Notes under the pieces: generated by a model | What the model was told of the DNA's origin: nothing | Seen by the model: the letters and a program-made list of their open reading frames with translations, nothing else | Databases searched by the model: none | In this document: piece after piece, positions 1 to 38,394 of the stretch | Layout of the letters: every line of letters begins with the position of its first letter | Position numbering within the stretch: the first letter of the stretch is position 1 | Program-made: the position numbers and the translations under genes | Virus record (IMG/VR): IMGVR_UViG_3300044976_000003 | Coordinates: 1-38,394 of that record | Source: a virus | Lineage: Duplodnaviria > Caudoviricetes | DNA: 38,394 nt | Direction: 5' to 3' (one strand)

Positions 1-120
1 AATTCTTGCTAGAAGACTTAAGGTGTTGTACCCATACCGAGTGTCAAAGACATACCAGTCATTGAATTCAGTCACAGGATCATAAGGATTGTCAACAGTT
101 GTTAGCATGTGTTTAGCCAT
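1..120 (-). CDS. Conserved phage hypothetical protein (5' part only, runs off the window)
   Basis: Hand-translated: ATG at 120, just after the RNAP stop, gives MAKHMLTTVDNPYDPVTEFNDWYVFDTRYGYNTLSLLARI, open to position 1. Confidence 0.75.
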   Translation of the reverse strand, partial: MAKHMLTTVDNPYDPVTEFNDWYVFDTRYGYNTLSLLARI

Positions 121-122
121 CA

Positions 123-2825
123 CTAATCCTTAATGTTAGTCTTCAATGTAGTAACACTAACACCTAAGGCGTCAGCAACTTCTGCTTGGGTATACCCAGA
201 GGCAAGCATCTGATTAGCACGAGCCTTCTTTGTAGAAGTCATAAGAACTTGTTCTTTAGGTGTAGCTAATTGCTTAACACGTTCTAGATTAGAGTTGTTT
301 AGAATCTGTGTTAGTTGATTGTTACTTAAAGCACCAGCCTGAATGGCTTCCCATTCACGATCCTCTATGTAGATGTCTAACTTAGCGGCCCCTGTTTTAT
401 TACGGGCTTCTGCTAATGATTGTGCAGTAAGCTTCTTAATTTCTTCTTGTGTCATGTTAGGATTAGCTTGCTTCTTTGCGGTTACGGTGGTATTGGAGAT
501 CAACTGGGCTTGTCTTTCCAAAGGGGCATTGCTTTGGGCAAGATTCAATTTAGATTTCAAGGTAGCTGCCTCTTCTTGATACGTAGTCCTAGCTGAATTA
601 TTAACAGGGTTTGGCTTAGTGTTTACCATAGCAAGGCGGGCTTCATTTGCCAGGGCCTTAAGTTTGTTCGAATGGGTAGCATACAGGGTCTCTACAACAG
701 TGCCATCATCAGAGACTAATGCAAATGCATCGGGAGTTTCTGCTAACTTTGTAGACTTACGTTTCTTCGTAATCAACTCACCTTTAGCATTGGTGTATGT
801 TTCTACCCTAGTAGGAGAATACTGTTTCTCTCCAGTACGGGGGTTAATTGGACCTCCGCCTTCAGCTACCCTAGCAGGCTTGTAATCTGGTACCCTAATC
901 TCTGAACCAGCTCGAGAAAGTAACGTTGCTGCACCACCAGCCGTCTTTCCTTCTCCCTTTCCTTGATACTTCTTTCTCAAAGCAGGAATGCCATTATCAA
1001 TAGCTGATTGCTTATAATTCAACTTGTGTTTTTCGGCATCAATTACAACCATCGAATGGCGAACAGCTTGCGCAATTTCATCAAGAGATGCGCCCTTAAT
1101 GGTCATGTCAGTAACAAGATTAGAAATCTTCCCCATCTCCATTTGTGTGCCACTGGGGGTCATTCTTACCATTCCAGGGTAGTCTGGATACTGAGCTTTC
1201 GGGTCAAAGCCCTTCAGTTTTTCAAGAGTGGGGGCTGTTTTTACAAGCTTCCCTGCTGTTTGAGGAATAACAATTACAGTATCGCCATCGAAATCTGCAC
1301 CTGATAGTTTCTCAGCAACTTTGCTATTAATTCCGACAGCATCTTTAGCTCGACCAATTGCTTGCTTTGCAGCGCGATGATTATTGTTCACAACAAGTTC
1401 AGGAATCTCAAAGATACCGCCATGCGGATGTCTGATTAGAACTACCGTCTCGCCATTCCTGTAGTTAGGGGCATAAATTTCAGTTTCCTTCATGTTAGTG
1501 ATAGGTAGAATCACATGATGCGCACTACGTTTCGAAATCGCAGCAGCCTCAAGATGTACGGCGGATGAGTCTACACTATCTGAATACGTTTCCAACAATT
1601 TCTTTCGAACTGTGGGGTTTGTCAAAGCCATGATCTCATCAAATTCTTTACGCTTGTTTTCATATGTGAGATCGAGTTGCGTTTTAATCAATACAGGATG
1701 TTGTTTGGACAACATTTGGGATGAAATAGACTTAGACCATTCTTGCCAATCGCCTTCTTCATTCACAATATTCATTGCTGAAGTAAGTTTATCGTTACCA
1801 TCTTTATCTTTTACAATTATTTGCCGTTTAAGTGAAGCTCCGAAAGGATTCTTTTCATCTATGTTGCCATCGGTGTCCCGCTCCATTTCTTTAAGAACTT
1901 TCATCTTAGGAAATGATTTATCCTTGTTAGTGTTGAACAAGAGATCTACACCATCTGGGAGATCATCCTTGTAAACAGCCATGCCCTTGAGATAGTGCGT
2001 ACCATCAACAGCAATTCTAACTTGGGCATACCTTGACTGACCTAGAGACAAGTCGTCTTTACCAGGCCTGACATAGATAACACCATCTTCTTTAGATCCG
2101 CCATCTTCAGCATAACGAATCCCAACCCGCTTCGAGTCGATAGACATTGGTTTCATCGGAACGAAGTAACTCCGACCTCCATCAGGTGAATATGGGGAGA
2201 TCGATTGAATCTTATTAGGATTCTTAAAGACATCTGAGTATTGGCTGTCTGGACTCCCAAGCACCTTTACCGTGGTGTACTTACCAGGACCGGTTGGCGT
2301 CTTCACATAATGAACCTTGTAGCCTTCAGACTTGCACATTGCAACAGCAGTCTTTAACTTATCGTTGCTAATACCTAGGCCGTTCTCCACGCCTCGCCCG
2401 ATGTCAATATACTCTTTCTCAGCGACCTGGTCCTTCAACATGTTTGCGGTAGTCTTGAGAAGATCATTACGATCTTTCTGACCTGGTTCCAATAGAGCTC
2501 TGACCGACGATTCATTCTTGCCCATCTGGCGACCGATTTCGCTAACGGACATACCTTTGGACTTCAAACGCTCAGCCATAGCAATGTCAGCAGCTTTAGA
2601 TTCATGTTTCGCAATAGACTTCAAAGCTCTTAGATCCGTAGTGGAACTAAGACCCATGCCTTTCGCAATCTCAGGCTCAGACAGGCCTTGCTTCTTCAAC
2701 TTCTCAACTTGGTCAAGAAACGACTTACTTCTTTGTGTGACATCATCCCCTGAGCCCCATGGGTATCTTCCAGAATGCCTAGGGGTTCCATAATGCATCA
2801 GATAGGCTTCTTCTGAAATAATCAC
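123..2825 (-). CDS. Putative single-subunit double-psi-beta-barrel RNA polymerase (YonO/RdRP-like) with N- and C-terminal HTH domains
   Basis: Motifs in the order seen in RdRP/YonO enzymes: EDGVIY, AQVR..LKGM, RHPHG, LSGADFDGD (1281-1295), MGKISN, HSMVVIDAEK. HTH-like segments GLSEPEIAKGMG, GMSVSEIGRQMG and GYTQAEVADALGVS. Confidence 0.8.
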   Translation of the reverse strand: MIISEEAYLMHYGTPRHSGRYPWGSGDDVTQRSKSFLDQVEKLKKQGLSEPEIAKGMGLSSTTDLRALKSIAKHESKAADIAMAERLKSKGMSVSEIGRQMGKNESSVRALLEPGQKDRNDLLKTTANMLKDQVAEKEYIDIGRGVENGLGISNDKLKTAVAMCKSEGYKVHYVKTPTGPGKYTTVKVLGSPDSQYSDVFKNPNKIQSISPYSPDGGRSYFVPMKPMSIDSKRVGIRYAEDGGSKEDGVIYVRPGKDDLSLGQSRYAQVRIAVDGTHYLKGMAVYKDDLPDGVDLLFNTNKDKSFPKMKVLKEMERDTDGNIDEKNPFGASLKRQIIVKDKDGNDKLTSAMNIVNEEGDWQEWSKSISSQMLSKQHPVLIKTQLDLTYENKRKEFDEIMALTNPTVRKKLLETYSDSVDSSAVHLEAAAISKRSAHHVILPITNMKETEIYAPNYRNGETVVLIRHPHGGIFEIPELVVNNNHRAAKQAIGRAKDAVGINSKVAEKLSGADFDGDTVIVIPQTAGKLVKTAPTLEKLKGFDPKAQYPDYPGMVRMTPSGTQMEMGKISNLVTDMTIKGASLDEIAQAVRHSMVVIDAEKHKLNYKQSAIDNGIPALRKKYQGKGEGKTAGGAATLLSRAGSEIRVPDYKPARVAEGGGPINPRTGEKQYSPTRVETYTNAKGELITKKRKSTKLAETPDAFALVSDDGTVVETLYATHSNKLKALANEARLAMVNTKPNPVNNSARTTYQEEAATLKSKLNLAQSNAPLERQAQLISNTTVTAKKQANPNMTQEEIKKLTAQSLAEARNKTGAAKLDIYIEDREWEAIQAGALSNNQLTQILNNSNLERVKQLATPKEQVLMTSTKKARANQMLASGYTQAEVADALGVSVTTLKTNIKD

Positions 2826-3382
2826 AATAACGCCTCCATCTTCATTGCTTTAATACGTCTATCAAATGAAATTATCTTATCCATAATTCGGATTAGGGTT
2901 TCCGGATCTGGAGCAAATATTTGTATCTCATCATTTTGATAAATACGTAGCTCAACCCCGATGTCAAGAGGTTTGGTTCGATACTCCAAACAGAACAACG
3001 CCGCATAGACTTCCAACTGTCTTACTGAAGTTTCATTGATGCCAGTCTTCAAATCATGAATTCGAAGTAACCCTTTGCTGAAAGAAATAGCATCCGCTGT
3101 ACCAAAACAATTCTCAGAATAATATAGGGTCTGCTCTGGTCTCATGCGATAACCAATGGCGTCATTAACATACAAGTTCAAAGTCTTAGGAGACTTAGGT
3201 AACTTGACTCTAAGTCGAATAGCCTCGCAAGCAAATGCATGAAGCTCGGTTCCACGTTGAGCAGCTAGAAATGTCATGTAGACGCGATCTAATTTTTCGT
3301 CGTCGTAATTTGTCCAATGATATTTACTAGCGCTTAGAAACGCGTGCTTTCCTGAGAGGTCGGAATGTGTGTTGAAGATCAC
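2822..3382 (-). CDS. PD-(D/E)XK exonuclease (Cas4/DUF2800-like)
   Basis: HAFLSAS, GTELH, GTADAI, IHDLKTG and QLEVYA motifs. Likely GTG start at 3382 rather than the track start at 3439. Confidence 0.75.
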   Translation of the reverse strand: MIFNTHSDLSGKHAFLSASKYHWTNYDDEKLDRVYMTFLAAQRGTELHAFACEAIRLRVKLPKSPKTLNLYVNDAIGYRMRPEQTLYYSENCFGTADAISFSKGLLRIHDLKTGINETSVRQLEVYAALFCLEYRTKPLDIGVELRIYQNDEIQIFAPDPETLIRIMDKIISFDRRIKAMKMEALL

Positions 3383-3644
3383 GTAGAACGTCCTCCTCAA
3401 TTTCTGGATATATAAAAGAAGCAAACGACATGCGGTCAAGCATGTTTATGTAGTACGCTTGATTCGGTTGGAAACGATGCCTAGCAGATTGTTTGACCTC
3501 AAGCATAGCCCATTTGTTCCGATAAAGAATAAGAAGATCTGGGACTCCTTGAAGATAGGAAGTGTCGTTCTTTAGAATGAAACATCCGTCAAACATTTCC
3601 CTTAGTCTATGGATAAGTTGAGCTTGATAATCTCTCTCTAACAA
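3327..3644 (-). CDS. VRR-NUC domain nuclease (resolvase-like)
   Basis: E..YQ, GVPDLLI, LEVK and QPNQ motifs; GGAGG RBS upstream. Confidence 0.8.
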   Translation of the reverse strand: MLERDYQAQLIHRLREMFDGCFILKNDTSYLQGVPDLLILYRNKWAMLEVKQSARHRFQPNQAYYINMLDRMSFASFIYPEIEEDVLRDLQHTFRPLRKARVSKR

Positions 3645-3676
3645 CTAAACCTCCAAAATAAAGTCCCATCTCCTTT

Positions 3677-3702
3677 CATTATAGCATATGTTGCGAACGC
3701 GT
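3677..3702 (-). promoter_or_regulatory. Phage promoter motif copy (variant ACGC-N15-TATAATG)
   Basis: Plus strand cattata-N15-gcgt, upstream of the VRR-NUC/exonuclease/RNAP genes. Confidence 0.6.
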
Positions 3703-3717
3703 GCGGGTATATAAAAA

Positions 3718-4209
3718 TTATCGATCCCTCAAATGAATGTCATGTGGGAATAACGTATAGTGAATGCTGTTTTTACATCGAACAATATGCATCTCCAATG
3801 CCACGTACAGGATGGCCAGTTCACAATATGTAGAGAAGGTCTCATCAGTCTCAATACTGGTAATACTCCATGGCCGTCTGCATCCTTCTGCGCAACGTTG
3901 ACGTTCTATGTGGTACTTGTAAGCAAACCAGTTTGGTCTCCACTCTAAATTAGTAACATGACAATTAGTTCGGTCTCCATCAATCTGAACAGGGGTATCA
4001 AAAGCTTCAAACCTATGCGGCTTCAAGAATTGTTGTGCAACTAGTTTTGGAACAGATCGTCTATATTGAACACCCTTGCACATCATACCAACTGTTGGTA
4101 TACCTCGTTGGTTGTAAGAACGAGTTAGCAATTTTCCATGCCGGTTAATGACATCTCCAGCCTCATTTATCTGGTAATCAGGAAACTCAGGAATAGGTCG
4201 AAAAAGCAT
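3718..4209 (-). CDS. NUMOD4/HNH-family protein, possibly degenerate
   Basis: IPEFPDYQINEAGDV (NUMOD4-like) and VQIDGDRTNCHVTNLEW (HNH-like). ATG at 4209 with GGAGG RBS. Confidence 0.75.
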   Translation of the reverse strand: MLFRPIPEFPDYQINEAGDVINRHGKLLTRSYNQRGIPTVGMMCKGVQYRRSVPKLVAQQFLKPHRFEAFDTPVQIDGDRTNCHVTNLEWRPNWFAYKYHIERQRCAEGCRRPWSITSIETDETFSTYCELAILYVALEMHIVRCKNSIHYTLFPHDIHLRDR

Positions 4210-4273
4210 TTGTAAAACCTCCTTTTTAACAGTCGTCAAAACGCCACTTTTATGTCGAAGTTAATGCTAGTTA

Positions 4274-4321
4274 TTTTGTAGAAGGTATATAGATTTCTAT
4301 AATTATATACCTTCTACAAAA
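4274..4321. repeat. 18-bp perfect inverted repeat in an AT-rich intergenic region (candidate origin element)
   Basis: TTTTGTAGAAGGTATATA - 12 nt - TATATACCTTCTACAAAA. Confidence 0.9.
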
Positions 4322-4412
4322 ATACCGAACTTAATATAAATAATAAAAGTCGTACATAATGACGGATTGGACCTTTTTTACTCAAGATGGTATATAAAAG
4401 GGCCTTTTTTGG

Positions 4413-5564
4413 TCAAAAAATGTCCGAAATGTCCGATTTGTACCATTTGATTTCATTGAAATTCTGCTTTTGCCGTACGGCAAAAATGACGGCGTCGTCG
4501 TTTTTTTTGACGGAAATTAGCAAATAGTAGAAAAGTTTTTTCCATTTTGTGTCTAAACGATCAATTCTTCCTTTTGCTTGAGCGAAATTTTTGTAAGAAT
4601 ATGTCATGCTGTAAAAAACGACGACATTTGTAGAGGTACAATTCCAACCTTCTGACCCTGCTGCGTACTGTACAAGATAGACCCAACGGTCTGTATTAGG
4701 GATCTCCTCATGCTTATGACCGTTCCATTCTGCCAAAGGAACCTCATCCTTCAACTCTCTAAGAATCTCCAATTCATAGTCAAAGTTGTAGAAAACAATC
4801 AACCTGGGATGGGTATCCATCAAAGCTCGAACTGTCGCTAAACGAGACCGGTCAGAATACAGAACTTTACGAAGCACATAGAACATCTCGGTTATGTCTC
4901 GTAAAGGCCTGTTCTTATATACGTGCCATCGGTCCTTCGCTACAAGGTTATACAGATTCTCGTCATGGCCAACTCTTATGATTATCTCCTCGCTAGTGGT
5001 GTGCATCTGGAAAGGCATTTCCACAAGCAATTCTCTACGAAGCTTATTCAATTTACCTTCATTGAGGTACCTTTCAATCTTAGGGAATTTAGACCAAGAG
5101 CTGAATACTACGTGTTCTCTAAGAAACTCGGTCCTATTCCGGTAGTATCCATTTGCAATAAATACAGGGATATAATCCATCCAAGTATCGCCAGGAGTAG
5201 CCGAGAGTAATATCCAGCGATTGTGCTTTGCGATCTTGAGAAAAGACTTAACCCAAGCGCCACGACCCGCAAGACGTTGTTCATCCATAACAAAGAATGC
5301 ATCTTCAACCCCCTCGTACTTACCTATGTTGTTCCACGAGTCAACCCACATCCCTAAATCTATCCCGAAACCCTTAGCTTCATTCTCCCAATCTTTACTG
5401 TCTCTCTTCTTTGCAGTAGTGATTACATACAAAGGCTTGTCGTATTCGTTCTTACGATAATAACCCAAGGCCGTCTTAGTCTTACCAGTCCCCACTCCTC
5501 CCCACAAGATCTTGCCATTGCTAAGATCCTCGATAGCCTTCTTCTGATGTTCGTACAATTCCAT
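4413..5564 (-). CDS. SF2 (SNF2-like) DNA helicase
   Basis: LYEHQ Q-motif, GVGTGKT Walker A, MDEQ, LSATP and QAKGRIDR motif VI. Confidence 0.9.
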
Positions 5565-5575
5565 ATACCCTCCAG

Positions 5576-5612
5576 AAAACCATAAGCCCGTGTTAGGGGC
5601 TTAGAGGGTTTT
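5576..5612 (-). terminator. Repeated hairpin family A (AAGCCCC-TAACAC-GGGCTT..GGTTTT)
   Basis: Same sequence at 5886 and 20593, variants elsewhere; lies just after a stop codon. Confidence 0.65.
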
Positions 5613-5617
5613 GATTA

Positions 5618-5836
5618 CTAGTGCAGGAATGTGGTTCGGCCAACATATTTATCTAACAAATAACCATTCTCCTTATACATAGAGTCTTTACTTGGCAGAA
5701 TCTCGTTTTGACTTGAGTCTCCTGGGCACCATATTGCTATGGTTTCCACAAAGGCATTGGCAAAATTATGACCAAATACTTTCTCAAGTAGTGGATAATG
5801 GAAAGATTTGTTCGGTATTACATATAGCTCATACAT
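5618..5836 (-). CDS. Hypothetical protein (cassette gene)
   Basis: 72-aa ORF with AAAGGA RBS, between the promoter at 5860 and the hairpin at 5576. Confidence 0.75.
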   Translation of the reverse strand: MYELYVIPNKSFHYPLLEKVFGHNFANAFVETIAIWCPGDSSQNEILPSKDSMYKENGYLLDKYVGRTTFLH

Positions 5837-5859
5837 ACATCGTCCTTTCTAGTAGGTTC

Positions 5860-5885
5860 CATTATAGCAAAAGATTAGTATGCGA
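5860..5885 (-). promoter_or_regulatory. Phage promoter motif TCGC-N15-TATAATG
   Basis: Plus strand cattata gcaaaagattagtat gcga. Confidence 0.75.
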
Positions 5886-5920
5886 AAACCATAAGCCCGT
5901 GTTAGGGGCTTAGAGGGTTT
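5886..5920 (-). terminator. Hairpin family A abutting a promoter
   Basis: aaaccataagcccgtgttaggggcttagagggttt. Confidence 0.65.
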
Positions 5921-5926
5921 AGTGAG

Positions 5927-6100
5927 TCAGTCGGACTTCTCTAGAATTTTGTTACCAATCTTCACAGTTGCATAGAATATCAAACCGTAAGTTCCTCCAA
6001 TAACCGCAGCCTTCTTTAGTTGGTATTTAGTCTCGTTGGGGAGTGCTATCCGGTATGTATTCGAAAGTGCACTGTTGTTCTTGTAAATTACAAATTCCAT
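5927..6100 (-). CDS. Small membrane protein (cassette gene)
   Basis: Start re-set to MEFVIYK, downstream of the promoter and GAAAGGA RBS; hydrophobic AAVIGGTYGLIFYATV. Confidence 0.7.
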   Translation of the reverse strand: MEFVIYKNNSALSNTYRIALPNETKYQLKKAAVIGGTYGLIFYATVKIGNKILEKSD

Positions 6101-6114
6101 TTCTTTCCTTTCCT

Positions 6115-6140
6115 CATTATACAAGATGATCTTCACGCGA
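6115..6140 (-). promoter_or_regulatory. Phage promoter motif TCGC-N15-TATAATG
   Basis: cattata caagatgatcttcac gcga. Confidence 0.75.
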
Positions 6141-6167
6141 AAGCCCTAGCACATGGCTAGGGTGTTT
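6141..6167 (-). terminator. Hairpin family B (CCCTAGC-CATGT-GCTAGGG)
   Basis: Identical 19-mer at 18574-18592. Confidence 0.6.
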
Positions 6168-6168
6168 G

Positions 6169-6387
6169 TCAATCAGTTAATTCCACAAGACCTTTCTCAT
6201 AGTATTGAATGAAGGTTAGAGTAGGGATGGCAACAGTCTGAAACTCAACTTCTTCAATAAATTGCGCGAGTCCATCTTCGTAGAATGCGATATAATTCGC
6301 CTCTTTCGGGATTTCTTCGAAATTCATCAAAGCCAATAAGTGTCTAGACTGTTGGTCTACCTTAATTATACACTTCACAGCATCCAT
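6169..6387 (-). CDS. Hypothetical protein (cassette gene)
   Basis: 72 aa with AAGGAGG RBS, flanked by promoter and hairpin. Confidence 0.75.
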   Translation of the reverse strand: MDAVKCIIKVDQQSRHLLALMNFEEIPKEANYIAFYEDGLAQFIEEVEFQTVAIPTLTFIQYYEKGLVELTD

Positions 6388-6411
6388 AGATCCTCCTTAG
6401 GGTTAACTTCT

Positions 6412-6437
6412 CATTATACCCAGTGATTTCCATGCGA
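6412..6437 (-). promoter_or_regulatory. Phage promoter motif TCGC-N15-TATAATG
   Basis: cattata cccagtgatttccat gcga. Confidence 0.75.
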
Positions 6438-6463
6438 GAACCTATACCACATGGGTATAGGCC
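6438..6463 (-). terminator. Hairpin family C (CCTATACC-CATGT-GGTATAGG)
   Basis: Identical 21-mer at 6681; variant at 19814. Confidence 0.6.
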
Positions 6464-6470
6464 GCAATCT

Positions 6471-6626
6471 CTACTTGGCGTGGGTGGCTTTGTATGAATA
6501 ACCGACTTGGTAAGATCCATCGTCAGGTGAGTGGTGGAAACAGTATGGCTCATCGTCATAGGCAACGATGTTAATACAATCTTCAAAGTCACAGGGATGC
6601 ATTTCGTCCATGTCGTAACTAGACAT
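6471..6626 (-). CDS. 51-aa acidic Cys/His protein (not in the ORF track)
   Basis: MSSYDMDEMHPCDFEDCINIVAYDDEPYCFHHSPDDGSYQVGYSYKATHAK; AAGGAG RBS; fills the cassette between the promoter at 6652 and the hairpin at 6438. Confidence 0.75.
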   Translation of the reverse strand: MSSYDMDEMHPCDFEDCINIVAYDDEPYCFHHSPDDGSYQVGYSYKATHAK

Positions 6627-6651
6627 AATTTCTCCTTCGTTAGTAGTATTC

Positions 6652-6677
6652 CATTATACGAGATGATAAACACGCGA
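6652..6677 (-). promoter_or_regulatory. Phage promoter motif TCGC-N15-TATAATG
   Basis: cattata cgagatgataaacac gcga. Confidence 0.75.
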
Positions 6678-6702
6678 AAACCTATACCACATGGGTATAG
6701 GC
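6678..6702 (-). terminator. Hairpin family C
   Basis: aaacctataccacatgggtatagg. Confidence 0.6.
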
Positions 6703-6714
6703 CTTAAGGGTTAA

Positions 6715-6918
6715 TCAACGGTAAGTATAGAAATCCACTTCATACAATGTCAGAAGGTCCTTGTAGCAGTTCCTGATTTTGGTGTTCTCTTTCGCCATGG
6801 CGTCATGAACCTTGTACATCTTAATAGCGTACTCAATTCGCGTTCCGGGCGTATCGGGAAGACCAGCATCAAGCAACTCTTTTACAAGAGCTTCTTCCAT
6901 CATCTTAGTGATATCCAT
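6715..6918 (-). CDS. Hypothetical protein (cassette gene)
   Basis: Start re-set to MDITK after the GAAAGGA RBS. Confidence 0.7.
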   Translation of the reverse strand: MDITKMMEEALVKELLDAGLPDTPGTRIEYAIKMYKVHDAMAKENTKIRNCYKDLLTLYEVDFYTYR

Positions 6919-6942
6919 TTCATTCCTTTCTTGGTTTGTCCT

Positions 6943-6968
6943 CATTATACGAAATGATCTTCACGCGA
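6943..6968 (-). promoter_or_regulatory. Phage promoter motif TCGC-N15-TATAATG
   Basis: cattata cgaaatgatcttcac gcga. Confidence 0.75.
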
Positions 6969-6984
6969 AAAAAAATAGACCGCG

Positions 6985-7014
6985 AAAAGGGAGGGGCCGG
7001 TTAAGACCCCTCCC
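6985..7014 (-). terminator. Intrinsic terminator
   Basis: GGGAGGGG..CCCCTCCC stem followed by TTTT on the minus strand, after the 7022 stop. Confidence 0.7.
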
Positions 7015-7021
7015 AGATCAC

Positions 7022-7381
7022 CTAAATAATAGGATACACTTCGCCTGGAATTCCAGCTTTACGAGCCTTCTCGATAAAATCGTTAGTTCCTGTGCTGTCG
7101 CTTCGTGGAAAGGCAATCCAGAATTCAACATCAGAAGCTAACATAGCCGCATTCCGTTGTGGTCCTGCCGAACGCCCGTACTTCTGCCATAGAGCTTCAT
7201 ACCGCTCGACGCTAATGTCGTTCTCATCAGCCCACTCATCAGCAAGAGCATCGACACCAGTAGCACCACCATGGAGAATCGTATCGATTTCGTACTTATC
7301 ATGCAAGAAATCAAATACCGTCCAGATATACCGGATGTCCTTCTCGCTTGTCCTACGAGTCCCTGAAACTGCTACTCTCAT
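7022..7381 (-). CDS. SLOG-superfamily protein (DUF2493/YspA-like)
   Basis: RVAVSGTR, ILHGGATGVD, AGPQRN..ML and IAFP...GT motifs. Confidence 0.8.
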   Translation of the reverse strand: MRVAVSGTRRTSEKDIRYIWTVFDFLHDKYEIDTILHGGATGVDALADEWADENDISVERYEALWQKYGRSAGPQRNAAMLASDVEFWIAFPRSDSTGTNDFIEKARKAGIPGEVYPII

Positions 7382-7722
7382 AGTTTGGTCCTTAGGTACT
7401 TGAGCGTATCCGAGAACCCGTTGAGAATATCTACAATCGAGATCTCAACAGATTCTACAGGATCGAAAGTATTTTCGAACGAAGGAGCAGTATACACCTT
7501 GAACCCACTATCCGAAGAGAGGACCCAATCCCCAACATTAGCGATCGTCTGCTTCGGCGAGAGCGGCCGCTTGACATTCACCTTGATCTTAGGGCCATCG
7601 GTTGTTTGAATGATATTGCCATCGCACCACGTGGCTACATCATACATATTCTTAGCTGTAACCCGAACTGCGTCAACCGTAAACGGCTTTCTTAGATAGA
7701 CCCGTACGTCCAGTTCATTCAT
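7378..7722 (-). CDS. Conserved phage protein (RKP..V.AV...VGDWV...FE.TF type)
   Basis: Motif pattern common in small phage proteins; start/stop overlaps with neighbours. Confidence 0.7.
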   Translation of the reverse strand: MNELDVRVYLRKPFTVDAVRVTAKNMYDVATWCDGNIIQTTDGPKIKVNVKRPLSPKQTIANVGDWVLSSDSGFKVYTAPSFENTFDPVESVEISIVDILNGFSDTLKYLRTKL

Positions 7723-7948
7723 TATATGTCAATCCTCTACTCTTGAGTTGCAAAGCTGCCCGGACAGCAGCATCTTGTGATTCGGCCAATTTCAATACAC
7801 ATCTTGTCTTCTCCGGGCCCTCAGGCAAGACCTCAGATACTAATACTGCGAGAGCATTGAACTGGGCACTAATCTTGAATGGTTCGACTTCAGCCCTGAT
7901 CGGTTTATATCCACGAGGAGCATCATATAGTAGTTCTTCTTCAGCCAT
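7715..7948 (-). CDS. Small helical-hairpin protein, paralog of the C-terminal domain of 8135-8698
   Basis: EELLYDAPRG and LPEGPEKT..VLKLAESQDAAVRAAL; start at MAEEE (7948) or at 7957. Confidence 0.7.
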   Translation of the reverse strand: MAEEELLYDAPRGYKPIRAEVEPFKISAQFNALAVLVSEVLPEGPEKTRCVLKLAESQDAAVRAALQLKSRGLTYNE

Positions 7949-8138
7949 GAGCTTCATCCCACAATCTCACAAGCTCCTTGGCAATGGTGATATCATCAAC
8001 CATCCCGATAAGAAGTCCATCGCCATCCGGGTTTGTTATAGGCGTTAGATACAAAGTCCTTCCGACTTTCCTTCCTTGGCGAAGCGTATACATATTCCAC
8101 CGCGGACGGTTATCAGGCTCTGGGAATAGTGCGGTCAT
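7941..8138 (-). CDS. Hypothetical protein
   Basis: 65 aa, ATGA overlap with the upstream gene; RQGRKVGRTLY..LIGMVD. Confidence 0.7.
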   Translation of the reverse strand: MTALFPEPDNRPRWNMYTLRQGRKVGRTLYLTPITNPDGDGLLIGMVDDITIAKELVRLWDEAHG

Positions 8139-8698
8139 ACCACATCATCCAAAGCTGCTCGAACTGCCGCATCCTTCGACTCAAGAAGTTTACGGAGGGC
8201 TACCGTCTTCTCAGGTCCACGAGGGAGGAGCGTCTCCATTTCGTGAGCCATAGCTGAGAACTTACCGCTAATGGTTCGCAAAGGAGTCGGCAAGTGTCCG
8301 AAAGCGAAATAACGTAGGATCGGGCTTTCTTCTGGGTCAGTCATTATATTCTCCTTCTTAGTTCCTCTTGGCGTATCGTAGAGAAGTTCCTCTTGTTTAG
8401 CGACAACTTTGATCGGATTGTTGAATTCGTCATATAGCCCATAATTTCTACATTCATGATGGTGGGATATATTCGATGTTGCACCACACACGTAGCACGG
8501 ATATTTACTATTCCAATGCTGTTCAGGCAGATCGTCTCTTATAACTGTGATATTGGCCTGGACCTTAGGTAACACAGGAAATGGGCCGCCAACATCTGGA
8601 TACAGACCATAATTAGGACAAGTCGAGATATGGCTCAGATTGCTATCCGCTCCGCAACGAACACAATGAAGACCGTCTAGAGACCAGTGTTCACTCAC
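8135..8698 (-). CDS. Tandem Zn-ribbon protein fused to a helical-hairpin (Acb2/Tad1-like?) domain
   Basis: Two CxxCGAxSNxSHxxxCxNYGLY repeats; C-terminus YFAFGHLP..LPRGPEKTVALRKLLESKDAAVRA; likely GTG start at 8698. Confidence 0.7.
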   Translation of the reverse strand: MSEHWSLDGLHCVRCGADSNLSHISTCPNYGLYPDVGGPFPVLPKVQANITVIRDDLPEQHWNSKYPCYVCGATSNISHHHECRNYGLYDEFNNPIKVVAKQEELLYDTPRGTKKENIMTDPEESPILRYFAFGHLPTPLRTISGKFSAMAHEMETLLPRGPEKTVALRKLLESKDAAVRAALDDVV

Positions 8699-8846
8699 GT
8701 TCACCCCTCTCCCTAAATAGAATTCCAGCATTCTGCATCTCGAAAATAGCCGCTGCTGCTCGAATATCGCTCAGACCAGATTTAACCAAAGCAGCGTGCA
8801 CTTTGAATATGGTGTTGTCACTGTAGTATGTTATGTCCTCAATCAT
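8691..8846 (-). CDS. Conserved hypothetical protein
   Basis: MIEDITYYSDNTIFKVHAAL..EMQNAGILFRER; GGAG RBS. Confidence 0.65.
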   Translation of the reverse strand: MIEDITYYSDNTIFKVHAALVKSGLSDIRAAAAIFEMQNAGILFRERGERE

Positions 8847-9021
8847 GCTTCTCTCCGCTATCCTCAGCCAACCAATTTTCAATTTCGGTAGCGAAAGGGT
8901 CGATTACAATATGAGCCTTACCGGCAAAGTGTGGAATATTTTCAGGATCGATAGCGTCCATCGCCTTTGCAACATCCTCAGGCACTTTAATATCGAGTGT
9001 GAGGATAAGAAGACACTTCAC
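8839..9021 (-). CDS. Hypothetical protein
   Basis: 60 aa, coupled to both neighbours by overlaps. Confidence 0.6.
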   Translation of the reverse strand: MKCLLILTLDIKVPEDVAKAMDAIDPENIPHFAGKAHIVIDPFATEIENWLAEDSGEKHD

Positions 9022-9503
9022 TGAATTCTGCCACTTCTAGACGGAACTTGCTCAAGGTCGGCGTACTTACGATCCAATGCGTCTTCCTCAATCGTCACAA
9101 AGATAGAACGCAGATACGCCTTGATTCCCGTATTACCATCCATCTCCCAATGACTCGGGCTGATTGTCAGATCTACGTTCCGGATATCAACCCAGTCGAG
9201 CATTTCAACGGTATCCTCATCCAAGTTTGTTCGGCCTTGGCCAGTCACAAGAAGAATCCGAGGAGGACGGATCTTGTAACTCACAGTAACGGGCAAATGC
9301 GCTTGTGCTGGGTCTCCCTCATCGCGAGGCTTGAGCCACTTCACGTTCCAACCGTCACGGCTGAGTCGTTCGGCCGTATCGTCGTCAAGAAGAACGTTGA
9401 ATGTTCGAGCCCCTGCTCTGTTTTTCGGAGACTCCTTTCCCGCAAAGTTTCGGAAGATGATCCGGACATCTTCAAGAATTACGTTTCTGTCATTATAGGC
9501 CAT
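9018..9503 (-). CDS. Probable ssDNA-binding protein
   Basis: RIIFRNFAG..RTFNVLL..GWNVK..KAYLRSIFVTIEED pattern with an acidic segment near the C-terminus; near the replication genes. Confidence 0.6.
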   Translation of the reverse strand: MAYNDRNVILEDVRIIFRNFAGKESPKNRAGARTFNVLLDDDTAERLSRDGWNVKWLKPRDEGDPAQAHLPVTVSYKIRPPRILLVTGQGRTNLDEDTVEMLDWVDIRNVDLTISPSHWEMDGNTGIKAYLRSIFVTIEEDALDRKYADLEQVPSRSGRIQ

Positions 9504-9711
9504 TTGATCCCTCAATTCCCAAACCTTGCGTTTGCTCGACTGTCTCTCCTCGCCAATCTCCTCGCATGACTACCGCCGTGTTCCACACCTCGAGGCAGGC
9601 AAGGAGATACCAGGCAAGAACAAAATCCGGGGTACCAGACTTATTCTCTTGCGAATACTTATTAAGAAGAGAAATAAGTTCCTCCTCCAGTGGCTGTCTT
9701 GTACGGGGCAT
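9493..9711 (-). CDS. Small protein with an LLNKYSQEN.SGTPDFVLA motif (possible Acb4-like sponge)
   Basis: 72 aa; the family resemblance is from recall only. Confidence 0.65.
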   Translation of the reverse strand: MPRTRQPLEEELISLLNKYSQENKSGTPDFVLAWYLLACLEVWNTAVVMRGDWRGETVEQTQGLGIEGSNGL

Positions 9712-9882
9712 TTACTTCTCCCTCAGATATTTAATAAGTCCATCGGCCACCCATAAAGCCTGGTCACTAAGAAATACTCCTGCATTCTCAGGATGTTCCC
9801 AACACATAGAACCCGTCCCAATAGCCTCTCGAATTGCCTGTTCTGGACTCGCGTCGTAAGAAGGCTTCCATTCGTTGGACAT
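9712..9882 (-). CDS. Hypothetical protein
   Basis: Start MSNEW after the GGAGG RBS; GTGSMCWE..AGVF motif. Confidence 0.7.
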   Translation of the reverse strand: MSNEWKPSYDASPEQAIREAIGTGSMCWEHPENAGVFLSDQALWVADGLIKYLREK

Positions 9883-9900
9883 TATTTCCCCTCCATATAT

Positions 9901-9937
9901 GAAAACCATAAGCCCCTGGTTGGGGCTTAGAGGGTTT
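9901..9937 (-). terminator. Hairpin family A variant
   Basis: gaaaaccataagcccctggttggggcttagagggttt. Confidence 0.6.
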
Positions 9938-9945
9938 ATGAGTTC

Positions 9946-10077
9946 CTAGCGATTCTTAGCGATGTGAACTAAGCCTTTCAACCACAAGTGTTGCGTGCCA
10001 TAGTATCCGACCATCCCCATTAGAAGAGACGATACAAAAACTATTGGCTTCAACGCTGTGAGTTCATCTTCAGTCAT
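9946..10077 (-). CDS. 43-aa membrane peptide (not in the ORF track)
   Basis: MTEDELTALKPIVFVSSLLMGMVGYYGTQHLWLKGLVHIAKNR; GAAAGGA RBS; between the promoter at 10100 and the hairpin at 9901. Confidence 0.7.
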   Translation of the reverse strand: MTEDELTALKPIVFVSSLLMGMVGYYGTQHLWLKGLVHIAKNR

Positions 10078-10213
10078 TTCGTTCCTTTCGTAGGGTCCTC
10101 ATTATAGGAGATGTATCAGTCGCGAACATAGGATCTGAAGTTCCATGCCATGGGCATGGCTCCGGATATGAGATCTTCCCTGCATCGCAACATTCCACCT
10201 TTTGCGCCTCCAT
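10070..10213 (-). CDS. Possible small Cys/His protein
   Basis: MEAQKVECCDAGKISYPEPCPWHG; weak RBS, and the 3' half overlaps a promoter. Confidence 0.35.
   Translation of the reverse strand: MEAQKVECCDAGKISYPEPCPWHGTSDPMFATDTSPIMRTLRKERND
10100..10125 (-). promoter_or_regulatory. Phage promoter motif TCGC-N15-TATAATG
   Basis: cattata ggagatgtatcagtc gcga. Confidence 0.75.
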
Positions 10214-10220
10214 CTGTTTT

Positions 10221-13200
10221 CTAAGTAACCAGATCCATGAACGACCCGAATTCCTCAATTGTCTTTACCGCCTTTTTCGCCATTTTCTCGAAATATGTCA
10301 TGTCGATCTCAGCGTTCGGATCTTCTTCGAACATATGGGCTTCCATCCAGTAATAGCCCTTAGTTCCTGTGACAGCATAACGCTTGTCCTCGTAAATACG
10401 ATAAAGAACGCCTCCTCCTGAGTCAGGAGTTACCGGTACGAATAACCCGGTCCTTCCTACAAAGCGTAGTCCTTCGACAAGAGACATAGCACGATCATGC
10501 TCGAAGTCCAGATAGATAGCACCCTTTGTGACCGACTTCGCCTCACATAGGTCTTCAAAAGCCACATCTTCGTGAGTGAACAGAGTTTTGAATACGTACG
10601 GGTGTTGGAATTGTGCACCTACAGCCTCCCACTGGCCGTCCTTACGAGCTATGTACACAGCGTCATTTACAAGACAGAACTTCTCATAAACGCCCTCGAA
10701 TTCGAATTCATAACCATATTTATGGCCGAACTCCGTCACAAAATCGATTATTTCAGAATCACCCCCCGGGATTTTTATCGAATCCGTTTTAATATGCACA
10801 ACCTGAGCACCATAGTCCTGTACCGCGTGCTTCAAGTCGATCATGAAGAGGGCCCCTCGCTTCGCCACGATGTTATCCTTATTTCGCGGGTCTCTAAAAG
10901 GATTGTCGAATCGCGCTGAGGTGAGTCCATATACAATATTGATAACGATCTTGAGGGCGTAAGAAAGATCCTTAGAGTCGCTATCAGATCCAAGAAACTT
11001 TCCGAGTTTACCACCAAGAACCTTCCTTGCGGTTTCGTAGTCCTGATTCTTAATTGCCAACCGCGCTTCGAGGAGTTCTTTAAACTTAGGTGTATATCGT
11101 CCGAAAAGATCGAGCTCCACAATGGACGTCGGATGCATACTCGCCACGTCCAGAACCGCGACGTCAGAATAAATCCCAGGTTCGGCGTAAACGTAGCCGC
11201 CTTCTCCTGTAACCTCATTGCGATAGGTACTTTTACCCATGTCATAGATATACCCCTCGAATTCCTTGCTCAAATCGGTATATTTGAAGCTAGCTTGAGG
11301 ATGCCGGTCCGCTCCGAATAGGATCTTTGCTGTATGCTTCTGGGTTGTGTCATTTACCGAGAGCCCGCTGAGTTCAGCCAAGATCTGCCTTGCTACGAAG
11401 TCTTGCTTTCTGGCTTCGAAGACCGTCTCAGTTGCTAGGACATCGTTAACGCAGTAATCAACGACCTTGCCCCAAAGTTTCTCGTCAACCGGCTCATCCC
11501 AAGGCAGATCCATTTCCTGATGCGGCACACCAAGTTCGATTTGGAACTTCTTGAGACCTTGTTTCTTAGAGCTGAAGTCATAGATATCCGCATACGATAG
11601 ATGATATGCCTCGCCGAATAGAGCATTCGGGTTGTTATCGATGATCTTCTTACTAAGAGTATGTAATTGCTCGTTGCTGAATCCCATAAACCGAGCGTAC
11701 AAGATGTGGTTGTCATACCGACGATTGTTGAACCCGACCAATCGCAAGGAAAAGAGTTCCTCGATCTCTTCCGAGGATGGGTTGACCATGCGCACGACGA
11801 TCGGGTCACCCTGGTATTTCCAGCAGACAATGAAGAGGTTCGGATACACCTCGACGTCGAAGAAGACAACACGCTCATCTTTCTCCTCTTCCCATGGCGG
11901 ATTTGTTTCTTTAGACTTGAACTGCATCGACTGGACAATCTTGATGCATTCCATAGCCCTATTCGTGCTGTTATTGGCAAATACTATGATTTTGGATCTT
12001 AGGTCACTGACATCATAAACGAGATCAGAGGAGTATGCGTCATCGAGGATTTTGTGAATGAAATCCACTGAGGGCTTAGTTCCAGGATGAATTTCCTTCC
12101 TAAGATTACGACCAATAAGATCTCGTAACGACTTTTCCGATTTAATAGTGTGATCATTTAGCACCTTCTTCTCCTTAAGTGGGAGACCGGAGTCTATGCT
12201 ATCAATAGGTATGTTATTGCACCTTGTGAGTTTACGACGAAGAGAACTACCTCCGAGGAATACTTTGACTTCAATTCCATTGCTATACCGTCCATCCAGG
12301 CTGTGTACGTCTCCTCCGTACAGATAATGTAGATGCACCCCGGCTCCAGAGCGGCTAAATTCGGCATAAGTGGGAGGCCAGACCGAAGCTGCTTCAAGGT
12401 TTCTTTCAAGCGACTTTTGTCCATCTTCATCCTTAAGATCGAAATCAATCACAATATGGTTCTCTGGTACCTTGACGTAATGCGTTAATGCGGTATCTAA
12501 ATCGGACAGAGTTGTTGTTACATCATCCCACTTCTTATAAGGAGTTCCTTGTGGAGTAGCGTATTGAGCAGGAGCTAGCGCATACTCAGAATCGAATATA
12601 GATTCTTCCTCGTCCATAACCAGCGAGAAGGTCTTGTCTTTTTTCGACTCGGATTTGAATTTGTTAGCTGTGAATCCTACATACACACTTCTCACATCCT
12701 TGCCATCAACGTGCATCCTTGTCTTGAATTCTTCGAAGTAATTTCGTAGTTCATCTCGGAATTTCACACGACTGATAGGATATTTGGTACCTGATTCTTC
12801 GCAATACTCCTTGTACAAGGCGTAAGCTTGCTTCAGAGATGTGTAATTCTGGGACTTGAAGATATCGTAATGCGCTTCGATGAAGTTGAAGAAGTCATCA
12901 GTCATAAGGATCATTTCCAATGGGCGGTAATGGTTGTAATAGTTCTTACCCATCGACCGATATACTTCAAGGCAATGGCACGCAATAGCTCCTAGCTGAA
13001 AATCAATTTGGTTGATTAGCGTGTTGTAATGATTGACCGGGATCATAACCCCGGTTGGCACCACATCGATAAGCCTTCGGATCAGGCCCGACTTCGCATC
13101 AGTGATCTTGACTGGCTGGTTTGTGCCCATGAATAAGAAGGCGTTCATACGAACTCGGTAAGGAGCCTTGAACTTCTCATTCATAGTCATCATCTCATGC

Positions 13201-13943
13201 GATACGATGCTATTCAGTTTTGTGTTGTCCTCGATCTTCGACAAGTCCCCATCATGCTGGATTGCAACAAGGGGATCAGATTTGAAAATCTCCATCGAGA
13301 AGGTGTTGTTGTTTCCGCTCAAGGATTTTGCCTCGAAAGGAACAGTGTAGCCTTGGAAGAGATTCTCCACCACGTTTAGAATAGTTGATTTCCCCGTCCC
13401 GGCAGCTCCGTAAAGGACAAGGAACTTCTGGATTTTTATCGAGTCTTGCGCAATAATCGAGCCGATAGACCACTCGATCTTCGCCCTCTCTTCCACCGAG
13501 TATAGGGTCCCTACTAGTTCGTCCCATGCACTGTAATCTCCTGGCTCTAGAGAATATGGCAGACGTCTGCTGACATAGTCCGAACGCTTTACTTCCGTAT
13601 TCGCAAAGGTCAATTTCAGATCAAGCTGGTGATTGCTGTCACTCAGATTGCTAAGGAATATACGAAAGTTGATCCATTGCCTGGAATTGTAAGAGCTTAG
13701 CGTCTTGACAATGCAAGTTTTTCCTTTATCCTTAAGTTGTTTCGCATGAGCATAAAGATCAGCGTCAACAAGTCGAGGGACGTCGTACTCGTCTGTAGAC
13801 CATAAACCTCGCGCCTCATCCCAGATAGCGTAGAATTGCCTCCCTCGGACCATAAGATCTTTTGAGCGACCAATAATCCAGTTAGGATATATCTCTATTG
13901 ACCCGTCTTTCAGCTCCTTCTCGATGACTTCGTAAAAATCCAT
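10221..13943 (-). CDS. Fused SF3 (D5-like) helicase / AEP prim-pol / 3'-5' exonuclease / family-B DNA polymerase
   Basis: Helicase GAAGTGKST; AEP-like VIDFD and SRSGAGVHLHY; exonuclease FFDVEV, GFNNRRYD, YCVND; PolB DVASMHP, KIVINIVYG, KTDS. Confidence 0.85.
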   Translation of the reverse strand: MDFYEVIEKELKDGSIEIYPNWIIGRSKDLMVRGRQFYAIWDEARGLWSTDEYDVPRLVDADLYAHAKQLKDKGKTCIVKTLSSYNSRQWINFRIFLSNLSDSNHQLDLKLTFANTEVKRSDYVSRRLPYSLEPGDYSAWDELVGTLYSVEERAKIEWSIGSIIAQDSIKIQKFLVLYGAAGTGKSTILNVVENLFQGYTVPFEAKSLSGNNNTFSMEIFKSDPLVAIQHDGDLSKIEDNTKLNSIVSHEMMTMNEKFKAPYRVRMNAFLFMGTNQPVKITDAKSGLIRRLIDVVPTGVMIPVNHYNTLINQIDFQLGAIACHCLEVYRSMGKNYYNHYRPLEMILMTDDFFNFIEAHYDIFKSQNYTSLKQAYALYKEYCEESGTKYPISRVKFRDELRNYFEEFKTRMHVDGKDVRSVYVGFTANKFKSESKKDKTFSLVMDEEESIFDSEYALAPAQYATPQGTPYKKWDDVTTTLSDLDTALTHYVKVPENHIVIDFDLKDEDGQKSLERNLEAASVWPPTYAEFSRSGAGVHLHYLYGGDVHSLDGRYSNGIEVKVFLGGSSLRRKLTRCNNIPIDSIDSGLPLKEKKVLNDHTIKSEKSLRDLIGRNLRKEIHPGTKPSVDFIHKILDDAYSSDLVYDVSDLRSKIIVFANNSTNRAMECIKIVQSMQFKSKETNPPWEEEKDERVVFFDVEVYPNLFIVCWKYQGDPIVVRMVNPSSEEIEELFSLRLVGFNNRRYDNHILYARFMGFSNEQLHTLSKKIIDNNPNALFGEAYHLSYADIYDFSSKKQGLKKFQIELGVPHQEMDLPWDEPVDEKLWGKVVDYCVNDVLATETVFEARKQDFVARQILAELSGLSVNDTTQKHTAKILFGADRHPQASFKYTDLSKEFEGYIYDMGKSTYRNEVTGEGGYVYAEPGIYSDVAVLDVASMHPTSIVELDLFGRYTPKFKELLEARLAIKNQDYETARKVLGGKLGKFLGSDSDSKDLSYALKIVINIVYGLTSARFDNPFRDPRNKDNIVAKRGALFMIDLKHAVQDYGAQVVHIKTDSIKIPGGDSEIIDFVTEFGHKYGYEFEFEGVYEKFCLVNDAVYIARKDGQWEAVGAQFQHPYVFKTLFTHEDVAFEDLCEAKSVTKGAIYLDFEHDRAMSLVEGLRFVGRTGLFVPVTPDSGGGVLYRIYEDKRYAVTGTKGYYWMEAHMFEEDPNAEIDMTYFEKMAKKAVKTIEEFGSFMDLVT

Positions 13944-13951
13944 GCTCCTCC

Positions 13952-14494
13952 TTACAACTCGTTAACGAGATAAGCGTTCATCTGATACCACAGCTCAACT
14001 TTACGCTGGTCCCGCGTTGAGTTAGGCAAGGGGAACAAGCCTCCTATGCCATTCTCCGAATATGTTCTCCAAATAATACGAGAGAGAACCTCGTCAATTC
14101 CTTTTTCTAATACTCTGTTGTAATACTGGTCTGAGGTAGACGCCATACCTATTCCAGCATTCTCTAGAATCTCCCAGAACCACTCGCGAGGCTCACCTTC
14201 GCCCATAAAAGCAAGCCTTCGCGACATAGCTACTAGCATTTCGAGCATCGAGCAACCAAGACTCATCCACTCCGGGTCTGGGTTGTCGTATTGAATATCT
14301 TCTAGAAACTCATGCCGAAGATACTTTCCGTCCTCAGCTCGGTTATCATCGTTAGGAATAAACCAGAGAAATTCCGTTGTGTAGAGTTGCTTTGCCAAAT
14401 GCCAGTGCGTTCGCATGGGGTTTCTAGATTTGATAGCTCCTATCTGGGCGTATAGGAACTTGAAATATAGCTCATCCAGAGGTTCGTTTTTCAT
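13952..14494 (-). CDS. Conserved phage hypothetical protein
   Basis: 180 aa, operon-coupled; NDDNRAEDG..CSMLEML..GGLFPL..ELWYQM. Confidence 0.8.
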   Translation of the reverse strand: MKNEPLDELYFKFLYAQIGAIKSRNPMRTHWHLAKQLYTTEFLWFIPNDDNRAEDGKYLRHEFLEDIQYDNPDPEWMSLGCSMLEMLVAMSRRLAFMGEGEPREWFWEILENAGIGMASTSDQYYNRVLEKGIDEVLSRIIWRTYSENGIGGLFPLPNSTRDQRKVELWYQMNAYLVNEL

Positions 14495-15195
14495 TCCTCT
14501 AGATCAGGACGGAACTTCAGGACCTCCCGCCGATTAGAATGTCGGCGCCTCCTCTTTCGCGAATGCTCAATATAACCGAGCACTTCTTCGACATAGCTGC
14601 CGCCCATTCGTCTGATCTCGTAGTCAGCTTCCAACTCGTGATTTCGAATATATACAATCTCCAAGTCTTTAGAACCATCTCCGAAACGTTGCAGATTGGT
14701 TATCCCAACAACAAGATCGATCTCTTGCACTACCTCTTCGTTTTCGTTTAGAAGAACATCTTCCTCCTCGTAATATGTGTATGTGATCTTGTCGTATTCT
14801 GGGAACTCGTTCTCAAATTCCAATGTGCTGATAACAAATGGAATCTCTTCGTTACGTGATGCGAGTTCTTCCTCTTCGTTCCAATTCAACTCATCTGGCG
14901 TCTCGTCAATCGGCCCTAGTGTCTCAGGCATGATTATACCATTCTCGTCGTAATGCTCAAGGAGATTCTCGTTCATCTCCTTCTCGACCTTGATCTTGGT
15001 TGCTACCCACCGATTGTAATGATTCGCTTTCTCAATCTCTTCTGCGAGATTAGCGTTGTAATGCTTCTCATACTTCTTTGCCACCTGCTTCTTCGTAACA
15101 ATATACGAGAGCATACCTCCAGCAATAAATGAACTAGCAGAGGCAGCAATGACAAACGCGACATCATTATCAATAAGAGCTCTAAATCTTGTCAT
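14491..15195 (-). CDS. Acidic protein with an N-terminal transmembrane helix
   Basis: Hydrophobic N-terminal segment, Glu-rich body and an Arg-rich patch near the C-terminus. Confidence 0.8.
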   Translation of the reverse strand: MTRFRALIDNDVAFVIAASASSFIAGGMLSYIVTKKQVAKKYEKHYNANLAEEIEKANHYNRWVATKIKVEKEMNENLLEHYDENGIIMPETLGPIDETPDELNWNEEEELASRNEEIPFVISTLEFENEFPEYDKITYTYYEEEDVLLNENEEVVQEIDLVVGITNLQRFGDGSKDLEIVYIRNHELEADYEIRRMGGSYVEEVLGYIEHSRKRRRRHSNRREVLKFRPDLEE

Positions 15196-16084
15196 AAATC
15201 ACTCCATCCACATTGAAGTCAAGCCAAATACCGCCCTCATGGCCTGTCATGAAATCTCGAATACGATTGCTATTGCCTAGAAATACTCCGAAATCGACGT
15301 AATTATCACCCGAAGCATCCATCACCCAACCGACAACCGCCCCAGCTCGAGACCTAGCCATCCCGAGCATGTCATAGACCTCGTTCAGGAAAATATGTCC
15401 ACGAGTATGAAGCAAATCATTAGCGTGATTCTGTTGGGCCTTCAAGAATATGGAGTTGTATTGCGAATCCGATGACCACGAGGTGTGGCTACGATCGAAG
15501 AACCGAGCATAGATCGAATATGGCCCTGGATTTGCTCTGAGTTCTGTCGCCTCTTCCGAACCAAGTGCAGTAATCTTAGAGAACGTATGCTCTTTGGAGC
15601 CATAGCGCATCTGCGAATCAGCTTCTTCGCCATACGCGTCAATGACATTCCGTCGATACGCCTTGAACCCTTGGTCGAGAGCAGAATATGCCGCGGTCAG
15701 GGCAAGATTACGCTTAACAAGGATACGATGCGAGCCTGTCAACGCCGCGATTGTCAGAATACCAATACCAACGGCGGGAGCATAAAGCTTCGTCAGGCTG
15801 ACTGCCGTCCTTGTGTAAACGATCAGAACGTCTTTCTTGTAGTCCTGCTCTGTGTATTGCTCGATCTCGAGCGACCTGACAGTTTTTGCCTTGTTGAGAT
15901 CGGCCTGGGCCTCATCCAGCACAGCCTCAACCTTCAGAGTTGCATGGCTAGCGACAACTGCGGTCGCGACAACACCAACAACCCCGGCAGCAAACAGGAT
16001 AGTAGGAGAATGCTTAGACGCATGAAGGAGCGCCCGTCCTGTTCTGGCCGTAACGGCGTTTGGAATATACTTGACTAGTGACAT
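15182..16084 (-). CDS. Membrane protein (DUF6353-like), paralog of 18796-19551
   Basis: SPTIL.AAGVVG, LYAPAV, L.AAYSAL..F..Y, FLNEVYDMLG..GW. Confidence 0.75.
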   Translation of the reverse strand: MSLVKYIPNAVTARTGRALLHASKHSPTILFAAGVVGVVATAVVASHATLKVEAVLDEAQADLNKAKTVRSLEIEQYTEQDYKKDVLIVYTRTAVSLTKLYAPAVGIGILTIAALTGSHRILVKRNLALTAAYSALDQGFKAYRRNVIDAYGEEADSQMRYGSKEHTFSKITALGSEEATELRANPGPYSIYARFFDRSHTSWSSDSQYNSIFLKAQQNHANDLLHTRGHIFLNEVYDMLGMARSRAGAVVGWVMDASGDNYVDFGVFLGNSNRIRDFMTGHEGGIWLDFNVDGVIYDKI

Positions 16085-16112
16085 TTATGGTCCAATCGTA
16101 CGTAGTTTTAGA

Positions 16113-16143
16113 GAAAGAAAGAGCCCTTGTTAGGGGCTCTCTC
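16113..16143 (-). terminator. Hairpin with a TAACA loop and pyrimidine tail
   Basis: AGAGCCCCTAACAAGGGCTCTTTCTTTC on the minus strand. Confidence 0.65.
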
Positions 16144-16154
16144 AAGTAGTAGGG

Positions 16155-16301
16155 TCAGTCTTCATCCATGTAGTTCACGAGCCATGGGGCAACATACTTT
16201 CTACCGATCTTCATCCCGAGAACGATCGCTCCAATATAGAACGCTCCTCCCACGATTGAGCCAGCAGTAAAGAAGTATTCGTCACGTCTTGTGATTTTCA
16301 T
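16155..16301 (-). CDS. 48-aa membrane peptide (cassette gene)
   Basis: Start re-set to MKITRR after the promoter and AAAGGA RBS; one transmembrane segment. Confidence 0.7.
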   Translation of the reverse strand: MKITRRDEYFFTAGSIVGGAFYIGAIVLGMKIGRKYVAPWLVNYMDED

Positions 16302-16318
16302 GAAATTTCCTTTCTCCT

Positions 16319-16344
16319 CATTATAGGCCGTGTAGAATATGCGA
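16319..16344 (-). promoter_or_regulatory. Phage promoter motif TCGC-N15-TATAATG
   Basis: cattata ggccgtgtagaatat gcga. Confidence 0.75.
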
Positions 16345-16345
16345 C

Positions 16346-16987
16346 TTAGTTCAATGGCTCTGGTCGTGGCAGATCTAGCAAATATCCATTTCGGACTCGT
16401 GTAACCCCTGCGCCTCGAATATCCGTCCAACCCCACTTCCCGTCCGTATAACTCTCAGTAATACCAACCAGCTCGTACAAGTCAGCAACCGTAGCCGATT
16501 CATATTTGCTTACGAGTTCGAAGAGACGATCGATCACACCCTCTGCATCACTCCGATTTGGCAGGATTATCTCGTCGAAATCGTGAGTCGCCCTAGCTTT
16601 GCGATTCGGGCCTCTGGATGGTTCGCGTCGATCATCCCAAGGTGGGGTCTGCCTTGAATATTGGTTGTACGAGACATAGCCTGACCCGCCATTGCGCCGA
16701 TGGTAAGGACGTCGCGAAGTTGAGCGGGTCTCGCCAAACAGCATCCTCTCGACACCCTGGGACATCATATCAGCGAGAGTATCCTTAGCCGCAGGGATGA
16801 ATACATCATACAGAATATAACTACCAACACTCCTGGAGTCTCCTCCGATGAAAATCTCTGAGAATTTCTTACTAAGTGGCTTCTTTCGTCTGATAACCTC
16901 GCCTTCAATAACTTTCTCGACCTTCTTAGCTGGTTCGGTCGCTGGCTCTTCTTTGGCATGATCACTGTTCGGTGGGTAATCTTCCAT
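16346..16987 (-). CDS. Conserved phage protein sharing the V.DLYELVG..GW domain with the DUF6353-like genes
   Basis: 213 aa; ATVADLYELVG..KWGWTD. Confidence 0.8.
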   Translation of the reverse strand: MEDYPPNSDHAKEEPATEPAKKVEKVIEGEVIRRKKPLSKKFSEIFIGGDSRSVGSYILYDVFIPAAKDTLADMMSQGVERMLFGETRSTSRRPYHRRNGGSGYVSYNQYSRQTPPWDDRREPSRGPNRKARATHDFDEIILPNRSDAEGVIDRLFELVSKYESATVADLYELVGITESYTDGKWGWTDIRGAGVTRVRNGYLLDLPRPEPLN

Positions 16988-17004
16988 ATTTTATCCTTCG
17001 AAAG

Positions 17005-17039
17005 AAAACCACAAGGATCTGTTAAGATCCCTGTGGGGC
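17005..17039 (-). terminator. Hairpin family D (CCACAGGGATC-TTAACA-GATCCTTGTGGTTTT)
   Basis: Near-identical copy at 18248. Confidence 0.65.
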
Positions 17040-17044
17040 TGAGG

Positions 17045-17302
17045 TTAATTTGAGTCGGTCGTATCTGGCTTGGCGTTCTTGTTCCAACTATTGACGAAGC
17101 TATCAATTGCAGAATCAGTGTAATTACCGGCCGCCTCGCTTGCCATCATTCCAGCAGCGATACTTCCACTAGTCACAAACAGGTTATCGATTTGTGATCG
17201 TGGAGCTACGTTACGGGAAACAATTTCACGAGTGATCCGGTAAACACCAATTCCAACAACGAACTTCGTTATAGTCTTGGCGAGTTTTACCTTGTCGTCC
17301 AT
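17045..17302 (-). CDS. Small protein with amphipathic/hydrophobic helices (cassette gene)
   Basis: Start re-set to MDDKVK after the GAAAGGA RBS. Confidence 0.7.
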   Translation of the reverse strand: MDDKVKLAKTITKFVVGIGVYRITREIVSRNVAPRSQIDNLFVTSGSIAAGMMASEAAGNYTDSAIDSFVNSWNKNAKPDTTDSN

Positions 17303-17325
17303 TTCGTTCCTTTCAAGTGGGTCCT

Positions 17326-17351
17326 CATTATATGAGATGTTTTTCTTGCGA
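17326..17351 (-). promoter_or_regulatory. Phage promoter motif TCGC-N15-TATAATG
   Basis: cattata tgagatgtttttctt gcga. Confidence 0.75.
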
Positions 17352-17450
17352 TGTGGGCACATTTTCTATGGCTCCGGCTGTCGTTTAAAGTTAGCCTCCG
17401 GAAAAGGAGCTGAGACCCTACGAGAGGCACCTGGCTAACTCCCATCGCAA
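17346..17450 (-). ncRNA. Putative structured RNA element of unknown class
   Basis: Nested stems TTGCGATG/CATCGCAA, AGTTAGCC/GGCTAACT and CTCC/GGAG filling the intergenic gap. Confidence 0.45.
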
Positions 17451-17455
17451 ATATA

Positions 17456-17926
17456 CTACTCAGGCTTCTGGTTAAGCATCAATAGAAGCTCTTCCCGGGT
17501 GTATGTGTTTACGTCCTTCTTAGGAATCTCGATCTGCATGGGCGTAGGCTCGCCTTCCTCAGGAACTAACCCCTCAGGTACGATTCCATTCACAAATATA
17601 GCGGCAGCACCAGCATCTGTAGCGAGCTCCATGAAAAGTGTAGAATATGCCTCTGTCTGCTCGAATTCGTCCCGAAGCTCTTGTGACTTGATGAACCGAC
17701 GGCCGTCTTCCGACTTCACCCCATAGGCTTGGAGGATTATCTTCTTAAAGGTTTGGATGATCTGAGCGCCATCGTTCGAAGCCACGATTCGCTTAAGGGC
17801 CTCGGCAAGTCCGCCTTTCTCAGAGACCTCCAACTCGATCAATTCGGCCTTGGTAAGGTGGAAATAATAGTCCTCAGTGACTGTCTTGTCGTTGTAATTC
17901 TTGTATGTGATTGATTTCTTGAGCAT
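17456..17926 (-). CDS. Conserved phage hypothetical protein
   Basis: Start MLKKSITY with AGGAG RBS; YFHLTKAEL..AYG.KSEDGRRFIK. Confidence 0.8.
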   Translation of the reverse strand: MLKKSITYKNYNDKTVTEDYYFHLTKAELIELEVSEKGGLAEALKRIVASNDGAQIIQTFKKIILQAYGVKSEDGRRFIKSQELRDEFEQTEAYSTLFMELATDAGAAAIFVNGIVPEGLVPEEGEPTPMQIEIPKKDVNTYTREELLLMLNQKPE

Positions 17927-18231
17927 TAGCTCTCCTCTTGAACGATTGCCATTAGAATAATCAAGTAATTGATATGGTCGGTTATCTTCTCGTCCCATAT
18001 TACTTCTGGTATTGGGTCTCCCGAATTACACAAGTCATAAACGGAAATGGTGTGCTTAGCCATCATTCCAGCAAGAGCTTGCTTCATCGTAATACCTTGC
18101 AGATTGGCCGCAACTCGGAAATTATGAAGACGGTCGTGAGTCGTAGCATAAGCCGCGCCTTTCCCCATAAGAACATCACGGCAAACCGTGATCTGCGTTT
18201 CAACAATCTCATCGAACTTCTTGGCGTCCAT
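17926..18231 (-). CDS. All-alpha nucleotide-associated protein (DUF1599/Nmad1 or dNTP-diphosphohydrolase-like)
   Basis: KGAAYA..DRLHNF..EKITDHINYLIIL; start MDAKK with GAGGAG RBS. Confidence 0.55.
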   Translation of the reverse strand: MDAKKFDEIVETQITVCRDVLMGKGAAYATTHDRLHNFRVAANLQGITMKQALAGMMAKHTISVYDLCNSGDPIPEVIWDEKITDHINYLIILMAIVQEES

Positions 18232-18247
18232 ATTCTCCTCAGAAAAG

Positions 18248-18283
18248 AAAACCACAAGGATCTGTTACGATCCCTGTGGGTTG
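18248..18283 (-). terminator. Hairpin family D
   Basis: aaaaccacaaggatctgttacgatccctgtggg. Confidence 0.65.
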
Positions 18284-18301
18284 GGGTTACTCTATTGTTA
18301 G

Positions 18302-18514
18302 TCAGTCAACTAGGGTCGACACGACATCAGTGAACTCGTCGGCTCCGAAGGCGACCTCGGGCTTGCCCTTCTTTCCAATTGCGTAGGCCACCGCAAGACC
18401 AGCAACGCTGGCAGCAGTAACCGCAGCAACCTTCTTAAGGTTAAAGCGCTTAGTCTTCTTCGGCTCTTCGACGGGGGTCGTCTGAGCAGTCGTCTCAACA
18501 GTCGGGTTGGACAT
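18302..18514 (-). CDS. Small membrane protein (cassette gene)
   Basis: 70 aa with an Ala/Val transmembrane segment flanked by Lys; AAGGAG RBS. Confidence 0.75.
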   Translation of the reverse strand: MSNPTVETTAQTTPVEEPKKTKRFNLKKVAAVTAASVAGLAVAYAIGKKGKPEVAFGADEFTDVVSTLVD

Positions 18515-18539
18515 GATTTCTCCTTTTGAGTAGGGTCCT

Positions 18540-18565
18540 CATTATAGGCCATGTAATTTTTGCGA
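18540..18565 (-). promoter_or_regulatory. Phage promoter motif TCGC-N15-TATAATG
   Basis: cattata ggccatgtaattttt gcga. Confidence 0.75.
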
Positions 18566-18569
18566 AGAG

Positions 18570-18593
18570 AAAACCCTAGCACATGGCTAGGGG
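18570..18593 (-). terminator. Hairpin family B
   Basis: aaaaccctagcacatggctaggg. Confidence 0.6.
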
Positions 18594-18604
18594 ACTAGAT
18601 TTAC

Positions 18605-18730
18605 TTACTTGGACTTCTTACCTTTAACTTTCTGAGTGGCCGTGAACGTGCCTTGAATTGTATCGGATTTTGGGTCAATCTCCTCAAATATAAGCACGAA
18701 CGTCAGTTCCATCTTCTGGCCTTTAGGCAT
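18605..18730 (-). CDS. 41-aa peptide with a basic tail (not in the ORF track)
   Basis: MPKGQKMELTFVLIFEEIDPKSDTIQGTFTATQKVKGKKSK; GAAAGGA RBS; fills a cassette. Confidence 0.7.
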   Translation of the reverse strand: MPKGQKMELTFVLIFEEIDPKSDTIQGTFTATQKVKGKKSK

Positions 18731-18751
18731 GAGAATTCCTTTCTAGTATCT

Positions 18752-18777
18752 CATTATAGGCCAAGTATTCTATGCGA
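18752..18777 (-). promoter_or_regulatory. Phage promoter motif TCGC-N15-TATAATG
   Basis: cattata ggccaagtattctat gcga. Confidence 0.75.
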
Positions 18778-18795
18778 GACAGTCCCCAGAACCGC

Positions 18796-19551
18796 CTAAT
18801 AGTACCCCCTGATGGGAAAGGTAGAATACTCTATGGATATACAAGGTCGGTTGTCCTCAGACATACAAGCCGTGAATTTCAGCTCAAGGAGATCGTCTGA
18901 ATTCCAGCCTACTTCGCTAGAATATGCCGTAGGTTTAAGGCCGATCATCTCGTAGAATTCATGCAAAGAAGCATACGTATTGTTGATTATCATGTGGTTT
19001 AGATCATTTTGAGCCTTGCGCAAAGACTCCATATCAGACTCGAAATATCGTCCTGACATCGAATCGAAGCAAAGTACAGTGCCCGTACCAGTAACGAGTA
19101 CTTCTTTTGTGGATACTGGATTCTTTCGCACCCTATCCGAGGCGATTTCATCCCGAATCTCGATTGCCTTCTTCTCCCCAAGACGCTCGACAATCTTGTC
19201 TTTGTACTCCGAGAAGGCTCGCTCAGAAAGGGTGTAGGCAGTGGCAATAGCGGCTGCCCTGCGGGTGCCGATACGGTTCGCAGCGATGATACAGACGATG
19301 GTCATAACACCAGTACCAACTGCTGGAATATATAGCTGCCATACAAGTTCTACCTTATCCTTAGGCGTTAGGTCTATAGGCTCAACAATATCATTCTCAA
19401 GTTGACTAATAATATCAGAAGCTTTGAATGATGCCTTAGCTGTAAGGACGGCCGTAGTCACCGTACCGGTAACGCCAACAGCAGTTAGAATAAGCGGGGA
19501 ATTATCTCCTACAAGTTTTACGGCTTTGTGGAATAATCCGTTTAGATTCAT
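18796..19551 (-). CDS. Membrane protein (DUF6353-like)
   Basis: SPLILTAVGVTG, LYIPAV, ATAYTL..F..Y, SLHEFYEMIGL..VGW; start re-set to MNLNG. Confidence 0.75.
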   Translation of the reverse strand: MNLNGLFHKAVKLVGDNSPLILTAVGVTGTVTTAVLTAKASFKASDIISQLENDIVEPIDLTPKDKVELVWQLYIPAVGTGVMTIVCIIAANRIGTRRAAAIATAYTLSERAFSEYKDKIVERLGEKKAIEIRDEIASDRVRKNPVSTKEVLVTGTGTVLCFDSMSGRYFESDMESLRKAQNDLNHMIINNTYASLHEFYEMIGLKPTAYSSEVGWNSDDLLELKFTACMSEDNRPCISIEYSTFPIRGYY

Positions 19552-19569
19552 ATAGGTCCTTTGCCATAG

Positions 19570-19640
19570 AAAAGAAAAATAAGAAGGTCGGCCGTTACTT
19601 GCTGGGGGGCAAGTGTCGCCAGAGCTTGCGCTCTCCTTCT
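19570..19640 (-). ncRNA. Putative small structured RNA 1 (GNRA hairpin plus C-rich-loop hairpin)
   Basis: Own promoter; stems AGAAGG/CCTTCT, AGAGC-GCAA-GCTCT and ACTTGC-CCCCCA-GCAAGT; U-rich tail; no ORF. Confidence 0.55.
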
Positions 19641-19666
19641 CATTATAGGCCATGTAATTCCTGCGA
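19641..19666 (-). promoter_or_regulatory. Phage promoter motif TCGC-N15-TATAATG
   Basis: Identical to the 19780 copy over about 30 bp. Confidence 0.75.
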
Positions 19667-19670
19667 AGTG

Positions 19671-19779
19671 AAAAAGAAAATACCGCGTCTTAGCATCGTT
19701 TACTGGCCTGCATCTATTCCAAGATACATATCTGTTGCTACTGTTTACTGGGATGTTCCGTTCCCAAACAGTATCTTCT
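19671..19779 (-). ncRNA. Putative small structured RNA 2
   Basis: Own promoter; TACTGTTT-GGGA..TCCC-AGT-AAACAGTA stem; CCAGTAAAC present twice; U-rich tail; no RBS-led ORF. Confidence 0.5.
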
Positions 19780-19805
19780 CATTATAGGCCATGTAATTCC
19801 TGCGA
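19780..19805 (-). promoter_or_regulatory. Phage promoter motif TCGC-N15-TATAATG
   Basis: cattata ggccatgtaattcct gcga. Confidence 0.75.
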
Positions 19806-19809
19806 ATTC

Positions 19810-19834
19810 AAAACCTATACCCGAAGGTATAGGC
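19810..19834 (-). terminator. Hairpin family C variant with a UUCG tetraloop
   Basis: CCTATACCTTCGGGTATAGGTTTT on the minus strand. Confidence 0.7.
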
Positions 19835-19841
19835 CCGAGAA

Positions 19842-20078
19842 TCAATCATTACGACGATAAGATTCATTGATCATAATATGCGAAACAGTTCTGAATCCGA
19901 AATATGCTCCGATAACACATACAACGCCCTTGACTATATTTTTGCCTTGCTCACTGATAATTTCGTTAATTGTTTCAATGACTGGGGTCCCAATAAGCTC
20001 AGGTGGTTCGTATGGGTTTCCGGAGATTTCCTTCTTCGGTACCATCTCAACATACATTGCTCTATTCTTAAACATCAC
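19842..20078 (-). CDS. Small protein with a C-terminal transmembrane helix (cassette gene)
   Basis: GAAAGGA RBS, flanked by promoter and hairpin. Confidence 0.7.
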   Translation of the reverse strand: MMFKNRAMYVEMVPKKEISGNPYEPPELIGTPVIETINEIISEQGKNIVKGVVCVIGAYFGFRTVSHIMINESYRRND

Positions 20079-20092
20079 AATCCTTTCGTTCT

Positions 20093-20118
20093 CACTATAT
20101 GCGATGCTACGTTTGCGA
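20093..20118 (-). promoter_or_regulatory. Phage promoter motif variant TCGC-N15-TATAGTG
   Basis: cactata tgcgatgctacgttt gcga; family A-like hairpin abuts at 20119-20149. Confidence 0.65.
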
Positions 20119-20150
20119 AAACCATAAGCCCTTGTGGGGCTGTAGGTTTA

Positions 20151-20345
20151 TTAGAAAGATGCTTGAAGTAGTTCTTTAGCTTGGTACCTTTCATTGATTT
20201 CTTCTGATATGTTCAACATGTGCTGTTCAAAACTACGCATTTCTGCCTCATGGAATTCTGCTTGTGTCAGAACCAGTATGGTTAGTGCAATAGCTGCGAG
20301 CACGATGTACTTACAGATTGTATTCAAAGTATCCAAAAAGTTCAT
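20151..20345 (-). CDS. Small membrane protein (cassette gene)
   Basis: N-terminal transmembrane helix; GAAAGGA RBS. Confidence 0.75.
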   Translation of the reverse strand: MNFLDTLNTICKYIVLAAIALTILVLTQAEFHEAEMRSFEQHMLNISEEINERYQAKELLQASF

Positions 20346-20368
20346 TTTTTATCCTTTCGTTTATCTTC

Positions 20369-20394
20369 CATTAAAGGATATGATTTCTACGCGA
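20369..20394 (-). promoter_or_regulatory. Phage promoter motif variant TCGC-N15-TTTAATG
   Basis: cattaaa ggatatgatttctac gcga; family A-like hairpin abuts at 20395-20424. Confidence 0.65.
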
Positions 20395-20442
20395 AAACCA
20401 TAAGCCCTTGCGGGGATATGGCTTTGAGTTTCGGGGTCAATC

Positions 20443-20550
20443 TTAAAAATAGCTAAATTTTGCGATCACCAATACTGCAACTAAATTTAGTAGTACAATA
20501 GCAACGCAGATAATAAGAATCGCTTTAATTAGAGCCGTTAAAAATTTCAT
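20443..20550 (-). CDS. 35-aa hydrophobic peptide (not in the ORF track)
   Basis: MKFLTALIKAILIICVAIVLLNLVAVLVIAKFSYF; AAAGGA RBS; fills a cassette. Confidence 0.7.
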   Translation of the reverse strand: MKFLTALIKAILIICVAIVLLNLVAVLVIAKFSYF

Positions 20551-20566
20551 TGAAATCCTTTCTCCT

Positions 20567-20592
20567 CATTATAGGAGAAGTTTACTTTGCGA
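20567..20592 (-). promoter_or_regulatory. Phage promoter motif TCGC-N15-TATAATG
   Basis: cattata ggagaagtttacttt gcga. Confidence 0.75.
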
Positions 20593-20624
20593 AAACCATA
20601 AGCCCGTGTTAGGGGCTTAGAGGG
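20593..20624 (-). terminator. Hairpin family A
   Basis: aaaccataagcccgtgttaggggcttagaggg, identical to the copies at 5577 and 5886. Confidence 0.65.
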
Positions 20625-20632
20625 TCCGTGAG

Positions 20633-20815
20633 TTACTCGATTTCGGTGTAATACTCGTCGAACAGGCCTTTCTGCTTCAAGAATTCATTATGTTCCTTAA
20701 TTCCGCCTCGCTGGAGCACGGCAACTGTTGATACAACAGCTAGCGTGCCAAGCAAGATTCCGACCTTATGGTCATCAATAAATTCGATTACAGGGTTTGG
20801 CTTCCTTCGCTTCAT
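20633..20815 (-). CDS. Small membrane protein (cassette gene)
   Basis: Start re-set to MKRRKP; one transmembrane segment; N.FLK.KGL.DEYY tail. Confidence 0.75.
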   Translation of the reverse strand: MKRRKPNPVIEFIDDHKVGILLGTLAVVSTVAVLQRGGIKEHNEFLKQKGLFDEYYTEIE

Positions 20816-20839
20816 TTCACTTTCCTTTCGTAGGGTCCT

Positions 20840-20865
20840 CATTATATGATATGTAAGTTACGCGA
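20840..20865 (-). promoter_or_regulatory. Phage promoter motif TCGC-N15-TATAATG
   Basis: cattata tgatatgtaagttac gcga. Confidence 0.75.
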
Positions 20866-20910
20866 AAAACACTTTGTGGAAAAAATCCCCCCGGAGAAAT
20901 TTTTGGATTG

Positions 20911-20958
20911 AAAAAAAATAGAGGGTGTGCAAAGTGGTTAGCTCTACACACCCCCTAT
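20911..20958 (-). terminator. Strong intrinsic terminator closing the structural/late block
   Basis: ATAGGGGGTGTGTAGAG..CTTTGCACACCCTCTAT followed by a T8 tract. Confidence 0.8.
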
Positions 20959-20982
20959 ACGGGTTACCCAGATAGGGATTTT

Positions 20983-21267
20983 TTATCGAAATTTCACCAA
21001 TAACGGTAAGGCTTTTGACGTCATGACGTGTCCTCGTTCGTATGCGACTATTATGAAGATACTTACAAGATTACCAATGATGATAGCTTTAGTGTCCTTG
21101 CTCAATCGATCTGTTTTATCAATTTCTTTCAGAGCGTAGAGCTTCGACAATTGCTTGACCATCTTTGAATATTCTTTAGTATCCGCAGTGAATCCTTGCA
21201 TCTCATTCAGAACTTCGTCAATCGCGTTCTCAAGCCCAGTTGGTTCGATTGGCTGTTTCTTAAACAT
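20983..21267 (-). CDS. Conserved small protein with a C-terminal transmembrane helix
   Basis: Start re-set to MFKKQ after the GAAAGGA RBS. Confidence 0.75.
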   Translation of the reverse strand: MFKKQPIEPTGLENAIDEVLNEMQGFTADTKEYSKMVKQLSKLYALKEIDKTDRLSKDTKAIIIGNLVSIFIIVAYERGHVMTSKALPLLVKFR

Positions 21268-21288
21268 AATTTCCTTTCGTAGGGCCCC

Positions 21289-21314
21289 CATTATAGGATA
21301 AGAATACTTCGCGG
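21289..21314 (-). promoter_or_regulatory. Phage promoter motif variant CCGC-N15-TATAATG
   Basis: cattata ggataagaatacttc gcgg. Confidence 0.65.
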
Positions 21315-21316
21315 CC

Positions 21317-21553
21317 TTACGACTTATTACTTGTTGACACGATATAGAAAGATACGACGGATTTCGTCTCGAGTTCTTCTGGCGGATAGTTGAGGCTCAA
21401 TGAGAATACCCTATTACCATCCGCAAGCTCTGCGATTTCAATTTCACCAGCGGATTCGGCTTTATGTTTTCTTGCGCACGAGACCCAACCACTTAAAAAT
21501 CCTGCAATGCTGCAAACAATGGCAGCAACAGCGACCCACGTATCGTCAACCAT
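21317..21553 (-). CDS. Small membrane-anchored protein
   Basis: N-terminal transmembrane helix; GAGGTG RBS. Confidence 0.7.
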   Translation of the reverse strand: MVDDTWVAVAAIVCSIAGFLSGWVSCARKHKAESAGEIEIAELADGNRVFSLSLNYPPEELETKSVVSFYIVSTSNKS

Positions 21554-21564
21554 AGCACCTCTAT

Positions 21565-22764
21565 CTAGATTAGAAGAGATGTAAGACCGGGATATCCTCG
21601 GTCCCCATCCTTATCGTCCGTACGAATATACTCGCTTACCAGCATCTGCTCCTGGAACCCCATACGTGCAATAAGACTAACAATATCGCCTAGCTTGTAA
21701 TCGATTCGATACTTGTACGGCGTAGTCTCATTTATGGACCCATCGAACATGCGAGTACGTTTATATTTCTGGAGCTCGATTCGGCCTTTCTGAGCCCTTT
21801 GAGCATCACCGGTAGCTCTGAGAACTCCCGTATCATTGCTGTTTACATCTACAAAGAGGACTTTACGTTTCAAACCAGCCACGTTTGGATCGACTCCTGC
21901 CCCAACTACAGAGTTTGCTCCAGAGGACGACACCACTGTTGCGATGTTCTTGTAGTTCTGATTCGAGAACAAATACTTGGGTTCATCTATGTGCCCGGCA
22001 TCGTAATAGAATATAACTGGCGGTCTATCTAATTGCAGATGCGATCGATCAGTTCCGTTGTAAATATCAATACGCATTGAGTTAATCAAGGGTGTTACCG
22101 TCTTAATTGCGGTGCCTCGGGCAGCCGTATCGCTAACATCGAATGTGACTATAGTCCCCGTACTAGATATAGGTCCTAACGTGGTGTCCGGACGGATGTT
22201 ACGAACCCCGACAATACCGAGCTCTAATATGTTCTTGAAAATCTCGTATACTTGCCCTTGTTGAAACCACCACTGCGCTGGCGCCTCCACGACGTTCGAA
22301 CTATCTGTGATTACTAGGTTGGGGATAGCATTTAGAGGGTCCATCGTTCGAGCAGCTCTGGTCGGGTCCTGCCCGGTAGCGTTCGCCAGATGGTTCCACA
22401 CAAGAAGATCGGCAATCTCTGCTGTGGTATACGCTTGTAACGGTGCCCATTGCGTGTTGTAAACAGTAGCGACTAGCGCCCGATTCTCGAGGAATGTCTC
22501 TAATGTTCGACCAACAATTTTTAGCTCTGGGTATCCATCACTATCGTTTTCAATAGATCTGGTTTCAGCGATCATAACTTCATTACTATCTCGAATTCCA
22601 ATAAGAGAATCCTGAGGTATAAGAGATAGTGTATCGAAAACGTTAGACGTCCTAAGTTCGAATTCCCCACTTCCAATGAATCGCTCTGTCCAAATCATTG
22701 AGTTGTAGTTCTCAATGAGAATCGTTGGGAGATAAGTGACTGGATCTAATCTAAATATGTCCAT
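21565..22764 (-). CDS. Minor tail/baseplate hub protein (siphovirus Gp37-like)
   Basis: SMIWTERF..GEFEL and Y..DYKLGDIV motifs; follows the Dit-like gene; start MDIFRL. Confidence 0.8.
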   Translation of the reverse strand: MDIFRLDPVTYLPTILIENYNSMIWTERFIGSGEFELRTSNVFDTLSLIPQDSLIGIRDSNEVMIAETRSIENDSDGYPELKIVGRTLETFLENRALVATVYNTQWAPLQAYTTAEIADLLVWNHLANATGQDPTRAARTMDPLNAIPNLVITDSSNVVEAPAQWWFQQGQVYEIFKNILELGIVGVRNIRPDTTLGPISSTGTIVTFDVSDTAARGTAIKTVTPLINSMRIDIYNGTDRSHLQLDRPPVIFYYDAGHIDEPKYLFSNQNYKNIATVVSSSGANSVVGAGVDPNVAGLKRKVLFVDVNSNDTGVLRATGDAQRAQKGRIELQKYKRTRMFDGSINETTPYKYRIDYKLGDIVSLIARMGFQEQMLVSEYIRTDDKDGDRGYPGLTSLLI

Positions 22765-22765
22765 A

Positions 22766-23575
22766 CTAGATCCCCCAATATTGAGGATGGTAGAACACAG
22801 AACCCCATTCGAAAGTTTGGAACGTTGTGTTAAATATGTTTTCACCACCATGCAATAAGTACCAGGTTGAGTCCGCTGATAGCGCATAAATGATGTTTGA
22901 GACCACAGTAGTTCGTTCTAACTTCACTTCTCTAAAACCAGGTCTTGTATCAAATATGAGCTTGTCGCCTACCTGGAAATTGTAGTCTACCCGGAATCGT
23001 GATTTACCACCATCGTTCGAGATAGTCCACCAGGTCTGCGCTGCTGTCATAATAACTTCCATATGGAACCCGGAAGGCGCAGTACCAACATTATTGATAG
23101 TTGGAGTTACCTTGTTCAAATCAATTAAATATAAGAAATTATTTGTTTTCCAATACTTATCAACACAAGATATAGTGACTTGAACTTCCGGTGTTTGGCT
23201 GAATGGAGCGATCTCCATCTTCTTCACATATCCGGATGTATAGACAAGCGACGTGTCCTCGAGCATAATATCGACTCGGACGTTGTCAGCTAAACCTGGC
23301 GTTAGCGTGCCATATAGAGAATTCCTCAGATCTGCTACGCTTTGATTTGTTATATAATCAGGGTTCAGACCAATATGCAGCACAATCTCTCGAAGATTAG
23401 TGCGTCGGCCCTGATAATATCCGCCAGAATTCAACGCATCAACAATGGAGACATCGACTTCAGGAGGCCCAAGGCCATCGGCATTTTTGAGAATATACAT
23501 GTCCGATGGGTGCGCATTAACTATAGGTAAATCTATAGTATAGAGGCCGGTTAAACGAATCTTGGTGAACTTCAT
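22766..23575 (-). CDS. Distal tail protein (Dit-like)
   Basis: Immediately after the tape measure gene; GLGP, NVGTAPSG and L..GEN motifs. Confidence 0.8.
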   Translation of the reverse strand: MKFTKIRLTGLYTIDLPIVNAHPSDMYILKNADGLGPPEVDVSIVDALNSGGYYQGRRTNLREIVLHIGLNPDYITNQSVADLRNSLYGTLTPGLADNVRVDIMLEDTSLVYTSGYVKKMEIAPFSQTPEVQVTISCVDKYWKTNNFLYLIDLNKVTPTINNVGTAPSGFHMEVIMTAAQTWWTISNDGGKSRFRVDYNFQVGDKLIFDTRPGFREVKLERTTVVSNIIYALSADSTWYLLHGGENIFNTTFQTFEWGSVFYHPQYWGI

Positions 23576-26500
23576 TATACGTTCAACGCCTCCTTCGCTA
23601 GAGCCAACTGGTTCTTTGTTTGTCTGTAAATCTCGACACTGGACAATGCCTTTGGTGAATAGTTGTTCTGCTCGAACTGGATCAAAGCTGCTTGGTTAGC
23701 ATTAGCCGAAGTCGTCTGATCAAATCCACTCCTATTTTGACTGGCTGAGATCGTCTGCGCATTCAATAGCGAAACCTGTGCGTTCATCTTGTTTTGTGAA
23801 AGCAGGGTTTCCAAACGCTTGGCGTCCTCTTTCATGCTCGAGAGGTCAAGCACTGGAGTTATAACAGGGTTCGTATTGATGATATCAGGAGCAATAGAAG
23901 GCATCTTCGCTATAGTAGTCTTCATAGTATCGACCGCGGATGTAGCCATATCACCGACTGAGGTATCCACTACCTTTGAGTATTCGTTAATGCCGACAGC
24001 AAAGCCTTCATCTACTGCCTGGCCTATGTCTTCGAACACTCTAGACGGCGACCAGATCTTAAGAACATCCTTGGCTTTGTTAATAGCACCCTTAGCGAGA
24101 TCTCCAGCAGCTTTAGCAACCTCCGATGCGCCTCCGGCAACACCTTTAACTATGCCTTTGACAAGGGACCCAGCAAGTCTGCCCCCAGCGCGTCCAAGTT
24201 CTTCACTGTTGTTATCAATCGCGTCTGAGATGCCATTAATCAGTTCGATAATTGCTTTAGCTCCTGCGTCTGCCAACCTTGGGATCTCTTTAGCCCAGGC
24301 GTCCATAAACGCGATCAACGCATCCGTAGCAGCTCTGGCCATGTTTCCGTAGTTCTTTTTAATACCTTCTAGAACGCCGATGATAATTCGGTATCCAGCG
24401 TCCACCATCTTAGGAATGGCGTCAACAAGAACTTTAAGAAGAACGTCAATAAGTGCAATAAGAGCTTCTCCAAGCTTCGGTGTTGTGTCGATAATAGCTT
24501 GGTAAATAGACAATAGAATAGTCACAAGAGCGTCTACGAGAATAGGGCCACTCTCGGATATAACTTTAGCAAAGGCACGAACACCTAGCCCGAATTGGTG
24601 CATGATAAGCGGGAACAATTCCGCCATTGTGATGACAACCCCGGCAAGTACAGCAGCACCAGCAGCGCCTGAAGCAGCTAGAGTCGCTAGACCAATTGAG
24701 AACATCAAGAGACCTGCGCCTACTGCGAGAGCCGCGAGACCGAGAATCCCGATAGCAATTGCAAGAGCATGGATAACAGGAACAACAGGAGCCAATAAAT
24801 AACCAGCAACGCCTAGAACTGTAAATATACCAGCTAAGGCTAGTATTGCGATACCTAGCTGGGCAAGAGATAGTCTACTAAGAACTACTAACGGCGGAAC
24901 AAGCAGATTCAAAGCTATGGCGAATATGATAATAGCAGCCGCACCACCTATGGCGCCAGTCATTGCGTTAAGCCCGACAGCAATAATAAGAAGAGACCCG
25001 CCAAGCATAATAAGAGATTTGGCCATTTCTGGGCCTGAGAAACTCCCTAGAACCTTGAGCGCCCCTGACATAATAACCAGAGCATTTGCAAGAACAAATA
25101 TAGCAGCGGCAGAGGCAAGCATGTTAGGAGGCATAAAGCTGAATACAAGTCCTATAGCCGCCAATAGTGCTACTACCTTCAAACCACCTTCTAATAATGT
25201 TCCCGTATCGATCATAGAATATAGCTTAATAGCGCCAGCTAGAGCCACCATAGCAACCGACAGTAGAAGCAAAGCTCCTGCTGCGGCGAGCATACGTTTC
25301 GTACCGCCAGACGCGGCAAGTGCCTCAGTTGCTTTGACCAGAATCGCTAGGACAATCCCCATTGTGGTTATGCCCTTAGCAAGGGTTGCAATCTCCATAT
25401 TTCCAAGAATCGCCAATGCAGCAGAGAAGGCAAGCAGAGCCAAACCCAAGCCAACCAAAGCTACTGTTAGGACTACGAGTTTCGCAGAACTCTTAATATC
25501 TTCTGCTGACTTCTCAAGTTTACCAAGAGCCGTAACAAGCATGATGAGCATAGCGGCTACAGCACCCAAAGATATAGCGAGACTCTTAGGATCGATCTTA
25601 GACAGAATATAGAGCGCCGCAGAGAGAAGTAGTAATGCTCCCGCAATTTGCAGGATAATCTGCGAGCGAACTTCTGCCTGCATCGTCTTCAGATTGGCCG
25701 TTACTTGCTCAAGAACTCCGGATACATTATCAAACGTTCCAGATATAGAGTCAACAAGACCACCAAGTTTCTTACTGAAATCGCGGAGCGACTTGTATAA
25801 GGCGATAAGGAAGCCTGTATTAATAAGAGCTAAGGCATCCTCAACCCCCATATCGGCCATAAAGCTCTGGAAACCTTCTTTGATCTTGGTGAAACTGTTC
25901 TTAATCGCAGCGCCAATAGGAGCAAGGAAATCACCAGAAGATTTAAGGCCCTCGACAAATCCTTGCCAGGCGTTCTTAGCTTCCTCTAGAATGCCGGGGA
26001 GACCCTCGATCGTAGCAGACGCGCGTCGAATACTCGATGTTGCCTCGTCACCACTGCCACCGAAATCAAACAGTCCTTCAATAGCAGCTTTAACCGCAAA
26101 GGCAGCTCGGCTAATGTTGTACAGAACCATCTCGATGGCGTTGCTAATAGTCTCAATGATAGGTCCGGCTGCTGCAAATCGTTCTTTAAGCGATTCCAGA
26201 AAATCTGTGGATTCGCCAGAAGCAAGAGCTCTTATAGCCTGGACCAGCTCAGATATAAACTTAATAGGCTTGGAGACAGTCTCTCCAAGTTGCTTGAAGA
26301 AATTGTTAAGCCTGCCACCTTCAACAAGAAGATTCTCAATACTTACTAAGAAATTCCCGATTTTTGCCGTGATAGCAAGGATTCCTCCACCAGCAGCGCC
26401 AGCGCCACTTGAGAGGGCTCCAAACATAGCTCCAAAGACACCAACTACACCTTTAATAACCTTTGTCACGATTGAGAAGACCGCAAATATACCTTTGAAT

Positions 26501-27822
26501 GTGGCCTTCAAATTGTCCATCGTGGGTTGGCTAAGCTTAAGTTTAGACGTAAAATTAGCAAAAGCCTGAGTCAAAGTGAGGAGTTGTTGACCCGTCTTTG
26601 GCGGAAATATCTCACGGAAAGCTTCTTTAATAGGAAGGAGAACTGATTTCAATCCTTCAAAAGCATTCTTAAAGCCTTGAATCAGAATATCGCGTCCGCC
26701 TAGATCCTTCCAATCTTGCAGGACCTTGTTGCGAGCATCCGCAGAAGCTTTGATCATTCCACCGAATACATCATTAACCCCGGTCCAAAGCGTTCGTGCT
26801 TCTTCGAAGTCGCCAATAATGAGTTCGAATGACTTAGCCCATCCGGACCCGGCGGTCTCCTTCAACGTCCCCATAAGTTGTGTGAACGTCTTGACTTTAG
26901 TTGCGGCGTCAACAGAAGTCTCAGCCATCTTCTGAATTTCGACAATCTGCGCTTCAGTATAGCCCATAGACTTCAATTGAGCATCAGTAAGATCCCCAGT
27001 AAATTTACTTAGAGTCTCAGTGAGAATCTCTGAGCTAAGCCACCCTTTAGAAAGCGTAGCCCTGAAGCTTCCTTCTTCCTTGATCATCTTATCGACGGAG
27101 ACACCATGCACGCGGGCCGTCTCGATCAAGGACTTCTGGAAAACTTCGCCACCCATTCCGGCGTTCTCAACAGAGATCCAGTCCTGGAGCTTAACCGTAC
27201 CTGTGGACAGAGCCTGAGAGAGCTGGTACATAGCAGTTGAAGCTTGTTGCGCGTTCGATCCAGAAACCGCGGCAACATTCGAAATACCCTTGATAGCACC
27301 GACTGAGGTATCTAGGTCAACGCCAGCCGCCGTGAATGTACCAATATTCCTAGCCATCTCGGAAAAGTTATATATAGTCTGGTCCGAATACTCGTTTAGT
27401 TGCCCAAGAGCCGCATTGACTTGTTCTAGATTAGTGCCCTTTGACGACGTATTCGCTAGAATAGTCTGAATCGAGTTAAGGTTTGTCTCGTATTCTGCGA
27501 AACCAGCTTTGACCGGGTCAAGCATACCCGAAGCGATACTTTGACCTGCTGATATAGCCTTGTTTGTTAGCGTAGACAAGGCGGTAACAGCAACTGTTGC
27601 CATGGCGGCAAACCCGGCGGATACTCTTGTGATACCACCTTCAAGAGGCCCGAAATTAACTTTATTAATTGCACCTTGAACATCCGTAAGACCTTTAGAT
27701 GCGCCTTGGAAAGTCATTTTCTCTTTGAGTTTATCAAGCGTACCCATAGTCTTACCGGCTTCTTGCTCAAACTGCCGGTTGTCAAATTTCATTGTTACGA
27801 TTCGACTGTCGACACTAGCCAT
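23575..27822 (-). CDS. Tape measure protein
   Basis: 1415 aa, Ala/Gly/Leu-rich helical with hydrophobic repeats; YSDQTIYNF..AMYQLSQAL N-domain and I.SPSRVF motif. Confidence 0.95.
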   Translation of the reverse strand: MASVDSRIVTMKFDNRQFEQEAGKTMGTLDKLKEKMTFQGASKGLTDVQGAINKVNFGPLEGGITRVSAGFAAMATVAVTALSTLTNKAISAGQSIASGMLDPVKAGFAEYETNLNSIQTILANTSSKGTNLEQVNAALGQLNEYSDQTIYNFSEMARNIGTFTAAGVDLDTSVGAIKGISNVAAVSGSNAQQASTAMYQLSQALSTGTVKLQDWISVENAGMGGEVFQKSLIETARVHGVSVDKMIKEEGSFRATLSKGWLSSEILTETLSKFTGDLTDAQLKSMGYTEAQIVEIQKMAETSVDAATKVKTFTQLMGTLKETAGSGWAKSFELIIGDFEEARTLWTGVNDVFGGMIKASADARNKVLQDWKDLGGRDILIQGFKNAFEGLKSVLLPIKEAFREIFPPKTGQQLLTLTQAFANFTSKLKLSQPTMDNLKATFKGIFAVFSIVTKVIKGVVGVFGAMFGALSSGAGAAGGGILAITAKIGNFLVSIENLLVEGGRLNNFFKQLGETVSKPIKFISELVQAIRALASGESTDFLESLKERFAAAGPIIETISNAIEMVLYNISRAAFAVKAAIEGLFDFGGSGDEATSSIRRASATIEGLPGILEEAKNAWQGFVEGLKSSGDFLAPIGAAIKNSFTKIKEGFQSFMADMGVEDALALINTGFLIALYKSLRDFSKKLGGLVDSISGTFDNVSGVLEQVTANLKTMQAEVRSQIILQIAGALLLLSAALYILSKIDPKSLAISLGAVAAMLIMLVTALGKLEKSAEDIKSSAKLVVLTVALVGLGLALLAFSAALAILGNMEIATLAKGITTMGIVLAILVKATEALAASGGTKRMLAAAGALLLLSVAMVALAGAIKLYSMIDTGTLLEGGLKVVALLAAIGLVFSFMPPNMLASAAAIFVLANALVIMSGALKVLGSFSGPEMAKSLIMLGGSLLIIAVGLNAMTGAIGGAAAIIIFAIALNLLVPPLVVLSRLSLAQLGIAILALAGIFTVLGVAGYLLAPVVPVIHALAIAIGILGLAALAVGAGLLMFSIGLATLAASGAAGAAVLAGVVITMAELFPLIMHQFGLGVRAFAKVISESGPILVDALVTILLSIYQAIIDTTPKLGEALIALIDVLLKVLVDAIPKMVDAGYRIIIGVLEGIKKNYGNMARAATDALIAFMDAWAKEIPRLADAGAKAIIELINGISDAIDNNSEELGRAGGRLAGSLVKGIVKGVAGGASEVAKAAGDLAKGAINKAKDVLKIWSPSRVFEDIGQAVDEGFAVGINEYSKVVDTSVGDMATSAVDTMKTTIAKMPSIAPDIINTNPVITPVLDLSSMKEDAKRLETLLSQNKMNAQVSLLNAQTISASQNRSGFDQTTSANANQAALIQFEQNNYSPKALSSVEIYRQTKNQLALAKEALNV

Positions 27823-28196
27823 TACTTAGTCACCTCCTTCCACGCCTCATTAACGATTCGATCAAATATAGGTCTTAGAGCCGGGTTGATGTAATCTCGT
27901 CCCTGAACATAACCACCAGTGCCAGTTCCATGACCATATTGGAGAAGAATAGCAATAGGGCGACCGTTAACCACATTAGTATTACTCCAAATGATTGCGT
28001 ATGTTGATGGCGTTGCTTCCAGCTCGTACGTCCATGACGATGCGGTTTCACCAGTATCTTCCGGAGTAGCGGAAGACAATGCGCGCACACCTTCTTGACC
28101 ATATCGACCGAGAGTTCGGAAAATCTCGCCAGACGCCATACGTTTAAGGAATTGTTCGGTCCTTTCAGTACTTCCAGAAGCGTCCATGGTAATCAT
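27822..28196 (-). CDS. HK97-gp10-like tail/neck protein
   Basis: ATP.DTG.TASSW, LQYGHGT and DYINPAL motifs. Confidence 0.75.
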   Translation of the reverse strand: MITMDASGSTERTEQFLKRMASGEIFRTLGRYGQEGVRALSSATPEDTGETASSWTYELEATPSTYAIIWSNTNVVNGRPIAILLQYGHGTGTGGYVQGRDYINPALRPIFDRIVNEAWKEVTK

Positions 28197-29017
28197 TACA
28201 CAACCTCCAAAGTATAAAGCCCAGCAACCGTGGTTGCTACTAATCTTGTCGAAGGAAGCGCATAGAAGATCCCAGGATACCTAATCTCAGTCAAATCCCC
28301 CTGACCATCAACCAAGTCTGCAATCCCAGTAACGGAATCAGGAACAATAAGTTTTGGATCCCAATACAGAACCAAGCCTAAAAGTTGGCCAAGCGTAGGA
28401 AGTCGGGGATTGGTATCATCTGTCCCATATAGAATCTCTTCTAGTCCAGCTAGCAGATCCTCCCTAATTTGGGTAGAATCTAAAATTATATGAGCAGTTG
28501 GCCGATGCTTGTAAGCTGATGTTTCCGGAACTCCTGAAATTAGCCAGGTGAAATCAATGGGCTCAGGAGATTCACTCCCATTTTGATAGGTTACTGGATC
28601 TTCTGTGGCGGTTAGATTGTAAAGAAGATGTATCTTATACCCGTGATCTACACCTTCTAATTCGCTACCGATTACCGTGCGATAGGACAACCCGAACTGC
28701 TTGGCATTCTGATCGTCGGCGAATAGACCGTCTCCCAACTCGCTGATGCCTTCGAATCCAAGAAATTCATCGGGATAGGTATACGCCGTAAGCTGAGCTG
28801 TGTAATCGCCAATGTTGTAACTATCAAGATACTTTACACCATCGAAGTAATGCGGATTAGAACCTTCGCCAGCAAAGTTCTCCTCTACAGACGTAAGACC
28901 ATTCCATGCTACCCCATTGCTATACTCGCCTTCTTGATCTGGAAGGTATAGAACACCTCGATCAATGCCAGTCTCGTAAAGCCTTTCGTCGATCTTGTCC
29001 CATTGGAGTTTGGCCAT
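28196..29017 (-). CDS. Major-tail-protein paralog (minor tube-like protein)
   Basis: L.WD...ER.YETG.DRGVLY, WNGL, FGLSYRT, IHL.YN, shared with 33450-34103, plus a C-terminal extension. Confidence 0.8.
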   Translation of the reverse strand: MAKLQWDKIDERLYETGIDRGVLYLPDQEGEYSNGVAWNGLTSVEENFAGEGSNPHYFDGVKYLDSYNIGDYTAQLTAYTYPDEFLGFEGISELGDGLFADDQNAKQFGLSYRTVIGSELEGVDHGYKIHLLYNLTATEDPVTYQNGSESPEPIDFTWLISGVPETSAYKHRPTAHIILDSTQIREDLLAGLEEILYGTDDTNPRLPTLGQLLGLVLYWDPKLIVPDSVTGIADLVDGQGDLTEIRYPGIFYALPSTRLVATTVAGLYTLEVV

Positions 29018-29026
29018 GATGGCTCC

Positions 29027-29773
29027 TTACGTATCGTCTACCACCGTAAGGCCACTCCCGGCGAAGAGATGGTTTGCCTGGCTAGACCCTACGAACGAAG
29101 CCCCAGAAGGATCGTGGCCGAATCCATGCTGGACCTGGCACTTGATTACCTCGGCGTCCGTTAGCGTGAAATACCCACCAGTCAGAGGAAGCGTGGCGCC
29201 TCCTGAGAGAGGATGCTTGTTCAGAGCGTCCTGAAGATACCATACTGAATCAGAATCCTCCTGCCCGTACTTCAACTTCGACAAGTAAACAGTCTTGGTA
29301 GTAGGAGTTGGATACTCTGGACTAGATTCACCAACCCAACCGTGGTCGAGCACTACCTGAGGATTGGAGTGAACGTTGCAGTTCCAGGCGTTCTTCACAT
29401 TCGGATGGTACTCCATGTGCAGATGTGGGCCTGTGGAATTCCCTTCGTTACCCACCTCAGCGATGAAATCTCCAATGTCGATGTAAGTTCCGTCCGCCAG
29501 ACGAGTCCTTGTATGAGCGAAGAAGACCTCGCCTTGCCCGAAAGGCTCATGCGGATCGGGAGAGATGGCGAACTGGTGCGAGCCGAATGCAGAGCCGTAA
29601 GAACGATGACGGATCTGGCCCTTGATCGGAGCGAGAATCCTTGTGCCGGACGCGCAAGCGAAATCTACGCCGGTATGAACCCCTTGGCCGCTACTATCCT
29701 CGCCACAGGACCAACTGCCACCGCGCTTGCCATATGGAGTAGAGATCCCTACTCCTGGAATCGGATAAGCCAT
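29027..29773 (-). CDS. Endolysin: M23 peptidase plus peptidoglycan-binding-like domain
   Basis: HTGVD and GNSTGPHLH motifs; C-terminal LKYG..VWYLQDAL..GYF...T..V...Q. Confidence 0.85.
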   Translation of the reverse strand: MAYPIPGVGISTPYGKRGGSWSCGEDSSGQGVHTGVDFACASGTRILAPIKGQIRHRSYGSAFGSHQFAISPDPHEPFGQGEVFFAHTRTRLADGTYIDIGDFIAEVGNEGNSTGPHLHMEYHPNVKNAWNCNVHSNPQVVLDHGWVGESSPEYPTPTTKTVYLSKLKYGQEDSDSVWYLQDALNKHPLSGGATLPLTGGYFTLTDAEVIKCQVQHGFGHDPSGASFVGSSQANHLFAGSGLTVVDDT

Positions 29774-29782
29774 TTATTCCTC

Positions 29783-29941
29783 CTAATTGAAAACTCTGAG
29801 CAGCACAACTGGGGTTGGAGTTAGGTTCCAGTGCTTTTCGCACAAATATAAGTGTCTAGATGAATCGTAGTTCGATGCGAAGAGGCCGGTCGCGGGCCGA
29901 CGACACCAGCGGCAAGTTTCTAATCCGGTCGTGTGCCCCAT
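29783..29941 (-). CDS. 52-aa CxxC..CxxH zinc-finger protein (not in the ORF track)
   Basis: MGHTTGLETCRWCRRPATGLFASNYDSSRHLYLCEKHWNLTPTPVVLLRVFN; GGAGGA RBS. Confidence 0.65.
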   Translation of the reverse strand: MGHTTGLETCRWCRRPATGLFASNYDSSRHLYLCEKHWNLTPTPVVLLRVFN

Positions 29942-30159
29942 CGTTCCTCCAAGACTCGACCGTTATGGAGCATAAGCATCTTGTAGGCGCGCTCTACCTC
30001 TGCGTTAGTAGCAGAAACATCAGCCAGAGTGTGTCGTAGACGACTAATACTGTCCATTACAGACTGAGTTTGCCGAATATAACCAAACAGAAGTACCATT
30101 TGGATAATGAGAAACGAGCCTAAAACCGTTCCAAATATCCACCAATCATTACTTTCCAT
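29920..30159 (-). CDS. Membrane-anchored coiled-coil protein (lysis-associated?)
   Basis: Start MESNDWW; one transmembrane helix; next to the endolysin. Confidence 0.6.
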   Translation of the reverse strand: MESNDWWIFGTVLGSFLIIQMVLLFGYIRQTQSVMDSISRLRHTLADVSATNAEVERAYKMLMLHNGRVLEERWGTRPD

Positions 30160-30328
30160 CCGGGTCCTTTCTTTTAACCGATTCGATCCAGATACCAACC
30201 CCAGCGCCAGCCGTGCCGCTAGCTAGAACCCATAGCATCTGAGCCCAACCAGCTTCTCCTGCTGAATATAGAGAACCCCCTGCGATGACCAGAAGAAATG
30301 TCAGAAATATCAGCATGGGGCCAGTCAT
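30149..30328 (-). CDS. Two-transmembrane protein, candidate holin
   Basis: Start MTGPML with GGAGG RBS; two hydrophobic helices and a basic tail. Confidence 0.55.
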   Translation of the reverse strand: MTGPMLIFLTFLLVIAGGSLYSAGEAGWAQMLWVLASGTAGAGVGIWIESVKRKDPDGK

Positions 30329-30330
30329 AA

Positions 30331-30618
30331 CTAGCCTCCTGTAATTACTGGCTGCACCCAGGATCGAATATCCCCATCTGAGATTACTGCGGGGTCGTTG
30401 CCCCATTCGAGGACGCCATCCGTGATAGCGGTGGACACCTTTCCAACCCATCCGGGGGCCATTGCGTATCCCCACGAATGCTCTTCTGCCCAGACTTCCG
30501 GATCGCCGATAACCACGGTTGCTGCGGTTGCCTCTTGCTGAGCACAAGCCGCAACTCGTTTACGAAGATTCGGGTCCTGTTGGATCATGCTTCCAACATG
30601 GTACTCACTCAATGCCAT
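30331..30618 (-). CDS. Hypothetical tail-region protein
   Basis: 95 aa; L.KRVAACA..PGW..DPAVISD..I pattern. Confidence 0.7.
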   Translation of the reverse strand: MALSEYHVGSMIQQDPNLRKRVAACAQQEATAATVVIGDPEVWAEEHSWGYAMAPGWVGKVSTAITDGVLEWGNDPAVISDGDIRSWVQPVITGG

Positions 30619-30627
30619 AATTATCTC

Positions 30628-30822
30628 CTAATTGAAAAGGATCTTTGGGGTATTGCCTTCTGCCTTCCATTGAAGGTACTGCTGGTAGTCGCTGTTGCCG
30701 GGATCGTTAGGCACCCAGTAGTCCTGGAAGCCGCCTTCCGGATTCGGAACCCTGATCTGGAGGATCGAGCCGTCGGGCTTGACGCCGACCTGCCACGGGG
30801 TGTGCTTGTACGAGGGGACCAT
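30628..30822 (-). CDS. Tail-fibre-associated small protein
   Basis: VPNDPGNSDYQQYLQWKAEGNTP motif, typically found downstream of fibre genes. Confidence 0.65.
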   Translation of the reverse strand: MVPSYKHTPWQVGVKPDGSILQIRVPNPEGGFQDYWVPNDPGNSDYQQYLQWKAEGNTPKILFN

Positions 30823-30834
30823 GTGTTTACCTCC

Positions 30835-32070
30835 TTAGAGTTCTGCTGAGAAGTCGATGTAGGCGTTCCCTAAGTCATATACCTCAAAAGATTTCTGTAA
30901 AACAACGCCTGCTGCTGAAGAACAGTCGAATATGGCATAGACGCTATCCGCCATCGCCTGCTGCTGGGCTAGTCCGGTGACAGACCAAACAGAAACTCCG
31001 TCATAAATACCAAAAGAACCAGGATCTGCCCCTGTCATGGTCCCTTTGACGCGCATACGCTGAGCGAGGGGCAGTGCAACAGCCGCTCGTGCCGGGGTTG
31101 CGATCCAATATCCTTGGGCAAAACGAGCAGACGCCTCCCAAGGCATATGCGGATTGTTAGCCCCGATCCTCTGGAAATACCTCTGGCACCAGGCCAACTG
31201 CTGCTGCACCGGGAGGCGTTCGAACGGGGTTGCGACCGGGCCCTCTTCGAGCTGGACGTCGGTGATGTAGAAGGTTCCGTTCTGGATCGGAACCCCGAAG
31301 CGACCTGACAGCCAGAAAGACATCGCAAGATTGGAGCCCGCCCCAGCAGTCTTACCGGCTATCGACGGTACAACTCCTGTCAACGTGTATTTCGTCAATG
31401 TCGTGCTCAGTGTGACAACACCCAGCGATGCCTCTACAAAAGGAGAGCCACTAGCCCCAAAGTTCTGGCGGAACACGACGTTCATCGTCGGTGTTCCCGT
31501 ACTTGCTTTCGCCCAGAAACTAAGCGTGGCCGTCTTACCTGCCAGCGTCTCCACACCCTCTATAGCAGTTCCGATACTACTGTCATCGCCTGCTATTTGA
31601 CCCGTTATGGTTGTGGCGAGGAGAAAACCAGCTACTCCAGGAACACTGGCGATCCGGGAGACTGAGGATTTGATCCCTCCCAGAATCCAACCATCCACCG
31701 TGTAACCACCGTCAACCGTATGCGGCCCGTCCCCCCGCTGCGCGATCTGCATGTCCCCGTTGCGTATGACGTTGCGGAAGCCGGTGGGGCCAGTTGGCTG
31801 AGAAGCCTTAGTTACGTAGTTATTGAGCTCGGCAGCCTCAGCAATCGGGTGCCAAATCGCGGTCTCGAGATTATAGCGCTCGATTTTGTCGGTAGTGGTG
31901 TTGACAATAACGCGTCCGTCCCAGAGCTCTGTTGGGAGCAAAGAATTTCGAATTGGCTCGGTCATTGGATTTATTTGGCTTCGTAATTCAGGTGACACAG
32001 CGAGACGCTGGCGAATAAGAGGCGCAAAATCATAAGTATCATCTACTGCTGGATAGAAATCATACGGCAT
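30835..32070 (-). CDS. Tail fibre / receptor-binding protein with a carbohydrate-binding-like domain
   Basis: RNVIRNGDMQIAQRG, T.TLSFWAK and VQLEEG..ATPFE....QLAWCQRYF motifs. Confidence 0.75.
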   Translation of the reverse strand: MPYDFYPAVDDTYDFAPLIRQRLAVSPELRSQINPMTEPIRNSLLPTELWDGRVIVNTTTDKIERYNLETAIWHPIAEAAELNNYVTKASQPTGPTGFRNVIRNGDMQIAQRGDGPHTVDGGYTVDGWILGGIKSSVSRIASVPGVAGFLLATTITGQIAGDDSSIGTAIEGVETLAGKTATLSFWAKASTGTPTMNVVFRQNFGASGSPFVEASLGVVTLSTTLTKYTLTGVVPSIAGKTAGAGSNLAMSFWLSGRFGVPIQNGTFYITDVQLEEGPVATPFERLPVQQQLAWCQRYFQRIGANNPHMPWEASARFAQGYWIATPARAAVALPLAQRMRVKGTMTGADPGSFGIYDGVSVWSVTGLAQQQAMADSVYAIFDCSSAAGVVLQKSFEVYDLGNAYIDFSAEL

Positions 32071-32072
32071 TA

Positions 32073-32870
32073 CTACTCCAATCTGTAAAGACCATCAATA
32101 GGCATGGACTTTAAACGGGTGCTTTGAAGGGCACGATTAATTCCTGAAATCTGGGTGGTATATAAATCTCCCACCCCAGGAGTCAGATCTGCAAGGCCAG
32201 TTAGACTTTGCGGTATAATGAGCAGAGGCGCCCATTTCTGAATCAAGTCCAACAATTCACCTATTAACGGAAGTCTTGCTGTCGTATCGTTCGTCCCATA
32301 GATAATCTTCTCAAGTTCTATTAGAATATCAGGATTAAGCTTAGACGAATCAAGAATATAATGAGCAGTAGGACGGTAGTTATAGCCAATTGTTGGAGTG
32401 GCATCAATCTGGTAAGTGAATGGTTCTGCCGTTGATGAATCATTGATTGTTGGGTAACTCTTTCCAGAAGACGTAGCGAGAATATTGTAAACCAGATGAA
32501 TCTTGTATCCTAGATTATCCCCGATAAACGTCCGATAGGACAACCCAAATCGAATATGGGGCTGTCTTGTTAGTATCACACCTGGCGTAATCGGGGCCTC
32601 GCCGAGAGCCATAGATAGCTGTCTCGGTATTGAGTAAGCTGAGATAGTGGCCTGGTAATTTCGAGGTTCAACAGTGTCCAAATACTTAACACCATCGAAA
32701 TGATAAGATGACGAATCTCCTCCAACAGAGGACTCATCAACGTTAACTAGACCATTCCACACGACCCCATTATCATACACATCCGGCTGGACTGGAGAGT
32801 AGAAGACACCTCGGTCAACGCCATACTCAATTCGCTTCTGACCTTCTTGATGCCAGATTAGCTTTGCCAT
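32073..32870 (-). CDS. Major-tail-protein paralog
   Basis: E.GVDRGV.Y, WNGL, FDGVKYL, FGLSYRT, KIHLVYN, RPTAH, plus a C-terminal extension like 28196-29017. Confidence 0.8.
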   Translation of the reverse strand: MAKLIWHQEGQKRIEYGVDRGVFYSPVQPDVYDNGVVWNGLVNVDESSVGGDSSSYHFDGVKYLDTVEPRNYQATISAYSIPRQLSMALGEAPITPGVILTRQPHIRFGLSYRTFIGDNLGYKIHLVYNILATSSGKSYPTINDSSTAEPFTYQIDATPTIGYNYRPTAHYILDSSKLNPDILIELEKIIYGTNDTTARLPLIGELLDLIQKWAPLLIIPQSLTGLADLTPGVGDLYTTQISGINRALQSTRLKSMPIDGLYRLE

Positions 32871-32885
32871 TTCAGAGCTCCTTCT

Positions 32886-33425
32886 CTATCCTTTAGTCCC
32901 AAGCTGCGCCCTTCGTTGTGCATTCAGTTCTCTATTCTTAACAGCAATATCGCGCTTGCTCATCTTCTTCTGTGGCGAATTCTTCACATTGAAGACCTTG
33001 ATCAGCGTGAATAAACGATTAAGGTGCCAATACTGGCATTCGAATGGTATGTTGAATGAAATCATCCAGTAATAGATAAGCTCAGCAGTGATGGTCTCAT
33101 TACTCTTCGCTGCTGACTTGTCATTGAACCATGTCGCAGTCATCTTCGCGTCTATGTATTTGTTAATTTCATCGAAATTCTCTTGCGAAAGCCGATAAAT
33201 ACTCTCTTTGGGAACGTTCGGTGTGAGAAGCATAGCCTCAACATAAGCCATGACTTCTTCAGTAGACTTTTTATCTGGCCCCAAGAATGGGGCCTCGAAA
33301 ATTGACTCCCATTTTGACAGGGAAACTAGAGAGTGCTCCAGCTCCAGAGTGAATCCTTCTGCATGAGTAAACTCTTGACGGCCTTCATCATACAATTCGA
33401 TTCCCGGAACAACGATCTTGAGCAC
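32886..33425 (-). CDS. Tail assembly chaperone-like protein
   Basis: Directly after the major tail protein; LEHSL.SLSKWE..ELIYYWM..WHLNRL. Confidence 0.6.
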   Translation of the reverse strand: MLKIVVPGIELYDEGRQEFTHAEGFTLELEHSLVSLSKWESIFEAPFLGPDKKSTEEVMAYVEAMLLTPNVPKESIYRLSQENFDEINKYIDAKMTATWFNDKSAAKSNETITAELIYYWMISFNIPFECQYWHLNRLFTLIKVFNVKNSPQKKMSKRDIAVKNRELNAQRRAQLGTKG

Positions 33426-33449
33426 TCTCTAGTCTCCTGCCTATGTTAA

Positions 33450-34103
33450 TTACGGGGTTGCAAACATTGTGATGACGGCATCCGGAGATGGCAGTTGCGG
33501 CTCGCCAACCGTATCGCCATACAGAAGCAATTCCAATGCAGCAAGCTTAGTCACATCAGCCTTAGTCGAATCAATCGTCAGAATCGAGGTCGGCTTATAC
33601 CCAGTAACTGGGCTAGGGGTTGTACTGATCTCCCAGCTAAAGGTGATCGCTTCCGGCGAGTCGTTTACCGTGGCGTAAGCCCTCTCTGACGGAGCAGCCG
33701 TTGCTCCATAAACCAGATGCAGCATATACCCGAGCTCCGGGTCGAGATCGTTTCCAATCTTGGTCCGGTAACTCAATCCGAAGGTCTTCCGGTTCTGCTG
33801 TCCTACAGCCAAACCTGGCTCAGGCATCGCAGTACCATCGCATTGCCCAAATTCTTCGGGGTAAGTAAATGCCTCGATCGTGCCACCGAACTCTTCGGCT
33901 GAAATGAGGTTCAGATACTTGATGTTATCGGCGTAGAGGGCCGTAGGCTCAGCGCCAGAAGGTGACTCCGTAACTGCTGTCAGGCCATTCCATGCGAAAC
34001 CTGTATTGTAAGCGCCACTAGCATCCGGGATGTAGAGAACGCCGTGATCAACACCAGTCTCGTAAAGCCGTTCGCCGACTTGGTCCCACGTAAGAGCTGC
34101 CAT
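33450..34103 (-). CDS. Major tail (tube) protein
   Basis: Position after the tail terminator; YADNIKY, EAFTYP and T.NDSPEAI.FSWE motifs. Confidence 0.85.
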   Translation of the reverse strand: MAALTWDQVGERLYETGVDHGVLYIPDASGAYNTGFAWNGLTAVTESPSGAEPTALYADNIKYLNLISAEEFGGTIEAFTYPEEFGQCDGTAMPEPGLAVGQQNRKTFGLSYRTKIGNDLDPELGYMLHLVYGATAAPSERAYATVNDSPEAITFSWEISTTPSPVTGYKPTSILTIDSTKADVTKLAALELLLYGDTVGEPQLPSPDAVITMFATP

Positions 34104-34115
34104 TATTCTTCCTTT

Positions 34116-34421
34116 CTAAAAGAAGAGAGTAAACACATCATGATTGAGATTATCTGCCGTATAAAAACGATCATATCGGCATAGAGGCAAGCCAGCTATT
34201 TGCAACGGTGTTGCACTATCTGGATTCCGGTCAATAACTGTGACTTGGTATCGTTGCGTATATCGATATGGCGAATTATCAGCATGTTTTATATCAGCTG
34301 AGTCTCGCTTATAGACTATGCAAGGGTATACCATCTGGACGTTATTAGGTGGCTGAAAATACACATTAGGCAAACCAAGAATCGACTCCAGAAGCCCTTG
34401 GAGCTCCAAACGTAGGGCCAT
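34116..34421 (-). CDS. Tail terminator / head-tail joining protein
   Basis: NVYFQPP..YPCIVY motif and position in the module. Confidence 0.75.
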   Translation of the reverse strand: MALRLELQGLLESILGLPNVYFQPPNNVQMVYPCIVYKRDSADIKHADNSPYRYTQRYQVTVIDRNPDSATPLQIAGLPLCRYDRFYTADNLNHDVFTLFF

Positions 34422-34728
34422 TGTAAACACCTCCCAGCCTCAGAGTGAGACGGGGACTCTGCACTTCGACGTCGCTAACCGTCCACAAAGTCCCCGCCCA
34501 TCTGATATAACGAATGGCAAAGAAATGTTCGTTCGCATATGCATCAGCCACAATACTGATAGAGTTTCCGACCGTAAGGTCGTTATTGAGATTCTCTCCT
34601 TCCTGGAGCCGACGAGTATTCCGAATAACATCACCGTGATAGAACTTCTCGATGAGATCATCTTCCCAAACGCCAGGAGATACCTCTACACTCTCACCAT
34701 ATCCGATCTCTCCATAAAACTTTGCCAT
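34366..34728 (-). CDS. Head-tail adaptor/stopper protein
   Basis: Follows the capsid gene; beta-rich, ISIVAD..YI.W.G..W.V..VEV..PRL.L. Confidence 0.7.
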   Translation of the reverse strand: MAKFYGEIGYGESVEVSPGVWEDDLIEKFYHGDVIRNTRRLQEGENLNNDLTVGNSISIVADAYANEHFFAIRYIRWAGTLWTVSDVEVQSPRLTLRLGGVYNGPTFGAPRASGVDSWFA

Positions 34729-34737
34729 GGGTACCCC

Positions 34738-36456
34738 TTACACAGGACGACGCGCAAGAACCTGAGCAGACTTGTACTTGGTGAGCGCCCCGGAAAGCCG
34801 GGTCTCAATCAGGTACTTGTACTGGTTGTAATCGATGTCGAAATCGTCGAACATCGCAACAGAGCCGCCCTTATCCGAGCCAATCGTGTAATCCGAAAGA
34901 TTGACAAAGACAGCCAGAAGCTCACACTCGACAAGACCAGTTGCGACATCAAGAACCGTGACATCTTCCATGACTGGAACTGTAACAATCTTCGAGACGC
35001 GAAGCGCTGCGGCAAGTTCAGCCTCTGTTGCGTAAAGCCGACGGCCCAGAGTATCCTTTAGAACAAGGAACTCGGTGAGGAACCGCTCGGTGCAGTACAT
35101 TGCCGGGTTTCCAGAACCCCGATAGAACTCACGCTGAAGAACGATGGTATCAATGAGGTCATCGCCAACAACATCATTATCGACCAATGTCTGATGCGAG
35201 TAGAACTCATCATCGGAAGCAATTGGACGAACGAATGTCTCCTTGATCTTGTCAGGATCGGCAACATCTCGACCGTCGCCAACAAGAACTGCACGAGCAA
35301 TTTCCTCGTCAAGCATGACCCGCATTTCGGCCTTAAGCCAAGCTACAACATCCAGATCCGTGATATCGATAATATCATCACGGTCCAGTTTCTGCTTCTT
35401 GTAGATGGTCTGAGGCGTAGTAATACGCTCGGTGAGTGCGAAGAACTCTTCCTTCTTCAGAGTTGCCTTCACATATCCCTTGGCCCGAGCCGTATCCAGC
35501 GTGATATCGGCCGACTGCGACTTGATCCGTGAGAATGGCGAGTGACGAGTCCCATTAAGTACGCCAGACACCCACTCCATTCGCCTTGCAACGAACTCGG
35601 GCGAATTGGTGATCGTTTGAGCATCGGGGAAGAGAAGATCAATGTTCTCGATACCATAGGTCACAGCATGTTGGAGGAACGACGCCTTGAAAGAGCCGAG
35701 TCGCTTGGCATCCTCAACGATGGTCTGGAGTTGATCGTGCGTAAGAGTAGGACGGGCCATTGGAGCGGAACCACCATTCTGATCAAAGACGTTACGGGTC
35801 ATTTCAGTACCTTCCTGATGTGTAAGGACATTCTCATCGCTGTCGGATTGTGCGGCTGTACCTTCTTTACCCGCTTCCAAAGCAGCACCTACCATAAAGT
35901 TCATAACTTGCTTCTGCTCTTCTGTCATAGAATCAATGACATCTTGAACTGTCATCTCATCGTCAGCATGTTCGAGTTGTTCCTCGTCTTCCTCCTGATG
36001 CTCCAGAGTAAGACCTGTATAGATTACTGCCTCGTCATCAAGAAATTCTACATCGCCATCAGAATGAGCAACACTGACATTATCAATCACCGCCCCTGGG
36101 TTGGCGCCAGAGAGAACAAGGCTCACCTCACGGATTGCCCCATGAAACACAGACTTGTTCTTTTCGATAAGCTGATTAGCATAGATAGACATAAAGGTAA
36201 TGTCCTTATGCTGAACCAAGGTCTTAGAATTCTGTCCCGCGGACGTGCTGTTGAAGAACCCGTAAGCATAAACACCATCTTCTCGGTGCTCCAGCACAGC
36301 ATGTCCTAGAACGTTTTCCGGAGCGGTATGACCGTGTTGCCACACAAGTGGAACCGTCGTCCCATCCATATGCTTGAAAGCGTCAGGCATAATGGTTCGA
36401 CCATCTGAGCACTTGAGACCAACCTTTGTGGCATAGCCGCTGAAATCTGCTTCCAT
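34738..36456 (-). CDS. Prohead protease - major capsid protein fusion (HK97 fold)
   Basis: FSGYA, PLVWQH and EVSLV..GANP protease motifs; acidic linker; capsid EE.ARA.L.GDG and FD.DYN..KYLIETR. Confidence 0.9.
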   Translation of the reverse strand: MEADFSGYATKVGLKCSDGRTIMPDAFKHMDGTTVPLVWQHGHTAPENVLGHAVLEHREDGVYAYGFFNSTSAGQNSKTLVQHKDITFMSIYANQLIEKNKSVFHGAIREVSLVLSGANPGAVIDNVSVAHSDGDVEFLDDEAVIYTGLTLEHQEEDEEQLEHADDEMTVQDVIDSMTEEQKQVMNFMVGAALEAGKEGTAAQSDSDENVLTHQEGTEMTRNVFDQNGGSAPMARPTLTHDQLQTIVEDAKRLGSFKASFLQHAVTYGIENIDLLFPDAQTITNSPEFVARRMEWVSGVLNGTRHSPFSRIKSQSADITLDTARAKGYVKATLKKEEFFALTERITTPQTIYKKQKLDRDDIIDITDLDVVAWLKAEMRVMLDEEIARAVLVGDGRDVADPDKIKETFVRPIASDDEFYSHQTLVDNDVVGDDLIDTIVLQREFYRGSGNPAMYCTERFLTEFLVLKDTLGRRLYATEAELAAALRVSKIVTVPVMEDVTVLDVATGLVECELLAVFVNLSDYTIGSDKGGSVAMFDDFDIDYNQYKYLIETRLSGALTKYKSAQVLARRPV

Positions 36457-36476
36457 TTTGATTGACTCCTTTCTGG

Positions 36477-37760
36477 TTAATTGCTACTCGGCAAAGCCGC
36501 TTGGTTGTTTGGATTAGATGAACCATTCTTACCTGGCGGAATCAAGACTTTCTGTGTTGCTGGTTGGTTGATTCCTAGATCCTTAACCGGCATGTTGCTA
36601 TTCTGAAGCTTGTCAGCCCGAGGATCTTTGTTCGGGGCGAACCCAATAATCTGACGGATCTCATTCGCAGTAAGAATCTCATTACGAGTGAACTTGTCAG
36701 CGATGTCGGCAACGTTGTTAATCGGAACCAACGCGAATGGGTCCTTCTGGTAGATGATAGACTGATTCTGAGACCGAGCTGTCTTAGTTAGGAACTTACG
36801 TTTGAATTCTCCTGTAATAGCAGTTAGAACAGGATAGACCGTTCGGTTGTTGTAGTTCAACATGGCCTGCTCATCTGCCGTACCGTTCATTACCTCCTCC
36901 GTTAGCCCCAACTGACTGTAAAGAAGCTTCGTAAGATACTCGATCTGTTCCAACAAGGTATTCTCGGCCGGTCGGTTTAGCTGAGTAATCTTCTCAGTAC
37001 CATCCGTGTAAGCGATTCCATACTTGCTACCCTTAAGTTGGAACTCGATGTCCTGGCGTCTCTGTTCGGCCTGTTGTTTCCGAGCTTCAGATTTAATTAC
37101 GTAAGGCAACTGAATAATCAGATCAAGTTTACCAGAACTCGCTGCCTCGTCAAGCGAATCAAGCATGTTGAGCTTCCGAATGATTCGTTGCAACGTTGAG
37201 TTAGGCTCGTTCATAACGGTGTACAGAGGATTCTCAATGATGGCAGTCATCTGCTTCTCAAGAGTAACTTCCTCTCGAATACCAGAAATCTCATTATAGA
37301 GATCTACACGAACATGCCTAGGATACCATTGCACGATCCTACCGACACGAAGCGTCTTGATGTCGTAACTTCCAGAAACTGTCGGATCGAGCGTCGTGTC
37401 CACAGGAACGACTGCAATGACTCCTTGATCAAACATGGATTGAGCCACATCTTGCCTAAAAGCTCGCGCATCTTGGTCGATGTTTGCGCCTACCGTGAGA
37501 CACTCATTCAATCCGCTATCAATAGATTCCAAATATCGATCTTGATCATCCATACGAACGTGCAACATCGCTATCGAGGCCACATCAATGCTAAGCCGAT
37601 TGAAGATCGAGGCGATGATTGTTCGTTCATTAGCCAGATACATCCGGGTTCGGTCAGGACGAGTACCGTAACTGGTACCTAGATCGTACTTGAACGAATC
37701 GTATTGTTTATTATCTGTAAACGCGTTCCACGCATGTCTAAGTCTTGCGCCAAACTTCAC
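36477..37760 (-). CDS. Portal protein
   Basis: 427 aa upstream of the protease-capsid gene; ILT.NEIR...G..P C-terminal motif. Confidence 0.85.
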   Translation of the reverse strand: MKFGARLRHAWNAFTDNKQYDSFKYDLGTSYGTRPDRTRMYLANERTIIASIFNRLSIDVASIAMLHVRMDDQDRYLESIDSGLNECLTVGANIDQDARAFRQDVAQSMFDQGVIAVVPVDTTLDPTVSGSYDIKTLRVGRIVQWYPRHVRVDLYNEISGIREEVTLEKQMTAIIENPLYTVMNEPNSTLQRIIRKLNMLDSLDEAASSGKLDLIIQLPYVIKSEARKQQAEQRRQDIEFQLKGSKYGIAYTDGTEKITQLNRPAENTLLEQIEYLTKLLYSQLGLTEEVMNGTADEQAMLNYNNRTVYPVLTAITGEFKRKFLTKTARSQNQSIIYQKDPFALVPINNVADIADKFTRNEILTANEIRQIIGFAPNKDPRADKLQNSNMPVKDLGINQPATQKVLIPPGKNGSSNPNNQAALPSSN

Positions 37761-37766
37761 TATATG

Positions 37767-38264
37767 TCACCTCCTTCGAATAACCTCTAATGCAGTGCCG
37801 GGCAAATCTGAGACGCGAGTAGAACCGTATGTCTTTATCGTTGCAGACGCATACTTCTGTCCTTCCTTAAGCAGGCCTCCTTCGGAAACAGTCTCCCATT
37901 TGCTCTTGGCGCCTGTTTGCTGGAAACGATCCCACATGTTCTTAGCTTGCCCAGCGTATTTCGATCCAGATGTCTTGAAACTAGGCAAGGAACGAACAGG
38001 AACATTAGCGTGTTTCGCAGTAAGCGAAGCTACGACTGCTGCCCCAATAGCTAACGTAGCAACGCCAGCAACAACCGCGCCACCTTTTGCAGCCTTTCGT
38101 GCTATCCCGCCGCTTCTTGAGACGGCCATTCCCCCAGAACCGACTTCTCGATATAGCGGGTTGGTATCGGAAGGTGGAGCGTTCGCCGAATTGTCAGATT
38201 GTTTCCGCTTACCCCATCGCATTCCTTTAACGCCGAAATGCTCCAAAGATTCGTCATCAAGCAT
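37767..38264 (-). CDS. H(F/Y)GVKGM(R/K)WG-motif protein (DUF7211-like), candidate internal virion protein
   Basis: N-terminal LEHFGVKGMRWG; one hydrophobic helix; located in the head module. Confidence 0.75.
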   Translation of the reverse strand: MLDDESLEHFGVKGMRWGKRKQSDNSANAPPSDTNPLYREVGSGGMAVSRSGGIARKAAKGGAVVAGVATLAIGAAVVASLTAKHANVPVRSLPSFKTSGSKYAGQAKNMWDRFQQTGAKSKWETVSEGGLLKEGQKYASATIKTYGSTRVSDLPGTALEVIRRR

Positions 38265-38282
38265 ATGGACTCCTATTAAAGA

Positions 38283-38393
38283 TCACGCCTCTAGTTCATA
38301 CTCAGGCTGATAACTTTCCAGATCCCGTACTCGAACCCCTCCGGAAACACCTAAAATATTGCGAATCGCAGCACCACCAATAATCAATGCCGC
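38283..38393 (-). CDS. 3' end of a hypothetical protein (truncated by the window)
   Basis: Open frame ..AALIIGGAAIRNILGVSGGVRVRDLESYQPEYELEA-stop. Confidence 0.6.
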   Translation of the reverse strand, partial: AALIIGGAAIRNILGVSGGVRVRDLESYQPEYELEA

Positions 38394-38394
38394 T

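Follow-up and report, generated by a model that had tools for sequence, protein, structure and literature searches.

The window, i.e. the whole 38,394-nt stretch of phage DNA analysed here, carries on its minus strand, at 123..2825, an open reading frame of 900 aa that begins with GTG; the plus strand over this interval is stop-rich. The sequence-only reading, which gave no strand, had listed a series of polymerase motifs, all of which are present in this frame and in the order given: EDGVIY (aa 246-251, nt 2073-2090), AQVRIAVDGTHYLKGM (aa 267-282, nt 1980-2027), RHPHG (aa 465-469, nt 1419-1433), the DFDGD metal-binding loop (aa 511-515, minus strand 1281..1295, or 1281-1298 with the leading A), MGKISN (aa 564-569) and HSMVVIDAEK (aa 590-599).

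The protein also contains three HTH-type modules, all encoded on the minus strand. HTH 1 (about aa 36-70, 2616..2720) is matched by phrog_3855 at aa 32-63 and by predicted helices, HTH 2 (about aa 83-113, 2487..2579) by Pfam HTH_38 at aa 85-107, and the C-terminal, sigma4-like HTH 3 (aa 866-899, 129..230) by Pfam Sigma70_r4_2 at aa 876-898 and HTH_23 at aa 866-895; they occur in 149, 149 and 147 of 150 representatives, respectively. Moreover, an acidic N-terminal tag of the form phi-x-H-x-G ... SGRYPWG (aa 5-26, minus strand 2748..2813) is present in 140 of the 150 and lies in a region, aa 1-28, with pLDDT <50.

The neighbouring genes are on the same strand. The start of the polymerase gene is overlapped by the stop of an exonuclease gene (phrog_3953, 2822..3439), which in relatives is found no more than 1.2 kb upstream at 109 of 110 loci, and an endonuclease gene (phrog_93, VRR-Nuc in annotated relatives; 3327..3644; 105 of 110 loci) is the first gene of the likely operon, itself preceded by a copy of a promoter-like motif (3676..3701, minus strand). 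The polymerase stop is overlapped by a small acidic gene (1..126, minus strand), of which the contig end leaves only the start and which in relatives is of the PHROG 4303 type (69 of 75 loci); when the polymerase of a relative (L113) was modelled in complex with the small protein encoded downstream of it, the score was 0.08 (mark, 0.32), from which no conclusion was drawn. An AT-rich inverted repeat lies ~1.5 kb upstream of the polymerase gene, and the phage encodes its own primase-polymerase.

Residue conservation, predicted fold and family

D511, D513, D515, R270, K280, R465 and P467 are kept in all 150 phmmer representatives and D247 in 147, the exceptions being two Glu and one fragment. 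The full set of eight residues common to two-barrel polymerases is kept in 147 of 150 distant relatives, while just 7 of the 53 Asp in the polymerase reach at least 97% conservation among the representatives. Thus, conservation of the three Asp, named beforehand as one point on which the polymerase reading could fail, is complete and, as judged from the alignments, conservation of the catalytic motif exceeds chance. By motif order and spacing, D247, R270, K280, R465 and P467 were paired with D709, R738, K743, R962 and P964 of QDE-1.

The predicted catalytic core (aa 226-625, minus strand 951..2150; pLDDT 93.7, pTM 0.88) consists of a first barrel with D247, R270 and K280, a second barrel with R465, P467 and D511/D513/D515, and a helical region. 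The sequence-only reading had proposed a Foldseek comparison with QDE-1, and QDE-1 is the top Foldseek match of the predicted core (E 3.6e-11, TM 0.52); P32 gp64 and P74 gp62, both Thermus phage RNAPs, gave TM values of 0.50-0.51. VIA-align, which scored Foldseek's top 1000, returned Z scores of 20.1 for QDE-1, 20.1 for RDR2, 17.6 for the Thermus phage RNAPs and 11.2 for the next match. The alignment to QDE-1 residues 681-1147 (336 aligned, rmsd 4.7) takes in both conserved halves, 691-747 and 951-1014, and the two barrels that had been expected around DFDGD are therefore present in the predicted structure. In favour of a protein that merely binds DNA through its HTHs and whose DxDGD is inactive or accidental, Pfam matches HTH families alone and a PDB sequence search with the polymerase gave nothing significant (best E 0.077); set against the eight kept residues and the Foldseek and VIA-align matches, this explanation is extremely unlikely. 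In total, residues and fold support the proposed combination of two barrels and HTH modules, and on the predicted structure the protein is almost certainly a two-barrel polymerase.

The gene is a further member of a family for which the polymerase reading is already in print. PHROG 4291, which bears the label RNA-dependent RNA polymerase, covers aa 3-899 (E=0, 1287 bits), and a polymerase role was predicted for the family, which includes phage 1706 orf75, by Ruprich-Robert & Thuriaux (2010) and by Koert et al. (2021). Full-length homologs (39-57% identity) include 1706 orf75, the FP_oengus 'putative RNA polymerase' and the 'HTH domain-containing protein' of the actinophage supercluster comprising AM, AU, AW, BI, CC, DJ and EL. 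Of the family's phage records, 249 of 250 cover at least 80% of the polymerase, and both the HTHs at the two ends and the neighbours, in the order helicase-HNH-nuclease-exonuclease-polymerase-small gene, are shared; we see no difference in kind. The closest cultured phage is Streptomyces phage RosaAsantewaa (57% identity) and the closest metagenomic protein is 76% identical. Relatives form at least 8000 clusters at 90% identity, and the gene is ordinary for its phage group.

The sequence-only reading had called the polymerase cryptic and had blamed its obvious HTH domains. Eukaryotic RdRP PF05183 is not among the 13 Pfam families at E<=0.01, and the predicted misannotation is real, since relatives are named 'helix-turn-helix DNA-binding domain protein' in most of the GenBank records listed. 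'Cryptic' is nevertheless too strong a word, given the PHROG 4291 label, some RefSeq records that name relatives RNA-dependent RNA polymerase, and the earlier predictions in print. The literature search found no report of an activity or promoter-use test for the family; passages of PMC5759034, PMC5883640, PMC5513430, PMC13313380 and PMC7302621 contain nothing on activity of this protein, and 'RUMTOR_01356', a name attributed to Iyer & Aravind 2012, yielded no paper.

The PHROG and RefSeq labels imply an RNA-dependent RNA polymerase. Consistent with this, the two eukaryotic silencing enzymes Neurospora QDE-1 and plant RDR2 match the predicted structure best across both barrels (Z about 20), although at 11-16% identity and within the core only, and the HHpred match reported by Koert et al. 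was to the RdRP family (P=95.68%). However, the protein has three HTH modules, it belongs to a dsDNA phage, and a DNA motif tracks its gene. Moreover, YonO, which has this set of motifs too, shows a strong preference for DNA as the template, and the enzymes of Thermus phage P23-45 transcribe phage genes. Dependence on RNA is thus very improbable, and we infer that the protein is, with high probability, a DNA-dependent RNAP.

YonO of Bacillus phage SPbeta is, like the polymerase described here, a phage-encoded single chain of ~100 kDa, and it shows the same order of catalytic motifs, as had been claimed. Nevertheless, BLAST (best E 0.25) and HHalign (probability 0.8%, with a one-sequence template) detected no similarity between the two, and the polymerase is therefore a member of a sister family rather than a YonO ortholog. 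The Thermus phage proteins P23-45 gp64/gp96 and P74-26 gp62 are also single-chain two-barrel phage RNAPs. The gp66 protein of crAss-like phage phi14:2 is described as a large, virion-packaged polymerase with a DFDxD motif. YonO and gp66 were absent from the structural matches listed by Foldseek and by VIA-align on the top 1000, an absence to which no weight is given.

A fixed-spacing promoter-like motif

The window and its relatives share the motif CGCR-N7-CA-N5-YWTWATGR. The window has 16 exact copies, all on the coding strand, compared with 0.03 expected in shuffled sequences. Besides the copy before the polymerase operon, 15 exact copies of CGCR-N14-TATAATGR lie within 5859..21313 (minus strand) in intergenic gaps of the non-structural arm, many of them behind a hairpin, at 5859, 6114, 6411, 6651, 6942, 10099, 16318, 17325, 18539, 18751, 19640, 19779, 20566, 20839 and 21288. 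Neither this motif nor the signs of virion packaging had been remarked on in the sequence-only reading.

In 118 non-redundant loci, the motif at its fixed spacing occurs 143 times in sense and 9 times in antisense orientation, while each of 24 other spacings gives 2-14 matches. A site lies at most 1.6 kb upstream of the polymerase gene in 60 of 107 loci, never in antisense, and 47 of the 107 are without one; 40 of 119 loci lack the site altogether. Among complete phages, sense matches number 7 in 1706, 15 in Pepy6, 7 in Nightmare and 11 in oengus, with none in antisense; Lactococcus phage CHPC971 has none until the pattern is relaxed, and the SPbeta genome has none. Five host genomes (20.4 Mb) contain 39 matches, of which 36 fall within ~31 kb upstream of one of six polymerase genes and on the same strand; one genome has two copies of the gene, each with its own motif cluster. 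Altogether, the motif appears to occur almost only in phages with the polymerase gene. The same logic applies to P23-45 gp96, an RNAP of the virion; its promoter motif and its gene occur together across relatives. While any conserved regulator of this phage group would co-occur with the motif just as well, these observations suggest that the polymerase probably reads the CGCR motif as a candidate promoter.

The copies might instead be recombination boundary sequences unrelated to a genuine polymerase, as proposed for the 32-bp intergenic repeat of cluster AU phages; the Giantsbane preprint describes gene shuffling between such repeats, and from eight matches in the corresponding region of phage Nightmare the AU repeat would be the same element as the motif. 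However, the copies have only spaced short boxes in common, are of one strand polarity and lie at a set distance from ribosome sites, and recombination could be a side effect; this account is very improbable. A replication enzyme, whose products would be primers of RNA or transcripts that activate an origin instead of mRNA, would fit the close linkage of the exonuclease and endonuclease genes and the AT-rich inverted repeat; yet the phage has its own primase-polymerase, and the motif copies mostly lie 14-32 nt ahead of RBS-led genes. We regard such a replication role as improbable too, though slightly less so.

A further alternative is that the RNAP is made during infection and transcribes the late structural operon, while the motif is read by the host sigmaA holoenzyme together with a phage activator on the CGCR box. 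Such an activator would resemble T4 MotA. Several observations are consistent with this division of labour: the polymerase gene closes the replication arm; the structural arm of the window has no motif copy and therefore needs another promoter; and motif sites in the window and in actinophages mostly read TATAAT, a perfect sigma70 -10 box, with A at '-11' in 17 of 19 window sites and, locus by locus, as the majority base in 47 of 79. YonO, moreover, is a single-chain RNAP that transcribes the late genes of SPbeta (Forrest et al. 2017). On the other side, the motif spacing is fixed, and over 202 sites the unscored '-11' position is A in 50% and T in 42%; TAnnnT fits 96 sites and misfits 106, so that about half lack the A needed by sigma70. 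In some whole phages, oengus for one, the box reads CTTTAT. The alternative is also opposed by signs that the protein enters the virion, and overall we consider it rather unlikely.

A sigma70 scan of positions 1-4500 found 9 sites, compared with 10.4 expected. The '-9' base of the motif is clustered on the polymerase tree (10 changes, compared with about 25.5 when shuffled), a pattern for which kinship accounts. In a co-variation analysis of polymerase residues with the motif variant, the best residues were scattered and no inference was drawn.

Signs of virion packaging

Lactococcus phage 1706 orf75, 39% identical to the polymerase over 994 columns, has the GenBank product name 'structural protein'. 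Its counterpart here carries an N-terminal phi-x-His tag similar to a signal in the capsid spacer: the protease-capsid fusion (34738..36456, minus strand) has a spacer with phi-x-H repeats, to which all 5 His of the window copy belong, and among capsid spacers 205 of 232 His are in phi-x-H, compared with 65 of 254 His in the capsid. A similar acidic L-x-H-F-G tag begins the DUF7211 protein (37767..38264, minus strand), and, searched with a profile of the tag, DUF7211 proteins score only weakly (E 1.7-1.9 in a set of 2524 ORFs). In phage 1706, orf7 has the tag and is also labelled structural, yet orf71 is labelled structural and has no such tag. Finally, in one polymerase relative (P0163, a single metagenomic sequence) the tag is absent and the polymerase is fused behind a portal domain. 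P0163, P0172 and P0271 are candidate fusions that lack the terminal HTHs. Two sequences in which a partial polymerase is joined to tape-measure or DNA-polymerase pieces (P0272 and P0273) were left out as apparent assembly chimeras.

The tag is likely a head-loading or prohead-protease signal, and there is a good chance that the polymerase is virion-borne. The same gene is carried by prophages, which must start without a virion copy.

Proposed mechanism and significance

We slightly favour a model in which a virion-loaded DNA-dependent RNAP transcribes early and replication genes from the fixed-spacing motif. The acidic N-terminal phi-x-His tag would route the polymerase into the prohead, to be clipped there by the capsid-fused protease. 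After injection, the polymerase would bind, probably via its fused HTH modules, two elements separated by one helical turn, CGCR near -30 and CA near -19, and would open the box rich in W that ends in ATG, with sites numbered by analogy. It would then make short, hairpin-bounded transcripts of small early genes and transcribe the replication genes and its own operon, giving a positive feedback loop. Among the points that weigh against the model is that the best matches of the predicted fold are eukaryotic RNA-dependent enzymes. Two known systems differ: YonO has been demonstrated experimentally to be a late-gene RNAP, whereas virion delivery of the polymerase described here is a proposal of the model; and P23-45 gp96 is delivered as a tape-measure fusion, whereas the present enzyme would enter the head by its tag.

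More tentatively, phages of Actinomycetota and Bacillota may widely use a self-sufficient 100-kDa two-barrel RNAP that needs no sigma factor, that reads a three-part promoter with its HTHs, and that is loaded into the head by a protease tag that contains His and also occurs in the capsid spacer or, in rare lineages, by fusion to the portal or another head protein.

The gene matters because many annotated phage records give an HTH protein alone and no bench test of the family was found. The candidate promoter and the packaging tag make a 'putative polymerase' experimentally addressable in cultured laboratory phages. If the model is true, it would answer a question left by the work on YonO, namely whether a single-chain two-barrel enzyme finds promoters alone, and might provide an orthogonal transcription system for Gram-positive hosts; if sigma-free, self-sufficient promoter reading is true, cellular RNA polymerases would have a minimal relative in this enzyme, one with promoter specificity.

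Catalytic residues and predicted fold of the polymerase

The sequence-only reading placed a polymerase ORF at 123..2825; this ORF was confirmed on the minus strand, the plus strand being closed there, and all motifs named for it were found in the claimed order, with DFDGD at nt 1281-1295. Its HTH domains had been called obvious, and Pfam indeed yielded HTH families only, no single stretch of which passes alone. Excerpts of Ruprich-Robert & Thuriaux (PMC2919709) list eight residues as common to all two-barrel polymerases, and eight residues of the window polymerase correspond to this set by order.

We examined these residues in 150 representatives, the best by phmmer score, with the motif not used for the choice, among the 2346 representatives at 50% clustering that pass E 0.001. 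R270, K280, R465, P467, D511, D513 and D515 are conserved in 150/150 and D247 in 147/150 (the exceptions being two Glu and one fragment), while a hand-picked set of 52 relatives has all eight in 52/52. The three Asp of DFDGD, whose variability in homologs had been named as grounds for rejecting the reading, are therefore all kept in 150/150.

The full-length model (pLDDT 79, pTM 0.64) gave QDE-1 as top Foldseek match (E 6e-8, TM about 0.3) and a two-barrel polymerase in every listed row at E<=0.001; in a viral structure library, proteins carrying the name RNA-dependent RNA polymerase rank among the best matches, as does a P23-45 protein. Folding the core (aa 226-625) with 75 sequences gave pLDDT 93.7 and pTM 0.88, and the resulting model matched QDE-1 by Foldseek with E 3.6e-11 and TM 0.52. 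In VIA-align, the core aligned to QDE-1 681-1147 over 336 residues (Z 20.1, rmsd 4.7), to RDR2 with Z 20.1, and to P32 gp64 and P74 gp62 with Z 17.6; the next Z falls to 11.2, for cellular-type largest subunits. A predicted structure lacking two barrels around DFDGD would have spoken against the reading, and the core model instead resembles QDE-1; the reading thus withstood both of the checks that could have refuted it. In total, the eight residues and the predicted core fold support that the protein is a two-barrel polymerase.

As also stated in that reading, YonO of SPbeta has the same catalytic motif order, seen by eye; however, neither BLAST nor HHalign detected similarity between the two sequences. 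The YonO enzyme is described in excerpts of PMC5467207 and P23-45 phage RNAPs are treated in those of bioRxiv 10.1101/2022.12.01.518664, while PMC2919709, in the same excerpts, places a phage 1706 family with the YonO-like proteins. According to excerpts of bioRxiv 10.1101/842583, the family of the window polymerase matches RdRP in HHpred and carries DxDGD and an HTH at each end. Those of bioRxiv 10.1101/2020.01.10.891226 describe a 32-bp intergenic repeat in cluster AU phages. The excerpts of PMC5759034, PMC5883640, PMC5513430, PMC13313380 and PMC7302621 hold nothing on the polymerase's activity, and searches of literature outside subscription journals found neither a bench test of this family nor a proposed promoter or portal fusion for it.

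Family, spread and genome context

The window polymerase matches PHROG 4291 over aa 3-899 (1287 bits) and is 39% identical to phage 1706 orf75 over the full length. With tblastn, 250 of 50,697 phage records matched, 249 of them over 80% or more of the query; most are phages of Arthrobacter, Gordonia, Streptomyces and Lactococcus. The protein database holds at least 8000 relatives (8000/8000 scored candidates passed). Two relatives, P0128 and P0138, have ~170 additional N-terminal residues, which in P0138 match the 2'-5' RNA ligase superfamily (PF13563). In GTDB genomes, 309/525 candidate stretches encode a relative, with Bacillota assemblies the majority among the 80 matches listed; one host genome (G002) has two gene copies, on contigs C5 and C10, each with its own motif cluster. 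A FastTree covering 76 loci placed the window polymerase in one group with the Streptomyces phages RosaAsantewaa and Scap1 and with contigs of soil type, which makes it likely that the host is actinobacterial.

The window covers an entire linear virus record, estimated by CheckV to be 64% complete. Its long genes, assigned by Pfam and PHROG matches, are all on the minus strand and include portal, protease-capsid fusion, tail genes, many small genes, primase-polymerase, helicase, HNH, two nucleases and the polymerase. Among these minus-strand genes are a 1240-aa fusion with primase/helicase and DNA polymerase matches (10221-13943, phrog_4210), three paralogous major tail protein genes (28196-29017, 32073-32870 and 33450-34103, phrog_2645), an M23 peptidase gene within the tail module (29027-29773), and two DUF6353 paralogs (15182-16084 and 18796-19653), the second with two motif copies at its start, 139 nt apart. 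A small acidic minus-strand gene at 1-126 (PHROG 4303 in relatives) lies directly behind the polymerase gene in 69/75 loci; it had no match in a PDB sequence search and is possibly an accessory factor.

The AT-rich gap at 4240-4410, with helicase and HNH genes on either side and a long inverted repeat at about 4273-4321, is a possible replication origin. In 24/91 loci, the window not among them, an AARGTGGSCA repeat is found 0.6-2.6 kb ahead of the polymerase gene.

The promoter-like motif

A repeat finder revealed a dispersed repeat family in the window: CGCR-N14-TATAATGR has 16 exact copies, all on the minus strand, vs 0.03 in shuffles. A weight matrix gave 19 sites from 3683 to 21735 and none in the structural arm beyond 21735; 16/19 precede an RBS-led start by 14-32 nt, and one copy heads the operon whose last gene is the polymerase. 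A repeated hairpin cassette (5551-5609, 5860-5918, 9877-9935 and 20093-20625) is often immediately ahead of a motif copy, and a CCYAACAMGG loop similar to that of the cassette was present in 12/119 loci.

The locus set comprised 190 loci, 189 with polymerase ORF, of which 118, window included, were left below 80% identity. In these 118, CGCR-N7-CA-N9-ATGR occurs 143 times in sense vs 9 in antisense, and the 24 other spacings occur 2-14 times each. Across 119 loci, a matrix with '-12' to '-9' unscored found 202 sites in sense vs 3 in antisense, and 79 loci hold at least one; because its scored positions were seeded by the pattern, their conservation is partly circular, while the unscored positions are free of this. 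In 60/107 loci, the polymerase gene has a site at most 1.6 kb upstream (antisense, 0). In five whole host genomes, 36/39 matches were on the strand of one of six polymerase genes and upstream of it, 3 were elsewhere, and the reversed pattern gave 4 matches. Four complete phages have 7-15 sense copies each and no antisense copy; Lactococcus phages have the variant CAC...TATAGTA, and a search of SPbeta found no copy.

Sigma70-type factors depend chiefly on A at -11. The unscored '-11' in the 202 sites is A in 50% and T in 42%, TTTTAT is the most frequent box, and TAnnnT fits 96/202. This base mix argues against host sigmaA reading the motif across the family. However, A leads at '-11' in 47/79 when counted by locus and is present in 17/19 window sites, which counts against the no-sigmaA reading. 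T4 MotA provides the comparison for phage-activated host transcription. The 40 nt ahead of the motif have more stable folds than shuffled sequences (mean -7.9 vs -4.5 kcal/mol, n=202), suggesting that the sites are terminator-promoter cassettes.

Signs of virion delivery and the proposed mechanism

In GenBank, 1706 orf75 has the product 'structural protein' and the majority of its neighbours are 'unknown'; Garneau et al. in 2008 reportedly analysed virion proteins. 1706 orf71 has the same label, and the tag is not visible in it. This tag, phi-x-H-x-G ahead of SGRY at the polymerase N-terminus, is present in 140/150 representatives, and the run in front of it is acidic (D+E 33% vs 14% overall in 104 sequences fitting a stricter pattern). 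In 49 protease-capsid fusions, not dereplicated, phi-x-H accounts for 205/232 His of the capsid spacer vs 65/254 in the capsid, and is found at the capsid junction, as placed in this analysis, in 49/49. The pattern common to polymerase tag and capsid spacer would fit a prohead-protease signal. The N-termini of the DUF7211 protein (37767-38264) and of 1706 orf7, the latter labelled structural, resemble the tag, the profile link being weak (E 1.9).

Of 7984 longer candidates, 5 gave a match. Three of these five, P0163, P0172 and P0271 (1789-1809 aa), each a single metagenomic protein sequence, have an intact C-terminal polymerase core with all eight residues and a common N-terminal module around GFEGGGRFR. 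They are without the SGRY tag and the last HTH, their alignment to the window polymerase stopping at about aa 860, and the N-terminus of P0163 is a portal domain.

The analysis shows the conserved residues, a predicted fold, matches to HTH families, the statistics of the motif and the synteny. The polymerase would be packed into the virion, clipped, and act early in infection, using a DNA template and reading the promoter-like motif; its own operon sits behind a motif copy, in prophages too. We conclude that the window polymerase is real and correctly read, and is a new member of a family whose polymerase nature was already predicted in print. Its value lies in testability, not surprise.

Follow-up and report, generated by a model that had tools for sequence, protein, structure and literature searches.

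The window, that is, the whole stretch of 38,394 nucleotides of phage DNA analysed here, is by its sequence a fragment of the 1706/Oengus/AM-AU-AW-BI-CC-DJ-EL phage group, throughout which the motif described below occurs. It encodes a large RNA polymerase homologue, two nuclease genes preceding it, and a series of small genes and predicted small RNAs each following a copy of the motif:

123..2825, minus: 900-aa single-chain two-barrel RNA polymerase homologue (PHROG 4291; 1706 orf75 family)
129..236, minus: polymerase C-terminal HTH, aa 864-899 (Pfam Sigma70_r4_2 / HTH_23)
1281..1295, minus: polymerase DFDGD metal-binding loop, aa 511-515
2241..2690, minus: polymerase two HTHs and winged helix, aa 46-195
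2754..2801, minus: polymerase N-terminal HxG tag, aa 9-24, candidate capsid-loading signal
2822..3644, minus: Cas4-like exonuclease and VRR-Nuc-type endonuclease genes
3677..3702, minus: motif copy, ACGC variant, before the VRR-Nuc / Cas4-like nuclease / RNA polymerase operon
5860..5885, minus: motif copy, between a terminator-like hairpin and a 72-aa ORF
6115..6140, minus: motif copy, before a 57-aa ORF with its start codon at nt 16 past the hexamer
6412..6437, minus: motif copy, before a 72-aa ORF
6652..6677, minus: motif copy, before a 51-aa ORF
6943..6968, minus: motif copy, before a 67-aa ORF
10100..10125, minus: motif copy, follows the primase-polymerase gene; next come a 43-aa ORF and the ssDNA-binding-protein operon
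16319..16344, minus: motif copy, at the end of a 213-aa gene, before a 48-aa ORF
17326..17351, minus: motif copy, before an 85-aa ORF
18540..18565, minus: motif copy, before a 70-aa ORF
18752..18777, minus: motif copy, before a 41-aa ORF
19581..19641, minus: predicted 61-nt small RNA, 7-bp closing stem from the first base past the hexamer, then a U run
19641..19666, minus: motif copy, before a small structured RNA
19674..19780, minus: predicted 107-nt small RNA, 13-bp closing stem from the first base past the hexamer
19780..19805, minus: motif copy, before a small structured RNA
20093..20118, minus: motif copy, TATAGT variant, before a 77-aa ORF
20369..20394, minus: motif copy, TTTAAT variant lacking the sigma-70 A, before a 64-aa ORF
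20567..20592, minus: motif copy, before a 35-aa ORF
20840..20865, minus: motif copy, before a 60-aa ORF
21289..21314, minus: motif copy, CCGC variant, first after the structural block, before a 94-aa ORF
37767..38264, minus: HxG-tagged protein of 165 aa, encoded upstream of the portal gene; its best match in PHROG is a virion structural protein

The repeated element in the window

The original prediction described eighteen minus-strand copies of TCGC-N15-TATAATG with an invariable spacer. The element and its 15-nt spacer were recovered at all 18 coordinates, each time on the coding strand; TCGC-N15-TATAAT is exact in 14 of them (mean 0.12 and largest count 2 in 100 shuffles), while the other four proved to be variants (ACGC at 3677, CCGC at 21289, TATAGT at 20093 and TTTAAT at 20369), the hexamer reading TATAAT in 16 of the 18. 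Scanning the minus strand of the window with spacers of 10-14 and 16-22 nt gave no match, and the plus-strand scan with altered spacers gave a single one, at spacer 17. With a scoring matrix trained on these same 18 window sites, the copies scored 23.9-42.8 bits, and no other place in the window exceeded 3.6 bits; this matrix scan revealed no 19th copy in the window and none in the structural block (21.3-38.4 kb), which had been correctly noted as free of the motif. The mid-spacer (A/T)CAT, previously seen in most copies, is exact in 11 of 18, and its C, which had escaped notice, is invariant (18/18). The element is longer than first stated: (T)CGCR-N7-CA-N5-TATAAT-RR.

As had been proposed, an RBS and an ORF of at least 35 aa lie downstream of 16 copies and folded small RNAs downstream of those at 19780 and 19641. 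The motif precedes small genes, small RNAs, replication genes and the polymerase operon, the copy at 16319..16344 being the last one upstream of the DUF6353 / primase-polymerase genes. The 3677 variant indeed stands upstream of the polymerase's own operon, about 880 nt before the polymerase gene, and the same position is occupied in most relatives; the Cas4-like and VRR-Nuc-type genes would presumably be co-transcribed with the polymerase from this copy. The late block is one tight operon in which neither a motif copy nor a promoter was found. The remark that TCGC does not resemble TTGACA was borne out by a TTGACA-16/18-TATAAT consensus scan, which recovered 0 of the 18 copies and found 31 places in the window against 34.6 expected.

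The polymerase and the distribution of the element

The polymerase homologue matches PHROG 4291 at 1287 bits, and its DFDGD is invariant across 128 aligned homologues. The structure model (pLDDT 78.9) matches QDE-1 (E 3.8e-8) as well as P74-26 gp62 and P23-45 gp64/gp96 (for gp62 and gp64, E ~1e-6 and TM ~0.3), so that the predicted enzyme combines a DxDGD loop and a two-barrel fold on one chain. The protein is a member of the 1706 orf75 / FP_oengus putative RNA polymerase family, for which DxDGD and terminal HTHs had been predicted earlier (PMC2919709, bioRxiv 10.1101/842583). The prediction of the family dates from 2010, and in 2021 it was called a signature of the phage group; the word 'promoter' has 0 occurrences in the main text of bioRxiv 10.1101/842583, and our literature search found no promoter, timing or activity for the 1706 orf75-type family. 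For the motif, too, the search turned up no start-site, binding or activity data, and no RNA run was listed.

The motif is present in phages of Streptomyces, Arthrobacter, Gordonia, Rhodococcus, Microbacterium, Curtobacterium and Faecalibacterium, with 8 exact copies in the DJ phage Burley, and occurs with a changed upstream box in the Lactococcus phages of the group. Judged from these genomes, it tracks the phage lineage and not the host, spanning actinobacterial and Firmicutes members. Co-occurrence of motif and polymerase, suggested at the outset as a check, was found: among IMG/VR contigs of at least 50 kb chosen by the motif alone (n=45), 42 encode the full two-barrel polymerase, and of the three that do not, two end before the gene's position and the third, a giant-virus bin, has the motif at chance level. 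When polymerase loci were taken as the starting point, their upstream side (508 kb) held 99 coding-strand matches vs 1 on the opposite strand and their late side (296 kb) 1 vs 3, and at 21 of 77 loci no upstream copy passed the threshold. In 439 kb from five unrelated phages of Rhodococcus and Microbacterium there was just 1 match; in five bacterial bins, 31 of 38 matches fell on the polymerase-bearing contig. A repeated, conserved and oriented motif is hence confined to polymerase-encoding genomes at the resolution of the lineage, the compared genomes being related and not independent, and co-occurrence as read here links the motif to the lineage, not to the polymerase gene in particular.

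Within the polymerase, the HTH2 recognition helix NESSVR (aa 104-109) is highly conserved. The only deviant helices, 3 of 90, all come from the P118-like clade, where the motif no longer contains CGC. In 1706 and CHPC971 the motif mostly reads CAC although the ESSVR helix is retained, and co-variation of HTH2 and motif therefore rests on one clade. We infer that the HTH domains of the polymerase read the motif.

The hexamer and the start of the RNA

In a sigma-70 -10 box the A at -11 and the T at -7 hardly vary. When 22 genomes were searched with a fixed pattern that ignored the first four bases of the hexamer, there were 155 coding-strand matches vs 1 on the opposite strand; the A-11 position lacks A in 42 of these copies and carries it in 113 (in Oengus in 0 of 9, in G009 in 1 of 15). 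Over 268 copies across the relatives the last T of the hexamer is kept in 259 and the A-11 equivalent in 195, and in the window alone the latter is kept in 17 of 18. Spacing is rigid as well, with 149 coding-strand matches vs 0 for each of four one-base changes in either spacer. The 18 window copies show no TTGACA-like -35 box, and the copies of the group show neither a near-invariant A-11 nor a spacer variable by 1-2 bases. TATAAT is the commonest hexamer in the polymerase-first set (55/99), and TATTAT and TATAGT stay sigma-compatible; its resemblance to a -10 box is likely misleading.

Sigma-70 promoters have their start 6-8 nt past the hexamer; here, on indirect evidence, the RNA likely starts on the purine directly past it, because the stems of small RNAs, a tRNA-like gene and some RBSs begin on the first bases there. 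The first two bases are purines in 268 of 268 copies. The two small RNAs of the window close their stems from nt 1, and removal of the first 6 nt shifted the folding z from -3.62 to -2.34 for the 61-nt RNA and from -2.93 to -0.91 for the 107-nt RNA. Among 62 ORF-less units, 8 perfect stems starting at nt 1-3 were found, whereas 200 swaps gave 1.9 on average and 6 at most; a first stem control had been weak (25/45 vs 13-22). The Oengus tRNA-like gene begins at nt 2 past the hexamer. Called RBSs across the set have a GG core at nt 5 or earlier in 20 of 190 cases; 170 are compatible with either start, and 0 of the 20 informative ones lie in the window, where every called RBS would survive a start at nt 7. 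In the original prediction the hexamer served as a -10 box, with TCGC in the role of a displaced -35 element. Since the hexamer breaks the sigma-70 rule in relatives and the RNA likely starts directly past it, the numbering is more likely CGC at -24..-22, CA at -13/-12 and the hexamer at -6..-1. T7-type promoters, with a fixed-length upstream specificity region, an A/T melting region and a purine start directly after it, have the layout predicted here; in contrast, the T7 enzyme is unrelated in fold and sequence, and the conserved bases of the window motif are discontinuous.

Candidate promoters of the phage polymerase

In our assessment the 18 copies are probably early/middle promoters read by the phage's predicted single-chain RNA polymerase. 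The original prediction had left two branches, of which this one is better supported by the comparative evidence, whereas reading by the host with a YonO-like late phage enzyme is disfavoured. Fused HTH / winged-helix modules would contact CGC (-24..-22) and the C at -13, which an A/T tract separates by one turn of the helix, melting would take place in the A/T hexamer (-6..-1), and the RNA would begin at GA, AG or GG. The genes would each form a cassette of terminator, promoter and gene. From the copy before the polymerase operon more enzyme would be made, likely throttled by a hairpin and U run directly past the start, and the late genes would be served by some other route.

The first round of transcription would likely be performed by virion-carried polymerase, loaded via the HxG tag, which also occurs in small proteins whose genes lie in the head and packaging region. 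In GenBank EU081845 the polymerase homologue 1706 orf75 is labelled 'structural protein', and so is orf7, the other HxG-type tagged ORF seen in 1706. Orf62 and orf71 lie outside the structural block without the tag, yet are labelled 'structural', and the label may therefore include contaminants. The polymerase may be carried in the virion.

No packaging would be needed if host sigma-A fired first from TATAAT-type copies, including that of the polymerase operon, with a start ~7 nt downstream, and the phage enzyme took over afterwards. This dual use solves the bootstrap problem and agrees with TATAAT being the commonest hexamer in actinobacterial members, with TATAAT or TATAGT being near-universal in low-GC Lactococcus and oral members, and with the survival of all called window RBSs under an nt-7 start. 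We nevertheless regard it as unlikely, since the polymerase-operon copy of Oengus, like that of 7 of 8 bacterial-bin loci, reads TTTTAT, while RosaAsantewaa and TieDye have TTAAAT or TTTAAT there, and the 1706 homologue bears its structural label.

T4 middle promoters, used by the host enzyme, have a MotA box near -30 in place of TTGACA together with a sigma-70 -10 box. The window motif likewise replaces TTGACA with a short box near -30, CGC falling at -30..-28 in sigma-70 numbering, and conserved genes with no assigned function (213-aa and 180-aa ORFs) could supply an activator. Host sigma-A helped in MotA/AsiA style, CGC being the activator box and TATAAT the true -10, is however quite improbable: T4 middle promoters keep the -10 box, whereas the -10 rule, above all A-11, is broken in many members of the present lineage; a sigma-type start would lie downstream of the first bases of the stems and of the tRNA-like gene; the scanned window proteins included no sigma-like or activator-like family apart from the polymerase's own HTHs; and a single activator would have to suit the enzymes of two phyla.

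Equally improbable are plain host promoters for the early genes, with the phage polymerase kept for the late operon. Precedent is provided by YonO of Bacillus phage SPbeta, a ~100-kDa single-chain two-barrel phage polymerase of the same type as that of the window and the nearest tested one, which according to the accessible text transcribes one late operon and whose promoter sequence was left open there (PMC5467207). The tight, motif-free late block would suit such a role, and the genome announcements of the Gordonia cluster DJ phages Vardy (PMC9671010) and Conley (PMC10868162, available text) describe a 50-bp and a 43-bp intergenic motif, respectively, with 5 copies in one cluster, called a sigma-70 -10 sequence. 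Matched by descriptions rather than logos, this is almost certainly the same element: repeated, intergenic, TATAAT-containing and mid-genome in phages of the same group. Unlike our reading, those papers, as far as their available text goes, draw no link to a polymerase, other clusters or a start site, and in the literature searched the motif appears only as this 'sigma-70' element in two Gordonia phages. Plain host promoters are disfavoured by the rigid spacing, by the scarcity of the motif both in DNA of the host bins and in unrelated phages infecting the same genera, and by the CTTTAT hexamer of a Firmicutes prophage, in which moreover 15 host promoters would need silencing in the lysogen. 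The window also differs from YonO and its one late operon in having many candidate promoters that avoid the late block. That the copies are operator or recombination sites of mobile gene cassettes, bracketing small variable genes along with repeated hairpins, is hardly credible given their strict coding-strand orientation without palindrome, their place between terminator and RBS, and the purine pair past the hexamer at which RNA stems start.

Reading by the phage polymerase has a close parallel in Thermus phage P23-45, whose virion gp96 and non-virion gp64 have the single-chain two-barrel fold matched by our structure model, and where, as the available text describes, a repeated phage-specific motif likewise precedes early genes and does not serve late ones (PMC10770324). 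P23-45 has two enzymes, the virion one fused to the tape measure protein, in contrast to one here, with fused HTHs and the HxG tag; the motif copies of the window also lie mid-genome and not, as in P23-45, at the end entering first.

Our widest proposal, held tentatively and with somewhat more doubt than confidence, is that a very widespread lineage spanning Actinobacteria and Firmicutes relies for its whole early/middle programme on a single RNA polymerase of 900 residues, two-barrel, head-packaged and sigma-free, which reads a tripartite promoter via fused HTHs and starts directly past a TATAAT look-alike. Given a defined 30-bp candidate promoter and its predicted start base, one cloned gene plus a reporter would suffice to test the polymerase family, and 1706 and the Arthrobacter and Gordonia phages are suitable cultured phages. 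If the promoter reading is true, a single-chain two-barrel enzyme would initiate at specific promoters with no sigma factor, the published 'sigma-70' reading would be corrected, and there would be a reason why the group tolerates hosts in two phyla. The wider proposal, if true, would amount to a self-contained, host-independent transcription unit that could explain the lineage's crossing of phyla, and to a minimal orthogonal expression system on a cellular-polymerase fold.

Architecture of the element and its cassettes

All 18 minus-strand coordinates of the original prediction, between 3677 and 21314, proved exact, and the proposed sequence TCGC-N15-TATAAT was matched exactly by 14 of the copies and with single variants by the other four, the element being longer than had been stated. 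It opens with CGC and a purine, runs through seven mostly A/T bases to an invariant C (usually CA), and five bases further on reaches the TATAAT-like hexamer, which two purines follow. A chance or artefactual origin of the copies is ruled out by shuffled sequences, from which 0.12 exact matches are expected against the 14 found, and by a window scan with a matrix trained on the 18 copies, in which the weakest copy scored 23.9 bits and the next-best place 3.6. Because this matrix finds nothing in the window beyond the 18, the predicted absence of copies from the structural block (21.3-38.4 kb) also holds.

The copies had been placed before a ribosome-binding site and an ORF or before a structured RNA; 16 of the 18 are followed by a ribosome-binding site and an ORF, and two small RNAs follow other copies, with nt 1 denoting the first base after the hexamer:

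19581-19780, minus strand: two small structured RNAs, with stems of 7 bp and 13 bp closing from nt 1

The 45 nt upstream of the copies contain a hairpin at -11 kcal/mol or better in 12 of 18 cases, a raw count that has no shuffle baseline, and the window holds 35 terminator-like sites against 15.3 expected. Throughout the motif region, terminator-promoter-gene cassettes follow one another. On the minus strand a 21-nt terminator-like hairpin occurs three times in identical form (5583-5603, 5892-5912 and 20599-20619), at distances of up to 15 kb. Close variants of it lie at 9909 and 20127, and another repeated pair at 17009 and 18252; these repeats suggest cassette shuffling by recombination. 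The early genes include a YspA/cpYpsA-related SLOG-family protein (7022-7381), and two DUF6353 paralogues, found group-wide with no assigned function, lie inside the motif-driven region (15182-16084 and 18796-19551). A perfect 18-bp inverted repeat in the A/T-rich gap between the helicase and HNH genes (4274-4321) is a candidate replication origin or operator.

Distribution across the polymerase lineage

The window record, a 38-kb linear virus with an estimated completeness of 64%, encodes at 123-2825 a 900-aa predicted polymerase. A search of 50,697 phage records gave 250 matches to it, all below 60% identity, and 249 cover at least 80% of its length. The matches come from Arthrobacter, Gordonia, Streptomyces, Lactococcus, Curtobacterium, Rhodococcus, Microbacterium and Faecalibacterium phages. 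Of 15 named relatives, 11 carry exact CGC-N15-TATAATG, always on the coding strand, and a variant-tolerant collection comprises 268 sites in 22 mutually related genomes (the Lactococcus phages 1706 and CHPC971 being near-duplicates), including Curtobacterium, Faecalibacterium and Lactococcus phages that have no exact form.

The association was examined from both directions. A search of IMG/VR with a 15-base pattern gave 138 loci from 12 of 64 parts and 49 contigs of at least 50 kb, of which 45 were analysed; 42 of these 45, chosen by the motif alone, encode the full polymerase. Two contigs (G039 and G040) were rejected as cases of a motif without polymerase, since both stop 1-3 kb past the gene for SSB or helicase and do not reach the polymerase position, and the third is a giant-virus bin with motif counts at chance level. 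Conversely, a fixed matrix applied to 88 polymerase loci gave 99 coding-strand against 1 opposite-strand matches in 508 kb upstream of the gene, and 1 against 3 in 296 kb downstream. An upstream copy was present in 56 of the 77 loci with enough upstream DNA, and in 43 of the 56 its distance to the gene was 700-1300 nt. A control of 439 kb from five unrelated Rhodococcus and Microbacterium phages yielded 1 match, and in five bacterial bins the polymerase-bearing contig holds 31 of 38 matches. Co-occurrence of this kind links the motif to the lineage; it does not have the resolution to single out the gene. Short second matches to pieces of the polymerase were also observed in TieDye (47060-47206) and two other relatives (G009, 23659-23964; G045, 19757-19954), possibly remnants or shared domains.

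In the preprint describing this phage group the protein is a predicted RNA polymerase, and the word promoter does not occur in the main text (bioRxiv 10.1101/842583); the 1706 protein is one of five YonO-like families in PMC2919709. The motif has been published for two cluster DJ phages, as a sigma-70 element (PMC9671010 and PMC10868162). No publication linking motif to polymerase was found within our coverage, outside which lie the papers on Pepy6/Poco6 (Summer 2011) and 1706 (Garneau 2008), which may mention the motif or the virion proteome; the passages retrieved by term search from PMC5513430, PMC13313380, PMC7302621, PMC5883640, PMC9226167 and PMC13432834 do not describe it.

Sigma-70 rules and the start of the RNA

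The best-kept positions over the 268 sites are the mid-spacer C (267), the last hexamer T (259) and the two purines after the hexamer (268 each). The base that sigma-70 needs most is A at the second hexamer position, which is present in only 195 of the 268. Because an iterative matrix can drift, as it did onto coding repeats in an oral-group genome (G050) once the upstream box was blanked, a result that was discarded, the key claims were re-tested with fixed patterns. A pattern blind to the first four hexamer bases gave 155 coding-strand matches against 1 on the opposite strand, and the second base was A in 113 of the 155, in 0 of 9 in Faecalibacterium phage Oengus (CTTTAT) and in 1 of 15 in G009. 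Four clostridial bins had TATAAT in 0 of 30 matches, many of which were TATTAT, a form still sigma-readable. A one-base change in either spacer left 0 coding-strand matches against 149. A displaced sigma-70 promoter is ruled out as the main reading by the unkept A under the fixed pattern and by these zero counts; judged from sequence, the motif does not obey sigma-70 rules.

The first two bases after the hexamer are GA in 187 sites, AG in 56 and GG in 25. Dropping the first six bases weakens both window RNA folds (z from -3.62 to -2.34 and from -2.93 to -0.91). A perfect stem of at least 7 bp was found in 23 of 62 units followed by no ORF, 8 of them starting at nt 1-3, where 200 swaps gave 1.9 on average and never more than 6. 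This control supersedes an earlier, looser and weak one (25 of 45 against 13-22); among ORF-followed units such a start occurs in 1 of 195. In Oengus a tRNA-like gene whose anticodon loop is irregular starts at nt 2. Of 190 called ribosome-binding sites, 20 place the GG core no later than nt 5 (one at nt 2), and the other 170 fit either start. The RNA therefore likely starts right after the hexamer; taken together, the purine pair, the stems from nt 1, the tRNA-like gene and the early cores indirectly favour a numbering with CGC at -24 to -22, C at -13, the hexamer at -6 to -1 and a purine at +1.

In the window, Rfam gave no family at gathering score and ARAGORN no tRNA, and a look-up of RNA runs for 15000-21500 listed none. 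Clamped, often tRNA-like RNAs similar to the 19581-19780 pair follow motif copies in Breylor17, Linda, the relatives G039, G005, G009, G014 and G040, and Lactococcus phages. It is possible that these RNAs are tRNA mimics or anti-defence RNAs.

The phage polymerase as probable reader

The predicted structure of the 900-aa protein (pLDDT 78.9) matches QDE-1, P74-26 gp62 and P23-45 gp64 and gp96, and its DFDGD is unchanged in 128 of 128 aligned sequences. Its DNA-binding folds are an N-terminal pair of HTHs with a winged helix and a single C-terminal HTH. For the N-terminal module, Foldseek returned nothing at E 0.001, the structural matches obtained were generic winged helices only (Z 7-8), and the PDB profile matches consisted largely of helical-repeat noise. 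We consider it probable that this real, lineage-wide, rigid promoter-like element is read by the phage's own polymerase. Of the two predicted branches, this one is preferred on the lineage-wide occurrence and the broken sigma-70 rules, and host reading with a YonO-like late enzyme is kept as a low-ranked rival. The working analogy is P23-45, in which the phage's two-barrel enzymes recognise motifs of their own ahead of early genes (PMC10770324), whereas YonO serves late genes from an undetermined promoter (PMC5467207).

Use of the copies by both host and phage enzymes is unlikely, though the best placed of the alternatives: TATAAT is still the commonest hexamer form and is kept in 16 of 18 window copies, which counts against a breach of sigma-70 rules. 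A host enzyme assisted by a phage activator is distinctly less probable; of the window proteins scanned, the polymerase alone was found to combine DNA-binding folds with conservation across the group, and atlas searches with the conserved 213-aa and 180-aa genes returned only unnamed clusters or nothing usable. Plain host promoters, against which the rigid spacing counts, are just as improbable. That the copies are non-promoter sites is hardly credible beside the RNA stems that begin at nt 1.

Recognition of CGC by the phage polymerase may involve its second N-terminal HTH, whose helix x[ED]SxxR is kept in 87 of 90 complete sequences, the exceptions being one P118-like phage and two oral phages. 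TTT replaces CGC in P118, and G050, an oral-group genome whose own helix was not inspected, has 13 TATAAT-AG copies without CGC. This co-variation is only a lead, because it concerns one clade and 1706 keeps the helix with mostly CAC at that position.

A late-promoter role of the motif is rejected: 343 kb from 18 genomes, spanning polymerase start to tape measure gene, contain no copy. All on the same strand, the late genes make up a single tight operon, and inspection of their intergenic gaps by eye showed no shared motif apart from cos-end elements; the late genes could be reached by read-through across joined ends, a second promoter class or the host enzyme. A palindrome centred on CCGGGGGG and flanked by A and T runs lies at 20880-20904 (minus strand). 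Of 9 complete actinophage records checked, 8 open at their left end with this CCGGGGGG-centred element, and in Linda, contig89, Siphovirus 29632, Poco6, G039 and G005 it is found again a short way ahead of the second motif copy; it is possibly a packaging or ejection signal. The right ends of eleven relatives (W01-W03, W05-W10, W13 and W14) carry a conserved G-run/C-run hairpin just before the cohesive end. Its loop often reads TCGCAAAA, with AC in promoter register, and CHPC971 has CAC there, as in its promoters. The hairpin may represent a half-site, or else a late promoter that fires across joined ends.

The 'structural protein' labels of 1706 reportedly came from mass spectrometry of virions. 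In GenBank EU081845 such a label is carried by orf75, the polymerase homologue, by orf7, in which the other HxG-type tag was seen, and also by two untagged ORFs of the non-structural region. The N-terminal HxG tag is common to the polymerase (2754-2801) and 1-7 small proteins of the head/packaging region (in the window, 37767-38264), and such small proteins cluster among head and packaging genes in most relatives examined. Because of the label and the shared tag, a head-packaged polymerase appears plausible.

Counterparts of the window copy at 3677, identified as the copy preceding the polymerase operon, are:

26513 in the relative G034
27684 in Oengus
57887 in G009
45097 in P118

In 7 of 16 genomes a hairpin and U run directly follow the last motif copy that precedes the polymerase; among the other copies the figure is 6 of 241. 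This arrangement, absent from the window, suggests attenuation, with the hairpin as a candidate attenuator. In 12 of 18 genomes the distance from a copy to the VRR-Nuc gene downstream is under 400 nt, and from this copy the phage polymerase would transcribe, and so drive, its own operon. The 15 copies of the variant-tolerant set in temperate Oengus would be silent in the lysogen if only the phage enzyme reads them.

Follow-up and report, generated by a model that had tools for sequence, protein, structure and literature searches.

A predicted three-way-junction RNA family in repeated promoter cassettes of a soil-type phage

Background

Phage RNA decoys include pseudo-ToxI repeats, RNA anti-CRISPRs and phage tRNAs that replace cleaved host tRNAs. 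Four described systems are close, in one respect or another, to the locus reported here. The PeSL cassettes of the T4-type phages RB49 and phi1 are described, in the text covered, as combining sigma70-consensus promoters with small-ORF cargo (Arbiol et al. 2010, PMC2839356). The 6C RNA owes its name to the conserved cytosines of its stem-loops, which according to the passages covered are required for activity (Mai et al. 2019, PMC6486639). An HTH-flanked putative RNA polymerase has been predicted in the actinophage/Lactococcus 1706/FP_oengus group, which also includes phages of Firmicutes (Koert et al., bioRxiv 10.1101/842583), and the two-barrel polymerases of phage P23-45 start transcription behind private conserved motifs (bioRxiv 10.1101/2022.12.01.518664; PMC5467207).

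Results and discussion

The phage and the gene next to the RNA

The window, by which we mean the whole stretch of 38,394 nucleotides that was analysed, is a 38.4-kb phage fragment with every gene on the minus strand. It carries portal, protease-capsid fusion, tail, primase-polymerase, helicase and exonuclease genes together with a 900-aa phrog_4291 protein, and belongs to a soil-type phage of the 1706/Pepy6/cluster AM-AU-AW-BI-CC-DJ-EL group. Among cultured phages, those closest to it are phages of Gordonia, Rhodococcus, Streptomyces, Arthrobacter and Microbacterium. Since Firmicutes phages also belong to the group, these actinobacterial relatives alone do not settle the host.

The small RNA of interest, here called RNA B, lies directly ahead of the following gene:

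18796 to 19562, minus strand: DUF6353/phrog_2152 gene (ATG at 19551) with its Shine-Dalgarno sequence (19562-19557), assigned by domain/family match and homologue alignment.

The encoded protein has a best identity of about 53 % to the versions of cultured relatives, and its homologues align from Met 19551. A promoter scan of the window found no promoter belonging to this gene (18796-19551), so part of the transcripts must pass the U tail of RNA B. The gene is one of two DUF6353 paralogues in the window (15182-16084 and 18796-19551), and the major tail protein has three (28196-29017, 32073-32870 and 33450-34103). A CCC(C)GGGG(G) element flanked by A and T runs at about 20880-20905 is found again in distant relatives (L002, L008, L335, L338 and L340), close to where the cassette region starts, and Streptomyces phages (L008, L009, L376 and L377) have a small TCGCC/GGCGA hairpin just 5' of the DUF6353 ribosome-binding site, 10-35 nt before the start codon.

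A repeated promoter heads stem-closed cassettes

Three features make up the region upstream of RNA B:

19640 to 19666, minus strand: promoter B, with TCGCA (19666-19662), ACA (19655-19653) and TATAAT (19647-19642) followed by GA and a predicted +1 at G19641 (repeat scan and logo).
19670 to 19805, minus strand: cassette A, a promoter (TATAAT at 19786-19781) with a 107-nt stem-closed ORF-less element containing two copies of CCAGTAAAC (fold z -3.06).
19810 to 19836, minus strand: terminator-like hairpin and T run directly upstream of promoter A (sequence).

The promoter occurs in the window in 18 same-strand copies with one fixed spacing, and in none on the other strand. We derived a logo from 17 genomes or genome parts, leaving the hexamer free, and obtained TCGCR-N6-ACA-N5-TATAAT-GA with rigid spacing and no -35 box at the sigma70 distance. 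The three blocks lie about 10 bp apart, the spacers being 6 and 5 in 100 of 117 copies. Matches to the sigma70 -35 box reach at most three of six positions in 102 of 104 copies, and the conserved block stands 14 nt from the hexamer. The hexamer is a perfect TATAAT in 79 of 139 copies, about 8 of the 139 looking like chance occurrences. The position equivalent to the sigma70 -11A is less conserved than the T that follows it.

A cassette consists of the repeated promoter, a closing stem that begins on the G right after TATAAT, a variable cargo and a U tail. In the whole-genome stretches of 17 phages, 36 of 126 promoter copies are followed by no protein start; closing stem and U tail are present in 26 of these 36 ORF-less cassettes compared to 5 of the 90 coding ones. 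Counted over all loci, stem and tail are present in 84 of 150 ORF-less and 3 of 196 coding cassettes, in a set that is biased in that one search selected for GAGAAG. A promoter-driven cassette holding a structured small RNA, as the first-pass annotation had proposed for this locus, is supported.

The promoter of cassette A, 139 nt upstream of that of RNA B, is an identical copy within a 32-nt exact repeat, and drives a second ORF-less stem-closed element of which no homologue was found among 122 pattern matches. Cassette A is cleanly missing in the close strains X7 and X4, which keep B, while X1 and X6 cover A. A 676-nt contig from run X7 bridges the identical promoter copies, linking 19635 to 19775, and one X4 read, with 9 loose letters only, places the upstream terminator directly at promoter B. 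An assembly artefact at the 32-nt repeat could conceivably account for the apparent loss.

The 84 stem-closed cassettes fall into 51 crude cargo clusters, among them tRNA-like, repeat-bearing, plain-hairpin and pseudoknot types. Such cassettes are present, unannotated, in cultured Arthrobacter phages, so that start site and function are directly testable; Niktson and DoctorPepper have two or three ORF-less cassettes ahead of their DUF6353 gene.

Several of these cargoes deserve a description of their own. A commoner family, accounting for 19 of the 84, is marked by GACAC and by a distant loop whose last bases are TGG (L010:1553-1640, L012:1592-1675, L011:1510-1640, L202:619-725, L137, L148, L199, L200, L366 and others). 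Four of its loop bases pair as a pseudoknot with compensatory change (CGAA/TTCG, CTAA/TTAG, CGCA/TGCG and CGTA/TACG) in 13 of 16 cases; the 19 members have no Rfam match, and the family is unannotated in the cultured phages Niktson, Qui, DoctorPepper and Pepy6. Degenerate tRNA-like cargoes lie inside the closing stem at L142:631-706, L178:631-702, L257:210-282 and L010:1459-1520, the first three scoring 35-48 bits with the Rfam tRNA model. Other cargoes repeat a 15-30-nt motif two or three times in tandem (L011:90-250 in Qui, L346:10706-10810 in Rickmore, L147, L190 and L206) and are reminiscent, by analogy, of repeat-type antitoxin or decoy RNAs. One locus with a tRNA and two stem-closed cassettes also has a Pistol ribozyme (68 bits, L146:1009-1074).

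RNA B folds into a three-way junction

RNA B and its parts, all on the minus strand, are as follows:

19568 to 19641: RNA B, a three-way-junction small RNA of 61 nt plus a U-rich tail (fold, 13 homologues, pair counts).
19635 to 19641: 5' arm of P1, partner 19587-19581 (5 of 6 modelled P1 pairs changed on both sides).
19621 to 19634: P2 hairpin with GCAA loop (fold, family alignment).
19613 to 19620: 5' strand of the conserved core, with one arm of the GGC helix, the GACA loop strand and the first C of P4 (family alignment).
19598 to 19613: P4 hairpin with CCCCCA loop at 19608-19603 (family alignment).
19588 to 19597: 3' strand of the conserved core, with the HAACG loop strand, GCC and the RA junction (family alignment).
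19568 to 19587: 3' arm of P1 (19587-19581) and U-rich tail (19580-19568), a putative leaky terminator (sequence).

The sequence quoted in the first-pass annotation is found on the minus strand at 19640-19569, and the hairpins described there fold with -26.3 kcal/mol (z -4.14, none of 200 shuffles equally stable); the opposite strand has a fold z of only -1.47. Other details need correction. The closing stem does lie at TATAATG, but its first base is the G of that motif (19641) and not the base after it. The hairpin does carry a C-rich loop, but one C of the run of six is paired. A third helix, GGC/GCC, had been missed and makes the structure a three-way junction with an internal loop. The statement that there is no ORF is literally wrong, as a 34-codon extension, in frame with the gene downstream, starts at ATG 19653 and a frame of 31 codons at ATG 19643. 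Neither frame is conserved, because the spacing from +1 to the core varies across homologues (18, 20, 20, 21, 22 or 23 nt) and the downstream homologues align from Met 19551. The frames differ among homologues, and a small-peptide reading of RNA B was rejected on that ground.

A family supported by compensatory change

We searched for further members with pattern scans of viral and metagenome contigs followed by a covariance model. The pattern scans gave 12 distinct homologues behind the phage promoter and the covariance model one more (L214), 13 in all, which represent perhaps 9-10 independent lineages, all of them uncultured. A covariation check, suggested in the first-pass annotation, was run as pair counts over these 13: in an alignment that was fitted to the structure and contains some close kin, 98.2 % of the cells are paired and 12 of 17 pairs show two-sided, compensatory change. 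Shuffles reached this level of pairing and covariation in 0-1 of 500 cases, and controls with slid partners were 36-52 % paired. The GGC/GCC helix is invariant and so has no covariation support. As a control we took 43 distinct matches to one pattern: all seven that lie behind the phage promoter form P1 and P4, while none of the 36 without the promoter forms P1.

What the family conserves is the A-rich internal loop and the junction. The 5' strand of the core (19613-19620) is unchanged in the 12 pattern-found members, partly by construction of the pattern; in L214 four core loop bases are changed and the A-rich shape is kept. By comparison P2 measures 4-6 bp and is capped by a GNRA loop in 8 of the 13, and both stem length and loop of P4 vary. 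At the position of the window's G19589 all other members, and also strain X4, have an A.

A scan of genome_contigs gave 11 matches, none behind the phage promoter, and BLASTn of RNA B against cultured phages gave promoter-only matches. The core pattern is absent from 12 of 12 records scanned, and the covariance model, run on stretches of nine cultured phages and on another seven neighbourhoods, found no member. One candidate, L341 (20.9 bits), has no promoter and was left out before the pair count; L339, L386, L387 and L389 have neither promoter nor stems and were rejected.

The Rfam scan for a known family that had been suggested came back empty: ribozymes, riboswitches and other families have no match over the motif in the window, in L222 and in 11 further member loci (E up to 5-10). 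In Rfam and the literature, with subscription papers mostly outside the search, we found no description of the RNA family or of stem-closed cassettes. The motif is absent from the four supplementary tables of Fremin et al. 2023 (PMC10690425), whose alignment archives and PDFs lay outside the check and may hold it, and the portion covered of the cluster EL text (PMC7302621) does not mention the repeats. RNA B appears to be a previously uncatalogued RNA family of unproven function.

Transcription probably starts on the G after TATAAT

The +1 base was left free in the search, yet it is paired in 83 of 84 stem-closed cassettes (64 G-C and 19 G-U). In 46 of 84 an A stands opposite -1, position -4 is at background, -2 and -3 show no conditional excess, and the helix does not extend beyond -1. 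The pairing of +1, together with the enrichment of A opposite -1, indicates that the helix starts at +1 or -1. A sigma70-type enzyme leaves the six bases after TATAAT untranscribed, yet it is these six that form the 5' arm of P1. The closing stem covaries across them, for which reason +1 is probably G19641, although the start could lie one base earlier given the A enriched opposite -1. The unusually close start site raised in the first-pass annotation is thereby supported.

The candidate for an enzyme that starts there is encoded in the window itself:

123 to 2825, minus strand: single-chain two-barrel RNA polymerase (GADFDGD) with N- and C-terminal HTH domains (motif, fold and domain matches), the putative promoter reader.

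Its DFDGD motif, an instance of DxDGD, is unchanged in 118 polymerase homologues. An alignment-based fold model (pLDDT 79) has QDE-1 and Thermus phage P74 gp62/gp64 as its top matches (E 1e-8 to 1e-6, at low TM-scores of about 0.3). Transcription from the repeated promoter by this polymerase is likely on grounds of co-occurrence and geometry, and initiation by it at the G is the simplest, and the likely, reading of closing stem and promoter spacing. The N-terminus of the polymerase resembles that of a putative virion protein (37767-38264, minus strand), the two having in common an L-x-H-[YF]-G...R-x(0-2)-W-G motif. This motif is possibly a packaging tag, and the likeness would allow delivery of the polymerase with the DNA.

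Alternatively, a host sigma factor may read the promoter from about +7, the closing stem being present only in upstream read-through transcripts, where it would mark a processing or termination site, or the RNA tail may pair back on the open promoter DNA. Most copies do have a perfect TATAAT that a host sigma factor could read, tandem promoters permit read-through, and P2-P4 still folds without the first six bases (-19 kcal/mol). Yet terminator-like hairpins precede the first cassettes, unrelated cargoes share the exact base on which the stem starts, and the -11A equivalent is lost across whole genomes, being replaced in most copies of G004, G005 and RosaAsantewaa. In addition the 6-7 bp of this stem would make a short RNase III site. 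We regard this alternative as unlikely. Use of the promoter by both phage and host enzymes is possible, and some tRNA-like cargoes (L178 and L142) have an acceptor stem beginning at about +7, the sigma70 start position. The promoter copy before the polymerase operon (3683-3715, minus strand) has an extended -10, with TGC before TATAAT, an extension seen in only 2 of 12 genomes; on sequence grounds it is a possible host-read bootstrap.

A candidate decoy that would act in trans

RNA B has a promoter and an end clamp of its own, its neighbours change, and a small loop beside the junction is invariant; this combination suggests an RNA acting in trans through its shape. We tentatively favour the following reading, which in our estimate falls a little short of an even chance: RNA B is a conserved three-way-junction fold in a swappable cassette; it is likely transcribed early by the phage polymerase from the G after TATAAT, and its action is likely in trans, on a host protein that it binds at the A-rich internal loop. 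The polymerase would start early transcription on the G directly after TATAAT; the closing stem would clamp both RNA ends and serve as terminator stem before the U tail, which would let enough transcription pass to supply the DUF6353 gene. The binding site would be the invariant internal loop next to the junction, and the tips of P2 and P4, including the C loop, an exchangeable scaffold. Protein binding is the mode we infer as most likely. The accessory and rapidly swapped region suggests a host-defence target, and the chances seem evenly divided that the partner is a host defence or RNA-handling protein titrated by RNA B as a decoy, a role proposed by analogy.

An RNA that acts in trans by other chemistry, as a small-molecule sponge, a small ribozyme, or an sRNA with the core as seed and GGC/GCC open, would also account for a short invariant core whose peripheral hairpins are free to vary, and would agree with the lack of covariation in the 3-bp core helix and with a Pistol ribozyme in one related locus. 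The empty Rfam ribozyme and riboswitch scans speak against it, and the altered core loop of L214 fits recognition of shape better than seed pairing; we give this possibility perhaps one chance in several.

A leader acting in cis, whether attenuator, riboswitch or protein-controlled switch, would set read-through into the downstream gene. The next feature 3' of the RNA is a gene in 6 of 13 members, which lie 25-30 nt ahead of a ribosome-binding site with no promoter between, and the small invariant core at the junction has an aptamer-like look. In another 6 of 13, however, the next feature is a promoter, which in three cases leads into another RNA cassette, and in 1 of 13 a separate terminator-like hairpin with T run; in L259 and L308 RNA B is the middle unit of three RNA cassettes. 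The downstream genes are mutually unrelated, and dozens of unrelated cargoes have the same stem and tail. The attenuator leader raised in the first-pass annotation thus fits in so far as the window's downstream gene is read through the cassette, and is weak as the purpose of the family; we consider a cis role improbable.

That RNA B is a decorated terminator or spacer with punctuation as its sole function is very unlikely: the U tail follows a stem, cassettes are gained and lost, and plain hairpins occur among the cargoes, but each cassette has its own promoter and the unpaired core is kept across distant phages at differing genomic positions.

The C-rich loop had suggested likeness to 6C RNA. 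RNA B is not a 6C RNA. The Rfam 6C model (RF01066) has no match at E <= 0.001 in the phage's own genome and, at E <= 10, none in 15-24 kb. RNA B has a single C-rich loop where 6C RNA has conserved ones on adjacent stem-loops, and 10 of 13 homologues have another loop at that place. The C-rich loop is confined to three members (the window, L284 and L288), and the close strain X7 has lost one C of the run. In L284 and L288 the CCCCCA loop sits on a stem that is entirely different, and phage RosaAsantewaa has a near-identical C-loop hairpin atop a terminator, every one of these cases being upstream of DUF6353; the loop may thus have a lineage-specific role tied to that gene. The C-loop hairpin pattern alone matched about 290 stretches, set aside as mostly chance. 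That the loop pairs with G-rich mRNA sites, silencing or mimicking host 6C regulation, is the least probable reading of all in spite of this recurrence, given that a by-eye reading of seven further cultured relatives revealed no such hairpin before DUF6353 and that the few G runs in the phage's own genome offer no convincing target.

Our preferred reading, an RNA that would bind a host protein through its internal loop, can be extended to the whole group. It is conceivable, though doubtful, that the cassettes form a group-wide RNA-expression platform in which a virion-delivered polymerase would start on the G, the first six bases would be a clamp, and any insert between GAGAAG and its complement would be made into a small RNA that is stable and terminates itself. 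The cargo families, dozens in number and including RNA B, the pseudoknotted family, tRNA mimics and repeat RNAs, would then be a swappable RNA anti-defence arsenal, and RNA B would represent a new class of decoys or aptamers. Should the clamp work as we read it, it would offer a natural, minimal scaffold on which stable small RNAs can be made in actinobacteria, and if the cargoes are counter-defence RNAs, the short list of RNA-based phage weapons grows. The stems give a precise predicted start for the group's polymerase, at a base impossible for the host enzyme, and the cassettes are a source of uncatalogued phage small RNAs, with about 50 crude cargo clusters among 84 cassettes, several of them unannotated in cultured phages of teaching collections.

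Comparison with known systems

RNA B shares with 6C RNA its small size, its stem-loops and a C-rich loop, and the closest cultured relatives of its phage have actinobacterial hosts; RNA B differs in its single, non-conserved C loop, its three-way junction and conserved internal loop, and the absence of a model match. With phage RNA decoys, short non-coding RNAs from accessory regions that act on host proteins, the likeness would be one of role only, without a match in sequence or structure.

The 900-aa protein of the window belongs to the family of Koert et al. (phrog_4291), to which the cassettes add a structure-based prediction of the enzyme's start site; the words 'promoter' and 'non-coding' are absent from the text of that work covered here. 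Thermus phage P23-45 gp96/gp64 and SPbeta YonO are likewise phage single-chain two-barrel polymerases, from which the window's enzyme differs in its motifs and in an identity of about 12 %. The accounts of these enzymes, in the text covered, describe no arrays of small-RNA cassettes.

The PeSL cassettes, in the text covered, are also units of repeated promoter and stem-loop in a variable region, gained and lost by recombination between repeats. Unlike PeSL, the window's promoter does not have sigma70-like spacing, and part of the cargo is stem-closed non-coding RNA. The logic of the cassettes is PeSL-like and thus known in kind; the RNA family to which RNA B belongs appears to be new.
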